Shown here piece by piece: positions 1-64,000 of a DNA stretch of 64,000 nucleotides. Under the pieces are notes generated by a model. The model did not search any database. It was not told the origin of the DNA and was given only the letters and a program-made list of their open reading frames with translations. The translations under genes and the position numbers were made by a program. Numbering within the stretch: the first letter of the stretch is position 1; the number at the start of each line of letters is the position of its first letter. This stretch comes from an uncultured Coriobacteriaceae bacterium. Lineage in GTDB: Bacteria; Actinomycetota; Coriobacteriia; Coriobacteriales; Coriobacteriaceae. Where the stretch lies: NCBI GenBank assembly GCA_963931605.1, contig OZ007031.1, positions 913,332 to 977,331 on the forward strand, read 5' to 3'.

Positions 1-1
1 A

Positions 2-940
2 CGCTTCCTCATCGGCGGGCAGCTCACGGTGGGCACCCTGCAGGCGTTCTTCCAGTACGTGAACACCGCGGCCGAGCCGCTCACGCAGTTCTCGCTCACG
101 GTGAACACCATGCAAAGCGCGCTGGCCGCTGTGGAGCGCGTCTACGACATCTTGGACGAGCCCGAGATCGAGCCCGACCCTGCCGTGCCGGCGCTGCCCG
201 CGAATCCTGTGCGCGGGCGCGTGGCCTTCGAGCACGTGCGCTTCGGCTACGACCCGGCGCGCCCGCTCATGCGCGACGTGAGCTTCGTGGCCGAGCCCGG
301 GCAGAAGGTGGCCATCGTGGGCGCCACGGGTGCGGGCAAGACCACCCTCATCAACCTGCTGATGCGCTTCTACGAGATCGACGGCGGCCGCATCACGCTC
401 GACGGGGTCGACACCCACGCCATGCGCCGCGCCGACCTGCGCCGCAACTTCGGCATGGTGCTGCAGGACGCGTGGCTGCGCGAGGGCACCATCGCCGAGA
501 ACATCGCCTACGGGCGGCCGGACGCCACGCGCGAAGAGGTTATCCAAGCCGCGAAGACCGCGCAGGTTGACTTCTTCGTGCGCACGATGCCCCACGGCTA
601 CGACACGCTGCTCGAGAACGACGCGGAGAACATCTCCCAGGGCCAGCGGCAGCTGCTCACCATTGCGCGCGTGCTTCTGGCGAACCCGGCGATCCTCATC
701 TTGGACGAGGCCACCTCGAGCGTGGACACGCGCACCGAGAAGGCCATCGTGCGCGCCATGGAGCACCTCACCTACGGGCGCACGAGCTTCGTGATCGCGC
801 ACCGGCTCTCCACCATCGTGGACTCAGACCTCATCTTGGTGATGGACCACGGCACCATCATCGAGCAGGGCATCCACGAGGAGCTCCTGGCGGCCGGCGG
901 CGCCTACGCCGAGCTGTATCTGAGCCAGTTTGCGTCGTAG
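2..940 (+). CDS. ABC transporter ATP-binding protein/permease, C-terminal nucleotide-binding part (5' end outside window)
   Basis: Frame is open from the window edge. NBD motifs are present: Walker A GATGAGKTT, signature ISQGQRQLL, Walker B ILILDEATS, H-loop AHRLST. Confidence 0.9.
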   Translation, partial: RFLIGGQLTVGTLQAFFQYVNTAAEPLTQFSLTVNTMQSALAAVERVYDILDEPEIEPDPAVPALPANPVRGRVAFEHVRFGYDPARPLMRDVSFVAEPGQKVAIVGATGAGKTTLINLLMRFYEIDGGRITLDGVDTHAMRRADLRRNFGMVLQDAWLREGTIAENIAYGRPDATREEVIQAAKTAQVDFFVRTMPHGYDTLLENDAENISQGQRQLLTIARVLLANPAILILDEATSSVDTRTEKAIVRAMEHLTYGRTSFVIAHRLSTIVDSDLILVMDHGTIIEQGIHEELLAAGGAYAELYLSQFAS

Positions 941-1038
941 CGCAGGCGGTTTGGCGCGTCGGCAGGCGGTTTCGGCCCCTGCTGGCGCGGCGACCGGCGG
1001 TTTTGCCCCCCCGTCGGCGCGTCCGCAGCGCCTCGTTG

Positions 1039-1165
1039 CGTTAAACCTGTTGTTTTGGCCGCACCCGCGCAGTAGCCTGCGTCGTAATACGAAAATAGCC
1101 GCAGGTAGAACACCTGCGGCTATTTCGTGTGCTGAGCAGAACCCCGCAAAACAACAGGTTTAACG
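1039..1165. repeat. 19-bp perfect inverted repeat pair (CGTTAAACCTGTTGTTTTG at 1039-1057 / CAAAACAACAGGTTTAACG at 1147-1165) enclosing a terminator hairpin
   Basis: Read directly from the sequence. The arms are AT-rich in a GC-rich spacer between convergent genes. Confidence 0.8.
1091..1127. terminator. hairpin terminator between convergent ABC-transporter and ArsC-family genes (possibly bidirectional)
   Basis: Stem AAATAGCCGCAGGT (1093-1106) pairs with ACCTGCGGCTATTT (1112-1125), with A/T-rich flanks on both sides. Confidence 0.6.
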
Positions 1166-1228
1166 AAAGCGGGAGGCTCTTCGCGCCTTACGATGGCGCT
1201 TGCAAGCCTCCCATCATGCAAAACACGG

Positions 1229-1570
1229 TTACTCCCACGTCTTCCACACCTCGGGCGCATAGCCCACGGTAGCCTTCTGGCCGTTGCGGACGATGGGCTC
1301 GCGCAGCACCTGCTGGTTCTCGAGCAGCTTGTCGAACTTCTGGCTGTCGGCCAGGTAGGTGATGAGCGCCACCGCGTCCTGGTCCTTGGCCTTGGGGTCG
1401 ACCACGGCCTCGATGCCGCCCGCCGCGCGGATCACGCTCGCAAGCTCGCCTTTGCTCATCTCCTTCTCTTTGAGGTCGATAAACTGAAAGCGGATGCGGC
1501 GCTCCTTGAAGTAGCGCTGCGCCTTTTTAGTGTCGAAGCTCTTCTTGGTGCCGAAAATCTGGATGTTCAC
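1229..1570 (-). CDS. ArsC/Spx-family (arsenate reductase-like, YffB-type) protein, 113 aa
   Basis: N-terminus MNIQIFGTKKSFDTKKAQRYF is typical of the ArsC/Spx thioredoxin-fold family. GTG start lies 9 nt after the glf stop, with AAGGGGA upstream. Confidence 0.75.
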   Translation of the reverse strand: MNIQIFGTKKSFDTKKAQRYFKERRIRFQFIDLKEKEMSKGELASVIRAAGGIEAVVDPKAKDQDAVALITYLADSQKFDKLLENQQVLREPIVRNGQKATVGYAPEVWKTWE

Positions 1571-1579
1571 GCCGTCCCC

Positions 1580-2737
1580 TTACGCGCAGGGCTCCACGCC
1601 CAGCTCGGCGCGCACCACGTCGAACGCCGCCGCGATGGCCTTGTCCATGTCGTAGTACTTGTAACCGCCCAGGCGGCCGGCGAAGACCACGTCGCCCTCC
1701 TGGTCTGCCAGCTCGCGGTAGGCCCGGTAGAGCTTCTCGTTGCGCTCGTCGTTCACCGGGTAGTAGGGCTCGTCGCCGGGCTTCCAGTCGGCCGGGTACT
1801 CGCGCGTGATGACGGTCTTGGGCAGCGGCTCGCCGTTCTCGTCCAGGCCGAACTCGAAGTGCTTGTGCTCGATGATGCGCGTGTAGGGCACCTCGCGCTC
1901 GTTGTAGTTGACCACGGCCACGCCCTGGTGGTTCTCCTCGTCCAAAAGCTCGCTCTCGAAGCGCAGCGAGCGGTACTCGAGCTGCCCGAGCTTGTAGTTG
2001 AAGTAGGCGTCGATGGGGCCGCAGTAGACGGTGCGCGCGGCGATGTTTGGCTGCTCGGCTGCGAGGTCGGCGTACTCCACGCCCAGGCGCACCTCGGTGC
2101 CCTCGAGCATGCGCTCCACCATCTTGGTGTAGCCGCCCATGGGGATGCCCTGGTAGCGGTCGTTGAAGTAGTTGTTGTCGTAGGTCAGGCGCACGGGAAG
2201 GCGCTTGATGATGGAGGCCGGAAGATCCTTGCAGTCGCGGCCCCACTGCTTCTCGGTGTAGCCCTTCACGAGCTTCTCGAAGATGTCGCGGCCCACGAGG
2301 GACAGCGCCTGCTCCTCGAGGTTCTTGGGCTCGGTGATGCCCTCGGCGGCGATCTGCTCGTCGATCTTGGCGCGCGCCTGCGCCGGCGTCACCACGCCCG
2401 GCCACATCTTGGAGAAGGTGTTCATGTTGAAGGGCATGTTGTAGACCTCGCCCTTGTAGTAGGCCACCGGCGAGTTCACGTAGTTGTTGAACTCGGCGAA
2501 GCGGTTGACATAGTCCCATACGTCCTTCAGCGAGGTGTGGAAGATGTGCGCGCCGTACTTGTGCACGTTGATGCCCTCGACGCGCTCGGTGTACACGTTG
2601 CCGGCGATGTGCGGGCGGCGGTCGATGACCAGGCAGCGCTTGCCGGCGCGCTTGGCCTCATGGGCGAACACCGCGCCGGTGAGGCCGGCGCCAACGATAA
2701 GGTAGTCGTAAGCGGGAGTGGTCTGTGACTGGGCCAT
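1580..2737 (-). CDS. glf: UDP-galactopyranose mutase, 385 aa
   Basis: FAD fingerprint YDYLIVGAGLTGAVFA plus HKYGAHIFHT and the YNMPFNMNTF block. Start chosen at ATG 2737 with AGGAG RBS; the upstream 92 codons of the track ORF run into the repeat block. Confidence 0.92.
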   Translation of the reverse strand: MAQSQTTPAYDYLIVGAGLTGAVFAHEAKRAGKRCLVIDRRPHIAGNVYTERVEGINVHKYGAHIFHTSLKDVWDYVNRFAEFNNYVNSPVAYYKGEVYNMPFNMNTFSKMWPGVVTPAQARAKIDEQIAAEGITEPKNLEEQALSLVGRDIFEKLVKGYTEKQWGRDCKDLPASIIKRLPVRLTYDNNYFNDRYQGIPMGGYTKMVERMLEGTEVRLGVEYADLAAEQPNIAARTVYCGPIDAYFNYKLGQLEYRSLRFESELLDEENHQGVAVVNYNEREVPYTRIIEHKHFEFGLDENGEPLPKTVITREYPADWKPGDEPYYPVNDERNEKLYRAYRELADQEGDVVFAGRLGGYKYYDMDKAIAAAFDVVRAELGVEPCA

Positions 2738-2828
2738 GGGGGGGCTCCTTCGCAGCTCGGGTGCAATGTCGGGCCTATTGTACGGCAAGCGTGTGGAGGT
2801 CTGAAGGCGAGCGGAGGGAGGCGCGCGG

Positions 2829-3440
2829 CGGTTGGTCGCGCTTTCGACAGCCGTCGCAGGGGCCGCGCGCTTTTCTCGGCAGGTGCGGCCGCGGTTAGCC
2901 GCGTTTCCGACGTCGCCGCAGGGGCTGCATGTTCTTCTCGGCAGGTGCGAGGGGCTCGTCAGGCCGCGCCGCCGACGCCGCCACAAAACGCCTGCTTTTC
3001 TCAGCAGACGCAAGGCGCAGTACCCATTTTCGCAACGACCCCTGATGCGGCGCGTTTTTCTCGACAGGTGCGGATCGCGCTAACCGCGTTTCCGACGTCG
3101 CCGCAGGGGCCGCGCGTTTTTCCCGGCAGGTGCGAGGGGCTCGCGGCGTTTCCCCAGGAAACGCGTTAGGGCCTGCGCGCTTTTCTCGGCAGGCGCAAAA
3201 CGGGCGCGCCTTGCGTGGGCGCGCCACCTCCCCCGCTCCCGCATCTGTCGAGAAGAACCTGCCGAGAAGGCCCCGGGACGGCTCCGCGCCCTGCGACTGC
3301 CGAGAAGAACGCGCGGGCCGGCAGCCGCCGCCCCAACCCGCTCTGCACCTGCCGAGAGGAACCCGCAGAAACCGGCTCAAAACCCTCATCCTCGCTGCAT
3401 CTGTCGAGAAAAACGTACGGTGTCGCAACCGCGGCCAAAA
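2829..3440. repeat. mirror repeat block A: six ~62-bp units carrying TTTTCTCGGCAGGTGC, then four to five ~52-bp units carrying the reverse complement
   Basis: Forward motif starts at 2871, 2932, 2996, 3055, 3117, 3181. Reverse motif starts at 3241, (3259), 3293, 3345, 3397. Confidence 0.85.
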
Positions 3441-3615
3441 CGCGCGGGACGGCTCGTAGCTCACCGGGATCCAAGAGCGCAAGTGACGGTCGTTGACAAG
3501 CGTTATGATCCTTGCAATATCAAACGCATGTTCTTTTTATGGGGTGAATCGTGGTATGATGAGCTTGCGAGCGGGCGGTGCCCTCCGAGTCTAGCAGGTA
3601 GTGAGGAGGGATCCC

Positions 3616-3699
3616 GTGATCGTGAAGCTCACCGAGCTCGTTCGGGCGCTTGTTGCCCTTGTAGCTCTCATTATTATCCTGATGCTCTTGGTCAGGTAA
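3616..3699 (+). CDS. candidate small hydrophobic peptide, 27 aa (MIVKLTELVRALVALVALIIILMLLVR, GTG start)
   Basis: GAGGAGGG RBS lies 5 nt upstream of the GTG. An extended -10-like TGGTATGAT sits at 3552-3560. The patch is lower in G+C by eye. No homology evidence is available. Confidence 0.3.
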   Translation: MIVKLTELVRALVALVALIIILMLLVR

Positions 3700-3703
3700 A
3701 ATC

Positions 3704-5039
3704 GGGGTTATAGGACAAAAAGTGTGTATGGGCTAGTCCCAGTCCATACGGTATGGCTCGGAGCGATGCAGCTCTGACCACACTATGGCATCTCCCCACT
3801 GAGGAATGGTTCCTTGTAGCTTGTCCTGCTGATTGAGTCTCTCGTATATAGCTCTGATAGAGCCGTCCGTCGGCATGGCACGCAGGATCTCCGCTGCAGG
3901 CAAGGGGCTCGGGCTGTGCATACAGCACCACCAGAAGATCGCCTTGAGCCTGCGTTCGATAGAAAGTCCCCTATGGTCCCTGAGCATGGCTCTGAGCTGC
4001 GCGTTGGTGCCGCCTTCGATACGGTTGTTGGTGGCCGGGAGAGGGGCGAGGTGCTCTAGGCGGGGATCAAGGTAGGTGAACAGCGTCCCGGTGTTGATGA
4101 GCCGGGCGAGAGACCTCCGCGCCTTGACGAGGCGTTCATGCGCGAGGACGCACCTTCCCTCTTCCGTCTTCGTCCTCTCCGATAGGAAGTCGTCCCACCT
4201 CTCGGACCACGCAAGGAATGCCTCCGCCCACCCCTGCGCCTCTTTAAGGGTGGTGATGCCGAGCAGCGCTTTGGCAAGGCCGTACAGCTCTGCGCCCGCC
4301 TGCGTGCGGGGCTTCGAGGTGGTGTAGCGCTTGACCTGGGAGAATGCGTGGAAGATGCAGCGCTGGTGGTGCGCACGGGGCCATGTCTTCCCGAGCGCCT
4401 TCGGAAAGCCGTCGCCCCCGTCCGAGACGACCACCTCGGGGGCGGCTATGCGCTGCATCAAGGCCGACCAGCCGCGGCTGTTCTCCGCACGGCATAGGTG
4501 CCATCCCAGTACATGGCGCTCATCCGAGGCGATGAGCACGACGGCCTTTCTTCCGAGGTGTATGCCGTCAACGTAGATGACGCTTCGCGGCTCCTCTATC
4601 TTGGGCGGCATGGGCCATATATCCCAGAAGGGCGCGCACTTCCTTCTGAAGGTCCTGCCGGCCCCCGGCATATCTGATTGACGTTTGCGGGACAAAAGCC
4701 ACGCCAGGAAGGTTCTAAGGTCCTTGGCAGAGGTGTCGATCCTCCTCACCGAGCTCGAGCCGCAGCACCTACATCTGAAGCGAGTCCTGCCAGCTTTCGT
4801 TTTCCCGTTCTTAACCATATTGGAGCCGCAAACAGGGCAGCGGGGATTTCCCACGGCAACCTCGCAGATAGGCCAACTTCACTGTTAGAAACAACATGGT
4901 CTACCTGCGAGGATATGAAATTCTATACACACCTTTTGTCCAGGCAAAAGTTGGGACGATGCAACTCGAAGAGGCAATTTATAGGTATCTACCTGCAGTG
5001 ATACAGGAATCCCATACACACTTTTTGTCCTATAAGCCC
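3704..5039 (-). mobile_element. IS1249-like (IS256 superfamily) insertion sequence, ~1.34 kb
   Basis: Terminal inverted repeats GGGGTTATAGGACAAAAAGTGTGTATGGG (3704-3732) and CCCATACACACTTTTTGTCCTATAAGCCC (5011-5039) match at 28/29. They enclose a single transposase ORF. Confidence 0.85.
3733..4854 (-). CDS. IS1249-family transposase, 373 aa
   Basis: N-terminal zinc-finger CPVCGS...RFRCRCCG. The mutator/IS256-like core includes VIYVDGIHLGRK, VVSDGGDGF and HHQRCIFH. Confidence 0.88.
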   Translation of the reverse strand: MGNPRCPVCGSNMVKNGKTKAGRTRFRCRCCGSSSVRRIDTSAKDLRTFLAWLLSRKRQSDMPGAGRTFRRKCAPFWDIWPMPPKIEEPRSVIYVDGIHLGRKAVVLIASDERHVLGWHLCRAENSRGWSALMQRIAAPEVVVSDGGDGFPKALGKTWPRAHHQRCIFHAFSQVKRYTTSKPRTQAGAELYGLAKALLGITTLKEAQGWAEAFLAWSERWDDFLSERTKTEEGRCVLAHERLVKARRSLARLINTGTLFTYLDPRLEHLAPLPATNNRIEGGTNAQLRAMLRDHRGLSIERRLKAIFWWCCMHSPSPLPAAEILRAMPTDGSIRAIYERLNQQDKLQGTIPQWGDAIVWSELHRSEPYRMDWD

Positions 5040-5101
5040 AAACCGCTCCAAAACCACATACAAGCTTCATGGAGCCATGACGAGGCTGATGCCCTGAAAC
5101 G

Positions 5102-5134
5102 AAAAACAGCCCAGACGAGCCATATCGTCTGGGC
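5102..5134 (-). terminator. rho-independent terminator downstream of tRNA-Thr
   Basis: On the minus strand: GCCCAGACGA-tatggc-TCGTCTGGGC followed by tgTTTTT. Confidence 0.75.
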
Positions 5135-5147
5135 CGTTGCTCTGCCA

Positions 5148-5223
5148 TGGAGCCAGCAACGAGACTCGAACTCGTGACCCCCGCTTTACGAGAGCGGTGC
5201 TCTACCAACTGAGCTATGCTGGC
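5148..5223 (-). tRNA. tRNA-Thr (anticodon CGU), 76 nt with encoded CCA
   Basis: Cloverleaf folded by hand. Acceptor GCCAGCA/TGCTGGC, D arm GCTC/GAGC, anticodon stem CCGCT/AGCGG with loop CTCGTAA, T arm ACGAG/CTCGT with TTCGAGT loop. Confidence 0.9.
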
Positions 5224-5378
5224 TTGCGGGACGGTGTAACCGTGCCGGCAAGTAGATATAGTACGGCTTCAGCGGCCGAGGCGCAAGATGCAATTCGCGG
5301 GATTCTCGCCTTCACAGAGTGTCCCGAAACTGCGGACACCCTTTGGCGGCGCCTGCCATACGCGGCGTCCGCCTTAAG

Positions 5379-5843
5379 CTACGCGCGAACCTTGAAGCAG
5401 ACTTTCTTCACCTGCTGCGGGCCGTCGCCCGGGAACTCCAGCGTGGGCATGTGCGGCTCCCCCACCACAAAGATCGCGAAATGCCCTTCGTCCAGGTTGC
5501 CGTCAAGCGAGCGCTCGGCATCTACCAGCTCGAAGTCGCCCGCCTCGTCGTATGTCTGCACCAGCGTAGTGGCACCCGCCGCAGTCTTGAACGCCTCGCG
5601 GCCGATAAGGTCGATCTGCACGTCCATGTAGTCGCGGTGCGTCTCGTGGTGCGCGTCCTCGGGCTTGCGCGTGGTAGCCTCCATCACGTTGGCGTACACG
5701 TCGTCGCCGGCAATCTCGTTGCGGCCGAGCGGCAGGGCCGCCAGCTCTTCCGCGCTCTTGTTGGCTAGCCAGTCGATAAGCACGTCGAGATTGGGGTACA
5801 GGCCGCGGTACCTGCCGATATGGGAGAGCTCGTCGTAGATCAT
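5379..5843 (-). CDS. YhcH/YjgK/YiaL-family (DUF386) protein, 154 aa
   Basis: Family-typical layout: MIYDELSHIGRYRGL..., HRDYMDVQIDLIGRE, GHFAIFVVGEPHMP. Start is ATG 5843; the upstream part of the track ORF lies in repeat block B. Confidence 0.75.
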   Translation of the reverse strand: MIYDELSHIGRYRGLYPNLDVLIDWLANKSAEELAALPLGRNEIAGDDVYANVMEATTRKPEDAHHETHRDYMDVQIDLIGREAFKTAAGATTLVQTYDEAGDFELVDAERSLDGNLDEGHFAIFVVGEPHMPTLEFPGDGPQQVKKVCFKVRA

Positions 5844-6009
5844 GGCAACGCCTTTCGTGAAGCGGATGCGCGCGATGCGCCTTGTCGGTTCCATCATACC
5901 CGGATGCGCCGTGCGAACCAACCCGGCGCGGAGTTTGGGCGGTTCGGGTGGTGAGGGGCGGCTGTCCTGCGCTTGGATGCCAGCAGTGCGGGTAACCGCC
6001 GGGACCGGC

Positions 6010-6700
6010 GGCGCATCTGCCGAGAAAAATGCGCAGACTTTTTCAGCCGGCAATGCTTTCGCGACCAAAGGACTTTGCATCTAACGAGAAAAACGCGCGG
6101 GCTTCGTGAGTGGTGACGTTTTCGCAACCAAGCAGGGCATTCGATGTCGGAAGTGCGACCAACCGTCAGCGCCGGTAACGTACCTGCCGAGAAGAATGCG
6201 CGGGCCTCTCGGACGATGACGCTTTCGCGACCAAGCGGGACGATAGGTGTCGGAACCGCGGACAACCGAGTGAGACGAGTTCGGTTGGTCGCTGTTCCGA
6301 CATGGCCGATGTAGTTAGTCGCCCGAACCGCATCTAAATCCCGGAAATCCGGGAGTTGCGTGCGGCCCGGGCGACCAAGCGGAAGTTAGCGGTCGGATAT
6401 GCGACCAACCGGGAGCCTAGATGTCGCACTAACGGGCAAGTAGGAGCTTCGATGTCGCAACCGCGGGCAACTTATGCTTAGACGCCGGAAAGGTGACCAA
6501 CCGCCGGGGGCCACCGGTGCACCTGCCGAGAGAAATGCGCGAACTTCTCGGCCGATGACGCTTTCGCGACCAAGCGGGGCGATAGACGCCGCAAACGAGA
6601 GCAACTGCCAACGCCGGCGGCGTACCTGGCGAGAGTAATGTGCCCGCAGAGGGCGCGAGGCAGGAAGCTACCCCTCAGCCGCTGGCGCACCCGGCGAGAG
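6010..6700. repeat. repeat block B: GCAYCTGCCGAGAARAAYGCGC and GCGACCAAC/GGTTGGTCGC units around a palindromic core
   Basis: First motif starts at 6013, 6077, 6180, 6519, 6622, 6687. GCTTTCGCGACCAAGCGGG-type units lie at about 6054, 6117, 6219 and 6559. Dyad TCCCGGAAATCCGGGA is at 6339-6354. Confidence 0.8.
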
Positions 6701-7918
6701 TTACTCCTCCGCTCCACCGCCCAGCAGGCGCAGGGTGCCCATGAGGACCTGGGCCACGCGGTCGCTGGCGTCGGCGGCGCGGCGCAGAACCTCGTCGCGC
6801 GTGAGATCGGCGTCGCAGGCCCCGTGGGTCACCAGCGTGAGCCCCATGACCTCCATCCCTAACGCCCGAGCCATGATGACCTCGCACACGGCGCTCATGC
6901 CCACATACCGCGCGCCCAATGCGCGAAGCATTCCCGCCTCGGCCGGCGTCGGATAGCTCGGGCCTAGAAGCGCCGCGTACACGCCCTCGTCAAGCGCAAC
7001 GCCTGCCTCCTCGGCCGCCGCGCGCGCAAAGGCACGCAGGTACGGGGAGTACGTCTCGCCCATCGGCACAAACGGCGTGTCGACCATCGAGCCGACGGTA
7101 CGGCATGCCAGCGGGTTTCTCCCCGTGAGGTTGAGGTGGTCGGCGATAAGCCCGACGGTGCCGGGCGCAACATCCTCGTCGAGCCCGCAGGTGCCGCACG
7201 AGAAGATCACGTCGCGGCAGCCGATCCGGTGCGCGTGGCGCACGAGCGCCGTGACCTCGAGCTCGGAGAATCCCTGGTACAGATGGATGCGCCCAGGGTA
7301 CACCACCACCGGCACGCCCTCGATGGTACCAACCAGCGCCTCGAACACGTGGCCCTCAACCGGGCGCGCGTCATCGGGGAAGCCCTCGATGTCGGTATAC
7401 GGGATGCGCCGCACCACGCGCACGCACTGGGCGAGGTCGCCCATCTCGCTGCCCAGCATGATGGCAACCGGATGCTCCACGCTCGGCTCGCAATACGCTA
7501 CCTTTTCCTCGTTCACCACGGGTATCCCCTCTTTCCTGATAAGCTCGGCGGCAACGCCCCAGCCCGGCACGAGCCGGCCGGAGAACGTGCCGTCGTAGAT
7601 GCGGCCGGAGCCGCACGACGGACTCTTGGCCTTCAATATAGCAAGCCGCACGTGCGCCGCCTGGGCGCGCGCCAGGGTTTTGCGGGCACCGGTGGCAAAC
7701 GCCGCGCTAACGTCGTGCCCGGCGGCGTCCAGCACCCGCACACCTGCGCGCTCGGCCGGCGGTCGCGGGCGAGAAAGGCCGCCTGCCGTCTCGGGGCACA
7801 CGCCCACCACGCCCGCACCCAGGCGCGCAGCCAGCCTCTGCACCGCCGCGTTGGGCCGCGCCTCCCCGTCGAACCGGCAGGGCTTTCCCAGCAGGCATGC
7901 GCTTATCGCCACGTTCAT
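6701..7918 (-). CDS. fusion protein: DUF523 (TudS-like Fe-S) domain + trimeric-type purine nucleoside phosphorylase domain, 405 aa
   Basis: N-terminal half has ACLLGKPCRFDGE, GVCPE and KAKSPSCGSG (DUF523 cysteines). C-terminal half has GRIHLYQGFS, ADHLNLTG, GPSYPTPAE and MSAVCE (PunA/MTAP-like). AGGAG RBS precedes ATG 7918. Confidence 0.8.
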   Translation of the reverse strand: MNVAISACLLGKPCRFDGEARPNAAVQRLAARLGAGVVGVCPETAGGLSRPRPPAERAGVRVLDAAGHDVSAAFATGARKTLARAQAAHVRLAILKAKSPSCGSGRIYDGTFSGRLVPGWGVAAELIRKEGIPVVNEEKVAYCEPSVEHPVAIMLGSEMGDLAQCVRVVRRIPYTDIEGFPDDARPVEGHVFEALVGTIEGVPVVVYPGRIHLYQGFSELEVTALVRHAHRIGCRDVIFSCGTCGLDEDVAPGTVGLIADHLNLTGRNPLACRTVGSMVDTPFVPMGETYSPYLRAFARAAAEEAGVALDEGVYAALLGPSYPTPAEAGMLRALGARYVGMSAVCEVIMARALGMEVMGLTLVTHGACDADLTRDEVLRRAADASDRVAQVLMGTLRLLGGGAEE

Positions 7919-8074
7919 ACGCGCTCCTTCACTCGCGCGCCGCGCCGCACGTTCCCGCGCCGCGGCAGAACAAAGCGGGCGACCGCCGCAACAGCCGCCC
8001 GCCCTTCTCGCCCAAACCGTGTAAACCCAGGCAACCTGCGCACGCATGCACGCGGCGCCCCGGCCCGTGCCGCC

Positions 8075-9292
8075 TTAGATGTACACGCCGTAGATGTCGA
8101 CGTTGGCGTTGGCGTACAGGCTGTTGATGTAGTTGGCCCAGGTCTCCTGGCCCTCGCTCGCCTGGCTGGCGTACTGCTGGTAGGCCACGTAGTAGGCGGT
8201 CTGCGCCTGCGTGTACGTGGCGCCGTCGGCGTTCCACTCCTCGCCGGAGAGCGCCTGGTAGTACGGGCCGTCCTCGCTCGCCCACGTGCCGGTCTCGCTG
8301 TCCCACTCATCGCCGGCCAGGTTGATGATGTAGTCGGCGTACTTCTTGTCCACCGTCTCGTTGTTGCCGTCGGCCGGCTCCTCGGGGGCCTCGGGCGCCG
8401 TTGCGGAGGCGCCGTCGGGCACAACCTGCTCGTAGAGCTTCTGCTGGGTGCAGTTGTCGCGCACGATCTGCTTGGCCTGGTCGGTGGTCACGCCGTACTG
8501 CTCGGCCAGCGCGTCGTAATCAGAGCTGCCCAGCGCCTGCTCGGCGTAGGAGGCCATGTCGTCGTCGGAGACCTCGATGCCGCGGCTCGCCGCGTCGTCA
8601 AGCAGGATCTGCGTGCGCACGTAGCCCAGCACCGTGTCTGCCGAGGGGGCGGCGTAGGTGCCGTCGTCGTTCTTCACGTTGTCGACGCTGTACTGCGTCT
8701 CGATGGCCTGGCGCGCCGTCACGTCGTGGCGCGCGCCGTTGTAGGTGTAGGTGGCCACCACGTCGTCCAGCTGACTTTCGGAAAGCGCGGCGGTGCCGGT
8801 GCCCTTGCCGCCAAAGCCGCCGGAACCCAGCAGGTAACCGCCCACGGCAAACACCACCGCAGCGATGATCACCGCAGCAATGGCGATCGGCAGCTTCACG
8901 TTGCTCCCGCCGTTGCCCGAACCGCCCGCGCGGGCGGGGCCCTTCTCTTCGCTCATGGCCATCCCTTCGTCTGCGCTGCCTTGAACGTCCCGGTCGTCTG
9001 CGCCCGTCGAGAAGTGCGCACCCGTGTGCGCATCCTTCTCGGCCGCCGCGTCCTCGCCTTCCGCTGCCGCCCGCTCGCGCGCCAGCCGCTCGGAGGTGGC
9101 TCGGTTGAGCTGCGCCTCCTGCTCGAGCATGGCCTGGTGCGCAGCCTCGGCGTCGGCCGCAGGGTCCTTCGCGCGGCCGATAAGCTCCACCGGGTTGTCT
9201 GCCTCCGGGTCGGGGCCGGCGCCGCGCTCGATGATCTCGATGTCGCGGTCCTCCTCGTCGCGGAAGTCGTCCTTCTTAACCACAAGGCCCAT
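8075..9292 (-). CDS. membrane-anchored hypothetical protein (acidic N-terminus, one TM helix, SurA-N-like extracytoplasmic region), 405 aa
   Basis: TM segment LPIAIAAVIIAAVVFAVGGYLLG. AGGAGG RBS precedes ATG 9292. Codon bias looks coding. Function not recognised. Confidence 0.65.
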   Translation of the reverse strand: MGLVVKKDDFRDEEDRDIEIIERGAGPDPEADNPVELIGRAKDPAADAEAAHQAMLEQEAQLNRATSERLARERAAAEGEDAAAEKDAHTGAHFSTGADDRDVQGSADEGMAMSEEKGPARAGGSGNGGSNVKLPIAIAAVIIAAVVFAVGGYLLGSGGFGGKGTGTAALSESQLDDVVATYTYNGARHDVTARQAIETQYSVDNVKNDDGTYAAPSADTVLGYVRTQILLDDAASRGIEVSDDDMASYAEQALGSSDYDALAEQYGVTTDQAKQIVRDNCTQQKLYEQVVPDGASATAPEAPEEPADGNNETVDKKYADYIINLAGDEWDSETGTWASEDGPYYQALSGEEWNADGATYTQAQTAYYVAYQQYASQASEGQETWANYINSLYANANVDIYGVYI

Positions 9293-9518
9293 CGCGGCCC
9301 TCCTTCTTCTCAAACCTGTGCAAGCCGCGCCGCCGACAAAAGCCGCGCGCGGCGCCTCGCACCTATTGTGACGCATGCGCCCGCGCCGCGCGCGCAAACC
9401 CACGGCCTGCCCGCATACGTGAAACAGGCCTGAACAGGCGCGTCCCACGCAAGGGCCCAGCCGCTCCGCCTGCGGCGTGCGCAACCCGCGTCTGACAACG
9501 CCCGGCTGCGCCCCGAAC

Positions 9519-10601
9519 CTACAGCGCGGCGATCACCGCGTCGGCGTAGGCCTGCGTGCCGGCTGCGCCCTCGGCAGAGCCCGTCAGCGCGCGCTTCACG
9601 TCGCCGGTGACGACCTCGCCGGCGGCAAGCGTGGCGCGCACCGCGCACCGGATGCGGTCGGCCGCCTCGCGCTCGCCCAGGTGGTCCAGCAGCATCGCCG
9701 CCGAGAGGAACTCGGCCGTGGGGTTGGCCAGGTCCTTGCCGGCGATATCGGGCGCCGAGCCGTGCGTGGGCTCGAAGATGGCGCAGTCCGCGCCGATGTT
9801 GGCGCCCGGCGCCATGCCGAGCCCGCCCACCAGGCCGGCCGTGAGGTCGCTCACGATGTCGCCGTAGAGGTTCGGCAGCACCAGCACGTCGAAGTCCTCG
9901 GGGTGCATCACCAGCCCCATGCAGGTGGCGTCCACGATCTTGTCCTCGAAGGCGATGTCGGGGTAGCCGGCGGCAACCTCGCGCGCCACGCGCAGAAACA
10001 GCCCGTCGGTGGCCTTCATGATGTTGGCCTTGTGCACCGCCGTGACCTTCTTGCGGCCCTGGCGCCGCGCGTACTCGAAGGCGTAGCGCACGATGCGCTC
10101 CGACCCTGCGCGCGAGATCGGCTTGACCGAGATCGCCGCGTCCTCGCGGATGGCGCCCGCGCCCTCGGCGGCCACCAGCTCGCGCAGCGCGTCGGCGCCG
10201 GGTGTGCCGACGTCGAACTCGATGCCGGCGTAGAGGTCCTCGGTGTTCTCGCGGATCACCGTGAGGTCCACGCCCTCGTAGCGCGAGCCGTCGCCGGGCA
10301 TCGACACGCAGGGGCGCACGCAGGCGTACAGGTCGAAGGCGCGGCGCAGCGCCACGTTCACGCTGCGGAAACCCGTCCCCACCGGCGTGGTGACCGGGCC
10401 CTTGATGGCCACGCCCACCTCGCGCACCGCCTCGAGCACGTGCTCGGGCAGCGGCGTGCCGTACTGCTCGATCACGCCGGCGCCGGCCTCGACCACGCGC
10501 CAGGAAACGCTGACGCCCGCCGCCTCGACCACGCGGCGCATCGCGCCGGTGATCTCGGGACCGATGCCGTCGCCGGGAATGAGCACCACCTCGTGCGTCA
10601 T
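9519..10601 (-). CDS. isocitrate/isopropylmalate dehydrogenase-family enzyme, probably NAD-dependent isocitrate dehydrogenase, 360 aa
   Basis: Motifs LIPGDGIGPE, IKGPVTTP, VIRENTEDLYAG, NLYGDIVSDL and HGSAPDIAG. The ATGA overlap with the upstream gene suggests translational coupling. Confidence 0.85.
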   Translation of the reverse strand: MTHEVVLIPGDGIGPEITGAMRRVVEAAGVSVSWRVVEAGAGVIEQYGTPLPEHVLEAVREVGVAIKGPVTTPVGTGFRSVNVALRRAFDLYACVRPCVSMPGDGSRYEGVDLTVIRENTEDLYAGIEFDVGTPGADALRELVAAEGAGAIREDAAISVKPISRAGSERIVRYAFEYARRQGRKKVTAVHKANIMKATDGLFLRVAREVAAGYPDIAFEDKIVDATCMGLVMHPEDFDVLVLPNLYGDIVSDLTAGLVGGLGMAPGANIGADCAIFEPTHGSAPDIAGKDLANPTAEFLSAAMLLDHLGEREAADRIRCAVRATLAAGEVVTGDVKRALTGSAEGAAGTQAYADAVIAAL

Positions 10602-11287
10602 TGTTCGTCGTCCTCCTCCCCGCCCGCCTTGCGCGAGCGCTTAGCCTCGGGGTTCTCGAGCGCGAACCGCTCTACCAATAGATGGTAAATCTCGGCGGAG
10701 CGCGCCTTCAAGTAGTTGCCCTTACCGTTTTCAGCATCGAAACGAAGCCGCGCGGCAAGCTGCTCGGCCACGCTCGCGTCGATGGCGCCGCCGGCGAAGG
10801 CGAGCAGGCAGCCCAGCATGTCGCGGTACTCCAAGTCGCCGTGGTAGCACTGGACGGCCTCGTCCACGACCGGCCACACCTGAAGCGACGCGTCCTTGTC
10901 GCACGCGCCCCACGCCGTCAGGAAGCGGAAGGCCGACAGGCGCAGCGTGGCCGAGTCCTCGTCGAACAGCGCCGCCTCGGCGCCGTCGAGCGCCCCGTCG
11001 AGCCCCTCGCGGCTCACGGGCACCAGAAGCGTCAGCGCGTCGAGCACCTCCCAGCGCGTCTGGGCCTCGGGGCGGTACAGCGCGTCCACCAGCTCGTCCA
11101 CGAACCCCGTCAGAAGCGAGGGCTCGCGCTCGGCCAGCAGGTACACCACGTGCGCCGCGAACTGGCGCTTCCGCCGGGTCTGCCCCTCGAGCTCCTCCAC
11201 CAAGCGCGCCAACGCCTCGCGGTCGTGCTCGACGCGCTCCAGCTCCTGCTCGTCGCGCTCGTCCATCTGCTCCTCCGTACGTGCCAT
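10598..11287 (-). CDS. hypothetical protein (helical-repeat-like), 229 aa
   Basis: GGAGG RBS before ATG 11287. The 4-nt overlap with the downstream dehydrogenase gene is consistent with coding. No recognisable catalytic motif. Confidence 0.6.
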   Translation of the reverse strand: MARTEEQMDERDEQELERVEHDREALARLVEELEGQTRRKRQFAAHVVYLLAEREPSLLTGFVDELVDALYRPEAQTRWEVLDALTLLVPVSREGLDGALDGAEAALFDEDSATLRLSAFRFLTAWGACDKDASLQVWPVVDEAVQCYHGDLEYRDMLGCLLAFAGGAIDASVAEQLAARLRFDAENGKGNYLKARSAEIYHLLVERFALENPEAKRSRKAGGEEDDEQ

Positions 11288-11422
11288 GTATACCTCCGTA
11301 ACCCTGATGCGTTTCCCTCTGTATGCGAGAAGGGCGGCTCGGACAGGTTCCGGGCCGCCTGAAGACGCCTGCCGGCGGGGAGGCCGCAGCCGCAGCCCCG
11401 CGCCCCGCCCGCAGGCGCGCCG

Positions 11423-11887
11423 TTATCCCTTGCGCGAGCGACGGCCCGCAGCGCGCTTGCCGCCCGCGGGGTCCGCCGTCTTAGGCGCGTCGCCGCCCAC
11501 CGAGATGAGGTCGGGCTCGTCTGCGCCCTCGGCGCGGCGGCGCCGGCGCGCAGCCCCCGCCCCGCTCGCCGCGGCGCGCTGGTGCGCCTTGTTGATGTTG
11601 AAGAACCGGTCCACGAACTTCCACGGGCCCACGGACTCGCCGAAGGCCATCTTGAGCCCCGTGAGCCCGCCGGCGATGATGCCCACCGGCACCGCCTCGA
11701 GCAGCACCAGGCCGGCCGCGCCGATCAGCGCCCCCAGCACGATGCCGCCTGCGAGAAGCGCCGCGTTCATCCCCCAGAACTCGCCTGCGGTGACGGCGCG
11801 CTCGCCCAGCTCGGTGCCCAGGCGGAACCCGATGAGGATGCCCAGCACGCCGAGCACCGCGAAGCTCACGACAAACGCTATCTCCAC
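11423..11887 (-). CDS. small membrane protein with basic C-terminal tail, 154 aa
   Basis: Three to four hydrophobic helices (FVVSFAVLGVLGILIGF, ALLAGGIVLGALIGAAGLVLL, VGIIAGGL). GTG start lies 3 nt after the upstream stop, with GAGGAG RBS. Confidence 0.6.
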   Translation of the reverse strand: MEIAFVVSFAVLGVLGILIGFRLGTELGERAVTAGEFWGMNAALLAGGIVLGALIGAAGLVLLEAVPVGIIAGGLTGLKMAFGESVGPWKFVDRFFNINKAHQRAAASGAGAARRRRRAEGADEPDLISVGGDAPKTADPAGGKRAAGRRSRKG

Positions 11888-11890
11888 GCG

Positions 11891-12973
11891 CTACTCCTCG
11901 CTGGCGTCGTGATGGTGGCAGCACGAGCCGTCCTCGTGGGCGTGGTCGTGTCCGCAGGTGCACTCGTGGTCGTCCTCGTGATGGTGGCCGCAGCCGCACT
12001 CCTCGCCATGGCCGTGGTCATGGCCGCAGCCGCACTCGTCGTCCTCGTGGGCGGCCGTGTACAGCGACCAGTCAAGCCCGGCCGCCACCGCGTCGGCCTC
12101 CTCCTGGTACAGCAGCGTGATGCCCTGGGTGCCCATCTCGGAGCCGCCGATGGCGTCGAGCATGTCGTAGAGGGTGAAGGCGGTCTCGGCGCCGGGCAGC
12201 GCGATCTCCTTGTCCTCGGCGGTCTGCAGCGCCAGGCCCAGGTCCTTCAGGAAGTGCTTGACCATGAAGCCGGGCTTGTAGTCGCCGTCGAGCGCCAGCG
12301 GGGCGAGCGAGCGCATGGCCCCGGAGTCGCCGGTGCCCGAGCAGATGAGGTCGCGCACCTGAGCCTGGTCAAGGCCGCACTGCTCGGCAAAGGCCAGCGC
12401 GTCGGCCATGCCCACCATGGCGCTGGCGAGCGCCACCTGGTTGGCGAGCTTGGCCTCCTGGCCCTTGCCCGCGCCGCCGAAGCAGCAGATCTTGGACGAG
12501 AAGGTCTCGAGGATGGGGCGCACGGGCTCGATGTCGCGCTCGGTGGCGCCCACGATGAGGGTGAGCGTGCCGGCCTCGGCGCCGGACTGGCCGCCGGTCA
12601 CCGGGCAGTCGAAGGCCACCTTGCCCATGACCTGCGCGGACTCGGCGATGTCGCGCGCAAGCTGCGGCGAGGAGGTCGTGAGGTCGATGAGGTAGGCGCC
12701 CTTCTTGGCGCAGCGCAGAAGCCCCTCGGTGGTGAGGTAGGTCTCCTCCACGTCCTCGGGGTAGCCCAGCATGGTGAAGACCACGTCGGCGCCGGCGGCC
12801 GCCTCGGCGGCGGAGTCGGCCCAACGCGCGCCGCGCTCGACGAGCGGCTCGGCCTTGGCCTTGGTGCGGTTATAGACGGTCAGCTCGTAGCCGGCGTCCA
12901 TGATGTGGCCGGCAATGGGCGCGCCCATGATGCCGGTGCCGATGAAAGCGACCTGCTGCTTGGTGTGTGCCAT
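11891..12973 (-). CDS. NAD(P)-dependent beta-hydroxyacid dehydrogenase family (HIBADH/6PGDH-NAD-binding) with His/Cys-rich C-terminal tail, 360 aa
   Basis: Rossmann motif VAFIGTGIMGAPIA and the SSPQLAR and VTGGQSGAEAGTL blocks. About 50-aa tail EDDECGCGHDHGHGEECGCGHHHEDDHECTCGHDHAHEDGSCCHHHD. AAGGAG RBS. Confidence 0.85.
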   Translation of the reverse strand: MAHTKQQVAFIGTGIMGAPIAGHIMDAGYELTVYNRTKAKAEPLVERGARWADSAAEAAAGADVVFTMLGYPEDVEETYLTTEGLLRCAKKGAYLIDLTTSSPQLARDIAESAQVMGKVAFDCPVTGGQSGAEAGTLTLIVGATERDIEPVRPILETFSSKICCFGGAGKGQEAKLANQVALASAMVGMADALAFAEQCGLDQAQVRDLICSGTGDSGAMRSLAPLALDGDYKPGFMVKHFLKDLGLALQTAEDKEIALPGAETAFTLYDMLDAIGGSEMGTQGITLLYQEEADAVAAGLDWSLYTAAHEDDECGCGHDHGHGEECGCGHHHEDDHECTCGHDHAHEDGSCCHHHDASEE

Positions 12974-13027
12974 GAACTAGCTCCTTACGCGGGGCCTTCC
13001 CCGCCTTGGGTACCGAAAGAGTGACGT

Positions 13028-13076
13028 GCGGGCGAGAAGCGCGCGGCGCTTGCGGGGCGAGGTTCTTCTCGCCCGC
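13028..13076. repeat. hairpin with 12-bp stem GCGGGCGAGAAG / CTTCTCGCCCGC
   Basis: Arms at 13028-13039 and 13065-13076. It carries the GGGCGAGAAG word also used in block C and in the palindromic elements. Confidence 0.7.
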
Positions 13077-13133
13077 GGGCTGCAGCCTGTCGGGGCCGCA
13101 ACTCCGCGCGCTTGGGCCGCGATCCCGTTCGCT

Positions 13134-13202
13134 GGGCCGGGGGCGATAAGGTTCCGAAATCCGATATCGGACGGATTTCGGGTTCTTATCGCCCCCGGCC
13201 CC
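13134..13202. repeat. ~70-bp palindromic intergenic element (copy 1 of 3)
   Basis: GGGCCGGGGGCGATAAGGTTCCGAAATCCG - atatcgga - CGGATTTCGGGTTCTTATCGCCCCCGGCCCC. It belongs to the same family as 41344-41415 and 44281-44348. Confidence 0.8.
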
Positions 13203-13239
13203 TTGGGGCAGCTGCCCCGCCGGAGTCGAGATGTTCCCC

Positions 13240-14202
13240 TTACGCCTCGCCGCGGACGCGCCGGGCGATGCGGTCGGACATGGAGACTTTCTCGGCGCGG
13301 TTCTTGCCCCAGAACAGCACCGCCACCATGCCCGGGCCCACGTGGGCGCCGATGGTGGGGCCCACCGAGCCGCGGATGATGTTGACGTCGGCGCAGCCCG
13401 GCTCCTTGCGGATGGCCGCCTCGAGCCAGTCGGCGTCCTTCTCGGCGTCGGCCGACACGATGGTCATGGGCAGGCCGGCCTCGTGGTCGTAGTTCTCGCG
13501 GAAGCTCTTGACCAGGTTCTTCAGCGCCTTCTTGCGACCGCGGGCAACGCCGGTGAGGGTGAGCGACCCGGTAAGGTCGAACGACAGCAGCGCCTTGATG
13601 TCGAGCTTGCTGGAAAGCTGGGCCGCCGCCGGCGGGATGCGGCCGCCCGCGGCAAGGGAGTGCAGGTTGTCCAGGGTGAAGTAGCCGTGCACGTAGCTTT
13701 TGGACTCTGCGGCCCACGCGGCGATCTCCTTGGCCGTAAGGCCCGCCGTGCGCTGGTGCACGGCCTCCAAGGCGATAAGCTCGCCGCCGGCGCAGGGCAG
13801 CGAGTTGTCGACCACGTACAGCTCGAAGCCGGGGTGGCTTGCGCGCACCTGCTCGGCCGCCTGGCACGCGGCGTCGTAGCTCGAGGAGAGCGCCGCCGGG
13901 AAGCACAGGTACACCGTGGGCGTGCCCTCCTCGGCGCAGCTCTCGAAGAACTCCAGGTAGCGGCCGATCGGCACGGCCGAGGTTGAGGCGCGCACGCCCG
14001 AGCGCAGGCGCTCGTAGAAGTCCTCGGGGGTGATGGAGGCCCACATGTCGTCGTCGTGCACCTCCCCGTCCAAGATGTAGGGGAAGCTCAGCACGTCCAC
14101 ATCGAGCGTTGCGGCAACGTCGGGGTTCAGGTCCGCGCAGGTGTCGATCACGATGCGGCAATGGTCATGGCGTGGCTCGGCGGTGTGGGAAAGGGTGGCC
14201 AT
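13240..14202 (-). CDS. DegV-family (fatty-acid-binding) protein, 320 aa
   Basis: Layout is typical of DegV: IVIDTCADL..., TSAVPIGRY, SSSYDAA, YFTLDNLHSLAAGGRI, GPTIGAHVGPG. GAGGAG RBS before ATG 14202. Confidence 0.85.
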   Translation of the reverse strand: MATLSHTAEPRHDHCRIVIDTCADLNPDVAATLDVDVLSFPYILDGEVHDDDMWASITPEDFYERLRSGVRASTSAVPIGRYLEFFESCAEEGTPTVYLCFPAALSSSYDAACQAAEQVRASHPGFELYVVDNSLPCAGGELIALEAVHQRTAGLTAKEIAAWAAESKSYVHGYFTLDNLHSLAAGGRIPPAAAQLSSKLDIKALLSFDLTGSLTLTGVARGRKKALKNLVKSFRENYDHEAGLPMTIVSADAEKDADWLEAAIRKEPGCADVNIIRGSVGPTIGAHVGPGMVAVLFWGKNRAEKVSMSDRIARRVRGEA

Positions 14203-14322
14203 TCTCGCTCCTCTCGCGTTGGGCGGCGGGAAAGCCCGCGGCGCCCGTACAAACGTGCAAAGCGGCCGCCCCGTACCAGGGCGGCCGCCCAACATGCACA
14301 GCTGTGTCGTATTGTACGCGCT

Positions 14323-14904
14323 CTACGCGGTCAGCTTGGGCTTGATGATGCCATATCCACCATTCTTACGGCGATAGATCACGTTGATGACACCGGTGAG
14401 CGAGTTCTCGAAGACGTAGAAGTCGTGCCCGATGAGGTCGGTCTCAACCAGGGCCTGCTCCTCGGTCATCGGGGTGATCTCGATGACCTTCTCGCGCACG
14501 AGCAGGTCGTCGGGCTCCTCTTCCTCCGGCTCGATAAGCTCGGCCAGGTCGTCGACGTGCTCGGCGGGGGCCACCTCGGCGGCAGACTCGCCGCGCTGGC
14601 GCCGGTCGACCACCTTGGTCTTGAACTTGCGCAGCTGGCGGGCGATCTTGTCAGCCGCAGCATCGATGGCCAGGTACATGTCGGAGCCGTGCTCGGCAAC
14701 GCGCACCACGTAGCCGCGGCAGCGCACCGTGACTTCCACGATGGCCGGCTGCGCGATGGAGGGGTTCTTCTCGTAGCGAAGCACGACGTCAACCGTCATG
14801 GGCTCGATATCAAAGACCTTGACGGCCGTCCCGATCTTCTCGTCAACATGAGCGCGCAGTGCGTCGGTGACCGTAGTTTTACGCCCAGAGACCGTGATTT
14901 CCAT
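14323..14904 (-). CDS. hpf: ribosome hibernation-promoting factor, long form, 193 aa
   Basis: MEITVSGRKTTVTDALRAHVDEKI at the N-terminus, AIDAAADKIARQLRKFK, and the C-terminal dimerisation domain IGHDFYVFEN...NVIYRRKNGGYGII. Confidence 0.9.
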   Translation of the reverse strand: MEITVSGRKTTVTDALRAHVDEKIGTAVKVFDIEPMTVDVVLRYEKNPSIAQPAIVEVTVRCRGYVVRVAEHGSDMYLAIDAAADKIARQLRKFKTKVVDRRQRGESAAEVAPAEHVDDLAELIEPEEEEPDDLLVREKVIEITPMTEEQALVETDLIGHDFYVFENSLTGVINVIYRRKNGGYGIIKPKLTA

Positions 14905-15089
14905 GCTCACTCCAATCTGTTGGGGACAGTACAACGTGCGTCTGCTGTGCTTGTACCCAAATTAGCGCGGGCATACGGCGTGCGTCCGGTAAGCGAAAAG
15001 GTCGGGCCGAGGTGTATACGGAGGCCGCACGTTGGATAAGGGCGCGGCACGCCCGTGCGGGCGAGAAGCGCCGGCGGCGGGCGCCGTCG

Positions 15090-16106
15090 TTAGAAGAACG
15101 TGTCCGTGGAGTTGAGCGCGGAGTGGTCGAGACCGTCGGCGCCGGTTGAGGAGGTGCCCGCAGCGTCCGTGTCCGCGGAAGAGCCGCCCGCGGCGCCGGT
15201 GCCCTCATCGCTCTCGGCGTCTGAGCTCAGCGCTGCGTCCTCGTCGTCGCTCTCCTCGGAGATCACCACGCCGGCAACCTCCATGCCCGAAAGGTCGGTC
15301 GGCAGGTCGCCGAACCACGCGGTGCGCACCGCGTCGAGCACGCCGTTGGACGCGAGGGTGGAAAGCGCGCCGGAAACCGCCTCGGCAAGCTCCGCGTTGC
15401 CCGCGGCGACCGCCGCCACAACCTCGGACGGCGCGCCAAGCGTGCCGACAAGCGCCACGTCGTCGTAGGCGCGGGTGAGGTAGCCGCCCGCGCTGGCGTT
15501 GCACACGGCGTAGTCAACCTGGCCGGACTCCAGCGCCGACAGGCACTCGTTCACGTTGGAGCAGCTCATCTCGGTGTAGGTGACGTTTGAGCGCTCGAGC
15601 TGCTGCTGGGAGGCCGAGCCGTCCTGCACGGCGATGCGCGCGCCCGAGAGGCTCTCGGCCGAGACCTCGGCGCCAGCCTCGCCGGTCGTCCGCGCGAACA
15701 CGCCCATGGCCTCGGTGAAGACGGAGCCGGTGGAGACGGTGTCGTCGGGAAGGGCGTCGGCCTCGGCGCCGAGGTACACGTCGGCCGTGCCTTCGGCAAC
15801 GTCAGAGGGCGAGGCGTTCATCACCGAAGCGGAGAGTCCCAGCTCGGAGGCAAGGGCACGGGCAACGTCGGCCGTGTAGCCCGACGGGTTGCCCTCGGCG
15901 TCGAGCATGCCCATGGGAGCGGACGCCGTGTTCACCGCGACGGTGAGCGTGTCGGGCTCGACCAGCGCCGCAGAAGAGACCTGCGCGGTGCGCGGCTGGG
16001 AGGTTTTCTCGGAAAGGGGCGGCGTGGAAAGCGCGCAGGCGCTGAGCCCAACCAGCGCGAGCACCGCGCAGCACCCGGCGACAAAGCACGCGACCCAACG
16101 TTTCAT
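15090..16106 (-). CDS. lipoprotein, family-3 (amino-acid type) ABC substrate-binding protein with acidic low-complexity C-terminus, 338 aa
   Basis: Signal peptide plus lipobox LVGLSAC. An SBP_bac_3-like core is present (DTLTVAVNTASAPMGM, NPSGYTADVARAL, IAVQDGSASQ). GGAGG RBS before ATG 16106. Confidence 0.75.
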   Translation of the reverse strand: MKRWVACFVAGCCAVLALVGLSACALSTPPLSEKTSQPRTAQVSSAALVEPDTLTVAVNTASAPMGMLDAEGNPSGYTADVARALASELGLSASVMNASPSDVAEGTADVYLGAEADALPDDTVSTGSVFTEAMGVFARTTGEAGAEVSAESLSGARIAVQDGSASQQQLERSNVTYTEMSCSNVNECLSALESGQVDYAVCNASAGGYLTRAYDDVALVGTLGAPSEVVAAVAAGNAELAEAVSGALSTLASNGVLDAVRTAWFGDLPTDLSGMEVAGVVISEESDDEDAALSSDAESDEGTGAAGGSSADTDAAGTSSTGADGLDHSALNSTDTFF

Positions 16107-16544
16107 GGAGCCTCCCCCTCGTTGCAAGCTATATGGTTCCCCCCAGCTGACCTGGTCTTTGCCCCCACACTTGCGCACCGGGGCGTTTGCTCGGGCCGCC
16201 GCGGCGGCCTTCACGACTAACCCGCTCGCCCGCGGGGCAACGTGCCCCAGAGGTGGTATACGGACGGTGCGACTTACTCCTAGGACGCGCCATGATCGCG
16301 CGGCGCGCACGCCGTCGCTTACGTGGACCCTTTCGGCCGCGTCTGCCTTGGGATTGAACAGGCCTCGCGCAAGGGAGCGCGCCAACGGGCACCGTACCCG
16401 CGTGCGTGCGTCTTGCACCTATTCGCAACCACAGACCTGGGAGGAACGTGCGGCAGTATAACAAGAAGAAGCCTAACCGTAAACCTGAACTTGAATGTTT
16501 TGGACAAACGAACAGAGAGGCCGCGTCAGCCGACATGCCGACGC

Positions 16545-17165
16545 GGTGCAAGCGGGCGAAAAGGGGTGTTCACGCAGGGGCGCGCGGGCGAGAAGGGTGT
16601 TCATGCAGGGGGCGCGCGGGCGAGAAGGGTGCTCGTATGAGAGCGCGCGGGCGAAAAGAGCGTTCATACGAAAAGCGTGGGCGAGAAGAACGAGGCGCAT
16701 GGGCGAAAGGAGCGTTCATACGAGCGCTGTGGGCGACAATTGCGTTCATACGACAAGCGTGGGCGAAAAGGACGTTCGTACGGACGCGGTTTTGTCGGCT
16801 AAGCCTTCGCACGGTATTTTTATACCGCAATGCGACCAGCTAGCGGGGAGGCGCATGCCGTAGTGCCGCCCCTACGGGCAACTCCAGTCGTATGATTGCT
16901 TTTCTCGCCCATGCCTGTCGTATGAGTGTTGTTTTCGCCCATACCCGTCGTATGAATGCCTTTTTCGCCCACGCGGTTCGTATGGACGTTGTTTTCGCCC
17001 GGCAGGTCCGTACGAATGGTGATTTCGCCCACGAAGCTCGTATAAGTGCTGTTTTCGCCTGCTTGGTTCGTATGAGCCGTTATTGTCGCCCGCGTGGTTC
17101 GCATGGATGATGATATCGCCCACGGAACTTGCCACGAGGCTCGCACGCACGCTCTTTTCGCCTGG
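16545..17165. repeat. mirror repeat block C: 8 + 8 units of ~30 bp (GGGCGAAAA-N6-TCATACG-N8 and its reverse complement)
   Basis: Left units start at 16554, 16586, 16618, 16649, 16679, 16701, 16731, 16761. Right units start at 16889, 16919, 16949, 16979, 17009, 17039, 17069, 17100. Confidence 0.9.
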
Positions 17166-17398
17166 AAGCGTCCGCTCCCCCGCCCCGCGCGCGCAGCAAA
17201 TGCTGCCGCACGCTCTCTACCTGGAGCTGTCGTATAAACGCAACAGGTGCCCCCGCGGAGAAACGCTCGGTCGCCTCCAGCCTGCCCGTACGGGTGAGAA
17301 CGACGGCACCCCATAGGCGTTTTGCGCATATCGGCAGCGCGCGCACCGGGCCGAACGCACCGCAGCTATACTGAACGCATCCTCCTCCCGCGTCCCGC

Positions 17399-18304
17399 AT
17401 GTCGGGAGGGATCTGCATGTACGCCGCATCCAGCTGCAACCGAATACCCGCTGCCGAACAGACACCTACCGTCGCCGGGATATCCGCCGATGTCGGGATA
17501 CCCACCGGCGCCGGTATACCCACCGCCAACTGGACATCCACCGCATGCGACCCAAGCGTTTCGGCCACCGCAGGCACCCATGGCGATACCCGCGGCCTGG
17601 GCGCACGCCTGAGAAACGCCGCGCTCGAGCTGTTGAGCCCCACGCGCTGCATCGGCTGCGAGAAGCCCGGGGAGCTCATCTGCGCGGAGTGCCTGGAGCG
17701 CATCGAATGGATCGACGCGGCAACGGCCTGCCTTGCGTGCGGCGCGCCCTTTGGGTCGGTCACCTGCACCGAATGCCGCGGCGCCCCCAGCGCCCTTGCC
17801 TGGTGCCTCGCCTGCGCCTCGTACGAAGAGCCGCTCCCCAGCCTCATCCGTGGCTACAAAGACGGCGGCGAGCGGCGCTTGGCCGAGGTAATCGCCGAGA
17901 TGATGGCGGCGCGCTACCTCAGCGCGTGGCGCGACGCAGGCACGCGCCTTGCCGGCTGCGTGCCAGAGGCGATCGTGTTTGTGCCGGCAACGCGCGCGGC
18001 CTTTCGCCGCCGCGGGTTCGACCACATGGAGGCGGTGGCGCGCGGACTTGCCGCCTATGTGGGCCTGCCGCTTGCCGACGCGCTTGCCAAGCGCGGGCGC
18101 GCAGACCAGCGCGAGGCCGGCCGCGCGGGGCGCCTCGCGCAGGCGCAGGGCGTCTACCAGGTGGTGCGAGACGTGCGCGGCGCGCGCCTCCTGCTTATCG
18201 ACGACGTGATAACCACCGGCGCCACCATGAACGCCGCCGCGGGCGCGCTTGTTGCCGCGGGAGCCGCGCAGGTGGCGGGCTTGGCGCTCGCCCGCGTGTG
18301 GTAA
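17399..18304 (+). CDS. comF: ComF-family protein (phosphoribosyltransferase domain); start codon uncertain
   Basis: Zinc-finger-like CIGCEKPGELICAECL...CLACGAPFGSVTCTEC and PRTase motif LLLIDDVITTGATM. The first ~60 codons contain 3 x 18-bp tandem repeats and may not be translated. Confidence 0.8.
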   Translation: MSGGICMYAASSCNRIPAAEQTPTVAGISADVGIPTGAGIPTANWTSTACDPSVSATAGTHGDTRGLGARLRNAALELLSPTRCIGCEKPGELICAECLERIEWIDAATACLACGAPFGSVTCTECRGAPSALAWCLACASYEEPLPSLIRGYKDGGERRLAEVIAEMMAARYLSAWRDAGTRLAGCVPEAIVFVPATRAAFRRRGFDHMEAVARGLAAYVGLPLADALAKRGRADQREAGRAGRLAQAQGVYQVVRDVRGARLLLIDDVITTGATMNAAAGALVAAGAAQVAGLALARVW

Positions 18305-18343
18305 CGCAAGGTGCAGGCCGTGCGCCGCCGCGGGCGCCCTCCC

Positions 18344-19909
18344 CTACTCGGGTAGCACGATCGTGAACACCGTGTGCTCGGCGTCGGACGCGCACGAGAT
18401 GGTGCCGCCGTGCGCAGTGACGATCTCCTTGGCGATGGCCAGGCCCAGCCCCGCGCCGCCGCGGTTGGTGGCGCGCGCCGCGTCCAGACGGTAGAACTTC
18501 TCGAAGATCACGTCCAGCTTGGCCTTAGGGATGGGATCGCCTTGGTTCTCGAAGCGGATCACGCAGCTGTGGTCCTCGGCGCGCTTCTCGGCCTCAACGC
18601 GGATGGCGGTGCCCTCGTAGCTGTAGGCGATGGCGTTTTTCATCACGTTGTTGAACACGCGGGCCATCTTGTCGCCGTCGACCAGCACGGTGAGCCCCAG
18701 CGGCACGGACAGCTCCACGGTCTTGCGCTGCTCGGCGAGGGTGGGATAGAACTCTTCGGCCACCTGGGCGAGCATGAGGTTCAGGTCGACGTAACCGCGC
18801 GTGAGCACGATGTCGTGGAAGTCGAAGCGCGTGATGTCGAAGAACTCCTCGATAAGCGCGTCCAAGCGGTGCGCTTTGTCCAGCGCGATGCCCGTGAAGC
18901 GCACGCGCTGCTCGGCCGGCAGGTCGGGCGCCTCGTTGAGCAGCGAGAGGTAGCCCACCACGCTTGCCAGCGGCGTCTTGAGGTCGTGCGCGAGGTAGGT
19001 CACCAAGTCGTCCTTGCGGCGCGACTCGTCGCGCAGCGCCTGCTCGCTCATGCGCTCGCGCGCGCGGACGCGGTTGAGGGCGGCCTCGACCTCCAAGAAG
19101 TCGCTGTCCAGGTCGCCCCAGTCGTTCGGGTTCTCGATGAGGCGACTCACCAGGTGCTCGGCAATGGCGGAGTCGGCCTCGGCCTGGCCGGCGGCAACGC
19201 CGCGGCGGTACATGTCGCGCGCGAGGAAGAACAACCCGCACACCGCCAGGCACACCACGAAGCCCAAGAACACGAACACCCAGCGAATGTCAAGGTAGAC
19301 GAGGGGAAACGCCGAGTAGATCATGCCGCCGGCGAGCATGGTGAGCCCCCAGGCGGTCCCGCCGATGATGACGGCGTGGCGCACGTCGATGAAGCGGTCG
19401 ATCAGCACGTAACCGCCGAACAGCACCGCCACCAGCAACAGGAAGCTCTCGCTCAGAAGCGTGAACGTCAAAACGAGCAGCACGACAAAGGCGGCCAGGC
19501 GGCTGTTGAACAGCGTGCGCAGCCAGTCCGGAGCGGCGGCACGGCCAGGGCCGGCAGCGCGGTGAAGTGGCGCGGCGGCGGCATCGGGCGCATAGCCGTC
19601 GGACGACGCAGGCGAGAAGGGTGCGCCCGCGGCTCCGGCGCCCGCCGCATGTGAGGACGCGCCTGTGGCAGCGTTTGCCGAGCGAGCTGACGGGGCGGCG
19701 GAAGATGCCGGGGAGCCGGCCGTCGCGCGGCCGCCGTAGCTGGTGCTCTTATCCCCCGCCGCATACGCCCGCACCTCGATGGTGCGCGCAGGATCGGCAG
19801 GGTCGGGCGAGCCGGGCGCGTTCGGCCGACCGGTCAGCGGGTTCACCGGCGTGCGCAGCGGATCCGTCTGCTGCACGGCATCCCATACATGCGGCTTTCT
19901 GATCTTCAC
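18344..19909 (-). CDS. sensor histidine kinase, VanS-like, with ~130-aa Ala/Pro/Gly-rich N-terminal extension, 521 aa
   Basis: H-box YLAHDLKTPLASVVGYLSLL, N-box ARVFNNVMKNAIAYS, G-boxes RATNRGGAGLGLAIAKEI. As I recall it, the block order closely resembles enterococcal VanS. GTG start with AAGGAG 6 nt upstream. Confidence 0.88.
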   Translation of the reverse strand: MKIRKPHVWDAVQQTDPLRTPVNPLTGRPNAPGSPDPADPARTIEVRAYAAGDKSTSYGGRATAGSPASSAAPSARSANAATGASSHAAGAGAAGAPFSPASSDGYAPDAAAAPLHRAAGPGRAAAPDWLRTLFNSRLAAFVVLLVLTFTLLSESFLLLVAVLFGGYVLIDRFIDVRHAVIIGGTAWGLTMLAGGMIYSAFPLVYLDIRWVFVFLGFVVCLAVCGLFFLARDMYRRGVAAGQAEADSAIAEHLVSRLIENPNDWGDLDSDFLEVEAALNRVRARERMSEQALRDESRRKDDLVTYLAHDLKTPLASVVGYLSLLNEAPDLPAEQRVRFTGIALDKAHRLDALIEEFFDITRFDFHDIVLTRGYVDLNLMLAQVAEEFYPTLAEQRKTVELSVPLGLTVLVDGDKMARVFNNVMKNAIAYSYEGTAIRVEAEKRAEDHSCVIRFENQGDPIPKAKLDVIFEKFYRLDAARATNRGGAGLGLAIAKEIVTAHGGTISCASDAEHTVFTIVLPE

Positions 19910-20009
19910 GGGCTGCTCCTTCGTCCTTGATTGCGTACCAGTATACGAAGGCGTGCGGACACGATTCCCGAAAGAGTTACTTAAGTTGGCACGGCGGCTT
20001 GACGGCGCC

Positions 20010-20430
20010 GGCGCGCGCCTGCCGGTTGCCCGCGGAAACTACGACCAGGGCAGGCGGCTCCTTCGGTTGCCCGCGGAAAAGTCGCGCAAGCTTTTGGTCG
20101 GTTGCGAGAACATCGATCAGGCCCTCGGCTGGTCGCGAAAATGACGGCTAGAGCCGGTGGTCCCCCTTCGGCTGGTCGCGGAAGCGTCGTGCAGAACTTT
20201 GGTTGGTCGCCGTTTCGACATTGCCGGAACAGTTAGTCGCTCCCACGACAGCTAACTCCCAGAAATCCGGGAGTTGCATGCAGCCCGAACGACCAAACGG
20301 GATTTACCTGCGATTATCGCGATCAACCGGAGGCCTCGATGCCGTTAGCGCAACCAACTGGAGCTTGCGCGCCACCATCGCGGCCAACCGCAGCGCGAAC
20401 ACCGTTAGCGCGGCAAGCGCGAGCTGAATC
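20010..20430. repeat. mirror repeat block D between response-regulator and kinase genes: GGTTGGTCGC-type units, dyad core, then GCGACCAAC-type units
   Basis: Left units lie at about 20022, 20063, 20094, 20127, 20169, 20200, 20230. The dyad CTCCCAGAAATCCGGGAG is at 20255-20272. Right units lie at about 20285, 20315, 20344, 20367. Confidence 0.8.
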
Positions 20431-20436
20431 TCCGCC

Positions 20437-21135
20437 CTACCCCTCGATGGTGTAGCCGACGCCCCAGATGTTCTTGATGAAGCGCGGGTTCTGAGCGTCG
20501 TCACCCAGCTTCTCGCGCAGGTGGCGGATGTGCACCATCACCGTGTTGTTGGAGCTCGGCAGAAACTCCTCTTTCCACACCGCGCGGAACAGGTCCTCCA
20601 CCGCCACCACCTTGCCGCGGTTGTCGGCCAGGTACAGCAGGATCGCGTACTCCAGCGGCGTGAGGCGCACGGGCTTCTCGTCCACGGTGACCTGGCGCGA
20701 GTCGCGGTTGATGGTCAGCCCGTCGATGGAGATGACCGCCGCGTCCTCGCCGTTGGCCCGGTTGCCGTAGCTGGTGTAGCGCCTGAGCTGCGCTTTTACG
20801 CGCGCCACAAGCTCGAGCGGGCGGAAGGGCTTCACCACGTAGTCGTCTGCGCCAAGTGACAGTCCCTCGATCTTGTCGGTCTGGGAGTCGCGCGCGGTGA
20901 GCATGATGACAGGATAGGTGTGGTCGGCGCGGATGGAGCGCAGGAGCTCGAAGCCATCAATGTCGGGCAGCATCACGTCGAGAACCGCCAGGTCGAACTC
21001 TTGGGCGAGAATCTCGCGCAGAGCGTCGGCGCCGGTGTAGGCAAGCGTCACGGCATAGCCCTCGTTTTTGAGGTAGATGCCCACCAGGTCGGTAATGGCC
21101 TTCTCGTCGTCGACCACCAGGATACGCGTTTCCAT
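20437..21135 (-). CDS. OmpR/PhoB-type response regulator, VanR-like, 232 aa
   Basis: Receiver motifs LVVDDE, LAVLDVMLPDIDG and VVKPF. Winged-helix C-terminus LTPLEYAILLYL, VMVHIRHLREKL, GVGYTIE. Confidence 0.92.
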   Translation of the reverse strand: METRILVVDDEKAITDLVGIYLKNEGYAVTLAYTGADALREILAQEFDLAVLDVMLPDIDGFELLRSIRADHTYPVIMLTARDSQTDKIEGLSLGADDYVVKPFRPLELVARVKAQLRRYTSYGNRANGEDAAVISIDGLTINRDSRQVTVDEKPVRLTPLEYAILLYLADNRGKVVAVEDLFRAVWKEEFLPSSNNTVMVHIRHLREKLGDDAQNPRFIKNIWGVGYTIEG

Positions 21136-21312
21136 GCCGTTCCCTTCCAGACTTCCCGCACCTCACGCGCCATGCTCGGCGCCCCGGGCCGGCGTGCGCG
21201 CCTGCGGCAGGCGCGGCCGATCCACGCGCCGCGCATGGCGCGCAGCGACGTTGAGCACACCGCCCCTCATTATGACCGAACGGCGCGCAGCGTGCGCGCG
21301 AGGGGCGCAGCC

Positions 21313-22809
21313 TTAAGAACTTTTAAGTGACGGGCGCCACGGCAAGTCGGCGGCGCGCCAGCCTGCCCAGGCGAGAAGCACCCCGACCGCAAGCAACCCC
21401 GCAAGCGACAGCGGAACGACCCCCACGAGGTACCCCGAGAGGTTGAGCGCGAGGTGCAGTCCGATGCACGGGCCCAGGCGCCGGTAGCGGCGGTACACCA
21501 CGCCCAGCACCAACCCGGAGGCGAACGCATAGGCGCCCTGCACGAAGTTGCCGTGAAGCACGCCGAACATCAGCGCCTGCAGCACGTTGGCAGCCCAGAA
21601 CCTGCCGGTGGCCTTCTCGGCAAACGTGAGGCCGAGCCCGCGGCAGAACAGCTCCTCGGAGATCGGCGCGCCGATAACCGAGGTCAGAATGGGGATCAGG
21701 GCAACGTCGGAGAGGTCGCCGGCGTTTACCGAGGTGGAATAGCTTTTCATGAGGTCGGGCACGAGCGGCAGCAGGGCCGTGAGCGCCACTGCGAGCACGA
21801 ACTGGAAACCGACGCCCAAGGCGAGGATGCCCGCTGCGTTGCGGCAGCTCACCTGCGCGCGCCGCGCAGGGTCGCGGTGGCGGCGCTCGATGTAGCGCCA
21901 CCAGGGCAGGGCGATCAGGATCGAGATGATCTGACCGGCGGCCAGCGCGCAGGACATGCTGCCGGCCAGGTACGACGCGAGCTCGCGCGCACCGGCGGCC
22001 AGCGCCAAACCAGCGCCCGCAGCGGCGGCAAACGCGCCGGCGAGCTGCGCGCCCACGAGGATGAACGGCAGCGCGAGGAAAAGCAGGAACCAGCCGATGC
22101 GCTTGCCCCAGGTGAGACGCGCCATAAACCGAGCGGCGCGCGGCGCTGCCGAGGATGCCCGCGGAGGCTGGGGAGCAGAGGCGGACCCCGGAGCGTCGCT
22201 TGCGAGGCGGGAGTCCGGCTCTGCCGACGCGCGGTCGACCGGCTCGTTCGGCGCTTCGGAAGCTGGCTCCTCAGTCAGAGAGGCGGCGACCGTGACGGGG
22301 CTTTGAGCATCCGGTGCGGGAGCATCGGCAAGCGCAAGCACGCCCGGGGCGTCAGCACCGACGCCGGAGCCGAGACTCACGATGCGGGAAGCGTCGCCTA
22401 AGCCAACGGCGCTTTCAAAACCGGCCTGCTCTACGCCGGCCCCGGCGGCGATGCTTGCGAGCGAGGGCCCCAGCACCGCTACGGAAGCAGGAGCCGCAGC
22501 TTCTTCTGAGGCGGTCGGCAGCGCTTCGGCATCATCGCAGACAGATGCCTCGGCTTCGTCACAGGCGGGCGCATCAACGGCCGCACCAGTCTCACCGGAA
22601 CCACATGGGTCGGCTTCACCGCGATCAGCCTCGTCGGCCTCACAACGGCCGTGCGCGTCAACGCGGTCGCGCTCATCCGCGCAGCCGCGCTGCTCGGCCC
22701 CGTCGGCAGCCAACTCGGGCTCCGCCTCGTGAGCGGCGGCGTCTCTCGCGTTGCGAGGTTCATCTTGGGAAGCCTCAAGGGCGTCCTTCTTGCTTACGTC
22801 GTCGCCCAT
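21313..22809 (-). CDS. CPBP-family intramembrane glutamic endopeptidase (CAAX protease/Abi-like) with ~230-aa acidic low-complexity N-terminus, 498 aa
   Basis: Motifs EELFCRG, FGVLH and HLALN occur in a polytopic membrane C-terminal half. GGAGG RBS before ATG 22809. Confidence 0.8.
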   Translation of the reverse strand: MGDDVSKKDALEASQDEPRNARDAAAHEAEPELAADGAEQRGCADERDRVDAHGRCEADEADRGEADPCGSGETGAAVDAPACDEAEASVCDDAEALPTASEEAAAPASVAVLGPSLASIAAGAGVEQAGFESAVGLGDASRIVSLGSGVGADAPGVLALADAPAPDAQSPVTVAASLTEEPASEAPNEPVDRASAEPDSRLASDAPGSASAPQPPRASSAAPRAARFMARLTWGKRIGWFLLFLALPFILVGAQLAGAFAAAAGAGLALAAGARELASYLAGSMSCALAAGQIISILIALPWWRYIERRHRDPARRAQVSCRNAAGILALGVGFQFVLAVALTALLPLVPDLMKSYSTSVNAGDLSDVALIPILTSVIGAPISEELFCRGLGLTFAEKATGRFWAANVLQALMFGVLHGNFVQGAYAFASGLVLGVVYRRYRRLGPCIGLHLALNLSGYLVGVVPLSLAGLLAVGVLLAWAGWRAADLPWRPSLKSS

Positions 22810-22975
22810 AGCGCCTCCCCAACGTTTTCAGCCACCGCTGCCACGATCTTCTCGCCCTATAGTACTCCGGATGCCCGCGCGCGGAAAACGTCTGCGCGCA
22901 CCATCTCTATCAGGTTCCTTTTAAAACCTTGCCTGATCTTGCCACCACGCCTTGCCAAGCCGGGCTACGTCGGCG

Positions 22976-25615
22976 TCATCGCAGGCCGTAGGCGCGCTTG
23001 ACGCGGGCGAGCTTGCGGCACCACGGCGCGTACAGCACCAAAAGGAACGCCACCGTTGCCACGCCGTGCGCGATGTCGAACGGCAGCGCCGCGGCGTACA
23101 CGGCGGCCAGCTGGGACGCCGTCTGGGGATGGTAGAACCCGATGATGCTCCACAGGTTGAGCACCACCCCGTACAGCGGTCCCGAAAGGAACCCGTACAA
23201 GCAGAGCGGCCAGGCGCGCAGCAACGAGCGGATCGCGGATCGCACGCGGCGCATGCTGCTGCGCACGCTGCGGCCAGCGTTCGGCGCCGAGGCCCCCGCG
23301 CCGGCACGCGCAGCCTGCGGGCCACATTCCTGCGCGGGACGGGCAGCGGACGCTGCGGCTCCAAGCTCGGACGCGCCGGCAACCGTGCCAAGCACGCCGG
23401 GCACACCGGATGCGGCGCCCTTCTCAGACGCGCCCCGAAACGCGCCGACCTGCGCCAGCACACCGGCCAGGTAGCCCACGAGCCCCCATGCGTACATCTG
23501 CCAGGGCGTCCACGGCCCCTGGCCCAGAAAGAAGTTGGAGACGAGCGCCGCCAGTGCCCCCACCATAAAGCCGCTCTGCCGCCCAAAGACCGCGCCGGCC
23601 ATGATGGCGATAGCGCTCACCGGCTTGAAGTTGGGCAGCGGCGCGAACAGCACGCGCCCGGCCGCCGCGCACGCTGCGAGCACCACGGCGGGCATCACGT
23701 CGCGCAGACGCGGGGCGCGCCGCTCGTAGTGCGAGAAGAACAGCGCGATGGCCGCAAGCACCACCACCAGCGAGAGCAGGGCCGCCTGCTGAACGCGCGT
23801 CACCGCGCAGAACGCGAGCACAGCGGGAACCGCGCCGACGGCCAGCACCTCGAGCACCGCGCCGAACACGCGGCTCAGCGTGCGCGGCCTCCCTCCCGGG
23901 CTGTCGACGCGCGCACGGGACGCTCCGCCGTCGGTACGCGGCGCCCCCGCACTCGCTGCGCCAGCCGTGCTGGCCGCACCGGACGCGCCGTCCGCTGCGC
24001 CAGCGCCCCCGTCCTCGGAGCAGCCGCCCTCAGCCTCGTCCTTTTCGTTCTCGTCGTCCTCCCCCGCCAGCAGCGCGCCGTACAGGCGCGCCGAGTCGCT
24101 CGGGCGGTACAGCAGGCTCCCCGCAAAGAAGCGCGGCGCCGGCTCGGTGCAGGCAACCTCCCCGTCAAAGACCAGCGAGACCTCTTCGGCGCAGGCCAGC
24201 GCAAAATCCAGGTCGTGCGTCACCAGAACCACGGTGCGCCCCTCGTCCGCAAGGCCCGTAAGCTCGCGCGCCACGTCGGCGGCGGCGCAAGGGTCGAGCC
24301 CCTTGGTGGGCTCGTCCAAAAACAGCAGCCGCGGCGCGGCGAGCAGCACCTTGGCAAGCGCCAGCTTCTGCTGCTGCCCGCCGGAAAGGTCGTACGGGTG
24401 GTGGTCGGCCAGCCCCGCCAACCCGAAGCGCTCGAGCATGGCGCGCTCGTCGGCCGGCGCATACCCGCAGCGGCCCCGCCACTCGGCCAGCTCGTCGGCA
24501 ACCGTATCGCACACGAGCAGGGCCTTGGGGTCTTGCGGCAGCAGCGCCTGCGAGCTGGCGAGCGGGCTGTCAACCCGCCCGCGCTGCGGCTTGTCCGCGC
24601 CGGCGAGCACGCGCAGCAGCGTGGACTTGCCGCAGCCGTTGCCGCCCACAAACGCGTGCACGCCGCCTGCGCGCACCTCGGCCGAAAGCCCGCGCAGCAC
24701 CCAGGCACCCGCGCGGTCGTAGCGGAAGAAGACGTCGCGCGCGGCCAAGACCACTTCGCCCGCCCGCGCAGGCGCCTCCAACCCACCGCGCGCCGCCATA
24801 GCGCCCGCGTGCCCGCGCCCGGCCGGCGCGCCAGCCGCCGCGCACGCCCGCTCCCAGCGCGCCCAGCGCGGGGCGAGCAGGCGCTTCTCCACCGCCGCAC
24901 GCGGGGCCCGGGGCACTTCTCGCCCCAGGTTGACGCGCTGCGTGGCCAGGCCCTCAACCTCCTCGGGGGCGTGCGTGGCCATGACCACCGTGATCCCCAG
25001 CTCCCGGTTCACCCGTCCCAGCATCGCGGTGAACTGCTCGCGCGCCACCGGGTCGAGCTGCGCGGTCGGCTCGTCGAGCAGCAGCAGCCCCGGGCGCAGC
25101 GCCAGCACCGCCGCCAAGTTCACCAGCTGCTTCTGCCCGCCAGAGAGCGTCTCGGTCCCCGCGCCCACCCACGGCTCGATGCCGAAGAAGTGCGCAACCT
25201 CGGCCACGCGCCGGCGCATGTCGCCAACGCCCGCGCCCAGGCTCTCCAGCCCAAACGCCAACTCGTGCCACACCGTGTCGCACACGATCTGCGCCGCTGG
25301 GTCCTGCATCACATAGCCGATCTCGGCTGCCGACCAGCGCGCATCCGTGCCCTCTGCCGCGCGTCCGCCCTCAACCAGCGCGCGCCCGAGCACGCGCACG
25401 CTGCCGCGCCGCTCGCCCGCCGGCGCGAGCTCGGGCTTGAGCGAGCGCAAAAGCGTGGTCTTGCCGCACCCCGTGGGCCCGGCGAGCACGCAGAAAGCGC
25501 CCTTCTCAACCGCAAGGTTCACGCCCTCGAGCACCGCCTGAGCCGGCGCGCCCGCCGCAGCGGACGGGTAGGCAAAGCCGTACCCCGCCACCCGCACTAC
25601 CTGCTCGCGCGCCAC
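22976..25615 (-). CDS. ECF transporter fusion protein: two ABC ATPase domains (EcfA-EcfA') + C-terminal S-component-like membrane domain, ~879 aa
   Basis: Walker A GPTGCGKTT and GGNGCGKST, signatures LSGGQKQ and LSGGQQQ, Walker B LLLLDEPT and LLFLDEPT. Five to six TM helices follow (PNFKPVSAIAIMAG, ...FDIAHGV). GTG 25615 was chosen because GGGAG lies 8 nt upstream. It overlaps the ecfT end; start is +/- 9 nt. Confidence 0.8.
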   Translation of the reverse strand: MAREQVVRVAGYGFAYPSAAAGAPAQAVLEGVNLAVEKGAFCVLAGPTGCGKTTLLRSLKPELAPAGERRGSVRVLGRALVEGGRAAEGTDARWSAAEIGYVMQDPAAQIVCDTVWHELAFGLESLGAGVGDMRRRVAEVAHFFGIEPWVGAGTETLSGGQKQLVNLAAVLALRPGLLLLDEPTAQLDPVAREQFTAMLGRVNRELGITVVMATHAPEEVEGLATQRVNLGREVPRAPRAAVEKRLLAPRWARWERACAAAGAPAGRGHAGAMAARGGLEAPARAGEVVLAARDVFFRYDRAGAWVLRGLSAEVRAGGVHAFVGGNGCGKSTLLRVLAGADKPQRGRVDSPLASSQALLPQDPKALLVCDTVADELAEWRGRCGYAPADERAMLERFGLAGLADHHPYDLSGGQQQKLALAKVLLAAPRLLFLDEPTKGLDPCAAADVARELTGLADEGRTVVLVTHDLDFALACAEEVSLVFDGEVACTEPAPRFFAGSLLYRPSDSARLYGALLAGEDDENEKDEAEGGCSEDGGAGAADGASGAASTAGAASAGAPRTDGGASRARVDSPGGRPRTLSRVFGAVLEVLAVGAVPAVLAFCAVTRVQQAALLSLVVVLAAIALFFSHYERRAPRLRDVMPAVVLAACAAAGRVLFAPLPNFKPVSAIAIMAGAVFGRQSGFMVGALAALVSNFFLGQGPWTPWQMYAWGLVGYLAGVLAQVGAFRGASEKGAASGVPGVLGTVAGASELGAAASAARPAQECGPQAARAGAGASAPNAGRSVRSSMRRVRSAIRSLLRAWPLCLYGFLSGPLYGVVLNLWSIIGFYHPQTASQLAAVYAAALPFDIAHGVATVAFLLVLYAPWCRKLARVKRAYGLR

Positions 25616-26502
25616 AGCCACCACTCCCTTGCCGCCAAAACCTCCGGTACCAGCATGAGCGCCGCGTACGGGGCGTAGGCCCACCACGGCGCAAGCGCGT
25701 CGAGCGCCAGGCGCGGGTAAAACGAGAACCGCGCGGCGAGCTGCCACAGCGCCAGCGCGCTCACAATCGCCAGCATCGCGATCACCACCAGGACACCGAC
25801 GTCTGCGCGCGTCAGGCGGTAGCGCCGATAGCTCGTGCGCCGCGCGCCGCACCCGTAGCCGCGGGCGCGCATGGCGTCGCCGCGCACCAGCCCGTCCTCC
25901 ATGCCCCAGCCCATGAGAACCGAGACGGTGCGCAGCCGGTCGGAAGCGGCCGCGCGCGCGTCCCTGGGCGCCGCGGCGCTTATCGAGCGCTGGACGGCGC
26001 GGATGGCCCGGCCGCGCGTCACAAACTGCGGCACCAGCCTGAGCACCTGCGAGACCATGAGCGAAACCGTGGGCAGGGCGCGTCCGAACAGCGCCAGCGT
26101 GGCCTCGCTCGTCATGCAGGCCGCGTAGCTTGCAAACCACAGCAGCACCGCCGCCATCATGGCGCCCGAGCACGCCCCGTACGCCAGCGACTCGACGTAG
26201 ATGGCGCGCGAGCCTATGCGCGCAAGCTCGGTAGACCCCGAAGCCGAGAAGAACGGGTTCAGCACCAGGGCGAGAACCACCATGGGCAGCGCCCAGAGAA
26301 GCGAGCGCGCCGTGGCCCGCGGCCCGCGCGTGACGCATGAGCAGCCCAAGGCGCCTGCCAGCGCAAGCGCCACGCACACCGGCTGCATCGCAGCCATGGC
26401 GAGCACGATGACGCAGGCGAGGTAGCAAAACGCCACCGCCGGGTGGTAGGTTGCGAACACGTTGGACAAACCGTTGGGCACGCGCGGCCCCTTCTCTTTC
26501 AT
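25597..26502 (-). CDS. ecfT: ECF transporter transmembrane (T) component, CbiQ/EcfT family, 301 aa
   Basis: Polytopic membrane protein with the Arg-containing coupling-helix region (AIRAVQRS..., GDAMRARGY). It sits immediately upstream of the ATPase genes. Confidence 0.82.
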   Translation of the reverse strand: MKEKGPRVPNGLSNVFATYHPAVAFCYLACVIVLAMAAMQPVCVALALAGALGCSCVTRGPRATARSLLWALPMVVLALVLNPFFSASGSTELARIGSRAIYVESLAYGACSGAMMAAVLLWFASYAACMTSEATLALFGRALPTVSLMVSQVLRLVPQFVTRGRAIRAVQRSISAAAPRDARAAASDRLRTVSVLMGWGMEDGLVRGDAMRARGYGCGARRTSYRRYRLTRADVGVLVVIAMLAIVSALALWQLAARFSFYPRLALDALAPWWAYAPYAALMLVPEVLAAREWWLWRASR

Positions 26503-26605
26503 ACCGTGCCAAAAAGGGACGGGTGCGCTTTAGCCGCGGCAAAGCGCACCCGTCCCTTTTTTGGCGCGCCCCGCAGCCGCACGGCCGCGGGGCGCGCCCT
26601 TCTCG

Positions 26606-27082
26606 TTACTCGAAGCTGGTGACGTAGGTGAAGGTCACCGCGTCGCCGTCCTTGAGCGTGAGCTGGTCGCACGAGACCTGCGCGTCCTCGCCGTTCACGC
26701 TGAACATCCAGCCGCTCGTGTCGCCGAAGTCATAGGCGGCCAGGCCCCCGATGCCCTCGACGTACTTGCCGTACTGGCTGTCGCTCGCGTTGATCGAAAG
26801 GCCCGTGGCCACCAGCGCGTCGTAGGCCGTAGCGCCCTCGTCGAGCTCGACGGTCTCGTCGTAGGCCACGCTGCCGTCGGCCGCGCTGGAGTCGACCTTC
26901 ACGGCCACCGCCATCTTGGCATCCTCGGCAGACGCCGCGGCGGCGCTGCCGGCGGGCGCGGTGCCGGCGTCGGTGGCAGCGGTGGTGCCCGAGCAGCCGC
27001 TCACCGCGAAGGCGAGCACCAGGCAAACGAAAAGGGAGAGCAGAGCGGTGCGCTTCTTAGGCGCAGATGCGGTTCCGAACAT
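26606..27082 (-). CDS. DUF4430-domain lipoprotein, 158 aa
   Basis: Signal peptide plus lipobox FAVSGC. C-terminal GWMFSVNGE...LKDGDAVTFTY is typical of DUF4430. ATG 27082 has GAAAGG upstream. Confidence 0.75.
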   Translation of the reverse strand: MFGTASAPKKRTALLSLFVCLVLAFAVSGCSGTTAATDAGTAPAGSAAAASAEDAKMAVAVKVDSSAADGSVAYDETVELDEGATAYDALVATGLSINASDSQYGKYVEGIGGLAAYDFGDTSGWMFSVNGEDAQVSCDQLTLKDGDAVTFTYVTSFE

Positions 27083-27139
27083 GCGGACACCTTTCTTCCA
27101 GGACCCCGGCCGCCATGCGCGCCGCGCCGGGCCCGCCCG

Positions 27140-27265
27140 CGCGAGCCCGCAGATGGAGAGGCGATCCGACTTGTTCCGCAGCGCACCGCGGAAGTTACGG
27201 TTACTGGTATAGCCGGGGACTTGCACCCCGATTCCCCTGAGCAGCCGCCGGCTCCCCGGCCGCGC
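27140..27265 (-). promoter_or_regulatory. probable cobalamin (B12) riboswitch aptamer in the leader of the DUF4430-ecfT-ecfAA'S operon
   Basis: The minus strand reads AGGGGAATCGGGGTGCAAGTCCCCGGCTATACCAGTAACCGTAA...CCGCGGTGCGCTGCGG..AAGTCGGATCGCCTCTCC. This parallels the GGGAA-GGTG-AA-TCC / CCNGNAACNGTAA core and B12-box of RF00174 as I remember them. No covariance model was run. Confidence 0.6.
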
Positions 27266-27362
27266 CGCCCGCGCCTGCGCGCCATCCATCAGGTCAGTGA
27301 TCTATGCGCCCACCAGTGTAGCAGCAACCACCCCTCCCGCACCAGAAAACCCGAGCGACAAA

Positions 27363-27438
27363 GCCTGCCATTGGGGACGGGTACGGATGGCAGACGCCGT
27401 GCCGGGTCTGCCGTCCGTACCCGTCCCCAATGGCAGGC
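27363..27438 (-). terminator. long perfect hairpin (25-bp stem with nested 7-bp hairpin) after the activase operon
   Basis: GCCTGCCATTGGGGACGGGTACGGA ... TCCGTACCCGTCCCCAATGGCAGGC, about 40 nt after the stop at 27479. There is no clear U-tract, so terminator function is inferred. Confidence 0.5.
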
Positions 27439-27478
27439 CCCAATAGCGCACGTATGGCCACGCAAATGCCAGCGAGCC

Positions 27479-28447
27479 TTAGCGGGCAGCGGCGTCGACC
27501 TTAATGGCCCCGCGGTCGCAACGGTTCCCCCACGAGTCGATGAGGTCCTGGTCGCGGTACACGCACACGATCTCGCAGTGGTTGGCGCAGTGGCCGCAGA
27601 CCACTTCGCGCGTGCGGAACTCGAAGTGGTCGATGTCGAACATGAACGGCTCTGCGCGCAGCGCCGGCGCGTCGGCCGCCAGCAGCGCCGCGCCGAACGC
27701 GCCCATGAGGTGCCCGTCGGGATCCACCAGCACCGGCACGCCGAGCGCGTCCTCAAAGGCGCGCACCACGCCCACGTTCTTCGAGACGCCGCCCTGGAAC
27801 ACCACCGGGCTCTCGATCTTCTTGCCGCGCCCCACGTTGTTCAGGTAGTTGGTGGCCACCGCGCGGCACAGCCCCGCGATCACGTCCCTCTTCTCGTAAC
27901 CCACCTGCAGCTTGTGCACCAGGTCGCTCTCGGCGAACACGGTGCAGCGCGCGGCGATGTTGGCGGGCTTGTCGCTCGTCAGCGCGATCTCGCCGAACTC
28001 CTCGACCTCGACGCCCAGGCGGTGGGCCTGGCTCGAGAGGAACGAGCCCGTTCCCGCGGCGCACAGCGTGTTCATGGCGTAGTCGACGGCGATGCCGTTC
28101 TCGATGCAGATGATCTTGGAGTCCTGGCCGCCGATCTCGAGGATCGTGCGCACGTCCGGATGCAGGAAGGTGGTACCCACGGCGTGGGCGGTGATCTCGT
28201 TTTTCACCACCTGCGCCTCGAGCATCGCGCCTACCAGCCGGCGCGCCGAGCCGGTGGTTCCGATGGCCATGACCTCGACCTCGGCGAGGTCGATTTGGCT
28301 GCGCAGGTCGTCCACCACGCGGCGCACCGCTCCCGCCGGGTCGCCCTCGGTCCACAGGTAGGAGCGGGCGATGATCTTCTTGCTCTCGTCGATCACCACG
28401 CCCTTGGTTGAGATGGAGCCGGTGTCTATGCCGAGATATGCCCTCAT
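27479..28447 (-). CDS. acyl-CoA dehydratase activase-type ATPase (BcrAD/BadFG/HgdC family) with Cys-rich C-terminus, 322 aa
   Basis: Motifs LGIDTGSISTKGVV, EIGGQDSKII, CAAGTGSFL and FQGGVSKN. C-terminal CGHCANHCEIVC...RCDRG. Confidence 0.88.
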   Translation of the reverse strand: MRAYLGIDTGSISTKGVVIDESKKIIARSYLWTEGDPAGAVRRVVDDLRSQIDLAEVEVMAIGTTGSARRLVGAMLEAQVVKNEITAHAVGTTFLHPDVRTILEIGGQDSKIICIENGIAVDYAMNTLCAAGTGSFLSSQAHRLGVEVEEFGEIALTSDKPANIAARCTVFAESDLVHKLQVGYEKRDVIAGLCRAVATNYLNNVGRGKKIESPVVFQGGVSKNVGVVRAFEDALGVPVLVDPDGHLMGAFGAALLAADAPALRAEPFMFDIDHFEFRTREVVCGHCANHCEIVCVYRDQDLIDSWGNRCDRGAIKVDAAAR

Positions 28448-29658
28448 GAGCGAACCTTTCTCATCGCGATCATGTCGTAGAACGCCTCCAGGCGGGTGTC
28501 GAGGCCCGCGTCGGAGGTCTGGGTGTCGAAGGTCAGGAACAGCACCGGCACGCGGTAGTCGCGGGAGAGGCGCTGCAGCACCGGCATCACGTCGATCTCG
28601 GGCGTGCAGCCGGCACTCTTGATGTGCACGATGCCGTCGTAGCCCGCCTCGGCGAAGCGCTTGGCCGCGGCGATGTTGAACGTGGAGGTGGGGCCCATGT
28701 CGTAGCTCGCGTACTCGGAGATGTAGGCCTGCGACGCCTCGGCGTTGTAGTGCAGGTTGAAAGTCGAGATGGACATGGCGTTGGAAAGCTCCACGCCCAT
28801 GCCCATGAGCTTCTCCTCCAGGTTGAGGCAGCTCACCGGGTCCTGCGCGGTGTAGTACTCGCCCACGATGCCCACGCGCACCGGGTCGGCGGGCTTGCGC
28901 AGCTCGAGGGCGTCAAGCGCGTCGACGGCGCGGCGGTAGCCCTCCTCGATCTCGGCAACCGAGGTGGCGGCGCTCATGTCGGAGAGGAAGGAGCGCCGCA
29001 CGCGGGCGAATGAGCCCTTCTCGGCTTCGAAACCGGCGTTGGCCAGGTAGCGATCGCGGAACGCGTCGATGTGCTCGACCATGCGCCACGCCCCCAGCGC
29101 GCCCTTGACGCCGTGGGGAACCGACAGGTTGGGGTTCACCACCTTCTTGCAAAACGACACGTAGTCGCGCAGCTTGCCGGTGGCCACGTACGAGAAGTTC
29201 AGCATCTGGAAGTTGTCGTAGCCGGCGCTGCGCAGGATCATCTCCTGCAGCTCGCCGTAGTAGTTGAGGCGGCAAAAGCCCGTGACCTGCACGAGCACGT
29301 CGGCGCCGCGGTCGAGCGCGGCGGCGTAGTCGCCGATGATGTGCTTGAACGGCGTGCAGACGTAGTCGGCGCTCATCTCCTCGCCACGCTTGAGCGTGGC
29401 GCGCGTGGGTGCGGGCGTGGGCACGAAGTCGGCGTCGAGCACCTGCTCGGTGAAGTACTTGAAAGCCGGCTCGTAGTAGCGGAAGTGGAAAAACGCCACG
29501 CGCCGGCGAGAGTGGCGGTCGCGCTTGGGGCGCTTGCCGGTGAAGAACAGCGGCCGCGGGGCGCCGTCGCTCACCAGGATGCGCCCGCGCTCCTCGGCCG
29601 GGCTCTTGGCGCGGGGCTCGCCGGCGCTCTGCTCGGGTTCGGCGGTGGTGTCACGCAT
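28444..29658 (-). CDS. 2-hydroxyacyl-CoA dehydratase-like (HGD-D family) subunit of activase-associated cluster, 404 aa
   Basis: Family-like blocks VCTPFKHIIGDY, RVGIVGEYYT and HIKSAGCTPEID. It has a 4-nt overlap with the downstream activase gene and an 8-nt overlap with the upstream gene. Confidence 0.72.
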   Translation of the reverse strand: MRDTTAEPEQSAGEPRAKSPAEERGRILVSDGAPRPLFFTGKRPKRDRHSRRRVAFFHFRYYEPAFKYFTEQVLDADFVPTPAPTRATLKRGEEMSADYVCTPFKHIIGDYAAALDRGADVLVQVTGFCRLNYYGELQEMILRSAGYDNFQMLNFSYVATGKLRDYVSFCKKVVNPNLSVPHGVKGALGAWRMVEHIDAFRDRYLANAGFEAEKGSFARVRRSFLSDMSAATSVAEIEEGYRRAVDALDALELRKPADPVRVGIVGEYYTAQDPVSCLNLEEKLMGMGVELSNAMSISTFNLHYNAEASQAYISEYASYDMGPTSTFNIAAAKRFAEAGYDGIVHIKSAGCTPEIDVMPVLQRLSRDYRVPVLFLTFDTQTSDAGLDTRLEAFYDMIAMRKVRS

Positions 29659-30652
29659 TGAGGTACCCGCCCTTCTTTTGGTACGAGAGGATGTCTACGA
29701 AGCTCTCCACGCGCGTCTCCACGCCGGCGGTTCCCGCTTGGGCGTCCACCGTGAGCGTGAGGATCGGCTTGCCGTGGATGCAGCGCTCTATGGCGTCGTC
29801 GCACATGGAGTCGGGACCGCAGGGGTAGGCGCTCATGAGCACGATGCCGTCGATGCGGTCGTGGAGCGTCAGGATCGAGCCGATGAGCTCGCGGTTCACG
29901 ATCCAGGGGATGGAGTGGCTGAACTCGTAGCTTTTCTTGAGCGTCCGGGCGCGATCGGTCTCGTCGGCGAAAAGCACGCAGGCGCCCTGGGCGCGCAGCG
30001 CGTCCTCCACCACCCCGCCCACGAAGGGGTCGTGGCTCACGTAGGGGTGCGCGGCAACCAGGATGGTGAGCGGGCGCTTCTCGGCCGGCAGCTTGGAAAG
30101 CACGCGCACGAGGCTCTCCTGCTCGCGCGCCATCTCGGCGTCGTAGGCGCGTTGGGCCGCGGCGGCAGCGCGATAGGCATGGCGAGCCTCCTTGCGCGTC
30201 ACGCCGAACCGCACGCCCAGCTCGTAGAAAGCGTCCTCCTCTGACGTGCCGCGCGGCTCGTCTATGCGCAGCGCGATCACGCGCACGCTCTTGCCGGCAA
30301 CCGCGAAGGCGTTTTTTGCGAGGTCGGGCAGCGCCTGGAACTTGGTGCAGAACGTCTCGAAGCGCCCGTAGCCCATGAGGCTCGGCACGAACACGGCGTC
30401 CACGCCCTCGTCCATGAGCGCGGACACGTGGCCCAAGAACAGCTTCGAGGCCAGACAGCACTCGTCAACCGAGAGCTTGTCGCCGATCTCGAGCGTGGCG
30501 CGGTCAGACGGGCGATCGATAACCACCTCGCGCCCCAGCTCGGAGAAGAACGTCTGCCACATCCTGCCGTAGCGGTAATACATCAGCGCGCGCGGAATGC
30601 CGACGCGCCTCACGTCGGCAAGGTCGGCGCGCTGCCTTGCAAGTTTCGCCAT
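29651..30652 (-). CDS. acyl-CoA dehydratase activase-related protein (DUF2229), 333 aa
   Basis: VGIPRALMYYRYGRMWQTFFSELGREVV is the typical DUF2229 N-terminus. Also ECCLASKLFLGH and SAYPCGPDS. GGAGGG RBS before ATG 30652. Confidence 0.75.
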   Translation of the reverse strand: MAKLARQRADLADVRRVGIPRALMYYRYGRMWQTFFSELGREVVIDRPSDRATLEIGDKLSVDECCLASKLFLGHVSALMDEGVDAVFVPSLMGYGRFETFCTKFQALPDLAKNAFAVAGKSVRVIALRIDEPRGTSEEDAFYELGVRFGVTRKEARHAYRAAAAAQRAYDAEMAREQESLVRVLSKLPAEKRPLTILVAAHPYVSHDPFVGGVVEDALRAQGACVLFADETDRARTLKKSYEFSHSIPWIVNRELIGSILTLHDRIDGIVLMSAYPCGPDSMCDDAIERCIHGKPILTLTVDAQAGTAGVETRVESFVDILSYQKKGGYLNA

Positions 30653-30805
30653 ACAGCCCTCCAGCACTCTCACATATAAGTTTGTATTGTAGCTTTGGAG
30701 CGTGGTGACACAAGGAGCAACGCAGCGCGTCAGAGCTTTTACGGCATCTCGGCGCGGGCGCAGACCCGCGTGCGTGGGGCCGGGCGCCTTTTGGCTGCGC
30801 TTTCT

Positions 30806-30984
30806 GTGCAAATATTCGAGCTATGGACGATTTGTCGTTGGCGAAGATCGTGACTGCCCGTCTGGCTTGTGGTTTTATGCATATTGATCTGCAAACGTGC
30901 AGATGTCTATCAGAGATTATTCATTTACTTTTCTCCCGGGCAGAAGCGGTTCTCCAGAATCGTCCATAGCTCGTAAAATTGCAC
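30806..30984. repeat. imperfect 27-bp inverted repeats flanking a ~125-bp AT-richer core (MITE-like or operator pair)
   Basis: GTGCAAATATTCGAGCTATGGACGATT (30806-30832) faces AATCGTCCATAGCTCGTAAAATTGCAC (30958-30984), with 16 bp perfect. The inner palindrome ATCTGCAAACGTGCAGAT lies near 30887-30904. Confidence 0.65.
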
Positions 30985-31108
30985 AGCTGCATAACGAAGT
31001 GAGGCGCTTGGCCGTCAAGCTTCAGCGCACCGACGCTCCGTGATGCGCGCAAAACCGCGGACCCTCGCGTATTATGGTTGGGAAACCCTAACCCGAGCGA
31101 GGATCCGC

Positions 31109-33328
31109 ATGAAGCAGCAGAACGGCAGCACCAACCGCAAGCGGAAAGGGAGCGGGAAGCAGCACCTTCCCCGTCCGCACGCAAACAAGCATCCGAAAGG
31201 TTCAGACGGCCGCGCCGCCCGGCGCAGCGGAGCCTCAAGCAAAACCGAAGGCAAACCGCGCGGCGCCGAACGGCAGCGCACGACAAAGCCCCTGGCAGAC
31301 CCCTGCGGCCCTACCGCCCTCGGCATCGCGCGCGAGGCCTTCCTGCCCGTCTCGCGCGCCGACATGGAGGCGCGCGGCTGGGATCAGTGCGACTTCGTGT
31401 ACGTGTGCGGCGACGCGTACGTTGACCACCCCTCCTTCGGCATGGCCATCATCACGCGCGTGCTCGAGGCGCACGGCTACCGCGTGGGCGTGATCTGCCA
31501 GCCCGACTGGACCGACCCCGCGAGCGTTACCGCCCTAGGCGAGCCGCGTCTGGCGTTTCTCGTCTCGGCGGGCAACATGGACTCCATGGTGAACCACTAC
31601 AGCGTGAGCAAGCACCGCCGCCGCACCGACGCCTACACCCCCGGCGGAGCCGCGCGCGCCCGCCCCGACCACGCCGCCGTGGTGTACGGCAACCTCATCC
31701 GCCGCACCTACAAGGACGTGCCGGTGATTCTCGGCGGCATCGAGGCGAGCCTCAGGCGCTTGGCGCACTACGACTACTGGTCGGACAAGCTCAAGCGCTC
31801 GATCCTTCTGGACGCAGGCGCCGACCTGGTGATCTACGGCATGGGCGAGAAGCCCGTGGTGGAGGTGGCCGACGCGCTGGCAGCCGGGCTCCCGGTTGAC
31901 CAGATCACCTACGTGGCCGGCACCTGCTACCGCACGCGCTCGCTCGAGCATGTCTACGACGCCACCGAGCTGCCCTCGTGGGACGAGCTCGAGGCCGACA
32001 AGCTCGCCTACGCGCGCAGCTTCAACGTGCAACATCAGAACATGGACCCCATCCGCGGCGGCCGGCTGGTAGAGGCCTACCCGCACAGCGTGTATGTGGT
32101 GCAGAACCCGCCCGCCGCCCCGCTCACCACCCCCGAGATGGACGCCGTCTACGCCCTGCCGTACACGCGCACCTACCACCCCGACTACGAGGCGGCCGGC
32201 GGCGTGCCCGCGCTCAAGGAGGTCAAGATGAGCCTGATCTCCAACCGCGGGTGCTTCGGCGAGTGCAGCTTCTGCGCGCTGACCTTCCACCAGGGACGCA
32301 TCCTGCAGGTGCGCAGCCACGAGAGCATCGTGGCCGAGGCGAGGCAGATCATCGCCGAGCCCGACTTCAAGGGCTACATCCACGACGTGGGCGGCCCCAC
32401 CGCCAACTTCCGCCAACCCGCCTGCAAGGCGCAGCTCAAACGCGGCGCGTGCGCCAACAAGCGCTGCCTGTGGCCCGGCGTGTGCAGCCAGATGGAGGTG
32501 AGCCACGCCGACTACGTGGAGCTGCTGCGCGAGCTGAGCGCGCTGCCCGGCGTGAAGAAGGTCTTCGTGCGCAGCGGCATCCGGTTCGACTACGTCATGG
32601 CCGACCCCGACGACACCTTCCTCACCGAGCTGTGCGCCAACCATGTGTCGGGCCAGCTCAAGGTGGCGCCCGAGCACGTGAGCGACGCCGTCCTCTCGGT
32701 TATGGGCAAGCCCAGCCGCGCGGTGTACGACCGCTTCTGCGACGCCTACCGCCGCACCAACAAGCGTCTGGGCAAAGACCAGTACCTGGTGCCCTACCTC
32801 ATGAGCAGCCATCCCGGGTCCACCATGAAGGAGGCCGTCGAGCTGGCCGAGTACTGCCGCGACCTTGGTTACATGCCCGAGCAGGTGCAGGACTTCTACC
32901 CCACCCCGAGCACCATGAGCACCTGCATGTACTACACCGGCGTGGACCCGCGCACCATGAAGCCGGTCTACGTGCCCAAAAGCCCTCACGAGAAGGCCAT
33001 GCAGCGCGCGCTTATCCAGTACCGCAAGCCCGAGAACTACGAGCTGGTGGCTGAAGCGCTCAGACGCGCGCATCGCACCGACCTCATCGGCTACGGGCCG
33101 AAGTGCCTGATCCGTCCGCGCAAAGGCGCGGGCCGGGACGGCAAGGGAGCAGGCGGGCAAGAAGCGCGCCCGTCCGGCGGGAAGGCGGAGCGCGGGAGCG
33201 CCGCGCGCAGCAGTCGCCCCAAGGCGGGCAAAGGCAAGGGCGGGGCGTTCCCGCGCGGCTCGTGGGCGCAGGGCCGCAACCGCGCCGGCCAGGGCCGCGA
33301 GGCCAACCGAGGCGGCCACCGCGGCTGA
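31109..33328 (+). CDS. ygiQ: YgiQ-family (UPF0313) radical SAM protein with basic N- and C-terminal tails, 739 aa
   Basis: Radical SAM CxxxCxxC (CFGECSFC). YgiQ N-domain CGDAYVDHPSFGMAII. GAGGA RBS 6 nt before ATG 31109, which I prefer over the track start at 31040. Confidence 0.88.
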   Translation: MKQQNGSTNRKRKGSGKQHLPRPHANKHPKGSDGRAARRSGASSKTEGKPRGAERQRTTKPLADPCGPTALGIAREAFLPVSRADMEARGWDQCDFVYVCGDAYVDHPSFGMAIITRVLEAHGYRVGVICQPDWTDPASVTALGEPRLAFLVSAGNMDSMVNHYSVSKHRRRTDAYTPGGAARARPDHAAVVYGNLIRRTYKDVPVILGGIEASLRRLAHYDYWSDKLKRSILLDAGADLVIYGMGEKPVVEVADALAAGLPVDQITYVAGTCYRTRSLEHVYDATELPSWDELEADKLAYARSFNVQHQNMDPIRGGRLVEAYPHSVYVVQNPPAAPLTTPEMDAVYALPYTRTYHPDYEAAGGVPALKEVKMSLISNRGCFGECSFCALTFHQGRILQVRSHESIVAEARQIIAEPDFKGYIHDVGGPTANFRQPACKAQLKRGACANKRCLWPGVCSQMEVSHADYVELLRELSALPGVKKVFVRSGIRFDYVMADPDDTFLTELCANHVSGQLKVAPEHVSDAVLSVMGKPSRAVYDRFCDAYRRTNKRLGKDQYLVPYLMSSHPGSTMKEAVELAEYCRDLGYMPEQVQDFYPTPSTMSTCMYYTGVDPRTMKPVYVPKSPHEKAMQRALIQYRKPENYELVAEALRRAHRTDLIGYGPKCLIRPRKGAGRDGKGAGGQEARPSGGKAERGSAARSSRPKAGKGKGGAFPRGSWAQGRNRAGQGREANRGGHRG

Positions 33329-33435
33329 GGCGCAGCGTGCGCCGCACGGCAGGCGGGGCCGGTCTTTGCCCGGAGCAGCTGAGCCCCAAGCAAAGATCGA
33401 CCCAGCACCGAAGAGCACCGAACGGGAACCTGCGC

Positions 33436-34182
33436 CTATGCCAACGGCCCGCAGTAGGCAGCCCCGGAACGCAGCACAGACTCGCGCACCAGCACGTCGA
33501 GCGCGTCCAAGCAACACGGCGGTACCGCGTGGTCGCGCTTGTACACCGAAAGCTCTGTGCACGCCAAGACAACCGTGCTGCAGCCCTTCTCGCCCACCAG
33601 CTCGTCCAGCACGCGGCCGAAGCGCTCCTCGCTCGCCGGCTTGCCGGCCTTGATCTCGTCGTAGATCAGCGCCATCACGTCGCGCTGCCGGTCAGGCGAA
33701 GGCGCCACCGCCTCAACGCCGAGCGCTTGGCACTCGCGCGCGTACACTCCGGCGGAAATGGTTCCGTCGGTAGCCATGATGCCGATGCGACGCGTGCCGC
33801 CCGCCGTGGCGGTGTCGCCCAAACCGTGCGCCACCGCGTAGCGTACGGTTTCGCGCGGCATGTGGATTACGGGTACCGCCGTCTCGGCCTGGATCTTGTC
33901 GTAGAAGAAATGAGAGGTGTTGCAGGGGATGGCGATGTGCGCCGCCCCCCAGCCCTCGAGCAGGCGCACGTCAGCAGCCATAGCGGCGATAAGCTCGCGA
34001 TCCTCGCCTGTCACGATGGCGCGGGTGCGGTCGGGCATGGAGGCGTGGCTGACGATGAGGGTGTCGATATGGTCTTGGTCGCCCGCCGCCTGCGTTGCGG
34101 CAATGAGCTGGTCGTAGAAGTAGCACGAGGCCTCCGGCCCCATTCCGCCGATGACGCCGAGCTTTTTGCGCGCTTGTTCCAT
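33436..34182 (-). CDS. aspartate/glutamate racemase-family protein (aspartate racemase-like), 248 aa
   Basis: GVIGGMGPEAS plus two catalytic-Cys motifs, IPCNTSH and LACTELS. GGGAGG RBS before ATG 34182. Confidence 0.85.
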   Translation of the reverse strand: MEQARKKLGVIGGMGPEASCYFYDQLIAATQAAGDQDHIDTLIVSHASMPDRTRAIVTGEDRELIAAMAADVRLLEGWGAAHIAIPCNTSHFFYDKIQAETAVPVIHMPRETVRYAVAHGLGDTATAGGTRRIGIMATDGTISAGVYARECQALGVEAVAPSPDRQRDVMALIYDEIKAGKPASEERFGRVLDELVGEKGCSTVVLACTELSVYKRDHAVPPCCLDALDVLVRESVLRSGAAYCGPLA

Positions 34183-34275
34183 GCCGCCTCCCTGTACGTT
34201 GCGTCGTCCCATACCGCCTGCCGCATGCGGGACGCAAGTGCCGCATCCGCCCCACGCGAAAGGTCGCGCATGCCT

Positions 34276-35490
34276 CTACGGGCGGTAGTTCTCCTTGTAA
34301 TCCTTGAAATAGCCGAGGTAGGTGTGCCACATGCGCAGCGTGCGGTTGAAACCGTTGTCGCCGCGCATGAACACGGGGTTCACCACCTCGCCCGCGCGCC
34401 ACAGCGCAAGTGCGTCCGCGCGGTTCTTGGGATCGGTCACGTAGCGTTTGATGACGCCCTTGGGCACCACGCTCCACAAGTGCGGCTTGCGCGGCGTCTC
34501 AAACGGCAGCTCGCAGCCGCGCACCCAATCCTCTACCAGGTACTTGGCAACGTTTAAGCCCGAACCCGTAACGTAGTAGTTGCTGCGGCCCTGGCGCGTG
34601 TTGAAGTCGAAGAACTTGAAGCGGCCGTCGCGCTGGTCGAACTTGACGTCGAAGTTGGCAAAGCCCACGTAACCCAGGTCCTCAAGCAGCTCCTTGATGC
34701 GCACCAGCTCGCCCAGCTCGGGCTCGGTGATGATGGCTGCGTGGTTGCCGCCGGCGTGCGGGGAGTGCTCCTCCAAAAGCACGTGGCCCAGGCACATCAT
34801 CTTGACCTTGCCGTTGCGGTCGGAGTACGTGGTGAGCACGCGCATGTACTCGTCGTTGCCCGGGATCATGTCTTGGATGATGAGGTCGCCGGAGTAGCCC
34901 GAGGCGTACACCTCGCCGATGACCCGCTCAAGCCGCGGACGGTCCTCGATGACGTACACCTTGAACTGGGTGTCAAACGGATGCGCCCAGTAGTCGATGC
35001 CGTCGGAGGGCTTGAGGATAACCGGGAAGGGGAAGTCAAGCGAGAAGTCCATCGGGGCGCCCTTCTTATACACGAAGGTGCCAGGACGTTCGATGGCGTG
35101 CTTGTCGCAGAAACGGTAGAACTCGTCCTTGCGCTGGAACGTGTCCATCATCTCGAAATCGATGTAGGGCGCGATCACGTTGGAGGGGTACGCGCCCTTG
35201 TGCTTGCTGGCCAGCGCCACGTAGTTGTCGCCGCAGCCAATGAGCAAGACTTTCTTGTCGGCGTGCGCCGCGGCGAAGGCGCTCACCGCAGCCACGAACT
35301 CGTCATCTTGGTCGATGTTCTCGTTGGGCGTGTACTCAACGATCTTGCTGCGGAAGCTCGGGCCGGTGTGGTACTTGCCGTACACGTAGGTCTTCACTTG
35401 GTACTGCTCGTAAAACGCGCGGGCCACGCTGTAAGAGTTGATGTCGCCGCCAAACACCAGCGGCACGAACTCGCGCTCGGTAAACTGCAT
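34276..35490 (-). CDS. ATP-grasp carboxylate-amine ligase (D-aspartate ligase-like, COG3919 type), 404 aa
   Basis: N-terminus FVPLVFGGDINSYSVARAFYEQY plus the ATP-grasp core (FPVILKPSDG, LIIQDMIPG, GFANFDVKFD). GGGGAG RBS before ATG 35490. Confidence 0.8.
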   Translation of the reverse strand: MQFTEREFVPLVFGGDINSYSVARAFYEQYQVKTYVYGKYHTGPSFRSKIVEYTPNENIDQDDEFVAAVSAFAAAHADKKVLLIGCGDNYVALASKHKGAYPSNVIAPYIDFEMMDTFQRKDEFYRFCDKHAIERPGTFVYKKGAPMDFSLDFPFPVILKPSDGIDYWAHPFDTQFKVYVIEDRPRLERVIGEVYASGYSGDLIIQDMIPGNDEYMRVLTTYSDRNGKVKMMCLGHVLLEEHSPHAGGNHAAIITEPELGELVRIKELLEDLGYVGFANFDVKFDQRDGRFKFFDFNTRQGRSNYYVTGSGLNVAKYLVEDWVRGCELPFETPRKPHLWSVVPKGVIKRYVTDPKNRADALALWRAGEVVNPVFMRGDNGFNRTLRMWHTYLGYFKDYKENYRP

Positions 35491-35693
35491 AGAGGCTCCC
35501 CCTGCATCGCGCAATGGCAATCGTCAGGCACCGAGAAGCGGCGCAGCCATCCGCAGCCGCCCGTCGGCGCATACGTGCCTTATGATAGCCCCTTGCGTGC
35601 GGGGGCCTGCGGTTTCCAACAGTTTTTCCGCATAGCCGCCTGCCGGCTGCGGGACGCAGGCGCAGCAGGGCGGCACGGCATGGGCGGCTGCGC

Positions 35694-36854
35694 CTAGATC
35701 CCCGCGGCTCGGATCGCCTCCACGGCGGCGCGCAGCCCCTCGGGCGGCAGCACGAGCGCCATGCGCACGTACCCCTCGCCGCTCGGGCCGAAGCTCGCGC
35801 CCGGGGTCACCACCACGCCGGCACGCTCCATGAGCTCCTCGCAAAACGCCAGGCTGTCGGTGCGGCCGCCGGGCAGCTTGGCCCACACGAACATGGTGCC
35901 GTGCGCGTTGGGCCGCTCCCAGCCGATGGCCTCCAGGCCGTCGCACAGCGCGTCGCGACGCTCCTGGTACAGCATCCGCTGGCGCTCCACGCCCTCGAGC
36001 GAACCGGTGAGCGCGGCGATGGCGGCCATCTGGATGGGATAGAACATTCCGAAGCTCATCTGCCCGCGCAGCTTGGCGAAAGCGGCCACCACGTCGGCGC
36101 GGCCCACCAGAAAGCCCACGCGCGCGCCGGTCACGTCAAACGACTTGGAGAGCGAGAAGAACTCCACGCCCTGCTCGAGCGCGCCCTCGTGCGCCAGGAA
36201 GCTGCCGCCGCGCTCGCCGTCGTAGATGATGTCGGAATAGGCGTTGTCGTGCACGATGAGAATGTCGTGTGCGCGCGCGAAGGCGATGATCTCCTCGTAC
36301 AGCCCAGGGGTGGCCACGCTGCCCACGGGGTTGGCCGGCAGCGACACGATCATGTACTTGGCGCGGTCGGCCACCTCGTCGGGGATGTCGGCCACGTGCG
36401 GCAGAAAGCCGTGCTCGGCGGTGAGCTTGTAGTAGTACGGCTTGGCCTTGGCGATAAAGGCGCCGCCCTGGAAGATGGGGTAGCACGGGTCGGGCACGAG
36501 CACCGTGTCGTCCTCGTCGAGCATCGCCAGCGCGAAGAGCCCCACGCCCTCCTGCGTGCCGTTCACGCTCGTCACCATGTCGGGCGTGATGCCCTCGACG
36601 CCGAAGCGGCGCGCGTAGTAGTCGCACACGGCCTGCTTGAGCTCGGGCAGGTCGCGCAGGGAGTACTTCCACATCTCGGGCTTGCGCGCCGCGTTGACGA
36701 GCGCGTCAACGATGTGCGGCGCCGGCGGGAAGTCGGGCGTGCCGACCGACAGGTTGTAGATCGTGCGCCCCTCGGCCTCCAGGGCCAGGCGCTTGTCGTT
36801 CAACGAAGCGAAGATCTCCTCGCCAAAGGCGTCCAAGCGTTTCGAGAACTGCAT
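35694..36854 (-). CDS. class I/II PLP-dependent aminotransferase, 386 aa
   Basis: Motifs PANPVGSV, VHDNAYSD and the PLP-lysine motif SLSKSFDVTGARVG. GGGGAG RBS before ATG 36854. Confidence 0.88.
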   Translation of the reverse strand: MQFSKRLDAFGEEIFASLNDKRLALEAEGRTIYNLSVGTPDFPPAPHIVDALVNAARKPEMWKYSLRDLPELKQAVCDYYARRFGVEGITPDMVTSVNGTQEGVGLFALAMLDEDDTVLVPDPCYPIFQGGAFIAKAKPYYYKLTAEHGFLPHVADIPDEVADRAKYMIVSLPANPVGSVATPGLYEEIIAFARAHDILIVHDNAYSDIIYDGERGGSFLAHEGALEQGVEFFSLSKSFDVTGARVGFLVGRADVVAAFAKLRGQMSFGMFYPIQMAAIAALTGSLEGVERQRMLYQERRDALCDGLEAIGWERPNAHGTMFVWAKLPGGRTDSLAFCEELMERAGVVVTPGASFGPSGEGYVRMALVLPPEGLRAAVEAIRAAGI

Positions 36855-36978
36855 GCGCTCCCCTCTCTTGTTGCGACGTTGCCGGCTGGCGAACCTGCCG
36901 GCCACGGGCCGCAACTGAAAAGGGCCCGTCGCGATGCGGCGAACCCTGCTGAACTCTCGCTTGGAAAGAGTATATACC

Positions 36979-37716
36979 TTAGGCCTCCGGGCAAAGGGAG
37001 AGCGCAGCCTCGTCGGCCACGATCGTAACATCCTGGTGGAACTGGAGGATGGAGGCGGGCAGCTGCGGGGTGACCGGGCCGTACACGGCGGCCTTGAGCG
37101 CCTCGGCCTTGTCAGCGCCGGAGACGACCACGAGGATCTTCTTGGCGCACATGATGGTGCCGATGCCCATGGTGTAGGCCTGGCGCGGCACGTCGTCGGC
37201 AGAGGCGAAGAAGCGCTTGTTGGCCTCGATAGTGCTCTCGGTCAGGTCGACGCAGTGGGTGGTGGCGGCGAAGTCGTCGGCCGGCTCGTTGAAGCCGATG
37301 TGGCCGTTGCGGCCGAGGCCCAGAAGCTGCAGGTCCATCCCGCCGAGCGCACGGACAGCGGCCTCGTAGGTGGCGCACTCGTCGTCAGCGTCGGGGTTCT
37401 CGCCGTTCGGCACGTGGGTGTTGGCCTTGTCGATGTTCACGTGGTCGAACAGGTTCTCGTTCATGAAGTAGTAGTAGCTCTGGTCGTTGGTGCGGGGCAG
37501 GCCGCGGTACTCGTCCAGGTTGTAGGTCACCACGTGTGAGAAGTCCACGTCGCCGGCCTCGTTGGCGGCGATCAGGTTCTTGTAGGTGCCCACCGGCGAG
37601 GAGCCGGTAGCCAGGCCGAGCTTGCTCTCGGGGTTGAGAACGACCTGAGCAGCGATGATGTTGGCTGCCTTGCGGCTCATGTCGTCATAGTCGCGCACGC
37701 GGATGATCTTGATCAT
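36979..37716 (-). CDS. nagB: glucosamine-6-phosphate deaminase, 245 aa
   Basis: Motifs GLATGSSPVGTY, YNLDEY and LGLGRNGHIGFNEP. Confidence 0.92.
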   Translation of the reverse strand: MIKIIRVRDYDDMSRKAANIIAAQVVLNPESKLGLATGSSPVGTYKNLIAANEAGDVDFSHVVTYNLDEYRGLPRTNDQSYYYFMNENLFDHVNIDKANTHVPNGENPDADDECATYEAAVRALGGMDLQLLGLGRNGHIGFNEPADDFAATTHCVDLTESTIEANKRFFASADDVPRQAYTMGIGTIMCAKKILVVVSGADKAEALKAAVYGPVTPQLPASILQFHQDVTIVADEAALSLCPEA

Positions 37717-37964
37717 GATCCCTCTTTCTGCCTGGGAGCGTCTGCTCCGCCCTTAGCACCTGCAGTGTTAAGTATACGTGAATTGATGAAAACCAACTGG
37801 TTACTACCAGTTGAATTCGCAAACGGTCGAAATCTCCATGTGAGGGGTCTAAACGGCAACATGTTGGCGGAAAATGTACAGAAATACGCGGCGAACGGCT
37901 GAGGCACGGCGTGTCGCCGGTGGCAAGGGTGCCTGCGGTAACGGTGCGCGATTTCCACGGGTAG

Positions 37965-38415
37965 CGGCGCGCGTTTTTCTCGGCAGGTGCTACGGTGCGC
38001 ATATTTCTCTCGACAGGTACGGCAGTGCGCACGCTTCTCTCGACAGATGCAGTCTACCTGAGCCTTTTGGGCCCAACCCTGCGCACTCTTCTCGGCAGAT
38101 GCAAAACCGACATGCGGCGCACTCCCCCAACGCTTGCATCTGTCGAGAAAAACCGGGCGAAATCGTGCAGCAATCCCTGCCGACGTCGCACCTGCCGAGA
38201 AGAACATGCCAACGCACCGTCAGTGGCCCCAGCCCCCTCACACCTGTCGAGAAAAACCAGCGAAACAGCGCGGCATACGTTGTCGACGTTGCGTCTGCCG
38301 AGACAAACTAACCGACATATCGCCAGCGGCTTTAACCTTCCTGCACCTGCCGAGAAGAACGCTCAAGGGGCCCCGCACTCGCACAAGCGGACGCATCTGC
38401 CGGGAAGATCGCGCA
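37965..38415. repeat. mirror repeat block E: four TTYTCTCGRCAGRTGC units, then six reverse-complement units at a 52-bp phase
   Basis: Forward motif starts at 37974, 38004, 38035, 38087. Reverse motif starts at 38136, 38188, 38240, 38291, 38343, 38393. Confidence 0.85.
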
Positions 38416-38452
38416 GAGCCCCCCGCGCGCAGAAAACGCCTGCGCCAGCCAA

Positions 38453-38488
38453 GAAAAAAGCGCTCCGGAGCATGAAGCCCCGGAGCGC
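38453..38488 (-). terminator. rho-independent terminator downstream of glmM
   Basis: On the minus strand: GCGCTCCGG-ggcttcatgct-CCGGAGCGC followed by TTTTTT. Confidence 0.7.
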
Positions 38489-38629
38489 TCGAAGCGCAAT
38501 CAGCACGATGCGGTGCAACGCCATCGGCGCAACATGATCAAGGCAACGTGACGCCCTCGGCGGACGCGTCGCCCGCAGCCGGGCACGCCCGCGCAGCACG
38601 CCCCGTCCTAGCGCCGTCGCCCCGCGCGC

Positions 38630-39970
38630 TTACTCGGCGCGGTACGGCTCGAGCGCCTTCAGCACGACGGCGTTGGCCTGCTGGCACAGCTCGTCGGTCG
38701 GCGCCTCGGCCAGCGTGCGCACAAGCGGCTCGGTGCCGGAAGCGCGCACGAGCACGCGACCGCGGTCGCCCAAAAACTCGTCGGCCTCCTTGGCGGCAGC
38801 CAGCACCGCCGGGTCGTTCATCGCCGCGTCCTTGTCGGTCACGCGCACGTTCACCAGCTCCTGCGGGTACAGCTTCACCGGCGCCGCCAGCTGCGAGAGC
38901 GTCTCGCGCTCGGCACGGATAACCTCCATCACGCGCAGCGAGGTCATGATGCCGTCGCCGGTGCACTCGATGTCGCCGAAGATGATGTGGCCCGACTGCT
39001 CGCCGCCCAGGCTGTAGCCGTTCTCGCGCATGCAGGCGTAGACGTACTTGTCGCCCACCTGCGTGGTCTCGTAGGAGAGGTGCGCCTGATCGAACGCCTT
39101 GAACAGGCCGTAGTTGCTCATGACGGTGGGCACCACGGTGCCGGCGGTGAGGCGGCCGTGCTTGTTTAGATACACGCCGCACACGTACAGGATGAGGTCG
39201 CCGTCGACCACGTTGCCGCGCTCGTCCACCGCCAGGCAGCGGTCGGCGTCGCCGTCGTAGGCAAAGCCCACGTCCAGGCCCTGCTCAACCACGTGGCGGC
39301 GCAGACGGTCGATGTGGGTGGAGCCGCAGTCCACGTTGATGTTGAGGCCGTTGGGCGCGTTGTTGATCACGCGGACGTCGGCGCCCAGCGCGTCGAACAC
39401 CGGCTTGGCCACCGAGGAGGCGGCGCCGTTTGCGCAGTCCAGGCCGATCTTGACGCCCTGGAGGGAGAAGTTGGCGCTGGCGATGAGGTGGGCGATGTAG
39501 CGGTTGCGGCCCTGCATGTAGTCGATCGTGGAGCCGATGGCGTCGCCGGTGGCCAGCGGCACCTCGCTCTCGCCGTCGATGTAGGCCTCGATAAGCTCAA
39601 GCACGTCCTCGTCCATCTTGTAGCCGTCGCCGTTGACGAGCTTGATGCCGTTGTCGGTGTAGGGGTTGTGGGAGGCCGAGATCATGATGCCGCAGTCGAA
39701 GCGGCCGTCGAGCGTCTCATAGGCCAGGCCCGGCGTGGGAATGACGTGCAGCATGTACACGTCGGCGCCGGAGGCCACGAGACCGGCGGTGAGCGCCGAC
39801 TCGAACATGTAGCTGGAGCGGCGGGTGTCCTTGCCCAGGACCACGCGCGCCTTCTTGCCCTGCCGCGCGCCGTAGTACCAGCCCACGTAGCGGCCGATCT
39901 TGAAGGCGTGGTCAACCGTGAGCCCCACGTTGGCCTCTCCACGGAAGCCGTCGGTGCCGAAGTACTTCAT
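38630..39970 (-). CDS. glmM: phosphoglucosamine mutase, 446 aa
   Basis: MKYFGTDGFRG, phosphoserine loop ISASHNPYTDNGIK, metal site FAYDGDADR, GEQSGH. AAGGAG RBS before ATG 39970. Confidence 0.93.
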   Translation of the reverse strand: MKYFGTDGFRGEANVGLTVDHAFKIGRYVGWYYGARQGKKARVVLGKDTRRSSYMFESALTAGLVASGADVYMLHVIPTPGLAYETLDGRFDCGIMISASHNPYTDNGIKLVNGDGYKMDEDVLELIEAYIDGESEVPLATGDAIGSTIDYMQGRNRYIAHLIASANFSLQGVKIGLDCANGAASSVAKPVFDALGADVRVINNAPNGLNINVDCGSTHIDRLRRHVVEQGLDVGFAYDGDADRCLAVDERGNVVDGDLILYVCGVYLNKHGRLTAGTVVPTVMSNYGLFKAFDQAHLSYETTQVGDKYVYACMRENGYSLGGEQSGHIIFGDIECTGDGIMTSLRVMEVIRAERETLSQLAAPVKLYPQELVNVRVTDKDAAMNDPAVLAAAKEADEFLGDRGRVLVRASGTEPLVRTLAEAPTDELCQQANAVVLKALEPYRAE

Positions 39971-40262
39971 AGGTAAAACTCCTTTGCGCGTCATGCGATA
40001 AAACGGCGGTGCCGCTTTCCCGACCCACGTAACAACTGGTCTGCTCAAAAGCAGACCACGCAGTATTGTAGCGCCCGCCGCGCGCAAGCATAGCGCCAGC
40101 GGGCAACTTGCTCAGAACGTCCACCGGCGGCGCGCACCGGCAGGCATCCGGCCGGGAATGCCGCGCGAGCGGCAAACGGGCAGAGGCATGGAAACGAACG
40201 GAAGCATAGCCCGTCCCCTGCCGCTGCGCACCCCGCGCGCCCGCCTGCAAACTGCGCCGTCA

Positions 40263-40296
40263 CAAAAAAAGAACCCGCCACGGGGACGGGTTCTTT
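40263..40296 (-). terminator. rho-independent terminator downstream of rpsI
   Basis: On the minus strand: GAACCCG-tccccgtgg-CGGGTTC followed by TTTTTTT. Confidence 0.75.
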
Positions 40297-40328
40297 GACA
40301 AGCAAATATACGCGACTCGCAGCGGCGC

Positions 40329-40724
<396 letters not shown>

Positions 40725-40727
40725 GGG

Positions 40728-41171
40728 TTACGCCTCCAGCTCGATCTTCACGGGGTTCTGGGCAGCATGCGGATGCTCGGTGCCTGCGTAGACCTTGAGC
40801 TTGCGGAGCTGCTGACGGCCGAGCGTGGTCTTGGGGAGCATGCCGCGCACGGCGCGCTCGATAACGCGCTCGGGGTGCTTCTCCATCGCCTGACGGAACG
40901 TCTCAGCCTTGAGGCCGCCGTTGTAGCCGGTGTGATGGTAGTAGGTCTTCGTGTTCGCCTTGTTGCCGGTAAGCTGGACCTTATCGGCGTTGATGACGAT
41001 CACGAAATCGCCGGTGTCAACGTGGGGGGTGTACTGGGGCTTGTTCTTGCCGCGCAGGATCATGGCGATCTGGGTGGCAAGGCGGCCGAGGATAGCACCC
41101 TCAGCGTCGATGAGGTACCAGTTGCGCTGAACCTCACCCGGCTTTGCGTAGCGAGTCGACTTGTTGATCAC
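40728..41171 (-). CDS. rplM: 50S ribosomal protein L13, 147 aa
   Basis: [38 protein letters not shown] and [13 protein letters not shown] start with AGGAGG RBS. Confidence 0.97.
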
Positions 41172-41234
41172 GAGACTCCTCCTGGTGAATGTTTTTTACA
41201 GAGATTACACGGGGCTCTGTAAAGCAACCTGATC

Positions 41235-41263
41235 AGTATATTCACGCCGACAACCTGCGTCAA
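41235..41263 (-). promoter_or_regulatory. sigma70-type promoter for rplM-rpsI (TTGACG - 17 nt - TATACT)
   Basis: The minus strand reads TTGACGcaggttgtcggcgtgaaTATACT, about 65 nt upstream of the rplM start. A 9-bp leader hairpin TTTACAGAG/CTCTGTAAA follows. Confidence 0.55.
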
Positions 41264-41343
41264 CGGGTTTTGCCGGCACCCTCCACGAAAGATGCATTTG
41301 CACAAGGTATCCACACGCAGGTGTCGGCGGGCAGCGCTGACCA

Positions 41344-41481
41344 GGGAGCCCGGGGCGAGAAGAACCCGGAATCTGCCCGAAATCAGATTCCGGAACCTTC
41401 TCGCCCCGGGCTCCCTCACGCGTTGTTGCTCCCCTGCTAGGCTGCACATGCGCCAAATTAAGCACGGCCTCATTTGGCGCA
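41344..41481. repeat. composite intergenic element, copy 2: ~72-bp palindrome (41344-41415) + conserved hairpin TGCGCCAAAT..ATTTGGCGCA (41449-41481)
   Basis: GGGAGCCCGGGGCGAGAAGAACCCGGAATCTG-cccgaaat-CAGATTCCGGAACCTTCTCGCCCCGGGCTCCC. The same two-part element recurs at 44281-44392. Confidence 0.85.
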
Positions 41482-41558
41482 CGGGCGGCGCGGCGAAACT
41501 ATGTCCGCGCGCACTTATATACTATGGGCGAGAAAAACGCCAACGCAAAGGAGCCCAT

Positions 41559-44243
41559 ATGGCCGATGCATCCCTCACCGACACCGCGCCCGCCGCGCGC
41601 GCCAGCTCGTTTGCCGCCGGCAGCGCCGAGCCCGCGCCGCCCGGATCGCTTGGCGCGCTTGCCCCCTCGTGGTGGGAGCCCGAGGACGGCTCCGCGCCCG
41701 AGCCGTGGCTTACGCCCGACGAGGCCTTCGAGCGCTTCCTCGGCTGGTGCGAGGAGCGCGGCATCGAGCTGTGGCCGCACCAGGAAGAAGCGCTGATGGA
41801 CCTTGCCGCAGGCGACCACGTGATCCTGGGCACCCCCACCGGCTCAGGCAAGTCGCTCGTGGCGCTCGGGATGATCTACATGGCCATGGCCCAGGGCAAG
41901 CGCGCTTACTACACCGCCCCCATCAAGGCGCTGGTGTCCGAGAAGTTCTTCGACCTGGTCGAGGTGCTCGGCCGCGACAACGTCGGGATGGTCACTGGCG
42001 ACACCCACATAAACACCGCCGCCCCCGTCATCTGCTGCACCGCCGAGATCCTGGCCAACCAGGCCCTGCGCGAAGGCAGCGAGGCCGACGTGGGCGCCGT
42101 TGCCATGGACGAGTTCCACTACTTCGCCGACCCCGACCGCGGCTGGGCCTGGCAGGTGCCGCTGCTGACGCTGCCGCACGCGCAGTTCATGCTCATGAGC
42201 GCCACGCTGGGCGACGTGACCGCCATCGCCGCCGCCCTCGAGGAGCAGACCGGCACCCCGGTCGACCAGGTAACCGACGCGCCGCGCCCGGTGCCGCTCT
42301 CCTTCGAGTACGTCACCACCGCCATCGAGGGCACGGTCGAGCTCGCGCTGCGTCAAGGCGCCTCGCCGCTGTATATCGTGCACTTCTCGCAGGACGCAGC
42401 GCTTTCGTGCGCGCAGTCGCTCGCCAACTTCGGCATCGCCAGCAAGGAGCAGCGCGAGCGCATCAAGGAGGCCGCGCGCGGCACGCGCTTCACCACCGCC
42501 TTCGGCAAGATCCTGAAGCGCCTCATCGGCTGCGGCGTGGGCGTGCACCACGCCGGCATGCTGCCGCGCTACCGCCTGCTGGTGGAGAAGCTCGCTCAGC
42601 AGGGGCTCCTGCCCGTGATCTGCGGCACCGACACCCTGGGCGTGGGCATCAACGTGCCCATCCACACCGTGGTGCTCACGGCGCTCACCAAGTACGACGG
42701 CTACAAGATGCGCCGCCTGCGGGCGCGCGAGTTCCATCAGATCGCCGGGCGCGCCGGGCGCGCCGGCTTCGACACCGAGGGCCTGGTGATAGCCGAGGCG
42801 CCCGAGCACGACATCGAGAACGCCAAGCTCGTGGCCAAGGCCGGCGGCGACCCCAAGAAGCTCCGCAAGATCAAGCGCAAGAAGCCGCCGGAGGGCTTTG
42901 TCACCTGGAACGAGGCGACCTTCACGCGCCTCATCGAAGCCGCGCCCGAGACGCTCAAGCCCCGCCTGCGCATCACCCACTCCATGGTGCTCTCGCTGGT
43001 CGAGCAAGGCGGCGACGCGCGCGAGCGCGTCCGGGCGCTTATCGCCCGCAGCCTGCAGACGCCCGAAGAGAAGCTGCGCCTGAACGACCGCGCCGACGAG
43101 ATCTTCGCCACGCTCATCGACTCGGGCGTAGTCGTGGTGACCGCGGTGCCGCCGGCGCCGGACGCGCCCGCGGGAACCGCACCCGAGAAGGATTACGCCC
43201 TCACGGTGGACCTGCCGGAGGACTTCGCACTGGACCAACCGCTCTCCCCCTTCCTGCTCGCCGCCCTCGAGCTGCTGGACCCCGAGAGCGAGACCTACAC
43301 CTTCGACCTCATCTCCATGGTGGAGGCCACGCTGGAGGACCCCAAGCAGGTGCTGCGCGCCCAGGAGCGCGCCGCGCGCGACCGCGCCATGGCCGAGATG
43401 AAGGCCGACGGCGTGGAGTACGAGGAGCGGCTGGAGCGCATCCAGGACGTCACCTACGAAAAGCCGCTCGAGGAGCTGCTCGACGCCGCGTTCGAGCGGT
43501 ACTGCGCCGAGGTGCCCTGGGCCAACGACTACGAGCTCTCCCCCAAGAGCGTGCTGCGCGACATGCTGGAGAGCGCTTCTGACTTCAAGGGATACGTGCA
43601 GCGGCTGGGCATCGCGCGGTCCGAGGGCATCCTGCTGCGCTACCTGGCCGAGGCGTACCGCGCGCTGATGCGCACCGTGCCGCTGGAGAAGCGCAACGAG
43701 CAGCTCGAGGACATCATCAGCTGGCTGGGCTTCGTGGTGAGAAGCGTCGACTCCAGCCTGGTAGACGAGTGGGAGGCTGCCGGCGAGACGGGTGCTTTGG
43801 ACGCAGCGCCGCCGAGCGCCGCCGACGCCGTGGTGGCCGACCGCCGCGGCGTGACGCTCTTGGTCCGCAACGCCCTGATGCGCCGCGTGACGCTCGCCGC
43901 CGCTGGGCGCACCGACGAGCTCGGCAGCCTCGACGCCGACTGGGGCATGCCCGAAATCCGTTGGAAGCGCGCGCTGGAGGCCTACCACGCCGAGCACGAG
44001 GAGATCCTCACCGACGCCGACGCGCGCTCGACGGCGTTCTTCTCGGTTGACGAGACAGACGAGAAGCGCCCGGCCGAGGACGGCGGGCACGTGTGGCACG
44101 CGCACCAGATCTTCTCCGACGAGGCCGGCGACCACGACTTCGGCATCATGGCCGACCTCGACCTCGACGCCACGCAGGAGCAGAGCGAAGCCATCTTCAA
44201 GAACTACCGCGTCGGCTTTTTCGAGGAGATCAGCGAGGGCTGA
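41559..44243 (+). CDS. DEAD/DEAH-box (Ski2/HelY-like) helicase with long C-terminal DUF3516-type region, 894 aa
   Basis: Motif I GTPTGSGKS, motif II AMDEFH, motif III MSATLG, motif VI QIAGRAGRAGFD. AAGGAG RBS 5 nt before ATG 41559. Confidence 0.9.
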   Translation: MADASLTDTAPAARASSFAAGSAEPAPPGSLGALAPSWWEPEDGSAPEPWLTPDEAFERFLGWCEERGIELWPHQEEALMDLAAGDHVILGTPTGSGKSLVALGMIYMAMAQGKRAYYTAPIKALVSEKFFDLVEVLGRDNVGMVTGDTHINTAAPVICCTAEILANQALREGSEADVGAVAMDEFHYFADPDRGWAWQVPLLTLPHAQFMLMSATLGDVTAIAAALEEQTGTPVDQVTDAPRPVPLSFEYVTTAIEGTVELALRQGASPLYIVHFSQDAALSCAQSLANFGIASKEQRERIKEAARGTRFTTAFGKILKRLIGCGVGVHHAGMLPRYRLLVEKLAQQGLLPVICGTDTLGVGINVPIHTVVLTALTKYDGYKMRRLRAREFHQIAGRAGRAGFDTEGLVIAEAPEHDIENAKLVAKAGGDPKKLRKIKRKKPPEGFVTWNEATFTRLIEAAPETLKPRLRITHSMVLSLVEQGGDARERVRALIARSLQTPEEKLRLNDRADEIFATLIDSGVVVVTAVPPAPDAPAGTAPEKDYALTVDLPEDFALDQPLSPFLLAALELLDPESETYTFDLISMVEATLEDPKQVLRAQERAARDRAMAEMKADGVEYEERLERIQDVTYEKPLEELLDAAFERYCAEVPWANDYELSPKSVLRDMLESASDFKGYVQRLGIARSEGILLRYLAEAYRALMRTVPLEKRNEQLEDIISWLGFVVRSVDSSLVDEWEAAGETGALDAAPPSAADAVVADRRGVTLLVRNALMRRVTLAAAGRTDELGSLDADWGMPEIRWKRALEAYHAEHEEILTDADARSTAFFSVDETDEKRPAEDGGHVWHAHQIFSDEAGDHDFGIMADLDLDATQEQSEAIFKNYRVGFFEEISEG

Positions 44244-44280
44244 GCACGTCGGTCGCGCGAGAAATGCGACCCTAACGAGA

Positions 44281-44392
44281 GGGGCCCGGTGCCGAGGAAC
44301 CCGAAATCTGCCCGACATCAGATTTCGGAACCCTTGGCCCCGGGCCCCTTTCTCGCCTGTGCGCCAAATTAAGCACGGCCTAATCTGGCGCA
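44281..44392. repeat. composite intergenic element, copy 3: ~68-bp palindrome (44281-44348) + hairpin TGCGCCAAAT..ATCTGGCGCA (44360-44392)
   Basis: It has the same orientation and order as the copy at 41344-41481. It lies between the convergent helicase and aminotransferase genes. Confidence 0.85.
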
Positions 44393-44399
44393 TTTCGTC

Positions 44400-46043
44400 T
44401 TACTGGCGATAGTGCGCGAAGAAGTCGGCCAGATCCTCCATGGCCTCGTGCAGCACCTCCATGCGCGGCAGGTACACGATGCGGAAGTGGTCGGGCTTCG
44501 CCCAGTTGAAACCGCCGCCGCGCGTGATGAGGATGCGCTTCTCGTGCAGCAGGTCGAGCGCGAACTGCTCGTCGTCGGTGATGTTGAACTTCTCCACGTC
44601 CATCTTGGGGAAGATGTAAAACGCCGCCTTGGGCTTGACCGCCGTGATGCCGGGGATGGCGTTCAGCGCCTTATACACGTACTCGCGCTGCTCGTAGATG
44701 CGGCCGCCGGGCTCAACGTAGCGCTCCACGCTCTGATAACCGCCCAGCGCCGTCTGCACGACGGACTGCGCCGGCACGTTGGAGCACAGGCGCATGTTGG
44801 AGAGCATGTTGATGCCGTAGATGAAGTCCTTCATGCAGCGCTTGTTGCCCGAAAGAATCATCCAGCCGATGCGGTAGCCCGCGATCATGTGGCTCTTGGA
44901 AAGGCCTGAGAACGTGACGCACGGCAGGTCGGGAGCCAGGCTCGCGATAGAGATGTGCTCAACGCCGTCCATGCACAGGCGGTCGTAGATCTCGTCCGAG
45001 AAGATCATGAGCTGGTTCTCGCGCGCGATCTCCACGATCTCCTCGAGCACCTCGCGCGGGTACACGGCGCCTGTGGGGTTGTTGGGATTGATGATGACGA
45101 TGGCCTTGGTGTTGGGCGTGATTTTGGCGCGCACGTCGTCCAGGTCGGGGTTCCAGTCGGCCTCCTCGTCGCACACGTAATGCACGGCGGTGCCGCCGGC
45201 GAGCGTGGCGCACGCGGTCCACAGCGGGTAGTCGGGGCTCGGGATGAGGATCTCGTCGCCGGTGTCCAACAGCGCGTTCATGCACAGCTGGATGAGCTCG
45301 GAGACGCCGTTGCCCGTGTAGATGCCGTCCATGGAGACATTGGGCAGGTGCTTGAGCTGCGCGTACTGCATGATGGCCTTGCGTGCCGAGAAGAGCCCGC
45401 GCGAGTCGGAGTAGCCCTCGCAGTCGGGCAGCTGCTGGCGCATGTCGGTGATGACCTCGTCGGGGGTGCGGAAGCCGAAGGGCGCCGGGTTGCCGATGTT
45501 GAGCTTCAAGATCCGCAGACCCTCGTCCTCCATGCGAGCGGCCTCGTCGGCCACCGGGCCGCGGACGTCGTAGAGCACGTTGTCGAGCTTGGTTGACTTG
45601 GTGAACTGGCGCATGGGTGCGCTCCTTTGCGTGTCGGTGGTTGGGCGAGAAGCGCCCGCGGCATGTGCGGCGCGGGCGGACGTGGAGGCGGCCGCAGGCC
45701 GCGCGGAAGCTCGCCCTGGCGGCGCGGCGGGAGCCGGCGGGGTTGATGCGGCCGCAGATGCAGCGCGCGCGACTGGATCTGACTGAGGCTGAACCGTAGC
45801 CGAAGCGGCCGACTGAGGCGCGTCCGCATTGCCCGCGAGCCATGCAACGTCAACGTCAAGCAGGCTGGCAAGCAGCCGCATCACGTCGCGCCGGGGAACG
45901 GTCTTGCCGCTCACGTACTGGCTCACCTGGCTTTTTCCCAGCTTCTTGCCCTGTGCGGCGGCACGGCGGATAAGGTCGGCCTGCTTCACGTGCGCCGTGT
46001 CCATCGCGCTTCTCAGCCGCTCTGCAAACGCCGTCTCCCCCAT
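44400..46043 (-). CDS. XRE-family HTH domain fused through an Ala/Pro-rich linker to an AlaA-type class I aminotransferase, 547 aa
   Basis: N-terminus FAERLRSAMDTAHVKQADLIRRAA...SQVSQYVSGKTVP (HTH_3-like). Aminotransferase core NIGNPAPFGF, INPNNPTGAVY and the PLP-lysine motif SGLSKSHMIAGYRIGW. GGGAGG RBS 6 nt before ATG 46043. Confidence 0.85.
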   Translation of the reverse strand: MGETAFAERLRSAMDTAHVKQADLIRRAAAQGKKLGKSQVSQYVSGKTVPRRDVMRLLASLLDVDVAWLAGNADAPQSAASATVQPQSDPVARAASAAASTPPAPAAPPGRASARPAAASTSARAAHAAGASRPTTDTQRSAPMRQFTKSTKLDNVLYDVRGPVADEAARMEDEGLRILKLNIGNPAPFGFRTPDEVITDMRQQLPDCEGYSDSRGLFSARKAIMQYAQLKHLPNVSMDGIYTGNGVSELIQLCMNALLDTGDEILIPSPDYPLWTACATLAGGTAVHYVCDEEADWNPDLDDVRAKITPNTKAIVIINPNNPTGAVYPREVLEEIVEIARENQLMIFSDEIYDRLCMDGVEHISIASLAPDLPCVTFSGLSKSHMIAGYRIGWMILSGNKRCMKDFIYGINMLSNMRLCSNVPAQSVVQTALGGYQSVERYVEPGGRIYEQREYVYKALNAIPGITAVKPKAAFYIFPKMDVEKFNITDDEQFALDLLHEKRILITRGGGFNWAKPDHFRIVYLPRMEVLHEAMEDLADFFAHYRQ

Positions 46044-46063
46044 GTCGCACCTCCCGCACTGAA

Positions 46064-46173
46064 AGTTCAATTTCAGAAGCCTTGCAAATTGAACTTCACC
46101 GAGTTTCTCTCGGCAGTATGTTCAATTTAGGCGCCAGTATAACACGGCAGAGTTCAAAGGATGGTTCAATTTT
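46064..46173. promoter_or_regulatory. cluster of five GTTCAATTT-type sites (putative operators) upstream of the HTH-aminotransferase gene
   Basis: Sites are GTTCAATTTC 46065-46074, inverted AAATTGAAC 46086-46094, GTTCAATTTA 46120-46129, GTTCAAAG 46152-46159 and GTTCAATTTT 46164-46173. The first two form an 11-bp inverted repeat with a 12-bp spacer. Confidence 0.45.
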
Positions 46174-46243
46174 ATAAAACCAGTGGGATCTTGCGCATAG
46201 ATGTGCCTGGCTTGCTGCCTGCACCAAGCCGGGCGCCCGATCC

Positions 46244-47026
46244 TTACAGGCAGGTCCAAGGCTCTTGGCGGACGGCGCACTTCTGCGCAAAGGCCTCACG
46301 GGCGGCTGTCAGCGCTTCGCCGCCGCCAATCGTGCGCGCACCGGCTGGGCACACTGCCACGCAACGGAAACACGAGATGCAGCGGTCGACATCCGTTGCG
46401 GTTGTGTCGTCAAAGGTGATGGCGCCCGTGGGGCAAAAGCGTACGCACAGGCCGCAGGTCGTGCACTCGTCGGCGTCCGCCTCGGGCTTGAAGACCACGC
46501 CGCCAAAGGTGCGGTAGGGCCGGTTGCCGGGGATCGACGCCACGCGCGCGGCCTCGGCGCTGTCCGCACGAGCGAGCTTCTCGACCACCTGCGCGGCAAA
46601 CGCCCGCACCGCCGCAAGGTCGTCGGCATCCGGACGGCCTTCGGCCACGTTGGTCATAAGCGAGTGGTGCGCCACGAACGAACCGAGCGCCACGGGGACA
46701 AAGCCACCCTCCCCCAGCACGTCGGTCATCTCCAAGAACGTGTCGTCCACCGCGCGGTTTCCGTAGCTCACGACAAGCACGGCGGGCACGCCCTCGCCCA
46801 CGCATCGCCTGAGCTTCTCTGCCGCCGGCACCGGAACGCGGCCACCATACGACGGCACCGCGAACACGGCAAGGTCTCCTGGGGCAAAGGCGGGCACCGC
46901 GCGTTTCTGCGGCGTGATGTCGGTGACCTCATAGGGAATCCCCGTGGCTCGGCAAAACTCCTCCGCGATCTGCATGGTCGTGCCGGCACCCGTGAACACG
47001 CACGCGCGAACGCTCTCGATCTTCAT
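46244..47026 (-). CDS. flavodoxin-like domain + 2x[4Fe-4S] ferredoxin domain protein (EFR1-type), 260 aa
   Basis: Two CxxCxxCxxxCP motifs (CTTCGLCVRFCP, CISCFRCVAVCP) follow a flavodoxin-like N-terminal half. Confidence 0.78.
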   Translation of the reverse strand: MKIESVRACVFTGAGTTMQIAEEFCRATGIPYEVTDITPQKRAVPAFAPGDLAVFAVPSYGGRVPVPAAEKLRRCVGEGVPAVLVVSYGNRAVDDTFLEMTDVLGEGGFVPVALGSFVAHHSLMTNVAEGRPDADDLAAVRAFAAQVVEKLARADSAEAARVASIPGNRPYRTFGGVVFKPEADADECTTCGLCVRFCPTGAITFDDTTATDVDRCISCFRCVAVCPAGARTIGGGEALTAAREAFAQKCAVRQEPWTCL

Positions 47027-47057
47027 ACCATCCATCCTTCCCCTCAAACGCAACGCT

Positions 47058-47780
47058 CTAGGTATGCCACGCCGCCAGCACCTCCGCAGGTACTGCGCTG
47101 GCGTCAAAGCGGTAGTGGCCTGTTACCTCTTGGCGAAACGGATATGCCAGATAGTCGTTCTCACGCCAGAGCTGACCCATGTTGTGGATCACAAACGCCT
47201 TGCCGCGCCGGTCGCGGCGGTCGCTCACGATCCCGATATGGGAACCGTTGCCAAACACCACCACGTCCCCGCCCTGCCATGCGTCAAGGGCGTCAGCGTC
47301 GCAGCTCAGCTCCTGCGCATACCGCCTGAAAAACACGTCCAGCACGCCCGCTCGGCGAAAGTCTATGTTGGGGTCGGGCTCGTTAACCACCCCGGCATAC
47401 GCCTGTGGATCTGCCGCGACGTCCCTGTCGACCATGGCCTTGAGATCGTACCCCGCACGCGCGAAAGCGCGCCACACCGTGTCGGTGCACGCACCGCGCC
47501 CCTCGGGCGGGTAGCCGCCCTCGTAGTACCCGCTGTCGTAAACCGGCCACGCCTCGGCGTCGGCGCGGGCCCCTTGCACGATGTCGCGGTAGTCGTCCAC
47601 GCCGTCGGCGTCAAAATCAACCGCGCTTGCCGCCATGGGATAGCGCGTGCCCATCCGACCGCTGGGCATCGTCCACCAAACAAACCCCGCCAGCACGGCG
47701 AGCAAGGCGAGAAGAACACCCGCGGCCACGCGCGCAGCCCATCCGAGACCGCCCCGCAGCAAGCAGCGCATACGCTTCAT
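47058..47780 (-). CDS. DUF1287-domain protein with N-terminal membrane anchor, 240 aa
   Basis: GACTDTVWRAFARAGYDL, PDPNIDFRR and GDVVVF..SHIGIV...FVIHNMG match my recollection of DUF1287. GGGAGGA RBS before ATG 47780. Confidence 0.72.
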   Translation of the reverse strand: MKRMRCLLRGGLGWAARVAAGVLLALLAVLAGFVWWTMPSGRMGTRYPMAASAVDFDADGVDDYRDIVQGARADAEAWPVYDSGYYEGGYPPEGRGACTDTVWRAFARAGYDLKAMVDRDVAADPQAYAGVVNEPDPNIDFRRAGVLDVFFRRYAQELSCDADALDAWQGGDVVVFGNGSHIGIVSDRRDRRGKAFVIHNMGQLWRENDYLAYPFRQEVTGHYRFDASAVPAEVLAAWHT

Positions 47781-47920
47781 GGCATCCTCCCTCTCTCGTC
47801 GTTTAACTATGCCACATCGCAGAGCCGCTTGCATCCATGAAACGTACACATGTTCGAATTTCGTGTCCGCACGGAGATGTACGCTCGTCGCAGCGAGCCA
47901 CTGCAGAGGGAAGGGGCAAG

Positions 47921-48280
47921 ATGGTCAGACACAGCTTGGCGGGCACCAACGGCATCCCCGCTCCGTCATCCCGCACGTACCTGCACGTGGTGGCCGAGGT
48001 TACCGAGGCTGGGAAAGAGCGTCCGCTCGAAATCATTTGGCCAGACGGACGGCGCTTCCGCGTAACGTCCTCGCGCGAGCTGCGCAGCTTCGGGCGGTGG
48101 GAGTTCGGCACGCTCGTCGTGGCCTATGAGGTGACGCTCAAGCGGCGGTGCGGCAGCGATGCGCGACGCACGGTGTGGTGGGAGCGGGGACGGTGGTTCA
48201 CGCAGGCACGCCCCCGGTCCGCAGGTGCGCCAAACCGCCAAGCGGCAGGCTCCGTCGCCTGGAAGGAGGGGCGGCCATGA
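47921..48280 (+). CDS. small hypothetical protein, 119 aa
   Basis: ATG 47921 follows a GGGAAGGGG purine tract. The block LEIIWPDGRRFRV...VWWERGRWF looks like a folded domain rather than GC noise. There is no functional call. Confidence 0.45.
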   Translation: MVRHSLAGTNGIPAPSSRTYLHVVAEVTEAGKERPLEIIWPDGRRFRVTSSRELRSFGRWEFGTLVVAYEVTLKRRCGSDARRTVWWERGRWFTQARPRSAGAPNRQAAGSVAWKEGRP

Positions 48281-48378
48281 GGCAGGCAGCGCACCCGAGC
48301 GGGGTCCGCGCAAAAGCGGTGCGCCCCGGCCGTGCAGGCAACCAGGGCGCACCGTATGTCACGCATGCGGTCGAGGCG

Positions 48379-49740
48379 TTACGCCAAATCCTCTCCGTTG
48401 CTCTCAAACGCCTTCTTGAACCAGGCGAAGCTCTTCTTGGGATAGCGCGCCAGGTGCTTCTCGCCCTCGGCGTCGTAGTCAACGTACACGGCGCCGTAGC
48501 GCTTGACAATGGTGCCGCTGGACGCCGGAATGTCGATAAGCCCCCAGCCCAGGTAGCCCAGCACCTGGACGCCGTCCTTCTCGACCGCGTCTTTCATGGC
48601 CTGGATGTGGGCGCGGTGGTAGCTGATGCGGTAGTCGTCCTCGACCATGGTGCCGTCCGCAGGAAGGTTCTCGCGCCAGCCGATGCCGTTCTCGATCGGG
48701 AACACCGGCAACCCGCAGCGCTCGTAGATCTCGGAGAGCGAGCAGCGGAAGCCCGCCGGGTCGATCTGCCAGCCCCACTCGTTGGCCTCGCAGTGCTCGT
48801 TTTTGACCATGCCGGCCTCGCCCAGGTGAACGGCAGGCGTGCCCTCGGGGATCTTGGCAGCCGACACGCAGTCCGAACGGTAATAGCTGAACGCGGCGAA
48901 GTCGTTTCTCATGCGGGCGATGTCGGCCATCTCGGCGGCCGTCATCTCAAGCTCGATGCCCTGGCGGCGCAGATAGGCGGTGTAGTAGGCCGGGTACGCT
49001 CCGCGCGCGGCGGTGTCGAGCACCACCCAGTCGCTGAACCGCTCGGCCTCGGTAGCAGCCAAGACGTCGGCCGGATCGCTCGTAGCCGGGTACACGGGCG
49101 TGAAAGCGCACATGACGCCGATCTTGCAGTCGGGGTAGTTCTCGTGCAGGTAGTTCACCACGCGCGCGTGCGCGACCATCACGTTGTGGGCAATCTGCAG
49201 GATCTTGGGCTCGTCGTTGCCCACAGGGTCGGCGGCGCCGGCGATGCGGCATGCGCCAGGGATGCCGTAAAGGTTCTGCTCGTTGAAGGTGATCCACCAC
49301 TTGACCTTGGGCGCAAGCGCGTCGATCGCGACCTTGGCAAACTCCACGAACGCGTCCACCACATGCTTGGAGGCAAAGCCGTCGTACTCCTCAGCCAACG
49401 CCAACGGCATGTCGAAGTGATACAGGCGCGCCATGGGCTCGATGCCTTGGGCGATAAGATCGTCGCCGAGCGCCTCGTAGTAAACGAGGCCCTCCTGGTT
49501 CACCCGCCCCTCGCCCTCGGGCATGATGCGCGACCACGAGGTCTGGAAGCGGTAGCAGTTCATGCCCATCTCGGCCATGAGCTCGTTGTCCTCATGAAAG
49601 CGATGGCAGCCGTCCACTGCCTCCTCCCACGCGCCCTCATAGTTCTCATACACGCTCGAGCCCTTGCCGCCCTCGTGCTAAGCCCCGTCGTACTGCATGC
49701 TGGAGACAGAGTTACCCCACAGGAACCCCTTCGGCAACAC
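48379..49740 (-). pseudogene. glycoside hydrolase family 1 (beta-glucosidase/6-phospho-beta-glucosidase) interrupted by in-frame TAG at codon 21
   Basis: The GH1 N-terminus VLPKGFLWGNSVSSMQYDGA-TAG-HEGGKGSSVYENY is continuous in one frame (TAG at 49678-49680). Acid/base motif TFNEQ and nucleophile motif IENGIG lie downstream. AAAGGAG precedes GTG 49740. Confidence 0.75.
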
Positions 49741-49953
49741 GGACGCGACATGCTCCTTTCTCGTTGGCGCCCCGCAACCAGAGCGCGTTATATTCCGTTG
49801 AAAAGATTGTAGCGCTTTAATTTTACTTTCGTCACGCTCCGCCAATCTTCACCTCCCCGTTACGGGGAGTTAGCGCCCCTCGGCCGGCGGTGGCGGGCGC
49901 TACGCCGGCGGTGCGTGCTACGATGGGCTCAACCGAACCAAAGGGGTCTTGAC

Positions 49954-50511
49954 ATGAGAACCGTGCGCGTGGCGGCAGCCATCATCGTACAAGAGGAACG
50001 CGTGCTGGCCGCACAGCGCGGCTACGGCGAGTTCGCGGGCGGCTGGGAGTTCCCCGGCGGCAAGATCGAGCCCGGTGAGACGCCCGAAGGCGCCTGCGTG
50101 CGCGAGGCGCGCGAAGAGCTTGGCGTCGAGGTGTGCGACCTCGTACCGTTCCACACGGTAGAGCATGACTACCCGGATGCCGAGCACCCCTTCCACCTTA
50201 CTATGCACTGCTTCCTGTGCCGCAAGGCCCCCGGGCCCCTTCGCGACTCCGAGCATGCAAGCCTGCGCTGGCTTGCCCCGCACGAGCTGACGTCCGTGGC
50301 ATGGCTTCCCGCCGATATAGAGCTGGTAGAGAAGCTCAAGATGCACTTGGAAACAGGAGACGCCGCGAAGCTGGCGAGCGAAACGGACAACGCGGCCGAG
50401 CAGGGCAGGGCCAAAGCAAGTGCCGCCCACGGATCCGGCTACCCAACTGGGGCCGACAGCCCCGCCGAGCCTGAATGTGCCGCCGAGCCTGAAAGCGAGG
50501 AGCGCCCATGA
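49954..50511 (+). CDS. NUDIX hydrolase (MutT/8-oxo-dGTP diphosphatase-like), 185 aa
   Basis: Nudix box GGWEFPGGKIEPGETPEGACVREAREELG. AAGGGG lies 8 nt before ATG 49954. Confidence 0.88.
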   Translation: MRTVRVAAAIIVQEERVLAAQRGYGEFAGGWEFPGGKIEPGETPEGACVREAREELGVEVCDLVPFHTVEHDYPDAEHPFHLTMHCFLCRKAPGPLRDSEHASLRWLAPHELTSVAWLPADIELVEKLKMHLETGDAAKLASETDNAAEQGRAKASAAHGSGYPTGADSPAEPECAAEPESEERP

Positions 50512-53255
50512 CCTCGACCCAACCCCGGCGCCTCGACACCAGCGCAAACAACACGCACCCCATCACGAATCCCGGCCGCATACCGCAACCGCACAGCACG
50601 GCCGACGACGGCGCAGAGACACACGTCAGCACAGAAGCGCACGCAAGAAGGGCGCGCCCCGCGCTCGAGCAGACCATGCCCCTGCCGAAGATGAAAGACC
50701 TGCCCGCGCAAGAGGGCCCGCGCCGCAGCGAGCGCGCCGCGCGCCCCGCAGGCGGACAGCCGCACCCGCGCGCAACGGCGCGGCGCGGGCAAGCCGCAGC
50801 GCGCAGGACGGCAGAGCATCCGACGCCGCGCCGGCAAGGTCCGGCGGGCGCCGGGCGCGCCGAGGCCGCCCAGCCGCAAGCGCCTTTGCGCGGCCGCAGG
50901 CAGCATGCCGTGCGCGGCGGCGCGGCGGCACACCCGCGCGACGCTGGAGCAGCGCCCCGCAGCGGCGCCGAAGCCAGCAGCCGCGCTGCCGGCCGCCCGC
51001 GCGCGACTCCAAGCAGCGCGGAGCGGCAGGCGTCCGTGCCGAGCCGCCCCGCGCCGGTCGAGCTGCGCCGGCGCCCGCATGCCAGCGCCGGCACCATGGT
51101 CAAGCGCCGCAGCCCCATCGCCCTTCTCCGCCGCCAGTGGCTTCAGCACGCCGTGGGGCGCACGGGCACGCCGGCCGCCCCGGGACGCATCCCTGCGCTC
51201 GACGGCCTGCGCGCGCTGGCCGTCATCAGCGTGGTTCTCTACCACGCGCGGCCGCAGATCCTTCCCGGCGGCTTTCTGGGCGTGACGCTCTTCTTCGTGA
51301 TCACCGGCTTCCTCACCACCCGCAGCATCGAGCGCGAGCTCAGCCGCACGGGATCGTTCTCGTACCTCGGGTTCATCGGCAGGCGCCTGGCGCGTCTCGT
51401 GCCGCCCGTCCTGGTGCTTATCGCCCTTACGGCGCTGGGGACCTACCTGGTGGGCCCGAGCCTTTTGCCCAAGGTGCAGGCGGACGCGCTCCCCTCTGCG
51501 CTGTTTTACAGCAATTGGGCGAACATCCTGCGCGACGAGCCCTACTTCGCCGCCGCGGGCCTTCCCTCCCCCCTCACGCACCTGTGGTTTCTGGGCGTGA
51601 CCATGCAGCTCTACCTTATATGGCCGCTTATGCTCATCGCCATTGCCCGCGGGCTCAGCACTCGCGAGCGCGCCGTCGGCTGCGTCGGTGGGCTCGCGCT
51701 TCTCTCCACCGCCGCGATGGCCGTGCTCTTCGATCCTGCGGGCAACACCGCGCGCGTCTATTACGGCACCGACACGCGCGCGGCCGAGCTGCTCGTGGGC
51801 GCCGGGCTCGCGCTGGCGCTGCCGCTCGTGCGCTCGTGGCGCCCCGACACTGCGCGCACCGCGCACCCGCGCCTTGCCAGGGCTGCCGCAGCTGCGCAGC
51901 GCATCGCGCTCGGCAGCGACTCGAGCACCTCTGTGGGCTGCGTGTGCCTGGTGATTCTCGGCGCGGCCTACATGCTCGCAAACGGCGAGAGCGCCCTGCT
52001 CTACCGGGGAGGCTTTCTGCTTGCCGCCCTGCTGTGCGCGCTGCTTGCGCTGTGCGTCCTGCAGCCCGAAAGCGGCCTGGCCGCCGTGCTTAGCTGGGCG
52101 CCCTTCACCTACCTGGGAACGCGCTCGCTGTCCATCTACCTGGTGCATTACCCGCTGCTCACCCTCATGAACCCCGCCGCGAACACCACCGAGCTGCCCT
52201 GGTGGGGCACGGTTTTGCAGCTTGCCTGCGTGCTTGCGGCTGCCGAGGCGTTTTACCGTCTCGTCGAGAAGCCGAGCGTTTCGTGGGTTCGGCAGCTGGT
52301 GGGCAAAGAGGAACGCACGGAGACCCCGCGCAAGGAGCGCACCTCAAACGCAAGGGCGACCGCGTGTCTGCGTGCCCTCGCCAAGATGCGCACGCGCGGC
52401 GCGGGGCGCTACGTGGCCGCAGACCAGGCTGCCGGCGCCGAGGCTCCGGACGCGCAGGCAACCCAAGACGGCGAACCGGCGCGCAGCCCCTCTCCGCTTC
52501 TCGACCGCCTGCGCGCGTTTAGCTCGCTGCTGCCGCGCCCGCACTACCTGACGCTTGCCGCGGCTTTGAGCGCGTCGGCCGTGGTCACGCTCGCCTTCGT
52601 GCCGGTCAACTGGGAGGGCATCGCGCGCGAGCGCGCCGAGGCCCTCCGCCCCGAGCTCACCGCCGAGGCCGCGCCCACCTCCGACGCAAGCGGCCACGGC
52701 ACCTCGGAAACCGCAGGCCCCGTGGCCGAGAAGATCCCCGCCAACCTCCCGTGGGAGGCCTGGTCCTTTGACGAGGACGCAGGCACCTGCGACGCCAACG
52801 TGCTCATCGTCGGCGACTCCGTCACCGAAACCGCCCAAGACGCCCTGCAGGAAGCGCTGCCCTACGCCCGCGTCGACGCGGTGATCGGCCGGCAGTTCTA
52901 CGGCAGCGAGGACACCATCACCGCCGACGAGGCCGACTTCGACGCCGCGGCGGTTGTCGTGGCGCTGGGCGGCAACGGCACGATCAACTACGACGAGCAG
53001 GTGCAGGCCGTCATCGACGCCGCCGCAGGGCGGCCGCTCTACTTCGTCACCATCCGCTGCCCGCTTCCCCTGCAGGATCAGAACAACGCCAAGCTGCGCG
53101 CCTTCGCCGCCAGCAACGACAACGTGGGCATCATCGACTGGTACGGCGCGAGCGAGGGCCACAGCGAGTACCTGGAAGACGACGGGCAGCACCTCACCCC
53201 CACCGGCGTTGCGGCGTACACCGCGTTGATCCGGCAAGCGCTCTGCGGCCGGTAG
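50508..53255 (+). CDS. acyltransferase-3 family membrane protein with C-terminal SGNH domain (OatA-like O-acetyltransferase) and ~200-aa basic N-terminal extension, 915 aa
   Basis: LDGLRALAVISVVLYH, FFVITGFL and about 10 TM helices. C-terminal SGNH-like LIVGDSV...GGNG...DGQHLT. ATGA overlap with the NUDIX stop, with GAGGAG 6 nt upstream. Confidence 0.85.
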   Translation: MTSTQPRRLDTSANNTHPITNPGRIPQPHSTADDGAETHVSTEAHARRARPALEQTMPLPKMKDLPAQEGPRRSERAARPAGGQPHPRATARRGQAAARRTAEHPTPRRQGPAGAGRAEAAQPQAPLRGRRQHAVRGGAAAHPRDAGAAPRSGAEASSRAAGRPRATPSSAERQASVPSRPAPVELRRRPHASAGTMVKRRSPIALLRRQWLQHAVGRTGTPAAPGRIPALDGLRALAVISVVLYHARPQILPGGFLGVTLFFVITGFLTTRSIERELSRTGSFSYLGFIGRRLARLVPPVLVLIALTALGTYLVGPSLLPKVQADALPSALFYSNWANILRDEPYFAAAGLPSPLTHLWFLGVTMQLYLIWPLMLIAIARGLSTRERAVGCVGGLALLSTAAMAVLFDPAGNTARVYYGTDTRAAELLVGAGLALALPLVRSWRPDTARTAHPRLARAAAAAQRIALGSDSSTSVGCVCLVILGAAYMLANGESALLYRGGFLLAALLCALLALCVLQPESGLAAVLSWAPFTYLGTRSLSIYLVHYPLLTLMNPAANTTELPWWGTVLQLACVLAAAEAFYRLVEKPSVSWVRQLVGKEERTETPRKERTSNARATACLRALAKMRTRGAGRYVAADQAAGAEAPDAQATQDGEPARSPSPLLDRLRAFSSLLPRPHYLTLAAALSASAVVTLAFVPVNWEGIARERAEALRPELTAEAAPTSDASGHGTSETAGPVAEKIPANLPWEAWSFDEDAGTCDANVLIVGDSVTETAQDALQEALPYARVDAVIGRQFYGSEDTITADEADFDAAAVVVALGGNGTINYDEQVQAVIDAAAGRPLYFVTIRCPLPLQDQNNAKLRAFAASNDNVGIIDWYGASEGHSEYLEDDGQHLTPTGVAAYTALIRQALCGR

Positions 53256-53367
53256 GCCTGCCGACGGCACAGCGCTAGCAAGATCCGCGTGCAAAAACGC
53301 CGCCGCCGGCCTCCGCGCCACCCGCAGGGCCCGACGGCGCCCGCTGTTCTCGCCCGGCCGGCCGGGC

Positions 53368-55212
53368 CTACCGCCCGCGCTCGGTGCGCCAGCGGTTAAG
53401 GCAGGCGGCGAGCTCCTGCTTGCGCGGAAGCGCAAGGCCGCAGGCGGCGTACCCATGCGCGGAAAGCGCCTGCCACCCACGCTCGGCGAGCTCGGCATAC
53501 AACGCATCGACTGCCTCCGAAACCGTGCGCGAGCCGTCCAGCGCCCCGTCTTGGGCGAGCTTGCGCACCATCTGCGCCAGCGCCGCCACCTGCTCGGGAT
53601 CCACCAGCTGCTCTACCAGCCGCACATCAGCAGAGCCCGTGCCCACGCTGAGCTCGTCAAGCCCCTGCGCGCGCACCTTCAACCGGGTGCCGCGCGCATC
53701 GTCGCGGCCGCGGCGCTTATCGTACGCACGGCGGCCGGAGGCACCGGCCGCCCCGCCGACGCTGAGGACGAGGCGCTTGCCGCCCGCCGGCACGGCAAAG
53801 CCCGCCGCCCGCACCGGCAACGCAGCTCCGTGCGCGGCGCACACCTCCCGCACGCGGTCGGTAACGTCCAAGGCCTCGTAGCGGTCCATCTGAACCACCG
53901 TGTCGGCCGCCGGGAAAAACGCCCCGGAGCTTCCCACCACGATGACGCTGCTCACGCCGGCGCGCTCCCACAGGTCGCGCACGCGCTCGACAAAGGGCGT
54001 GATGGGCTCGTGGTCGGCAGCCACGACCTCTTCCATCAGCGCGTCGCGCACCATGAAGTTGGTGGCCGAAGTGTCCTCGTCGATGAGCAGCGTGCGGCAA
54101 CCAGCCTCCAGGGCCTCCACAGCACCGGCCGCCTGCGAGGTCGAGCCGCTGGCGTCGGCGGTTGAGAAGCGCCGCGTGTCGCGCCCGTCGGGCAGGTTGT
54201 TGATGAACAGCGAGATGTCGGTGCCGCGCACCGGCCGCCCGTCCTCGGCGCGCAGCTTCACGGCTGCCGCGTCGGTCACCACGAGCTCGCGGCCGTCGCC
54301 CGCCACGTGGTTGTACACGCCCTCCTGCAGCGCCTTGAGCAGCGTGGACTTGCCGTGGTATCCCCCGCCCACGATGAGCGTGACGCCGCAGGGCACGCCC
54401 ATGCCCGGGGTGGGTCCGCGATGCGGCAGGTCAAGCACAACGCGCAAGCGCTCGGGCGCGCGGAAGGGCTTGGCACCGGCGAGCGGGCGCGCCGAGACGC
54501 CGCTTTGGCGCGGGAGCACCGCGCCGTCCGCCACGAAGGCCACCAACCCGCGGCGCGCCAGCTCCGCGCGAGCCGCCGCCTGGTCGTCCGCAAGGTCGGC
54601 CGCTTGGCGCGCAGCGGCCAGCGCTCCAGCGTCGGCCGCGAGCGCGCGGCAGACGCAGCGCGGCACGAGCTCGCACAGCATGCGCTCAAGCGCCGCGGCG
54701 TCAACCGTGCGGCCGTGCGCGGGAAACCCCGCCTCGAAGCGCAGCGTCACTCCACGCGGCCCCACCGTGCAAGCGCTGCGCGGCAGCACCTCCGGGCCAG
54801 GGCGGCTCGTGGCGACAAGGCCGCTTTTGCCCGAGCCACCCACCTTGAAGCTCACCTGCGCGGCCTCGCGGCAAAAACGGCGTATGAGCAGGTCTTCGAG
54901 CGCGCAGCGGCGCTCCGGCGTGGAAAAAAGCTCGGGCGGAAAGCTGGGGATCGAGTCGGCGCGAGCCCTGAGGTTCGCGCCGGGGCTCGCGCCCTGCCCG
55001 CCCTCCTCGCCAGGCAGCGCATCGGACGCGCCGCCCCGCGCCGGCACGAACACGCTCAGCTTGGAAGGCGCCGCAAACGGATCGCCCTGCACGTGGTCAA
55101 CGGTGAGCGTAAAACCGTCAAGCCGGTAGCTGCCCCGCAGGCTCTTGAGCGCCGGATACCCGCGCCGGTCCATGCCCGCCAGCATCCGCCTCAGGTCTTT
55201 CTCCGTCTTCAT
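53368..55212 (-). CDS. ABC-ATPase domain-containing protein (predicted ATPase of the ABC class, PF09818-like), 614 aa
   Basis: N-terminus LRRMLAGMDRRGYPALKSLRGSY, Walker A GGGYHGKSTLL, LLIDEDTSATNFM. ATG 55212 has AAAGGGG upstream. Confidence 0.8.
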   Translation of the reverse strand: MKTEKDLRRMLAGMDRRGYPALKSLRGSYRLDGFTLTVDHVQGDPFAAPSKLSVFVPARGGASDALPGEEGGQGASPGANLRARADSIPSFPPELFSTPERRCALEDLLIRRFCREAAQVSFKVGGSGKSGLVATSRPGPEVLPRSACTVGPRGVTLRFEAGFPAHGRTVDAAALERMLCELVPRCVCRALAADAGALAAARQAADLADDQAAARAELARRGLVAFVADGAVLPRQSGVSARPLAGAKPFRAPERLRVVLDLPHRGPTPGMGVPCGVTLIVGGGYHGKSTLLKALQEGVYNHVAGDGRELVVTDAAAVKLRAEDGRPVRGTDISLFINNLPDGRDTRRFSTADASGSTSQAAGAVEALEAGCRTLLIDEDTSATNFMVRDALMEEVVAADHEPITPFVERVRDLWERAGVSSVIVVGSSGAFFPAADTVVQMDRYEALDVTDRVREVCAAHGAALPVRAAGFAVPAGGKRLVLSVGGAAGASGRRAYDKRRGRDDARGTRLKVRAQGLDELSVGTGSADVRLVEQLVDPEQVAALAQMVRKLAQDGALDGSRTVSEAVDALYAELAERGWQALSAHGYAACGLALPRKQELAACLNRWRTERGR

Positions 55213-55469
55213 GCGCGCCCCTTTCAGTTGCCTCAGCTCCCATTCTGCACAAAACGAGCCGCTTCCCGCCTCCCCGCAACGCGCGTGCACAAAAATGAGA
55301 TTTTTTCCACCTCCGCGTGCTTCTCCACCAGCCCCGAAGCGCCGCGCAGGCACCCAAGCGCTCCCAAGAAGGCGGTCGGTACCCGCGCGTCCTGCTATCA
55401 TGGTGCACGTTCAATTTCGCTCAAAAGATGGGCGGGGCGCGCCGTGCCCGCCTGTGAAAGGACGCTTAG

Positions 55470-56873
<1,404 letters not shown>

Positions 56874-56900
56874 CCGCCGCGCCAAGCGCTGCCGCACCGC

Positions 56901-56936
56901 AAGCCCCGCGGGCCCCACGGCTCGCGGGGCTTTCTG
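56901..56936 (+). terminator. hairpin terminator after asnS
   Basis: AAGCCCCGCG-ggccccacggct-CGCGGGGCTT followed by TCT, 28 nt after the stop. Confidence 0.65.
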
Positions 56937-57190
56937 CATCGCAGCCAAACCGCGGCGCCCGCCCGGTCCGCGCGGCGCGGGCGCTGCGCAGGCCCCCGCG
57001 CCGCTCCCCAACACCCGACCGGCGCACGCCGCCACACACGCAAACGCACGCCGCCGCACACGCAAAACATCTTGCAAATTGTCAGGTTAACCACCCTTGT
57101 TGCGACCACGCCCCGCCAGCCAACGTGGTACAAAGAAACCATGTGCAAACAAGTTGTCCGCAACGCATCGCCGTTGGAAACGGAGGCACC

Positions 57191-59344
57191 GTGATCACGC
57201 GTTACCGCTTTGGCACCCCCATCGAAACCGACACCGTCCCGCGCAAGCCGGACCCCGCCACGGGCCCCGTGCGCCACCTCGCCGTCCATCTGCCCGGCGA
57301 GCCCGTAACAGCGTCGGAACAAGAAAAACCCGGCGGCGAGGCCGTCAACCCCAGCCGCGGCGAGGCCGGCCCCGCCGCAAACAAGCAGGCCGACAAGCTC
57401 TTCTTCACCTGTCCCCTGCGCGAGGCCGACATCGTCTACGGCCTCGGCGAGCAGATGGGCGGCATCAACAAGCGCAACGCCGTCTACACCTCCCGCTGCA
57501 TGGACAACGACCTGCACACCGAGGATCGGCGCAGCCTGTACTCGGCGCACAACTTCCTCGTGGTGCACGACACGGCGCGCGGCGGGCGCACCTTCGGCGC
57601 CTTCGTCGACTGCGCCGGCATCGTCACCTTCGACGTGGGCGAGACCCGCCGCGACGAGCTCGTCATAACCCTCGACGACCCTGACGCCGACCTCTACCTC
57701 ATCGAGGGCGCCGACCCTGCCGACGTGGTGCGCCAGTTCCGCCAGCTCATCGGCCAAAGCTACATCCCGCCCAAGTGGGCCTTCGGCTACCAGCAGAGCC
57801 GCTGGGGCTACCGCACCGAGGAGGACTTCCGAGACGTTGCCGAGCGCTACCGCACCGCGCGCATCCCGCTCGACGCCCTGTACATGGACATCGACTACAT
57901 GGACGACTACGAGAGCTTCACCGTAAGCCCCGAGCGCTTCCCCCACTTCGACCAGCTCGTAAGCGAGATGCGCGCGCAGGGCGTCCACCTCGTGCCCATC
58001 ATCGACGCCGGCATCAAGGTCAAGCCCGGCTACCGCGTCTACGACGAGGGCGTCGCCCAAAACCGCTTCTGCAAAGACGAGAAAGGCGAGGACTTCGTCT
58101 GCGGCGTGTGGCCGGGGCACTGCCACTTCGTCGACGTGCTCGACCCCGACAACCGCCGGTGGTTCGGCAAGCAGTACCGGGCGCTTCTCGACCGCGGCAT
58201 CGACGGCTTCTGGAACGACATGAACGAGCCGTCCATCTTCTACACGGAGGAGCGCCTCGCCGAGGCGTATGCCCTGGTTGACGAGCTGCGGAACGGCGAG
58301 CTCGACCTCACCACCTACTTCGCCATGAAGGACGCCTTCGGCGCGCTCTCCAACAACCCCGCCGACTACCGCCTCTTCTACCACACCGTGAACGGGCGGC
58401 GGGTGCGGCACGACAAGGTGCACAACCTCTACGGCTACAACCTCTCGCGCGCCGCCGGCGAGGCCTTCGAGCGCCTCTCGCCCGACAAGCGCATCCTGCT
58501 GTTCTCGCGCTCCTCGATGATCGGCATGCACCGCGTAAGCGGCATCTGGACCGGCGACAACATGGCGTGGTGGTCGCACCTTCGGCTCGCGGTGTGCCAG
58601 ATGCCCAACATCCAGATGTGCGGGTTCCTCTACACCGGCTCCGACCTGGGCGGCTTCGGCTCCGACACCGACGAGGAGCTCATGGTACGTTGGCTCGAGT
58701 TCGCCGCGTTCGTGCCGCTCATGCGCAACCACTCCGCCAGCCCGCGCGCCCAGGAGCTCGACTGCTTCACGTGCACCGACACCATGCGCCGCATCGTCGA
58801 GCTGCGCTACGCGCTCATCCCCTACCTGTACAGCGAGTTCGTGAAAGCTGCGCTGGCTGGCGACCTGTACTTCAAGCCGCTCTCCTTCGTCTACGGCGAC
58901 AACGGCCGCACAGAACGCGTGGAAGACCAGCTCATGGTGGGCGAGTCGGTCATGATCGCCCCGGTGGTCGAGAAGAACGCGCGCGGACGTTACGTATACC
59001 TGCCCGAGCCCATGCGCATGGTGCGCTTCCGGGCGCTTGACGACTACGACGTAGCCGATCTCGCCGCCGGCGACCACTGGGTTGACCTGGCGCTTAACGA
59101 GCTCGCGATCTTCATCCGTCCCGGCCACCTGGTGCCGCTGGCCCAGCCGGCGCAGACCACGCGCGACATGGACTTCACCCACCTGCGCGTGCTTGCCAAC
59201 GTGGGCGCAGGCGAGACGGCCGCCTACACCCTTTACGACGACGACGGCTATACCCGCGCGATCGACGTGCGCGAGCATTTCCACACCGTCACGGTGGAAA
59301 ACGGCGCCGCAAGCTGCCCCACCAAGCACATGGAGCTCTTCTAA
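57191..59344 (+). CDS. glycoside hydrolase family 31 (alpha-glucosidase/alpha-xylosidase-like), 717 aa
   Basis: Motifs GYQQSRWGY, LYMDIDYM and GFWNDMNEP (nucleophile region). GTG 57191 with GGAGG 4 nt upstream is preferred over the track start at 57125. Confidence 0.88.
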   Translation: MITRYRFGTPIETDTVPRKPDPATGPVRHLAVHLPGEPVTASEQEKPGGEAVNPSRGEAGPAANKQADKLFFTCPLREADIVYGLGEQMGGINKRNAVYTSRCMDNDLHTEDRRSLYSAHNFLVVHDTARGGRTFGAFVDCAGIVTFDVGETRRDELVITLDDPDADLYLIEGADPADVVRQFRQLIGQSYIPPKWAFGYQQSRWGYRTEEDFRDVAERYRTARIPLDALYMDIDYMDDYESFTVSPERFPHFDQLVSEMRAQGVHLVPIIDAGIKVKPGYRVYDEGVAQNRFCKDEKGEDFVCGVWPGHCHFVDVLDPDNRRWFGKQYRALLDRGIDGFWNDMNEPSIFYTEERLAEAYALVDELRNGELDLTTYFAMKDAFGALSNNPADYRLFYHTVNGRRVRHDKVHNLYGYNLSRAAGEAFERLSPDKRILLFSRSSMIGMHRVSGIWTGDNMAWWSHLRLAVCQMPNIQMCGFLYTGSDLGGFGSDTDEELMVRWLEFAAFVPLMRNHSASPRAQELDCFTCTDTMRRIVELRYALIPYLYSEFVKAALAGDLYFKPLSFVYGDNGRTERVEDQLMVGESVMIAPVVEKNARGRYVYLPEPMRMVRFRALDDYDVADLAAGDHWVDLALNELAIFIRPGHLVPLAQPAQTTRDMDFTHLRVLANVGAGETAAYTLYDDDGYTRAIDVREHFHTVTVENGAASCPTKHMELF

Positions 59345-59492
59345 CCCATCGGGCGGGGCCGCTTCCCGCGCCAAGCCCCGCCCCGCCTGCTCCGCTTCGC
59401 CTGACCAACCGTTCCATCGCACAGCCGACAAAACGCGCTGAATCCAGGCGGCTTTTGTCAGCCGTGCGACGCTTTTAGATGGGCGGGCGCGA

Positions 59493-60746
59493 CTAGCCTT
59501 CCAGCCGGGTGGTGAGCTCTTGGGCAAAGGCCACGCAGTCGGCCTGCACGGCGTAGGTGGCGGCGGCCATGATGGGCGCCTCCGGGTCCTCGTTCACCGC
59601 GATGACGGTCTGCGCGCCGCCAATGCCGGCCAGGTGCTGGATCGCGCCTGACACGCCGAGCGCAACAAGGAGCTTGGGCGCCACCGACACGCCGGTCTGC
59701 CCCACCTGGTGGCGGTATGCAAGCCAGCCCATCTCAACGAGCGGGCGCGTGCACCCCACCTCGCCGCCTAAGAGCTCGGCCAGCCGCCGCACGAGCGCCA
59801 GGTTCTTCTTGGATCCAATGCCGCGACCGGCAACCACCAGCACGGGTGCCTCGGCAATGGAGGCGCCCTCGGCAAGCAAGCGCCGCTCGAGCACCCGCAC
59901 GTGCGAGGTCGCCCGGGGATCAAGCGCAACCTCGCTCACCCGGGCGAGAAGATCCTCTGCCACGGGCGCCGCAAGGCCGTCCGCATCCCCCGCGCCACCT
60001 GCGCCAACCAGCCCCGCAAACACCCCAGGGCGCACGGTGGCCATCTGGGGGCGGTGCGCCGGGCACGCGATCGTGGCCATGAGGTTGCCGCCAAAGGCCG
60101 GGCGCGTCTGCTGCAGCAAGCCCGTGGCGGGGTCGATCTCGAGCACGGTGCAGTCGGCCGTGAGCCCCGTCTGCAGGCGCACGGCCACGCCCGGCGCGAG
60201 CTCGCGCCCGAAGGGCGTGGCGCCGCACAGGATGATCTCGGGCTTGCGCTCGCGCGCCAGCTCGGCAAGCCACGCCGCGTACGGCTCGGCGTCGCGCTGG
60301 GCCAAGCGCTCGTCACGGCAGAGCAGCACCGCGTCCGCACCGCCGGCAAGCAGGCGCGCGCACGCAGCGTCCGCCGGGCCGCCCGCACCGAGGGCGACAT
60401 CGTCTGCGCCCGTGCCCAGCACCGCCGTCACCGCGCAGCCGCGCGCCGCCGCCAGCTCGCGCGCCTTGGCCACCAGCTCAAAGACCACGGGCAGCACCGC
60501 GCCCGCGTCCTGCTCGCAGAAGACCCACACGCCCTGCCAGGCGGCCAGGCCGGCGGCATCCGCCGCCGCGCCTTTCTCGATATGTAGCGCGCCCACCGGG
60601 CACGCCTCCACGCAGGCCCCGCACAGCACGCACCCTTCCGTCACGCGCGCCAGGCGCCCCTCCACCACGATGCCCGCCGTGGCGCAGGCCTTCTCGCAGC
60701 GGCGGCAACCAACGCAGCGCGCCGCGTCGACAACCAGCCCGCTCAT
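59493..60746 (-). CDS. etfA: electron transfer flavoprotein alpha subunit with N-terminal 2x[4Fe-4S] ferredoxin domain, 417 aa
   Basis: CVGCRRCEKAC and CVLCGACVEACP are followed by the EtfA core (RPAFGGNLMATI, VVAGRGIGS, QVGQTG, LVALGVSGAIQHLAG). ATGA overlap with etfB. Confidence 0.9.
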   Translation of the reverse strand: MSGLVVDAARCVGCRRCEKACATAGIVVEGRLARVTEGCVLCGACVEACPVGALHIEKGAAADAAGLAAWQGVWVFCEQDAGAVLPVVFELVAKARELAAARGCAVTAVLGTGADDVALGAGGPADAACARLLAGGADAVLLCRDERLAQRDAEPYAAWLAELARERKPEIILCGATPFGRELAPGVAVRLQTGLTADCTVLEIDPATGLLQQTRPAFGGNLMATIACPAHRPQMATVRPGVFAGLVGAGGAGDADGLAAPVAEDLLARVSEVALDPRATSHVRVLERRLLAEGASIAEAPVLVVAGRGIGSKKNLALVRRLAELLGGEVGCTRPLVEMGWLAYRHQVGQTGVSVAPKLLVALGVSGAIQHLAGIGGAQTVIAVNEDPEAPIMAAATYAVQADCVAFAQELTTRLEG

Positions 60747-61549
60747 AGCGTCATCCCCTCGATAAGATCCGCCACCTGCGCGGCCTGCTCGGCCACCGTC
60801 CCCTCAACCCGCACCGCCGCGCTCGTGCGCTGCGGCACGAAGGAGCGCACCACCTGCGTGGGCGAGCCTGCCAGGCCGCAGCGCGCGGGGTCGGCCCCGG
60901 CTGCGGGGGCGTCCAATACGCGCACGCGCGCCCGCTCGCCGAAGCGCACGCCCGCGATAGAGGGCATGCGCAGGTCGGCCGCCTCCTTGGCAACCGTCAG
61001 CACCGCCGGCAGCGGCGCCTCGGCAAGCTCGGTTCCGCCCTCGCAGCCGCGCCACACCCGCACGCGCCCCGCGCCCACCTCCGCGAGCTCGCGCACGTCC
61101 GTCACGCAGGGCACGCCCAGGGCGCCCGCGATCTCCGGGCCGATCTGCGCCGTGTCGCCGTCCACGGCCATCTTGCCGCACAGCACCAGGTCGGCCGGCG
61201 GCATCTGCGCAAGCCCGCAGGCAAGCGCGTAGGAGGTCGCCAGGGTGTCCGCCCCGGCAAAGGCCCGATCCGAAAGCAGCACCGCCGCGTCCGCCCCGCG
61301 GGAGAGGGCGTCGCGCAGCAGCCGCTCCGTGTCCGGGATCCCCATGGAGAGCACGCTCACCGAAACCGGCTCGGCCGGCGCGCCCTTCTCGCCCGCGGCA
61401 TCCTTGATGCGCAGGGCAAGCTCCAGCGCCGCGGTGTCAAAGGGGTTGATCACCGCTTGGCGCCCGTCGCGCACGATGGTGTGGGTCACCGGGTCCATGC
61501 GCACCTCCGTGGTAGAGGGCACCGCTTTCACGCAAACCACCACGTGCAT
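60743..61549 (-). CDS. etfB: electron transfer flavoprotein beta subunit, 268 aa
   Basis: MHVVVCVKAVP, INPFD, VDGDTAQIGPEIA. GGGGAGG RBS before ATG 61549. The upstream part of the track ORF is out-of-gene read-through. Confidence 0.9.
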   Translation of the reverse strand: MHVVVCVKAVPSTTEVRMDPVTHTIVRDGRQAVINPFDTAALELALRIKDAAGEKGAPAEPVSVSVLSMGIPDTERLLRDALSRGADAAVLLSDRAFAGADTLATSYALACGLAQMPPADLVLCGKMAVDGDTAQIGPEIAGALGVPCVTDVRELAEVGAGRVRVWRGCEGGTELAEAPLPAVLTVAKEAADLRMPSIAGVRFGERARVRVLDAPAAGADPARCGLAGSPTQVVRSFVPQRTSAAVRVEGTVAEQAAQVADLIEGMTL

Positions 61550-61550
61550 C

Positions 61551-63260
61551 TCACGCCACCTCCCCTGCGGCGTGCGGGCTGGCGCCTGCGGGGCTGCCCG
61601 CGGCTGCCGCGTCGAACGCGCAGCCCTTCTCGCCCGCCGCGGCCGCACAAGCCGCGCGCTCCTCGTCCAAAAGCTCGGCCGAGAAGAGGTTCCCCCGCCC
61701 GAGCAGCCCCTGCGGGTCCAGCTGGCACTTGAGCCGCGCCATCTCGCGCAGGTGCCCCTCGCCGTACATAACGGCCAAGAAGTCGCGCTTGATCTTGCCC
61801 ACGCCATGCTCCGCCGACACCGCGCCGCCCATGTCTGTGACCGCGCACGCCCAGCGGCAGAACAGCTCCTTGCCGCGGGCGTGGTCGGCAGCGTTGCGCG
61901 GCAGCACGTTCACGTGCAGGTGGTTGTTGCCGATGTGGCCCCAGGTGGCGCTTTCGAGCCCCGCCTCGGCGAGCGTTTCGCGGTAGAGCGCCATCACGTC
62001 GTGCAGGCGGTCGTCGGGCACCGCCATGTCCGAGCCCAGCTTGGTGATGGCGGGGTCGGTGCGGCGCCGCTCGTCTATGAGCATGTTCACGCTCTCGGGC
62101 ACCGCGTGGCGGAAAAACCGCAGCCGCTCGCGGTCCACGTCGGTGCGGGCAACCCACGTGGCGTCCTCGCTGCCGCCCACCCGGGCGATAAGCGCCGCCA
62201 CGCGCTCAAGAGCGGCAAGCGCCTCGGGCTCGTCCGCGCAGCCCAGCTCGACGAACACGCACGCCGCGGCGGCCGGGTCCACGTCGGGCAGGGACGCAAA
62301 GCCCGCGCCCGCCGCCTTCTGGTGCCGCAGGATCCCCAGCGCCGCCCCGTCGAAGTACTCGAACGCCAGCGCGCACCCAAGCTCCGGGCGGGCGGCAACC
62401 ACGAAGTCGAGCGCCTGGGACTCCGCGGTAAAAAAGCAGCTCACCGCCCACACCACGGCGGGCGCCGACACAAGCTCGACCTCTATCTCGGTCACCACGC
62501 CCAGCGTGCCGTCCGAGCCCACGAACAGATCCACGGCGTCCATGCCGTCCTCTATGTAGTAACCCGAGGCGTTCTTGGTGCGCGGCATCTCGTAGGACGG
62601 GAGTGCCAGGTCCATGCGGCGGCCCTGCTCGGTCTCAAGCGCAAGCGTCCGCTCCGCCCCGCGCCCGCGCGCCACCCGCGCGCCGCGCTCAAGCGCCAGC
62701 GTCTCGCCGGAGGCGAGCACCACGCGCAACGCCCGGATGTGCGGGCGCGCCGGCCCGTAGCGGTAGCTGCGCGCGCCGGAGGCGTTGCACGCCACGATGC
62801 CGCCGAGCGTGGCAGAGGCCTCGGTGGGGTCCGTGGGGAAGATCTGCTCGGGCCCCTCGCAAAGCTCGCCCCACGCCCGCAGGCTCTCGGCGTCCCACCC
62901 GGCGGTGGGCATGCTCTTGTCGGCCAGGTACTTGCGCAGGTTGGCCAGCACCACGCCCGGCTGCAGGCGCACGCAGAAGACCGCGGCGCCGTCCGGGCCG
63001 GGAGCCACCCGCATCCCCAGCACGCGGTCCATGCGCGCAAGGTTCATCACATGCCCGCCCGCGGGCACCGCGCCGGCCGCCAAGCCGGTGCGGGCGCCTT
63101 GCACCGTCACCGGCGTGCCCGCGGCGCTCATCTGCCGCATAAGCGCGCGCACCTCGTCCTCGCTCACGGGAAACGAGATGCTCGCCGCGCTGCCCTGCGT
63201 GCGTGACTCGTCGCGGCAAAAGCCGGCGTAGCCCTCGTCCATCGGGTGCACGTTGACCAT
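61551..63260 (-). CDS. FAD-binding oxidoreductase (GlcD/D-lactate dehydrogenase family) with Ala-rich C-terminal tail, 569 aa
   Basis: FAD_binding_4-type VTVQGARTGLAAGAVP and GHIGNNHLHVN, plus C-terminal SAEHGVGKIK. AAGGAGG RBS. The stop is 1 nt from the etfB start. Confidence 0.88.
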   Translation of the reverse strand: MVNVHPMDEGYAGFCRDESRTQGSAASISFPVSEDEVRALMRQMSAAGTPVTVQGARTGLAAGAVPAGGHVMNLARMDRVLGMRVAPGPDGAAVFCVRLQPGVVLANLRKYLADKSMPTAGWDAESLRAWGELCEGPEQIFPTDPTEASATLGGIVACNASGARSYRYGPARPHIRALRVVLASGETLALERGARVARGRGAERTLALETEQGRRMDLALPSYEMPRTKNASGYYIEDGMDAVDLFVGSDGTLGVVTEIEVELVSAPAVVWAVSCFFTAESQALDFVVAARPELGCALAFEYFDGAALGILRHQKAAGAGFASLPDVDPAAAACVFVELGCADEPEALAALERVAALIARVGGSEDATWVARTDVDRERLRFFRHAVPESVNMLIDERRRTDPAITKLGSDMAVPDDRLHDVMALYRETLAEAGLESATWGHIGNNHLHVNVLPRNAADHARGKELFCRWACAVTDMGGAVSAEHGVGKIKRDFLAVMYGEGHLREMARLKCQLDPQGLLGRGNLFSAELLDEERAACAAAAGEKGCAFDAAAAGSPAGASPHAAGEVA

Positions 63261-63608
63261 GGCCCCTCCTTACCTGCAGCCTTGGCACACCGCCCCGGCC
63301 GCGCCGATACGGCGGCCGGGGCGCAGGGGTATAGGTGCCTCATTATGCCGCCGCGCACGGACGCGACCCGATTTCGTTAACAACTCGTAACGAGCGCACC
63401 GTTGGCAAACTTGCCGCGCGCCTATGGAGAAACCGTGATTATTATGTATCGCATGTCGCCTTGGGCGCGGGCCCCGTGCAAGCCCGCCGCCCGAGCGACG
63501 CCCCGGCCCCGCACCAGGCGAGAAGCACCCGGGCACGGCCGTGCCGGGTTTCCCGTTTACCGACATGCGCCCGACTGGCCCGCACGTCACGACTCATCGG
63601 AGGTAACC

Positions 63609-64000
63609 ATGAGCACACCTGTCATTACCCGCCGCAGCCTCATCGCCTCCCTCGCGTTTACGGGCTCCGTGGCGCTCGCGGGCTGCAGCAACGAGGGCGC
63701 AGACAGCGCCGAGGACGCCGGCAGCGGCTCCGGATCGGCCGCTGCGAGCGGCACCTACAGGATCGGCGTGCTGCAGCTCACCGAGCACGGCGCGCTCGAC
63801 CAGGCCAACGAGGGCTTCGTCGCCGCGCTCAAAGACGCCGGCATCCCCAAGGACTGCATCGACCAGCAGAACGCCCAGAACGACCAGTCCACCTGCCAGA
63901 CCATCGCCGCCAAGCTCGTGAACGATGGCGACGACCTGATCTTCGCCATCGGCACGCCGGCGGCGCAGGCCGTGGCCGCCGCCACCTCCGACATCCCCAT
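63609..64000 (+). CDS. lipoprotein, ABC transporter substrate-binding protein (ABC_sub_bind/PF04392-like), 5' part (3' end outside window)
   Basis: Not in the ORF track because there is no stop in the window. GGAGG lies 5 nt before ATG 63609. Tat-like TRRSLIASLAFTGSVALAGCS with a lipobox, then YRIGVLQLTEHGALDQANEGF. Confidence 0.8.
   Translation, partial: MSTPVITRRSLIASLAFTGSVALAGCSNEGADSAEDAGSGSGSAAASGTYRIGVLQLTEHGALDQANEGFVAALKDAGIPKDCIDQQNAQNDQSTCQTIAAKLVNDGDDLIFAIGTPAAQAVAAATSDIP

Follow-up and report, generated by a model that had tools for sequence, protein, structure and literature searches.

In the 64,000-nt stretch of Coriobacteriaceae DNA analysed here (the window), the block upstream of glf (block A, 2829-3440) proved to be genuine. 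It is a non-coding array of a 22-bp motif with two arms, six forward copies of TTTTCTCGGCAGGTGC being followed by four reverse copies. The explanation that we favour, with a probability of roughly 0.55, is that block A represents one copy of a lineage-restricted composite intergenic repeat family, the core of which is putatively read by a protein as duplex DNA.

Architecture of block A and of the related blocks A' and C

The conserved core was found to be a non-palindromic sequence of about 22 bp, GCGCGT-TTTTCTCGRCAGRTGC. The forward 16-mers (family D1) started at 2871, 2933, 2996, 3056, 3118 and 3181, successive starts being 62, 63, 60, 62 and 63 bp apart. An earlier note on this DNA had listed six forward copies at a pitch of about 62 bp, and both the number and the pitch were confirmed, but three of its start positions were 1 nt off because the start of the T-run is ambiguous. 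The other parts of the layout were recovered as the note had described them: the four reverse copies with their exact 52-bp spacing and an extra partial copy, the duplication of about 185 bp (the 33-mers at 2893-2925 and 3079-3110 were both present) and the repeated sequence of the centre, where GGGCGCGCC occurred at 3202-3210 and again at 3217-3225. The same was true of the flanks, with the start codon of glf (2735-2737, minus strand) on one side and an insertion sequence in a lower-G+C patch on the other. The inverted repeats of this IS256-type element were unrelated to the core, and its transposase was the only one nearby. The coordinates of all features are given in the table.

Table. Positions of the arrays, their cores and the neighbouring features in the window
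Feature	Position	Strand	Description
Predicted glf promoter	2777..2805	-	sigma-70-like (TTCAGA-17-TACAAT); directly left of the array, outside the repeat
Block A, left arm	2829..3200	+	six ~62-bp tandem units; TRF: period 62, 5.0 copies
Left-arm unit			motif-2-like submotif (GGTTrGCCGCGTTTCCGAC...), then 22-bp core
Left-arm cores	2865-2886, 2927-2948, 2990-3011, 3050-3071, 3112-3133, 3175-3196	+	
185-bp higher-order repeat	2862..3143	+	three units, family D2; 2862-2958 vs 3047-3143 85% identical
Centre of block A	3197..3240	no strand	orientation flip; last forward copy followed by AAAAC, first reverse copy preceded by CTCCCCC
Block A, right arm	3241..3440	-	four 52-bp units, family D3; spacings 52, 52, 52 bp
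Right-arm cores	3241-3262, 3293-3314, 3345-3366, 3397-3418	-	plus partial overlapping copy 3255-3270
IS256-family element	3704-5039		29-nt inverted repeats; in the lower-G+C patch
Block A'	5990..6702	-	five to six cores: 6013, 6077, 6180, 6519, 6622, weak one ~6685-6702
Motif-2 palindromic element	6280-6426		interleaved in A'
Block C	37960..38460		sister copy of the same element type; forward-then-reverse, between glmM and nagB
Block C, forward cores	37975, 38005, 38035, 38087		spacings 30, 30, 52 bp
Block C, reverse cores	38136, 38188, 38240, 38291, 38343, 38393		spacings 49-52 bp

The strong enrichment of the motif and its presence in several blocks, both put forward in the earlier note, were borne out when matches with up to 3 mismatches were counted; 27 were obtained in the window against 0.55 expected, and none of 100 shuffled sequences reached 27. 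With a sequence profile, 25 strong copies were detected, every one of them in the three intergenic loci A, A' and C. The arrays are non-random and spread across at least three loci. The sequence inspected amounted to about 82 kb of the 2.39-Mb genome, and no core copy occurred in the 18 kb beyond the window. Block B and motif 2 constitute further motif families of the same genome.

In block A', the cores lie in a single orientation at spacings of 64 or 103 bp, most of them are preceded by CTTGGTCGCGAAAGCGTCA, and the weak copy at the end overlaps a stop codon. In block C, the reverse arm leads into the T-tract of the terminator of glmM. The junctions of A and C were found to be homologous (3172-3265 of A vs 38078-38160 of C, 71% over 94 bp), and this match, together with the forward-then-reverse layout of both blocks, indicates that A and C have a common origin. 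On their upstream side the arrays are bounded by a stop codon or a terminator, and they extend over the space up to the following promoter.

The block was also examined for coding capacity. No open reading frame in it carried the codon (GC3) signature of the genome or a Pfam match, in line with the earlier view of the block as non-coding; moreover, the periods of 52, 62 and 185 bp are indivisible by 3, and a natural 185-bp deletion described below would shift any reading frame. An origin from a plasmid or phage was likewise rejected, as BLAST returned no match to any plasmid or phage record, and the arrays had no phage or viral matches. When the window was searched with the SRM pattern of the Ssn/NTS repeats (HGTCWYN(0-2)YYVSBRHN(0-5)WNVSBRGN(0-2)RNCYNB), 1 match was obtained against 0.75 in shuffles, and it lay outside block A.

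Turnover of the arrays in related genomes

An independent short-read contig from a different sample (L002) was identical to the window except that it lacked exactly 2899-3083, which corresponds to one 185-bp unit or three ~62-bp units. Since the contig matches apart from this clean deletion, block A is no assembly artefact. The arrays were seen to break short-read assemblies, and contigs of relatives, L002 among them, end inside them.

Larger differences were observed at orthologous spacers. The glmM-nagB spacer measured 913 bp here; in L098, the NagB of which shares 96% identity, it measured 298 bp, and in L100-102 281 bp. The shorter spacers lacked block C (about 600 bp), with the terminator and the promoter/operator kept on both sides. 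The spacer between the response-regulator and histidine-kinase genes was 527 bp long here, against 752 bp in the sister L105; in the outgroup L106, its length was 89 bp. The insert of L105 turned out to be a different element built on a variant core, TTCTTCTCGNCTTGCGC in place of the TTTTCTCGGCAGGTGC found here, and its spacings of 63 bp in the forward arm and about 52 bp in the reverse arm (50-54 bp read directly) reproduced the arm geometry of block A at another locus. The spacing of the motif, the conservation of which in related genomes the earlier note had made a point of, therefore recurred in this sister element with both its 62/63-bp and its ~52-bp pitch. The core was uniform within a genome and different between sister genomes. 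Upstream of glf, the sister region (L093) carried different repeats in a divergent, not convergent, arrangement. To judge from identity levels and sample origin, L093, L098 and L105 would belong to one sister lineage. Spurious gene calls of 208 and 251 aa were present inside the sister's arrays. The closest named homologues came from Slackia and Olsenella for Glf (84%) and from Collinsella and Enorma for the kinase (58-61%).

A scan of 185,579 species representatives for a two-copy pattern yielded 90 loci. A wide distribution was rejected, because the inspected loci, including all eight from Coriobacteriia/Actinomycetota, were chance matches or coding repeats, with the sole exception of a related 61-bp array in an Atopobiaceae MAG (L077). 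Of the two matches from a scan of JGI metagenomes, L103 was without a full motif copy and L104 proved to be a lysine/alanine-rich repeat in coding sequence. The arrays are a small, lineage-restricted and fast-changing family in one uncultured gut Coriobacteriia lineage.

These comparisons bear directly on the relationship of block A with glf. The array starts about 25 bp upstream of the predicted -35 hexamer of glf, and this proximity, together with the helical phasing of the sites (see below), would suit a dedicated cis-regulatory operator array on which an activator or repressor acts. The same core and architecture, however, are also found in the glmM-nagB spacer and ahead of a DUF386 gene, in both cases beside genes with no functional relation to glf; the sister lineage, with a Glf 97% identical, has other repeats upstream while the promoter segment is apparently kept (by eye, in L093), and 185 bp of the array are missing in one strain. 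We therefore regard a dedicated operator as very unlikely. More generally, the role specific to glf to which the earlier note had pointed is unlikely, given the presence of this architecture beside unrelated genes and the fact that relatives gain, lose or replace the arrays while the flanking promoters are kept. Any effect on glf would be indirect, exerted through bent or protein-coated DNA abutting the -35 hexamer and not through an operator of its own.

The filled and empty sites also raise the question of mobility. Block A may be a MITE-like non-autonomous transposon, the arms of which would be putative subterminal transposase-binding sites comparable to the ends of Tn7 or Mu, with the transposase encoded elsewhere; this is a specific form of the protein-binding explanation. 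It would account for the inverted arms with unequal spacing (62 and 52 bp in A, 30 and 52 bp in C, 63 and ~52 bp in the sister), for a non-palindromic core of about 22 bp, for orthologous sites that are filled, empty or occupied by a different element, and for the homologous junction common to A and C; a Mu-type transposase domain was furthermore called in a related genome (L095/L096). On the other hand, no target-site duplication or conserved terminal sequence could be read when filled and empty sites were compared, the boundaries being too diverged, and cargo was absent, as was a transposase adjoining any copy. With 10-11 sites and higher-order repeats in tandem, the blocks look like products of local duplication rather than a fixed end structure, A' is of single orientation and irregular spacing, and the arrangement in L093 is divergent instead of convergent. 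On balance, a MITE-like origin seems rather doubtful to us.

Core conservation, helical phasing and the putative protein-read core

The core was compared with the rest of the unit in repeats of different age. In the 52-bp right arm, the pairwise identity of the cores was 0.72, and the spacers were weakly related (in-register identity of 0.37 vs a null of 0.294 +/- 0.010), with alternate units reaching 0.65. A core at 0.72 next to spacers that still exceed the null, and the value of the alternate units, point to an old tandem duplication with constraint on the core alone. The young 185-bp duplicate gave another picture, with mismatches at 6/44 positions of the core and 9/53 of the remainder, so that the core was no better conserved there, and the evidence for constraint therefore comes from the old 52-bp units.

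The spacings of the cores were then considered in terms of helical turns. When periods between 8 and 13 bp were scanned without bias, the peak was obtained at 10.3-10.5 bp. The phasing R was 0.86 for all 42 spacings and 0.94 for 13 arm medians, and for the 5 unit classes, which share ancestry and were picked after the data had been seen, it was 0.98 (P about 2.5e-4). The unit lengths of 30/31, 52, 62 and 103 bp all lie near whole helical turns, and as they fit 10.3-10.5 bp, the idea of 5 and 6 turns raised in the earlier note holds statistically.

It is conceivable that no protein reads the core and that the array is a neutral minisatellite, formed by slippage and recombination of a selfish or neutral kind at places that are free of selection; the conservation of the core would then be merely apparent and result from recent amplification of a master unit or from short-tract gene conversion. 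The fast turnover between relatives, the 185-bp difference in copy number in one strain, the strict confinement of the arrays to gene-free gaps and the equal divergence of core and remainder in the young duplicate would all be expected from such a process. It fits poorly, however, with old units that hold the core at 0.72 while spacers have gone down to 0.37, with independent unit types that all fall on multiples of about 10.4 bp, and with a sister element in which the 63/52 arm geometry is kept despite a changed core. In addition, RecA-dependent gene conversion would be expected to need more than the 22 bp of the core. We consider this explanation unlikely.

The possibility that the element works as RNA was also evaluated, whether through structured RNAs, REP-like processing or stability elements, or modules for Rho-dependent or intrinsic termination. 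Two of the elements, A' and the one that separates the response-regulator gene from the kinase gene, begin at stop codons with no terminator, so that they are probably co-transcribed; the 61-bp unit of L077 puts the core in a hairpin loop (by eye, on the unit consensus), and the whole-block fold was better than that of shuffled sequences on both strands (z of -4.5 and -5.2). Such a good fold, however, simply reflects the inverted orientation of the arms, and the two strands fold equally well. RNAalifold gave no consensus structure for the core, where the only plausible stem, of 4 bp, showed no covariation and was equal to the shuffled control. No match to Rfam 15 was obtained with A, A', C or the sister element at gathering or at permissive thresholds (E up to 1-10). 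An array of terminators was rejected as well, since no hairpin was present 5' of the T-runs (mean z of -0.16) and only the genuine glmM terminator (38458-38490) qualified; a terminator consensus scan of block A returned the shuffled expectation. The 10.4-bp phasing, being a property of duplex DNA, further argues against a function at the RNA level, which we hold to be highly improbable.

We thus return to a composite repeat family with a protein-read core. Each element consists of two inverted arms of tandem units, about 62 (or 30) bp and about 52 bp long, of which only the core of about 22 bp stays constant across units, and the copy number shifts by unequal recombination. The core would act as duplex DNA rather than RNA; it is probably the recognition site of a putative trans-acting protein that would occupy copy after copy on one face of the helix. 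The binder may be a mobilising enzyme or a nucleoid/topology protein recruited by the element, and either interaction would hold the core constant while the spacers decay. No candidate for a binding or mobilising protein emerged from the sequence inspected.

A bolder version, which we put forward only tentatively and rate as improbable, is that the element belongs to an undescribed class of mobile two-armed scaffolds of phased sites with unequal pitch (5 and 6 turns), served by a dedicated, co-evolving, putative DNA-binding protein. This could be a transposase-like enzyme or a nucleoid/topology factor, and a wrapped nucleoprotein complex might form between transcription units; block B and motif 2 would then be parallel systems on the same plan.

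Comparison with known repeat systems

We found no literature on intergenic repeats of Coriobacteriia, and no short interspersed repeats are known to have been described for them, whereas REP/BIME, MIRU and NIME sequences are known elsewhere, where they affect genome plasticity, mRNA fate and DNA topology and are used as typing markers. The present family joins traits that are usually separate, namely a non-palindromic core, strict helical phasing and two arms of unequal pitch, and the unequal-pitch geometry outlasts the drift of the core sequence from one sister lineage to the other. Should there be a cognate protein, the family would offer a tractable case of protein-site co-evolution and of the origin of intergenic nucleoprotein structures. 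As a whole, the element is closer in kind to the MIRUs of mycobacteria or the BIMEs of enterobacteria than to a regulatory site dedicated to glf.

Some systems are similar in the arrangement of their sites. The TnsB sites of Tn7 and the L1-L3/R1-R3 sites of Mu are non-palindromic sequences of about 22 bp, direct within an end, inverted between ends and unequally spaced, and the cores of the present arms share all of these properties. They differ in that cargo and an adjacent transposase are lacking here and no termini or target duplication could be recognised, and in that the present sites are far more numerous and bear evidence of tandem duplication. The iterons and centromeres of plasmids (the 43-bp repeats of F sopC, R1 parC, P1 incA/incC) are phased direct repeats of a protein-binding site of about 20 bp; some of these arrays have oppositely oriented blocks, and they build a higher-order nucleoprotein complex. 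Direct repeats in helical phase are common to them and to the present arrays (10.3-10.5 bp, R of 0.86-0.98). Plasmid arrays, however, adjoin rep/par genes, whereas those described here occupy several loci in a chromosomal housekeeping context with no rep/par, at spacings of 3-6 turns and with unconserved spacers. The regular 52-bp period could also be divided into a repeat of about 22 bp and a spacer of about 30 bp, as in a CRISPR array, but the repeats are only about 72% identical, the spacers are interrelated and the orientation flips within the block; cas domains were absent from the 30 long ORFs scanned with Pfam.

Other likenesses are to chromosomal repeats. In the NIMEs of Neisseria (dRS3/NTS flanking RS units), a repeat of about 20 bp alternates with poorly conserved segments of 50-150 bp (PMC3184786, PMC11893778). 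The combination of a short conserved repeat with poorly conserved unit-length segments, clustered in plastic intergenic regions, is found here too, although dRS3/NTS forms a hairpin, which the ssDNA nuclease SsnA and a phage recombinase recognise. The REP/BIME/REPIN sequences of Enterobacteria and Pseudomonas are likewise short, G+C-rich, species-specific intergenic repeats, often located after the 3' ends of genes and clustered in mosaic arrays of variable copy number, and BIMEs bind IHF, Pol I and gyrase (PMC3184786). As in REPINs, the basic dispersed module here consists of two cores in inverted orientation at a fixed distance, as seen at the junctions of A and of C. REPs, however, are imperfect palindromes that form hairpins for RAYT transposases and alternate in BIMEs, whereas the present core is non-palindromic, with direct copies within an arm and a single flip; no RAYT (Y1_Tnp domain) was encountered in the 30 long ORFs scanned.

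MIRUs are tandem units of 40-100 bp, with classes of 51-54 bp and 77 bp, at tens of intergenic loci (PMC3184786, PMC3558156), and they are also present within the two-component operon senX3-regX3 (PMC4213456). They are conserved over their full length and lie in one orientation. In the 52-bp arm of the present arrays, by contrast, conservation is limited to the 22-bp core; the orientation flips, and small ORFs that overlap the flanking genes were not seen. The likeness considered here is one of layout. In this layout the two nevertheless agree in several respects: both belong to the phylum Actinomycetota, copy number varies between strains, as with the 185 bp (three units) missing from L002, and sites are filled or empty between relatives. 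The units of 52 and 62 bp at the intergenic loci A, A' and C recall those of MIRUs, and related elements are located here between a response-regulator gene and the gene of a SenX3-like kinase.

Motif 1 in block A and at two further loci

Block A belongs to a set of short interspersed intergenic repeats, which have been amplified locally and have spread between loci. An earlier note had described forward and reverse motif copies in block A, and both arms (runs of same-orientation units) were confirmed, with spacings of 60-63 bp and 52 bp, respectively. The higher-order duplication of about 185 bp described there was also recovered, the 97-nt stretch 2862-2958 being repeated 185 bp downstream with 85% identity. 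The motif was strongly enriched: with up to three mismatches allowed, motif 1 matched 27 times over the 64 kb of the window where 0.55 matches were expected, a count that no shuffle of the window reached. Alignment of all copies gave a conserved core of about 22-23 nt, GCGCGT-TTTTCTCGRCAGRTGC, with a short A/T-tract in every core in a genome of 67% G+C; among the aligned copies, the 52-bp units had no conserved position outside this core.

All strong copies in the window, which was taken from a 2.39-Mb contig of a Coriobacteriia lineage in an ENA metagenome assembly, with a circular-contig suffix in its name, fell in three intergenic loci, blocks A, A' and C. Blocks A and C shared a convergent layout, and their forward-to-reverse junctions were 71% identical over 94 bp, bases outside the core included. 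Block C sits between the glmM terminator and the nagB promoter.

Features of the window bearing on the motif 1 loci and on other repeats and RNAs
Feature	Position	Strand	Remark
31-bp tandem repeat TGGCGCGGCGACAGGCGGTTTCGCCCCCTGC	952-1010		downstream of ABC ATPase gene
glf start codon	2735-2737	-	neighbour of block A
Predicted sigma-70-like glf promoter	2777-2805
Block A	2829-3440		forward, then reverse arm
16-mer TTTTCTCGGCAGGTGC	2871, 2933, 2996, 3056, 3118, 3181	+	spacings 62, 63, 60, 62, 63 bp
GGGCGCGCC	3202-3210, 3217-3225		in block A
Reverse complement of TTTTCTCGGCAGGTGC	3241, 3293, 3345, 3397	-	spacing exactly 52 bp
Overlapping partial reverse copy of 16-mer	3255	-
Lower-G+C patch			right of block A; holds 27-aa ORF
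27-aa hydrophobic ORF VIVKLTELVRALVALVALIIILMLLVR	3616-3699	+	between block A and IS256-family element
IS256-family element	3704-5039		29-nt inverted repeats; right of low-G+C patch
tRNA-Thr			after IS256-family element
Block A'	5990-6702	-	copies on minus strand only; spacing 64 or 103 bp
Nested palindromes (two)	13028-13200		between DegV and dehydrogenase genes
hpf/raiA gene	14323-14934
raiA RNA	16138-16445	-	Rfam RF03072, 127 bits; upstream of SBP_bac_3 gene and hpf/raiA gene
Block B	16552-17124		between raiA RNA and ComFC-like gene
ComFC-like gene	17399-18304
Motif-2 element	19910-20436		palindromic
AdoCbl-II riboswitch	27159-27238	-	upstream of DUF4430 / ECF-transporter cluster
Palindrome ACTGGTAGTAACCAGT	37797-37812		upstream of nagB
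Block C	37960-38460		forward spacings 30, 30, 52 bp; reverse 49-52 bp
glmM terminator	38458-38490

To the right of block A, the terminal inverted repeats of the IS256-family (Transposase_mut) element were 97% complementary, and its transposase ORF matched the Pfam model over a part of its length only, from which the element may be decayed. Short-read contigs of the same species break at this element, that from another sample (L002) stopping at 3789. The 27-aa ORF has the look of a type I toxin; upstream of it are an extended -10 (TGgTATGAT) and the Shine-Dalgarno sequence GAGGAGG. Pfam gave no match for ORFs over the low-G+C patch read in frames other than the peptide's own.

Other repeats were also recorded. 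Block B carries GGGCGAAAAG..CGTTCATACGA, with a T-run form TTTTCGCCCAC, and differs from motif 1; its 8 + 8 copies at 30-32 bp diverge around a centre, with arms 72-74% complementary over 82-93 nt. The comFC-raiA spacer measured 953 bp in the window against about 300 bp in the sister-lineage locus L105, too short for the block B array. The 31-bp tandem repeat is conserved in the sister at the corresponding place (L093 2559-2617), unlike blocks A-C. The nested palindromes have TTCTCGCCC / TTATCGCCCCC arms (e.g. GGGGGCGATAAGGTTCCGAAATCCGATATCGGACGGATTTCGGGTTCTTATCGCCCCC), in a spacer of 266 bp in the window; the sister has 179 bp there, and the outgroup 70 bp.

Turnover of the arrays among relatives

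The glmM-nagB spacer was 913 bp in the window, 298 bp in the close relative L098 (NagB 96% identical) and 281 bp in three more distant relatives, L100-102 (84%). Both sides aligned, the terminator at one end and the promoter, which contains an ACTGGT-N4-ACCAGT operator, at the other, so about 600 bp of this spacer is lineage-specific. The palindrome upstream of nagB, which reads ACTGGTTACTACCAGT in relatives (L098 about 4903-4918, L100 about 4901-4916) and precedes a TATACT -10-like box, was kept in each of the three lineages, unlike the DNA on its upstream side; its sequence resembles a DasR/NagR-type (GntR) operator.

Replacement was seen between a response-regulator gene and a histidine-kinase gene, where the spacer was 89 bp in the outgroup L106, 527 bp in the window and 752 bp in the sister L105. 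In the window this pair, with a SenX3-like kinase, is split by the motif-2 element, in which arrays of GGTTGGTCGCG / CGCGACCAACC surround the hairpin TCCCGGAAATCCGGGA and which is 77% identical over 148 bp to the middle of block A' (6280-6426). At the same site L105 carries a different element made of a motif-1 variant: two forward TTCTTCTCGNCTTGCGC copies at a distance of 63 bp, both with a second submotif in front, are followed by an A+T-rich centre and three reverse copies in steps of about 52 bp, which direct reading of the sequence puts at 50-54. The same variant core was found upstream of glf in L093 (Glf 97% identical) at 62-64-bp spacing, together with unrelated G-rich repeats. Gene callers place 208-aa and 251-aa 'proteins' on these sister arrays (L093 198-824 and L105 4230-4985); Pfam matched none, and the calls are probably spurious ORFs made by the repeats.

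With the profile built from the window, the outgroup loci gave no match and those of the sister only weak ones, and together with the spacer comparisons this indicates that turnover of the elements proceeds one locus at a time. Within each genome the core is uniform, and it differs between sister genomes. The arm geometry of 62-63/52 persists longer than the sequence of the core: 63-bp forward and about 52-bp reverse steps recurred in the sister element. A role specific to glf was not supported. A dedicated operator of glf, the neighbouring gene, is unlikely because arrays have been gained, lost or replaced among relatives.

When 185,579 species, each represented by one genome, and the JGI metagenomes were scanned with motif patterns, essentially only chance or coding matches came back, the exception being a 61-bp tandem array with CTGCCGAGAAAAC in the Atopobiaceae MAG contig L077, which may be distantly related to the 62-bp unit. 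In this array (5599-5830 of CALUJM010000024.1, 3.8 copies) a strong hairpin (GGTGCGGGTTCGCGACAG...CGTCGCGTCGCCGCAC) has CTGCCGAGAAAAC in its loop; a terminator precedes the array, and a promoter region with many TTTGCGCA repeats follows it.

Copy number, helical phasing and the conserved core

Along 3.3 kb the same-species contig L002 was identical to the window base for base, apart from the absence of 2899-3083, a segment of 185 bp equal to one higher-order unit; as the breakpoints lie inside a 27-nt stretch that is itself repeated, unequal recombination is indicated. The core of the young 185-bp duplicate had diverged as much as the rest of it (6/44 vs 9/53), and a purely neutral minisatellite is a serious rival explanation. 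In the older units, however, the 52-bp spacers retained only weak in-register homology (0.37 vs a null of 0.294 +/- 0.010), compared with 0.72 for the core; alternate 52-bp units were closer (up to 0.65), suggesting an old 104-bp dimer.

For the phasing, all same-orientation neighbour spacings of motif 1, block B (30-32 bp), the 31-bp repeats and the relatives' arrays were taken. A scan of 8 to 13 bp gave a best period of 10.3-10.5 bp, with R = 0.86 for all 42 spacings and 0.94 for the medians of 13 arms. For five unit classes (30.5, 31, 52, 62, 103 bp) R was 0.98 (P about 2.5e-4 against uniform spacings), the unit types being of common ancestry and the classes set after seeing the data. Unit lengths near multiples of this period correspond to 3, 5, 6 or 10 helical turns, in agreement with the five and six turns proposed earlier. 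Such phasing belongs to DNA in duplex form and favours an arrangement with the cores on one helix face.

The conservation of core over spacer in old units, the phasing and the arm geometry kept across a change of core together suggest that the non-palindromic core of about 22 bp is a protein-recognition site, and such phasing would permit cooperative same-face binding or wrapping. Possible binders are an enzyme that mobilises the element, a nucleoid protein and, by analogy with BIME-2, gyrase; the roughly 82 kb read contained no candidate. A MITE with multi-site ends, a specific sub-case of protein binding, could not be confirmed, as element termini were not readable at the compared loci.

Several other readings were rejected. 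Block A is not coding: it contained no ORF with the strong GC3 bias of the genome and no Pfam match, none of its periods is divisible by three, and 185 bp are lacking from a natural allele. Nor is it a known RNA, as Rfam gave no match on blocks A, A', C or the sister's element, permissive thresholds included, or a structured one: RNAalifold found no consensus pairs in 25 aligned copies, and covariation of the sole plausible 4-bp stem, around the T-run, was not above shuffles. The whole block folded better than shuffles (z = -4.5 and -5.2 for the two strands), but equally on both, which simply reflects the inverted arms. Terminator tails were dismissed as the 36 nt upstream of each copy folded no better than shuffles (mean z = -0.16). 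The one exception was the genuine terminator of glmM, the T-tract of which is by coincidence scored as the final "copy" in block C. For CRISPR, the repeats were only about 72% identical, the spacers were related to one another, and no cas domains and no phage, viral or plasmid matches were found. The published SRM pattern of Ssn/NTS-type repeats gave 1 match against 0.75 expected.

Relation to known repeat families

The family to which block A belongs fails on defining features of each named family, CRISPR included, and is therefore filed among interspersed intergenic repeats outside any of them. Near analogues include the REP/BIME/REPIN arrays and, in Neisseria, the NIME arrays (PMC3184786, PMC11893778), but the core is not palindromic as in REP or dRS3; iteron or centromere arrays differ in that no rep or par genes were present at these loci. 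Unusual features are the helical phasing and the use of two pitches in one architecture; the element is lineage-restricted.

The closest analogues are the MIRUs, also from Actinomycetota, although block A units are neither conserved over their full length nor in one orientation. MIRUs comprise 51-54-bp and 77-bp unit classes, vary between strains, have filled and empty sites, and occupy intergenic and intra-operon positions, the senX3-regX3 two-component operon among them (PMC3184786, PMC3558156, PMC4213456). The motif-2 element inside the response-regulator/SenX3-like kinase pair has a parallel in M. tuberculosis, where MIRUs occur within senX3-regX3.

What the first reader, a model, noticed from the sequence alone, without database searches (positions are those of the whole stretch)
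2829..38415. Five blocks share one grammar: a common word set, near-helical phasing and placement 5' of minus-strand genes
Blocks A-E total about 3 kb, roughly 5 percent of the window. They reuse a small word set: TTCTCGGCAG, GGTTGGTCGC, TTYCGACA and GGGCGAGAAG. Unit phases cluster at about 30-32, 50-52 and 59-64 bp, roughly 3, 5 and 6 turns of B-DNA. Four of the five blocks are internally mirror-symmetric. Each lies 90-450 bp upstream of a minus-strand start: glf 2737, the yhcH-like gene 5843, the SBP gene 16106, the kinase gene 19909 and nagB 37716. The GGGCGAGAAG word is also embedded in the ~70-bp palindromic elements and in the hairpin at 13028-13076. This links the arrays to the REP/MITE-like elements of this genome. 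It resembles the mosaic logic of enterobacterial BIMEs, but the units and scale differ. Placement upstream of minus-strand genes is partly expected because most genes here are on that strand.
Basis: inference. Interest (0 to 1): 0.7.

Follow-up and report, generated by a model that had tools for sequence, protein, structure and literature searches.

The report
Phased two-armed repeat arrays between genes
Five unusually long gaps between genes in this uncultured Olsenella-like gut bacterium are filled with a lineage-restricted family of non-coding repeat arrays, whose short conserved cores sit whole helical turns apart in two facing arms; they come and go between sister species, so they look like an unusual kind of interspersed, probably mobile, repeat rather than gene switches.

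Summary
Five intergenic blocks (about 2.8 kb) are built from three unit families: F1 core GCAYCTGYCGAGAARAAC, F2 GGTTGGTCGCG, F3 GGGCGAAAA-N6-TTCATACGA. Units form two inverted arms around a short hairpin.

Two claims are overstated. Block C shares only the architecture, not the words. GGGCGAGAAG is equally common in a sister species that has no arrays.

New findings:
- Core-to-core distances fall only at about 2, 3, 4, 5, 6, 7 and 10 helical turns (period about 10.4 bp).
- The 52-bp units keep their length while their spacers are at random-level identity.
- Single arms have no excess secondary structure, so the units are not REP hairpins.
- Sister species 1 lacks arrays at four of the five orthologous sites; the fifth site is not conserved.
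- Sister species 2 has the same architecture (61-63-bp arm, centre, 52-bp arm) with variant cores at two sites. One of these is empty in the window. The other, the RR|HK gap, carries a different family in the window.
- Strains differ by unit-sized indels.

Best reading: a genus-restricted interspersed mosaic or foldback-like element whose cores are phased protein-binding sites. It is not a cis-regulator of the neighbouring genes. The binding protein and the means of spread are unknown. I class it as a new variant of a known kind, of moderate interest.

The parts
2828..3196 (-). Block A, L-arm. Six 60-63-bp compound units, each an F2-like word (GGTTRGYCGCG-TTYCGAC) followed by an F1 core. The core sense GCAYCTGYCGAGAA is on the minus strand.
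   Evidence: A three-unit (185-bp) internal duplication is 85% identical (D13).
3197..3240 (.). Block A centre, with the GC-rich hairpin GGCGCGCC-N7-GGCGCGCC. It is partly shared with the centre of block E (GCAAAAC...CAC.CCCCC).
3241..3430 (+). Block A, R-arm. Four F1 units at exactly 52-bp spacing (anchors 3249, 3301, 3353, 3405), plus one extra core at 3263.
5990..6700 (+). Block B. It has four F1 cores in direct orientation (6013, 6077, 6180, 6519) within compound F2+F1 units of 64-103 bp. It also holds a D-like mirrored F2 core region (6283-6600) around the hairpin at 6336-6357. The block starts directly after the stop codon of the upstream PNP-fusion gene (6701).
   Evidence: (D2, D9). 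Strains differ by a 64-bp unit indel and a remodelled tract of about 360 bp.
16552..16790 (+). Block C, L-arm. Eight F3 units (GGGCGAaAA-N6-TTCATACGA) at 30-32 bp spacing, with one 22-bp step.
16791..16884 (.). Block C centre, with the hairpin CGGTATTTTTATACCG (16812-16827).
16885..17172 (-). Block C, R-arm. Nine F3 units in inverted orientation at 30-31 bp spacing, with one 42-bp step.
   Evidence: (D1). One strain has a 31-bp (one-unit) deletion.
20018..20253 (+). Block D, L-arm. Seven F2 units (cGGYTGGTCGCGrAA) at 30-31 or 41-43 bp spacing.
20254..20275 (.). Block D central hairpin AACTCCCAGAAATCCGGGAGTT. The surrounding 109 nt (20198-20306) are 79% identical to block B 6280-6388.
   Evidence: (D9).
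20280..20425 (-). Block D, R-arm. Four F2 units in inverted orientation at 30-31 bp spacing. The arm ends about 12 bp from the response-regulator stop codon (20437).
37962..38110 (-). Block E, L-arm. Four F1 cores (anchors 37982, 38012, 38042, 38094) at spacings of 30, 30 and 52 bp.
38111..38135 (.). Block E centre.
38136..38425 (+). Block E, R-arm. Six F1 units at spacings of 52, 52, 51, 52 and 50 bp. The outermost two units are remodelled between strains.
38458..38490 (-). Intrinsic terminator of glmM. Array E lies between this terminator and the conserved nagB operator and promoter (37793-37814 onward). This feature is flanking context, not part of the element.

Best explanation
The five blocks are copies of a genus-restricted family of non-coding interspersed mosaic elements in an uncultured Olsenella-like Atopobiaceae.

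Anatomy. Each element has two inverted arms around a short central hairpin. Each arm is a direct array of units. A unit is a 20-24-bp asymmetric core plus a spacer that is free in sequence but fixed in length at a whole number of helical turns (about 3, 4, 5, 6 or 7 turns). The F1 type has a conserved asymmetric layout: one arm of 61-63-bp units, the other of 52-bp units.

Proposed mechanism. The element works on duplex DNA. The cores are recognition sites that place a sequence-specific protein repeatedly on one face of the helix, and the two arms face each other like the multi-site ends of a transposon or foldback element.

Behaviour. Elements settle in either orientation in dispensable intergenic DNA, between the upstream stop codon or terminator and the downstream promoter. 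They then grow, shrink and are remodelled by unit-scale unequal exchange. They are not cis-regulatory sites required by the neighbouring genes.

Shown: lineage restriction, gain and loss at orthologous sites, unit indels, conserved cores against random spacers of fixed length, helical quantisation, absence of unit hairpins, independence from gene orientation.

Inferred: protein binding, the identity of the protein, and transposition as the mode of spread.
For: 1. Gain and loss at orthologous sites.
- Sister species 1 (85-88% nt identity in genes) has short gaps where the window has arrays: glmM-nagB 282 bp against 913, PNP-yhcH 117 against 857, comF-SBP 484 against about 1290, RR-HK 89 against 527.
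- Promoter-proximal sequence is conserved across these species.
- A more distant relative has an 11-bp RR-HK gap.

2. Sister species 2 carries the same architecture with variant cores at other sites.
- L081, RR|HK gap: two units 63 bp apart, a centre, then three units 52 bp apart.
- L005, a convergent gap with no promoter: four units at 61, 61 and 63 bp, a centre, then two units at 52 bp. The window has no array at this site.
- The window carries a different family (F2) at RR|HK.
- Orientation relative to the flanking genes differs between copies.

3. Cores against spacers. Cores have 0.705 mean pairwise identity. The 28-nt spacers have 0.317 against a null of 0.287. Yet the period is 52 bp in 8 of 10 intervals, and 50-51 in the other two.

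4. Helical quantisation. All 57 adjacent core distances fall in the classes 22, 30-32, 41-43, 50-52, 60-64, 72-73 and 103 bp (plus one of 339 bp that spans the D-like core of block B). The best period is 10.3-10.6 bp with R 0.85-0.89. For class representatives, R is 0.96 with p about 6e-4. Array windows are among the top 1% of the window for phased A/T tracts.

5. Dynamics within the species. There are unit-sized indels of 64 bp and 31 bp. Register-shifted, remodelled patches raise apparent divergence to 3-7%, against a background of 0.6-1%.

6. Shared modules. A and E share a centre, and B and D share a 109-nt central module at 79% identity.

7. The closest described analogue, the NIME arrays of Neisseria, shows the same logic: a short conserved core, variable spacers, and arrays that change between strains. 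A proposed recombinase reads the core (PMC1797815).
Against: - No cognate protein was found. The only transposase in about 92 kb of this genome is an IS256/Mutator-family gene whose ends are unrelated to the cores.
- No target-site duplication or sharp element boundary could be defined.
- No strain-level presence/absence of a whole array was seen.
- Exact-pattern scans of 185,579 species genomes, JGI metagenomes, IMG/VR and blastn against plasmids found no further copies. Spread is therefore documented in only two species.
- The arrays cluster within 36 kb and are absent from the adjoining 53 kb.
- Some distance classes may be sums of smaller ones (62 = 31 + 31), which weakens the independence assumed in the phasing test.
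- Whole blocks also fold as long hairpins, so an RNA-level or cruciform role is not excluded.
Confidence: 0.5

Rival explanations
1. They are REP/BIME-type elements. The units would be REP sequences mobilised by a REP-associated tyrosine transposase (RAYT), clustered into BIME-like mosaics that act as terminators, mRNA stabilisers or gyrase sites.
For: - They are extragenic, dispersed, mosaic and lineage-specific.
- An unrelated metagenome contig (L064) carries HUH/RAYT-like genes flanked by REPIN hairpins of sequence GGGGCGAAGCATCTGCCGAGAT. These share 13-14 nt with the F1 core.
Against: - Single arms fold no better than shuffled sequence, with z = +1.1, -0.6 and +0.3, so the units are not imperfect palindromes.
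- Units within an arm are direct, not alternating.
- No RAYT gene lies in the roughly 92 kb of this genome examined.
- The L064 match is of the kind expected by chance in a scan of that size.
Confidence: 0.08
2. They are operator or enhancer arrays. A transcription factor would bind the phased cores to regulate the adjacent genes (glf, yhcH, the SBP gene, the kinase gene, nagB) as a regulon.
For: - All five blocks lie upstream of genes.
- The phasing is typical of cooperative regulator binding.
- A response-regulator gene adjoins block D.
Against: - Sister species keep the same promoters and operators without arrays.
- One copy in sister species 2 lies in a convergent gap with no promoter.
- Orientation to the flanking gene varies, and the same RR|HK site carries different families in two species.
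- The neighbouring genes have no functional coherence.
Confidence: 0.1
3. They act at the RNA level. Read-through transcripts of the two inverted arms would fold into a long imperfect hairpin that terminates, insulates or is processed, for example by RNase III.
For: - Whole blocks fold far better than shuffled sequence, with z = -3.2 to -9.3.
- Arrays begin right after stop codons in B and D.
Against: - Quantisation of spacing at about 10.4 bp is a property of duplex DNA, not of RNA.
- Spacers are not complementary between arms, and the arm periods differ (62 against 52 bp), so only the cores can pair.
- Elements occur in both orientations.
- No Rfam family matches, even at E <= 1.
Confidence: 0.1
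4. They are functionless minisatellites. Tandem duplications would drift neutrally, and the apparent cores would be residual similarity.
For: - They are lineage-specific and show unit-sized indels and higher-order duplications.
- They are absent from most relatives.
Against: - Spacers are at random-level identity, yet their length is fixed. Neutral decay should have added indels.
- Cores stay at 70% identity, and the same 52 and 61-63-bp layout recurs in a second species with diverged cores.
Confidence: 0.12
5. They are sequence-independent structural DNA. Phased A/T tracts in the cores would make intrinsically curved segments that organise the nucleoid or supercoiling without a dedicated binding protein.
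For: - Every core family carries an A/T tract in a 67% G+C genome.
- Array windows rank in the top 1% of the window for A/T tracts phased at 10-10.8 bp.
Against: - Twenty or more conserved core positions extend beyond the A tract, which implies sequence-specific reading.
- There are few tracts per arm (3-14), so the predicted curvature is modest.
- Block D shows weak phasing (R = 0.51).
Confidence: 0.08
6. They are degenerate orphan CRISPR-like arrays, with conserved repeats and unrelated spacers of constant length.
For: The 52-bp units consist of a core of about 22-24 nt plus a spacer of about 28-30 nt at random-level identity.
Against: - The 30-bp units leave only about 7 variable nucleotides.
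- The arms are inverted, and the cores are degenerate at several positions.
- No cas genes are nearby.
- Spacers match nothing in the window, the related loci or the viral hits.
- The viral scans gave only chance-level single hits.
Confidence: 0.02

Closest known systems
Neisserial intergenic mosaic elements (NIMEs: dRS3 cores separated by RS spacers)
   Same: - A short conserved core (20 bp) separates variable spacers of 19-214 bp in long intergenic arrays.
- The arrays are dynamic in repeat number between strains.
- The core is proposed to be the site of a recombinase.
(PMC1797815.)
   Different: - dRS3 has 6-bp terminal inverted repeats, whereas the cores here are asymmetric with no dyad.
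- NIME spacers fall into sequence families of variable length. Here the spacers are unrelated in sequence but quantised in helical turns.
- NIMEs are not organised as two inverted arms.
- The host phylum is different.
Enterobacterial REP/BIME elements
   Same: Both are extragenic, dispersed, mosaic combinations of a few motif types, often found after genes.
   Different: - REPs are imperfect palindromes in alternating orientation and are linked to RAYT.
- Here the units have no hairpin, run in direct orientation within an arm, are 30-63 bp long, and no RAYT was seen.
Foldback-type transposable elements of eukaryotes, whose long inverted termini are made of degenerate tandem sub-repeats around a central loop (from my own knowledge, not tested here)
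   Same: - Two inverted arms built from tandem short repeats, with variable arm length and a short centre.
- Copies are dispersed and present or absent between close species.
   Different: - Foldback elements are eukaryotic.
- No transposase, target-site duplication or excision footprint has been shown here.
- The arm units here differ between the arms (61-63 against 52 bp).
Multi-site transposon ends (Tn7 TnsB sites, Mu attL/attR) (from my own knowledge; a lead, not a test)
   Same: - Several asymmetric sites of about 22 bp sit in one orientation at one end and inverted at the other.
- The two ends have different site spacing.
   Different: - Those ends flank kilobases of cargo and carry 3-4 sites each.
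- Here up to 9 sites per arm flank 25-160 bp.
- No related transposase was identified.
Mycobacterial interspersed repetitive units (MIRUs), e.g. in the senX3-regX3 intergenic region
   Same: Both are tandem units of about 50-60 bp in intergenic regions of an actinobacterial lineage, including the gap between the two genes of a two-component system (PMC7884335; block D).
   Different: - MIRUs are direct tandem repeats that are similar across the whole unit, lie in one orientation to the operon, and are proposed to work through small overlapping ORFs.
- Here only the cores are conserved, the arms are inverted, and 52 and 62 bp are not multiples of three.
Plasmid iteron and centromere arrays (e.g. 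F sopC, R1 parC) (from my own knowledge)
   Same: Both are phased arrays of protein-binding repeats on one face of the helix, sometimes arranged in two groups.
   Different: - Those arrays lie on plasmids next to rep or par genes.
- These are chromosomal, occur at many loci, have no rep or par neighbours, and gave no plasmid match.

Membership tests
REP/BIME | Each unit is an imperfect palindrome (stem-loop). | tested here: not met
   Single arms fold no better than dinucleotide shuffles: E R-arm z = +1.13, A L-arm z = -0.59, C R-arm z = +0.29.
REP/BIME | Successive REPs alternate in orientation within a BIME. | tested here: not met
   Units are direct repeats within an arm, and orientation switches only once, at the centre.
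REP/BIME | A cognate RAYT (Y1/HUH transposase) is present in the genome. | not testable with these tools
   Only about 92 kb of the 2.39-Mb genome could be read. The gene calls and Pfam labels covering about 88 kb of it (window 47,717-51,550 was not covered) show no Y1 transposase.
REP/BIME | Extragenic location, dispersed in many copies. | tested here: met
   There are five intergenic blocks in the window and two more in a sister species.
MITE / foldback element | Terminal inverted repeats. | tested here: met
   The arms are inverted arrays of the same cores, and whole blocks fold as long hairpins with z = -3.2 to -9.3.
MITE / foldback element | Target-site duplication and defined ends at an insertion, compared with an empty site. 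| tested here: inconclusive
   Filled and empty sites were aligned for E, B, D and the L005 site. The flanks were too diverged or replaced, and no duplication was recognisable.
MITE / foldback element | Presence/absence polymorphism at orthologous sites. | tested here: met
   Arrays are absent in sister species 1 at four loci. One is present in sister species 2 where the window has none. Different families occupy RR|HK in the two species. No whole-array polymorphism was seen among conspecific strains.
MITE / foldback element | An autonomous partner element carries the same ends. | not testable with these tools
   The adjacent IS256-family element (3704-5039) has unrelated 29-nt ends. The rest of the genome could not be searched.
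NIME | A 20-bp dRS3 core with 6-bp terminal inverted repeats (ATTCCC-N8-GGGAAT). | tested here: not met
   The core consensus sequences GCAYCTGYCGAGAARAAC, GGTTGGTCGCG and GGGCGAAAA-N6-TTCATACGA show no dyad by inspection and no sequence similarity to dRS3 (definition from PMC1797815).
NIME | Arrays of cores separated by variable spacers, and dynamic between strains. | tested here: met
CRISPR | Near-identical repeats, unique spacers, adjacent cas genes or a leader, and a single orientation. | tested here: not met
   Cores are 70% identical, the arms are inverted, 30-bp units exist, no cas genes lie in the flanking gene lists, and no spacer matches were found (gene lists).
MIRU-type minisatellite | Whole-unit similarity, one orientation relative to the operon, and units compatible with small overlapping ORFs. 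| tested here: not met
   Spacers are at random-level identity, the arms are inverted, and periods of 52 and 62 bp are not multiples of three.
Plasmid iteron or centromere array | Located on a replicon next to rep or par genes. | tested here: not met
   The arrays sit in a chromosomal context with ribosomal protein genes, glmM and a tRNA. There is no blastn match in 72,556 plasmids.

The most novel reading that the evidence does not exclude
These may be a previously undescribed bacterial class of foldback-type mobile element, or alternatively a chromosomal nucleoprotein scaffold. Its two unequal arms are arrays of asymmetric protein-binding cores held at whole helical turns: six-turn units on one arm and five-turn units on the other, with 3-, 4- and 7-turn variants. 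An as yet unidentified recombinase or nucleoid protein would read the cores by polymerising along one face of the DNA.
Probability: 0.25. Interest if true: 0.7.

Novelty: new variant of a known kind. Interest (0 to 1): 0.5.

Why it matters
Interspersed intergenic repeats (REP/BIME, NIME, BOX, MIRU) are known in a few well-studied bacteria. How they spread, and why their cores persist, is still debated. This family comes from an uncultured gut Atopobiaceae and offers an unusually clean signal. The cores are conserved, the spacers are randomised, and the spacer length is held to integral helical turns. A two-armed layout with unequal arms is kept across two species while the locations turn over. 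That combination argues for a protein reading duplex DNA and gives concrete oligonucleotides for pull-down.

There are practical consequences as well. The arrays account for the largest intergenic gaps here, they mislead gene callers (a 251-aa ORF called inside one in L081), and they create local patches of apparently high strain divergence.

Tried and rejected
- Known RNA families. Rfam at gathering threshold, and at E <= 1 over positions 1-40,000, gave nothing in any block. It found only the raiA RNA, tRNA-Thr and an AdoCbl riboswitch elsewhere.
- Promoter or terminator reading of the cores. Consensus scans showed no sigma-70-like sites in the arrays and no excess of terminator-like sites.
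- Coding repeats. The 10-residue periodic translation of block C is an artefact: the upstream part reads as junk and public gene callers call no gene there.
- Nested-insertion model. This model predicts that concentric pairs of left and right units are the most similar. In block C there is no such concentric signal; neighbouring units on the same arm are the most alike.
- CRISPR-like idea. Spacers have no matches.
- Phage or plasmid origin. Viral pattern scans gave only chance single hits. Blastn against plasmids found nothing.
- Wider distribution by exact two-core patterns. Scans of genome contigs and metagenome contigs returned coding repeats and unrelated tandem arrays. Such patterns would miss variant cores like those of sister species 2.
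- Taxon naming through cluster members. No names were returned. The closest named glmM homologues are Olsenella species at 83-85% identity.
- Literature. A search for the words themselves found only primer-type hits. No paper was found on such arrays in Coriobacteriia.

Full report
CONTEXT

The window has 67% G+C. It is 100% identical to part of a 2.39-Mb metagenome-assembled contig, ERZ21564551 s19629.ctg024876c. The closest named homologues of its GlmM are Olsenella species at 83-85% identity. A raiA RNA motif is present. The organism is therefore an uncultured Atopobiaceae (Coriobacteriia).

- glf, 1580-2737, minus strand
- a YhcH/DUF386 gene, 5379-5843, minus
- an SBP_bac_3 gene, 15090-16106, minus, preceded by the raiA RNA at 16138-16445
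- a histidine kinase, 18344-19909, minus
- an OmpR-type response regulator, 20437-21135, minus
- nagB, 36979-37716, minus

CHECKING THE OBSERVATION

TTCTCGGCAG (<=1 mismatch) occurs 33 times against 5.6 expected, and 24 copies lie in blocks A, B and E. GGTTGGTCGC occurs 15 times against 8.6 expected, but 13 of the 15 lie in A, B and D. TTYCGACA is marginal.

GGGCGAGAAG is strongly over-represented against shuffles, 61 against 8.6. This over-representation is not tied to the arrays:
- Eight of its 18 exact copies are ordinary coding sequence, typically Gly-Glu-Lys codon contexts.
- The word is as frequent in sister-species DNA that has no arrays, at 7-12 per 10 kb.
- In that sister species it also forms terminator-like hairpins after genes.

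The blocks fill the five largest intergenic gaps of the window. They are 12-40 times more internally repetitive than shuffled sequence. They are reproduced in SPAdes, hifiasm and other assemblies from different samples, so they are real.

ANATOMY

There are three unit families.
- F1 has a core of about 22 nt, tGCAyCTGyCGAGAArAAC..GC. It occurs as 52-bp units (A right arm, E right arm), as 60-63-bp compound units that also carry an F2-like word (A left arm), and as 30-bp units (E left arm).
- F2 has the core cGGyTGGTCGCGrAA. It occurs at 30-31 or 41-43 bp spacing (D, B).
- F3 has the core GGGCGAaAA-N6-TTCaTaCGa. It occurs at 30-32 bp spacing (C only).

A, C, D and E each consist of two arms of direct repeats that face each other across a short centre containing a hairpin. 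B has a D-like mirrored core (6283-6600) inside a direct array of compound units. A and E share parts of their centre, and B and D share a 109-nt central module at 79% identity.

Block C shares no word with the other blocks.

THE UNITS ARE NOT REP-LIKE

Single arms folded as DNA are no more stable than dinucleotide shuffles, with z = +1.13, -0.59 and +0.29. Whole blocks do fold as long imperfect hairpins, with z = -3.2 to -9.3. This is the trivial consequence of the inverted arms.

CORES AGAINST SPACERS

For thirteen 52-bp units (ten from the window, three from a sister species):
- The cores have 0.705 mean pairwise identity.
- The 28-nt spacers have 0.317, against a shuffle null of 0.287.
- The period is 52 bp in eight of ten intervals, and 50-51 bp in the other two.

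Randomised sequence at fixed length is not what neutral decay of tandem duplicates gives, because indels would accumulate. It is not what concerted evolution gives either, because spacers would be homogenised.

HELICAL QUANTISATION

All 57 adjacent same-strand core distances, across the three families, fall into the classes 22, 30-32, 41-43, 50-52, 60-64, 72-73 and 103 bp (plus one of 339 bp that spans the D-like core of block B). None falls between classes. The Rayleigh resultant is 0.85-0.89 at periods of 10.3-10.6 bp. For class representatives it is 0.96 at 10.35 bp, with p about 6e-4 against random classes.

There is a caveat. Some classes may be sums of smaller ones, so they are not fully independent.

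Every core carries an A/T tract. Array windows rank in the top 1% of the window for A/T tracts phased at 10-10.8 bp.

COMPARATIVE EVIDENCE

Conspecific strains (98-99% identity) all carry the five arrays, but the arrays differ between them:
- a 64-bp unit indel in B and a 31-bp unit indel in C
- register-shifted, remodelled patches that raise apparent divergence to 2.9% (A), 7% (B) and 7% (E), against 0.6-1% elsewhere
- D and C stay at background divergence

Sister species 1 (85-88% nt identity in genes, syntenic) lacks the arrays:
- glmM-nagB gap 282 bp, against 913 in the window
- PNP-yhcH gap 117 bp, against 857
- comF-SBP gap 484 bp, against about 1290
- RR-HK gap 89 bp, against 527

The promoter-proximal sequences, the NagR-like operator and the raiA RNA are all conserved in that species. 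A more distant relative has an 11-bp RR-HK gap.

Sister species 2 lacks arrays at the nagB and SBP loci but has them at two other sites.
- In the RR|HK gap (L081): two TTCTCG-sense units 63 bp apart, an AT-rich centre, then three CGAGAA-sense units 52 bp apart, with the variant core GCGCAWGGCGAGAA.
- In a convergent gap between an aminotransferase-HTH gene and a helicase gene (L005): four units at 61, 61 and 63 bp, a centre, then two inverted units 52 bp apart, with the variant core CGAGTAAC. The window has only a palindromic element at this site.

Four F1-type elements in two species thus share the layout of a 61-63-bp arm, a centre and a 52-bp arm. They lie in either orientation to the flanking genes. 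One lies where there is no promoter at all. One locus carries different families in the two species.

No arrays occur in the 8.4 kb before the window, the 10 kb after it, or the last 25 kb of the window.

INTERPRETATION

The neighbouring genes do not need the arrays, and the arrays do not respect gene orientation, so a cis-regulatory role for those genes is unlikely.

The arrays behave as a genus-restricted family of interspersed mosaic elements. They occupy dispensable DNA between a stop codon or terminator and the next promoter, and they are gained, lost and remodelled.

Three features are best explained by a sequence-specific protein that lines up on one face of the helix: conserved asymmetric cores, spacing fixed in whole helical turns, and two unequal facing arms. 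This resembles the multi-site ends of some transposons and the sub-repeat arms of foldback elements. That resemblance rests on my own knowledge and was not tested.

The closest described bacterial analogue is the neisserial NIME array: a 20-bp dRS3 core, variable RS spacers, arrays that change between strains, and a proposed recombinase (PMC1797815). An amusing parallel is the MIRU array in the mycobacterial senX3-regX3 gap (PMC7884335).

Membership of REP/BIME, NIME, CRISPR, MIRU and iteron or centromere arrays fails on defining features that were tested (see the membership table).

What remains inferred: that a protein binds the cores, which protein it is, and whether spread is by transposition or by recombination. 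No target-site duplication or autonomous partner was found. The adjacent IS256-family element has unrelated ends.

LIMITS

- Only about 92 kb of the genome, plus about 150 kb from relatives, could be read.
- The collection scans used exact patterns. They would miss variant cores, as the sister-species copies show.
- All look-up and scan quotas for cellular genomes were exhausted.

VERDICT

The REP link is not supported. The family is a new variant of the known kind 'interspersed intergenic mosaic repeats', with an unusual and testable helical-phase signature.

Noticed in passing
window 3704-5039: An IS256/Mutator-family insertion sequence lies between tRNA-Thr and block A. Its transposase ORF is at 3733-4854 (minus strand), and its 29-nt terminal inverted repeats are 97% complementary. 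The ends are unrelated to the array cores.
   Followed up: partly
window ~3480-3700: An AT-rich, promoter-like stretch is followed by a 27-residue hydrophobic ORF (VIVKLTELVRALVALVALIIILMLLVR, about 3617-3700, plus strand). It could be a small membrane peptide or a type I toxin-like gene. Window positions 3555-3700 are missing in strains L018-L021.
   Followed up: partly
window 16138-16445 (-): A raiA-motif RNA (127 bits) lies directly upstream of an amino-acid SBP gene. It is conserved in the same position in the sister species.
   Followed up: partly
window 27159-27238 (-) and 27363-27438: An AdoCbl-II riboswitch aptamer scores just above its gathering threshold. Next to it is a 33-nt inverted repeat with 97% complementarity.
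   Followed up: no
window 13125-13209, 41337-41421, 44272-44356; 41448-41487 / 44354-44393: There is a family of palindromic elements of about 75-85 nt with the core GGAACCCGAAATCTG...CAGATTTCGGAACC. A 40-nt inverted pair brackets the DEAD-box/DUF3516 helicase gene at 41292-44243.
   Followed up: no
window 44399-48079 vs L002 1-3681: This segment is 97% identical to the sister-species contig, whereas neighbouring genes are 85-88% identical. This suggests a recent exchange between the species.
   Followed up: no
window 37796-37813: A palindromic NagR/DasR-like operator, AACTGGTAGTAACCAGTT, lies upstream of nagB and is conserved in the relatives. nagB's next-closest homologues are from Lachnospiraceae at 72-76% identity.
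   Followed up: partly
L053 120-720: An unrelated metagenome contig (59% G+C) carries twelve 52-bp tandem units, each with a GAGAGACG...CGTCTCTC hairpin. They lie upstream of a luciferase-like monooxygenase gene and share TCTCGGCAGGTGC with the F1 core.
   Followed up: no
L064 1-1000: An unrelated metagenome contig carries HUH (RAYT-like) transposase genes flanked by REPIN hairpins of sequence GGGGCGAAGCATCTGCCGAGAT. These share 13-14 nt with the F1 core, probably by chance.
   Followed up: no
L081 6415-7170 (-): The public annotation calls a 251-residue ORF with no Pfam hit that lies almost entirely within the sister-species repeat array (its 3' end overlaps the RR gene by about 19 bp). It is probably spurious.
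   Followed up: partly

What the first reader, a model, noticed from the sequence alone, without database searches (positions are those of the whole stretch)
6010..6700. Block B: interleaved GCAYCTGCCGAGAARAAYGCGC and GCGACCAAC units with a palindromic core
The block A/E motif occurs six times, all in one orientation, starting at 6013, 6077, 6180, 6519, 6622 and 6687. The last copy abuts the stop of the DUF523-PNP gene. Interleaved with it are GCTTTCGCGACCAAGCGGG-type units at about 6054, 6117, 6219 and 6559, and shorter (A)TG(T)CGCAACC/GCGACCAACC units at about 6155, 6369, 6399, 6422, 6452 and 6493. The latter family flips orientation (CGGTTGGTCGC at 6281, GTTAGTCGCC at 6314) just left of the perfect dyad TCCCGGAAATCCGGGA (6339-6354). 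The block therefore combines the vocabularies of blocks A/E and D.
Basis: seen in the sequence. Interest (0 to 1): 0.62.

Follow-up and report, generated by a model that had tools for sequence, protein, structure and literature searches.

The report
Composite intergenic repeat block, strain-variable
The 860-base gap between two ordinary metabolic genes of an uncultured chicken-gut Coriobacteriia bacterium is filled by non-coding repeat DNA: a variable-number array of 64/103-base units with a 133-base palindromic element nested in it. The palindromic element recurs about 12-20 times in the organism, and the whole block looks like a new variant of the known bacterial intergenic mosaic repeats, not a gene or a specific switch.

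Summary
Window 5930-6700 is a non-coding mosaic of three short unit types: A, about 41 nt, carrying the 22-nt GCAYCTGCCGAGAARAAYGCGC motif; and B and C, about 31 nt, both built on GCGACCAA. The periods are 31, 64 and 103 nt. Nested in this array is a 133-nt palindrome (6281-6413) around an oriented 32-nt core (6334-6365). It is homologous to block D.

Related species have only 57-129 bp with no repeats between the same two genes. Strains of this species (98.6% identical in the flanks) show at least four haplotypes. One has lost a 64-nt unit and another a net 103 nt. The left array is only 69-75% identical between strains.

In seven metagenomes, 12-23 other contigs per run carry the core. Its 32 nt are almost invariant, while the arms vary.

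I found no match in Rfam, phage or plasmid collections, and no conserved ORF.

Best reading: a lineage-specific dispersed repeat family of the BIME/BOX/MIRU/ERIC kind, grown in place by unit slippage and recombination. The 27-nt unit is not an independent mobile element. It is the terminal sub-repeat of the palindrome.

Function and copying mechanism remain inferred.

The parts
6701..7918 (-). Upstream flanking gene: a DUF523 (2-thiouracil desulfurase-like) plus PNP_UDP_1 fusion. Its stop codon lies at 6701-6703.
   Evidence: Pfam PF04463 and PF01048. Gene calls in L001-L006 give 405 aa. The C-terminus has normal length compared with relatives.
5379..5843 (-). Downstream flanking gene: a YhcH/YjgK/YiaL (DUF386) protein of 154 aa.
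   Evidence: Pfam PF04074, E 1.7e-35. The same protein is encoded on 22 contigs.
5893..5921 (-). Putative own promoter of the YhcH gene: -35 TTGGTT (5916-5921), a 17-nt spacer, and -10 TATGAT (5893-5898). It lies outside the hypervariable zone.
   Evidence: Read from the sequence. The segment is 96.5% identical between haplotypes. A TAGAAT -10-like box sits at a similar distance in relative L122. The consensus scan did not call it, so this is an inference.
5930..6012 (+). Degenerate outer edge of the array: a C-like unit at about 5973-5997 plus a GCCGGGACCGGCGGC tail. This is the most strain-variable part.
   Evidence: Repeat family D3, 73% to the unit at 6140. BLAST matches 5971-6068 to 6140-6234 and to 6476-6573. 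Identity between haplotypes is 68.7%.
6013..6076 (+). A1-B1 unit, 64 nt. One such 64-nt unit (window 6030-6093 in the alignment) is absent in the L002-type haplotype.
   Evidence: The 64-nt gap is bounded by GCGC[G/A]TTTTTCTCG on both sides.
6077..6179 (+). A2-B2-C2 unit with tail, 103 nt.
   Evidence: Repeat family D1 with 103-nt spacing. Cores at 6124 and 6155.
6180..6269 (+). A3-B3-C3 unit lacking the usual tail. In run X10 the contig skips 6132-6248 and has 14 other letters there, a net loss of 103 nt.
   Evidence: The X10 joint runs from 6131 to 6249: it skips 117 nt with 14 letters between.
6248..6302 (.). Head-to-head junction of two C units (6248-6269 forward, 6281-6302 reverse). It can form a hairpin or cruciform.
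   Evidence: Inverted repeat I3, 22 nt, 86% complementary. DNA fold of 6244-6306 gives -20.7 kcal/mol, z -5.5.
6281..6413 (+). D-type palindromic element, 133 nt. It has terminal inverted C units (6282-6301 and 6392-6411), inner arms (6314-6333 and 6360-6379) and a central dyad.
   Evidence: Inverted repeat I4, 85% complementary. DNA fold gives -41.7 kcal/mol, z -7.0. Alignment to block D. Several paralogous contigs start aligning at 6279-6284.
6334..6365 (+). Oriented 32-nt core CTAAATCCCGGAAATCCGGGAGTTGCGTGCGG, with the dyad at 6339-6354. It is the best-conserved and most repeated part.
   Evidence: Summed contig depth is 9-26 times the baseline here. Only one variable position (6353) is listed among 12-23 paralogous contigs per run, while flanking positions vary in 25-50% of depth.
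6414..6518 (+). Right arm: forward 31-nt C-type units (cores at about 6432, 6463 and 6493) and a CCGGGGGCCACCGGT tail.
   Evidence: Tandem Repeats Finder reports period 31 at 6412-6470. Unit cores. Repeat families D2 and D5.
6519..6621 (+). A4-B4-C4 unit with tail, 103 nt.
   Evidence: Family D1, 82% to the unit at 6182. 6478-6605 matches 6140-6266 at 75%. An X1 paralogous contig is collinear over 6283-6449 and 6519-6580.
6622..6708 (+). Two decayed A units: one at 6622 (5 mismatches) and one at 6687 (8 mismatches). The second runs into the PNP stop codon.
   Evidence: Family D4 leader similarity is 83%.

Best explanation
Block B is a non-coding composite copy of a lineage-specific family of dispersed intergenic repeats. 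It fills what was ancestrally a short spacer between the PNP-fusion gene and the YhcH gene. It has two layers.

Layer 1 is a variable-number array of one 64-nt A-B unit and 103-nt A-B-C units, all in one orientation. This array gains and loses whole units and is shuffled by slipped-strand mispairing, unequal crossing-over or gene conversion between units.

Layer 2 is a nested D-type element: a 133-nt palindrome whose ends are inverted C units and whose centre is an oriented 32-nt core. The same element exists in about 12-20 other places in the organism. The core is therefore the part that is copied or kept by selection, while the arms decay.

Shown: the block is non-coding; the unit anatomy and periods; the empty orthologous spacer in relatives; copy-number and sequence polymorphism between strains; the multi-copy, conserved core.

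Inferred: slippage or recombination as the cause of the polymorphism; copying of the palindromic element by an unknown trans-acting enzyme or by recombination; nesting of the palindrome into a pre-existing A-B-C array. I also infer that the block is mainly a passenger. Its likely side effects are to separate YhcH from PNP transcription and to place strong hairpins in the PNP 3' region, with YhcH keeping its own promoter.
For: Non-coding:
- Gene callers place no gene in the gap on six independent contigs.
- The longer ORFs inside the block have no Pfam hit.
- Haplotypes differ by 64-nt, 103-nt and 1-2-nt indels, which no reading frame would tolerate.

Lineage-specific fill:
- Here the PNP-YhcH spacer is 857 or 797 bp.
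- It is 129 bp in L122 (PNP 74% identical) and 57 bp in L123-125 (62% identical), and none of the motifs is present.

Variable-number behaviour:
- The 64-nt deletion has both breakpoints in the same GCGCRTTTTTCTCG words.
- Run X10 shows a net 103-nt loss.
- Run X1 shows a recombinant haplotype.
- The left array is 69-75% identical between haplotypes, against 98.2% for the rest of the block and 98.6% for the flanks.
- The differences are mostly transitions.

Multi-copy core:
- 13-24 contigs per run align to the block in seven runs, and most of them are paralogous copies of the core.
- Summed depth over 6329-6365 is 9-26 times the baseline, with individual contig depths close to the baseline.
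- The 32 nt at 6334-6365 are nearly invariant.

Palindrome: DNA-fold z is -7.0 for 6281-6413.

Nesting: deleting 6270-6503 turns the A-unit spacings 103/339/103 into 103/105/103 and restores a normal unit tail.

No known family: no Rfam hit, no phage or plasmid match, and no viral-contig match.
Against: - No terminal target duplication, transposase or other partner protein was found. No strain lacks the palindromic insert, so mobility is inferred only from copy number.
- The near-invariance of the 32-nt core and the near-integer helical phasing of the unit lengths (31, 41, 52, 62 and 103 nt, about n x 10.3) could mean selection for protein binding instead of selfish or neutral spread.
- The contig-depth census is indirect. 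The mapping threshold of 80% identity biases it towards conserved copies, and some contigs may come from co-resident relatives.
- The 20-30% divergence of the left array between 98.6%-identical strains is not explained by a donor I could find. The right-hand paralogous copy is not the donor: 14 sites favour it against 13 that do not.
- The period-restoration argument gains only 3 extra matched bases.
- About 35 kb flanking the window contains no further copy, so the copies are unevenly spread.
Confidence: 0.6

Rival explanations
1. Protein-binding lattice. The oriented 32-nt core nucleates a sequence-specific DNA-binding protein, and the helically phased 31/41-nt units, mirrored around the core, are its cooperative binding sites. 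The block would then be a selected cis-element, such as a nucleoid-organising site, a transcription insulator or a decoy array, and not junk.
For: - The core is nearly invariant among 12-23 paralogous contigs per run while the arms vary.
- Unit lengths of 31, 41, 62-64 and 103 nt here, and 52 and 30 nt in blocks A, E and C, are close to whole numbers of helical turns.
- The best C units carry a GTCG-N6-CGAC dyad typical of dimer binding sites.
- The folding signal is equal on both strands, so the symmetry is at the DNA level.
Against: - The left array differs by 25-31% and by whole units between strains of one species. Strong selection on individual sites is therefore unlikely there.
- No candidate protein was identified.
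- Related species do without the block at this locus.
- The phasing argument was made after seeing the data.
Confidence: 0.2
2. RNA-level element. The block is transcribed with the PNP gene, and its hairpins act as a 3' stabiliser, terminator or insulator, or encode a small RNA.
For: - The block starts at the PNP stop codon and both flanking genes are on the minus strand.
- It has strong fold potential: z -4.8 on the minus strand, and a core hairpin of -23 kcal/mol.
- REP/BIME and ERIC elements are known to act this way (established knowledge).
Against: - The plus strand folds equally well, z -4.3.
- There is no Rfam match even at E<=5, and no terminator-like site.
- Dyad substitutions in block D and in the L002 haplotype favour opposite strands, so there is no consistent compensatory change.
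- No RNA run holds the locus, so transcription is untested.
Confidence: 0.08
3. The 27-nt unit CGGTTGGTCGCNNTTYCGACANNGCCG is itself a small mobile element that has inserted independently at 2829, 6139, 6281 and 20199.
For: It is the best-conserved sub-repeat. Exact 21-mer matches occur at 2829, 6145(-) and 6282, and 20200 has one mismatch.
Against: - Every copy lies inside a repeat block, and there is no solitary copy in the 64-kb window or in 35 kb of flank.
- The copies at 6281 and 20199 are homologous positions of two copies of the larger element.
- Strain indels involve one 64-nt deletion and one net 103-nt loss, never this unit alone.
- It gave no hits in viral contigs.
Confidence: 0.04
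4. A degenerate, orphan CRISPR-like array: a 22-nt repeat with spacers.
For: In blocks A and E the 22-nt motif recurs at an exact 52-nt pitch with dissimilar 30-nt intervals.
Against: - In block B the intervals are themselves repeats (B and C units), with pitches of 64 and 103 nt.
- The repeats differ by 1-8 of 22 bases.
- The block has no phage or plasmid match.
- The arrays are mirrored.
Confidence: 0.02

Closest known systems
MIRU / VNTR loci of Mycobacterium tuberculosis (mycobacterial interspersed repetitive units)
   Same: Tandem units of tens of nucleotides lie in the spacer between co-oriented genes of a high-G+C Actinobacterium. They are dispersed at several loci, and whole-unit copy number differs between strains: here one 64-nt deletion and one net 103-nt loss.
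   Different: MIRUs are uniform, one-orientation units whose short ORFs overlap the neighbours' stop and start codons. Here the units are 64 and 103 nt, not multiples of 3, and are mosaics of three sub-unit types. They include orientation switches and a nested palindrome. I know of no sequence relation to MIRUs, and none was tested.
BIME / REP elements of enterobacteria and pseudomonads
   Same: Both are intergenic mosaics of short units and linkers in many combinations. They often lie just after a stop codon, occur in many copies per genome, and can form hairpins.
   Different: REPs are roughly 35-nt palindromes that alternate in orientation and carry a conserved GTAG foot recognised by RAYT transposases. 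Here orientation switches only twice, the GTAG at 6311-6314 varies among paralogues, the A units are not significant hairpins, and no RAYT could be searched for.
BOX elements of Streptococcus pneumoniae
   Same: Both have a modular build in which the number of an internal module varies between copies and strains. Both are intergenic and non-coding, and the mobilising function is unknown.
   Different: BOX has a fixed A-B(n)-C order and no mirrored arms around a conserved core. The host phylum and the sequences are different.
ERIC (IRU) and Correia/NEMIS-type palindromic MITEs
   Same: The nested 133-nt part is an imperfect palindrome with terminal inverted repeats and a conserved centre. It is present in about a dozen or more copies, always between genes.
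   Different: No target-site duplication or empty/filled polymorphism was seen. The arms are built from roughly 31-nt sub-repeats that continue outward into arrays. The centre, not the termini, is the best-conserved part.
Foldback (FB) transposons of eukaryotes
   Same: The inverted arms are composed of tandem sub-repeats of variable number.
   Different: FB elements are eukaryotic, kilobase-scale and partnered with a transposase. The resemblance is one of design only.

Membership tests
MIRU/VNTR | Tandem intergenic units whose copy number differs between strains | tested here: met
   A 64-nt unit is absent in the L002-type haplotype. Run X10 shows a net 103-nt loss.
MIRU/VNTR | Units carry short ORFs in frame or overlapping with the flanking genes (translational coupling), all in one orientation | tested here: not met
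   Unit lengths of 64 and 103 nt are not multiples of 3. Orientation switches at about 6275 and at the core. No gene is called in the gap.
MIRU/VNTR | Sequence homology to the MIRU consensus | not tested
   No MIRU reference sequence was available in the tools. The phage and plasmid BLAST searches found nothing.
REP/BIME (REPIN-RAYT) | A palindromic unit of roughly 35 nt with a conserved GTAG-type foot | tested here: not met
   A units fold no better than shuffles, z -1.5 to +0.7. The GTAG at 6311-6314 is variable among paralogues at 6312 and 6313 and absent in block D.
REP/BIME (REPIN-RAYT) | A RAYT (Y1 HUH transposase) gene in the same genome | not testable with these tools
REP/BIME (REPIN-RAYT) | Clusters of units in alternating orientation | tested here: not met
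   Five forward B/C units, two reverse, the core, then seven forward.
MITE (palindromic, ERIC/Correia-like) | Terminal inverted repeats and a stable fold-back | tested here: met
   Arms 6282-6301 and 6392-6411 are 85% complementary. The 133-nt fold gives -41.7 kcal/mol, z -7.0.
MITE (palindromic, ERIC/Correia-like) | Many dispersed copies in the genome | tested here: met
   12-23 other contigs per run carry the core in seven metagenome runs. There is a second copy in the window, block D. This census is indirect.
MITE (palindromic, ERIC/Correia-like) | Target-site duplication and filled/empty sites between close strains | tested here: inconclusive
   No short duplication flanks 6281-6413. The insert is flanked by two C units that are only 68% alike. 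All four haplotypes carry it. Relatives lack the whole block.
CRISPR array | Near-identical repeats separated by unique spacers | tested here: not met
   Repeats differ by 0-8 of 22 bases. The intervals are themselves repeated B and C units.
Any Rfam RNA family | A covariance-model match | tested here: not met
   No hit at gathering thresholds. The only hit at E<=5 is a spurious lncRNA match at E=3.

The most novel reading that the evidence does not exclude
The oriented, almost invariant 32-nt core, flanked by mirrored and helically phased roughly 31-nt units, could mark a lineage-specific DNA-protein system in gut Coriobacteriia. In one version a dedicated protein nucleates at the core and spreads along the phased units, giving a chromosomal insulator or organiser. 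In another version an enzyme recognises the core and writes or copies units outward from it. Blocks A to E would then be different dialects of one system, not decaying junk.
Probability: 0.12. Interest if true: 0.75.

Novelty: new variant of a known kind. Interest (0 to 1): 0.4.

Why it matters
Dispersed intergenic repeats such as REP/BIME, BOX, ERIC and MIRU have been useful as strain-typing markers. They are also known as sources of promoters, terminators and mRNA stabilisers, and as records of otherwise invisible mobile machinery.

I found no description of such a family in gut Coriobacteriia in the literature searches I ran. This block shows that one exists in a chicken-gut lineage, and that it is modular, mixing two vocabularies. 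It varies by whole units between strains that are 98.6% identical, which makes it a ready-made VNTR marker.

Its conserved 32-nt core also gives a concrete handle for finding the protein or enzyme that recognises it. These repeats break short-read assemblies, which is relevant to the quality of metagenome-assembled genomes (MAGs).

If the block is only a passenger, the finding is ordinary biology for a new clade.

Tried and rejected

2. Genome-contig scan with GCAYCTGYCGAGAARAAY. All hits I inspected, including those in Atopobiaceae MAGs, were single chance matches, mostly inside coding E-K-N codons.

3. Metagenome-contig scan with a double-A pattern. It returned 10 loci, all coding or low-G+C tandem repeats, and none from this family. 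Two earlier attempts failed on pattern syntax.

4. Viral contig scans and phage and plasmid BLAST found nothing.

5. RNA evidence. No RNA run holds the locus.

6. Gene conversion from the right-hand paralogous copy as the source of the left-array divergence. Rejected: 14 sites favour it against 13 that do not. No closer donor exists in the window.

7. DGR-like mutagenesis. Rejected: the differences are mostly transitions at all four bases.

8. A-unit hairpins. They are not significant.

9. The dyad as an intrinsic terminator. It has no consistent U-tract, and the scan found none.

10. Walking 35 kb outward from both ends of the window to collect more copies. None was found.

11. A core-like hit at 62726 is a chance match inside a coding region.

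12. Literature searches found no described family.

Full report
**Observation.**
- The stretch lies in the 857-bp gap between two minus-strand genes. One is a DUF523 plus purine-nucleoside-phosphorylase fusion (6701-7918). The other is a YhcH/DUF386 gene (5379-5843).
- The 22-nt A motif GCAYCTGCCGAGAARAAYGCGC sits at the six stated starts, all on the + strand. Mismatch counts are 0, 2, 1, 1, 5 and 8.
- Five + strand hits (six on both strands) at <=5 mismatches compare with 0.003 in shuffles. The window has 18 hits at <=3 mismatches against 0 expected, confined to three intergenic blocks.
- The last, decayed copy runs into the PNP stop codon. The protein's C-terminus has normal length compared with its relatives.
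- The interleaved GCGACCAA-based units, the two flipped units at 6284 and 6314, and the dyad at 6339-6354 are all present.
- The C-type 21-mer has 8 hits against 0.03 expected.

**Anatomy.**
- The basic sub-unit is about 31 nt. The C type reads ..TAGATGTCGGAAnnGCGACCAACCG, and the B type reads GACGCTTTCGCGACCAAGCGGG.
- The A unit is about 41 nt.
- Together they give one 64-nt A-B unit and 103-nt A-B-C units. Autocorrelation peaks at 31, 62, 103 and 339 nt, z about 3-6.
- B/C units run forward five times (6061-6258) and reverse twice (6284, 6314). Then comes the core, followed by seven forward units (6371-6597).
- Positions 6281-6413 form a 133-nt palindrome with a DNA fold of -41.7 kcal/mol, z -7.0. 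The head-to-head C pair at 6248-6302 is a second strong dyad, z -5.5. The A units themselves are not significant hairpins.
- RNA folds of the whole block are equally good on both strands, z -4.8 and -4.3. The symmetry is therefore a DNA-level property.

**Relation to the other blocks.**
- Positions 6280-6471 align with block D (20198-20388) at 72% over 193 nt.
- The A-B units align at 68-69% with block A's left-arm units. The statement that block B mixes the two vocabularies is therefore correct.
- A-unit starts are spaced 103, 339 and 103 nt apart. Removing 6270-6503 (234 nt) makes this 103, 105, 103 and gives unit 3 a normal CCGG..CCGG tail. This suggests that a D-type element sits inside an A-B-C array. 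The gain is only three matched bases, so I call it suggestive.
- One contig in run X1 is collinear with 6283-6449 plus 6519-6580 at 85-90%. The same junction of palindrome and A-B unit therefore exists at another locus.

**Non-coding status.**
- No gene is called in the gap on six contigs.
- The ORFs inside the block have no Pfam hit.
- Haplotypes differ by indels of 64, 103 and 1-2 nt.
- Rfam gives nothing, and no promoter-like or terminator-like site is called.
- A plausible YhcH promoter (TTGGTT, 17 nt, TATGAT; 5893-5921) lies outside the variable zone and is conserved. This is an inference.

**Relatives.**
- PNP homologues place the organism among Coriobacteriia close to Collinsella, Olsenella and Thermophilibacter. 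The runs that hold the locus are chicken-gut, faecal and air metagenomes.
- In L122 (PNP 74% identical) the PNP-YhcH spacer is 129 bp. In L123-125 (62% identical) it is 57 bp. Both keep the same synteny through tRNA-Thr, and neither has any of the motifs.
- L120 (82% identical) goes from PNP straight to tRNA-Thr without YhcH. L121 (80% identical) has different synteny.
- Block B is therefore a lineage-specific fill of an ancestrally short spacer.

**Strain variation.** L001 is 100% identical to the window, and L002 differs by 1.4% in the flanks.

Identity between the window and the L002 haplotype inside the gap:

| Window segment | Identity |
|---|---|
| 6263-6700 | 98.2% |
| 6136-6262 | 74.8% |
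| 6093-6135 | 97.6% |
| 5930-6028 | 68.7% |

- One 64-nt A-B unit (window 6030-6093) is missing in L002, L003, L004 and L006. Both breakpoints lie in GCGCRTTTTTCTCG.
- Run X1 carries a recombinant: full length, with L002-like letters at 6140-6252.
- Run X10 carries a fourth form with a net loss of 103 nt and a more divergent right side.
- All forms keep the palindromic insert.
- The differences are mostly transitions.
- The right-hand paralogous copy is not the donor: 14 sites favour it against 13 that do not. No closer donor exists in the window.

**Copy number.**
- I laid Logan contigs from eight runs on the block at >=80% likeness. In seven of them 13-24 contigs aligned per run. The eighth, X11, laid a single contig.
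- Only one or a few of these contigs span the orthologous locus. The rest align only around 6281-6423.
- Summed depth over 6329-6365 is 9-26 times the baseline. Individual contig depths are close to the baseline, so most are paralogues in the same organism.
- Positions 6334-6365 show a single minor variant (6353), whereas 6312-6333 and 6366-6379 vary in 25-50% of the depth.
- Several paralogues begin to align at 6279-6284, the left end of the 27-nt unit.
- Loose-end consensus sequences show the same layout in the paralogues: a reverse C unit on the left, and CGACCAAACGG.. on the right.
- Walking about 35 kb outward from both ends of the window found no further copy. The five blocks in the window therefore form a local cluster.

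**Interpretation.**
- The best-supported reading (0.6) is a dispersed, non-coding mosaic repeat family of the BIME/BOX/MIRU/ERIC kind. A VNTR-like A-B-C array turns over by slippage and recombination. A palindromic element nested in it has a core that is the copied or constrained part.
- Main rival (0.2): a phased protein-binding lattice. The invariant core and the unit lengths of about n x 10.3 nt argue for it. The loose conservation of the arms and the empty site in relatives argue against it.
- An RNA-level role (0.08) is untested, because no RNA run holds the locus.
- The 27-nt unit as an independent mobile element (0.04) and a CRISPR-like array (0.02) are disfavoured.

**Limits.**
- The metagenome scan found only coding repeats.
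- Distribution in sister species, exact element ends, any target duplication and any partner gene therefore remain open.
- Earlier notes of this scan on blocks A, C and D and on the shared core reached similar readings. I treated them as leads and re-derived what I use here.

Noticed in passing
L120:6209-6468: In the closest relative recovered (PNP 82% identical), the PNP gene is followed after about 220 bp by a sequence that reads as the 5' part of tRNA-Thr(CGU), cut off by the contig end. The tRNA finder did not call it. No YhcH gene lies in between. In this genome and in two more distant relatives, YhcH sits between PNP and the tRNA.
   Followed up: partly
window 2829-3440 (L001 8143-8290 against L002 8154-8160): Block A also differs in length between the two strain haplotypes. 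The L001/L002 alignment breaks there and shows an off-register 94-nt match. Unit-number variation is therefore not peculiar to block B.
   Followed up: partly
window 3704-5040: An IS256-family (Transposase_mut) insertion sequence lies between tRNA-Thr and block A. It is present in all same-species contigs, but its transposase is called as 292 aa in L001 and as 297 aa in L002-L004.
   Followed up: no
window 16138-16445 and 27159-27238: A raiA RNA (127 bits) and an AdoCbl-II riboswitch aptamer that just passes its threshold (37.3 against 36.5 bits) are both on the minus strand.
   Followed up: no
window 16545-17165, 2865-3418 and 37969-38446: The other repeat blocks share a CGAGAAG-type word with the A motif: block C has GGGCGAGAAGGGTG against CTGCCGAGAAGAATG in A. 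Blocks A and E share their own centre (TGCAAAAC...CTCCCCC...GCATCTG), which differs from the B/D core. The families may form one superfamily with two kinds of centre.
   Followed up: partly
window 6701-8047: The PNP-fusion ORF is open for 43 further codons upstream (448 aa from an ATG at 8047). Gene callers and all homologues start at the MNVAISACL methionine, giving 405 aa.
   Followed up: partly
L137:4432-4517: A perfect 23-nt inverted repeat with a 40-nt spacer lies between a PTS EIIC gene and an asparaginase gene, about 20 kb outside the window. It is unrelated in sequence to the block B family.
   Followed up: no
L136, L137, L138, L139 (about 35 kb flanking the window): No member of the A, C or core motif families occurs in the 18 kb to the left or the 17 kb to the right of the window, whereas the window holds five blocks. 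The repeat blocks are therefore clustered and not evenly spread.
   Followed up: yes
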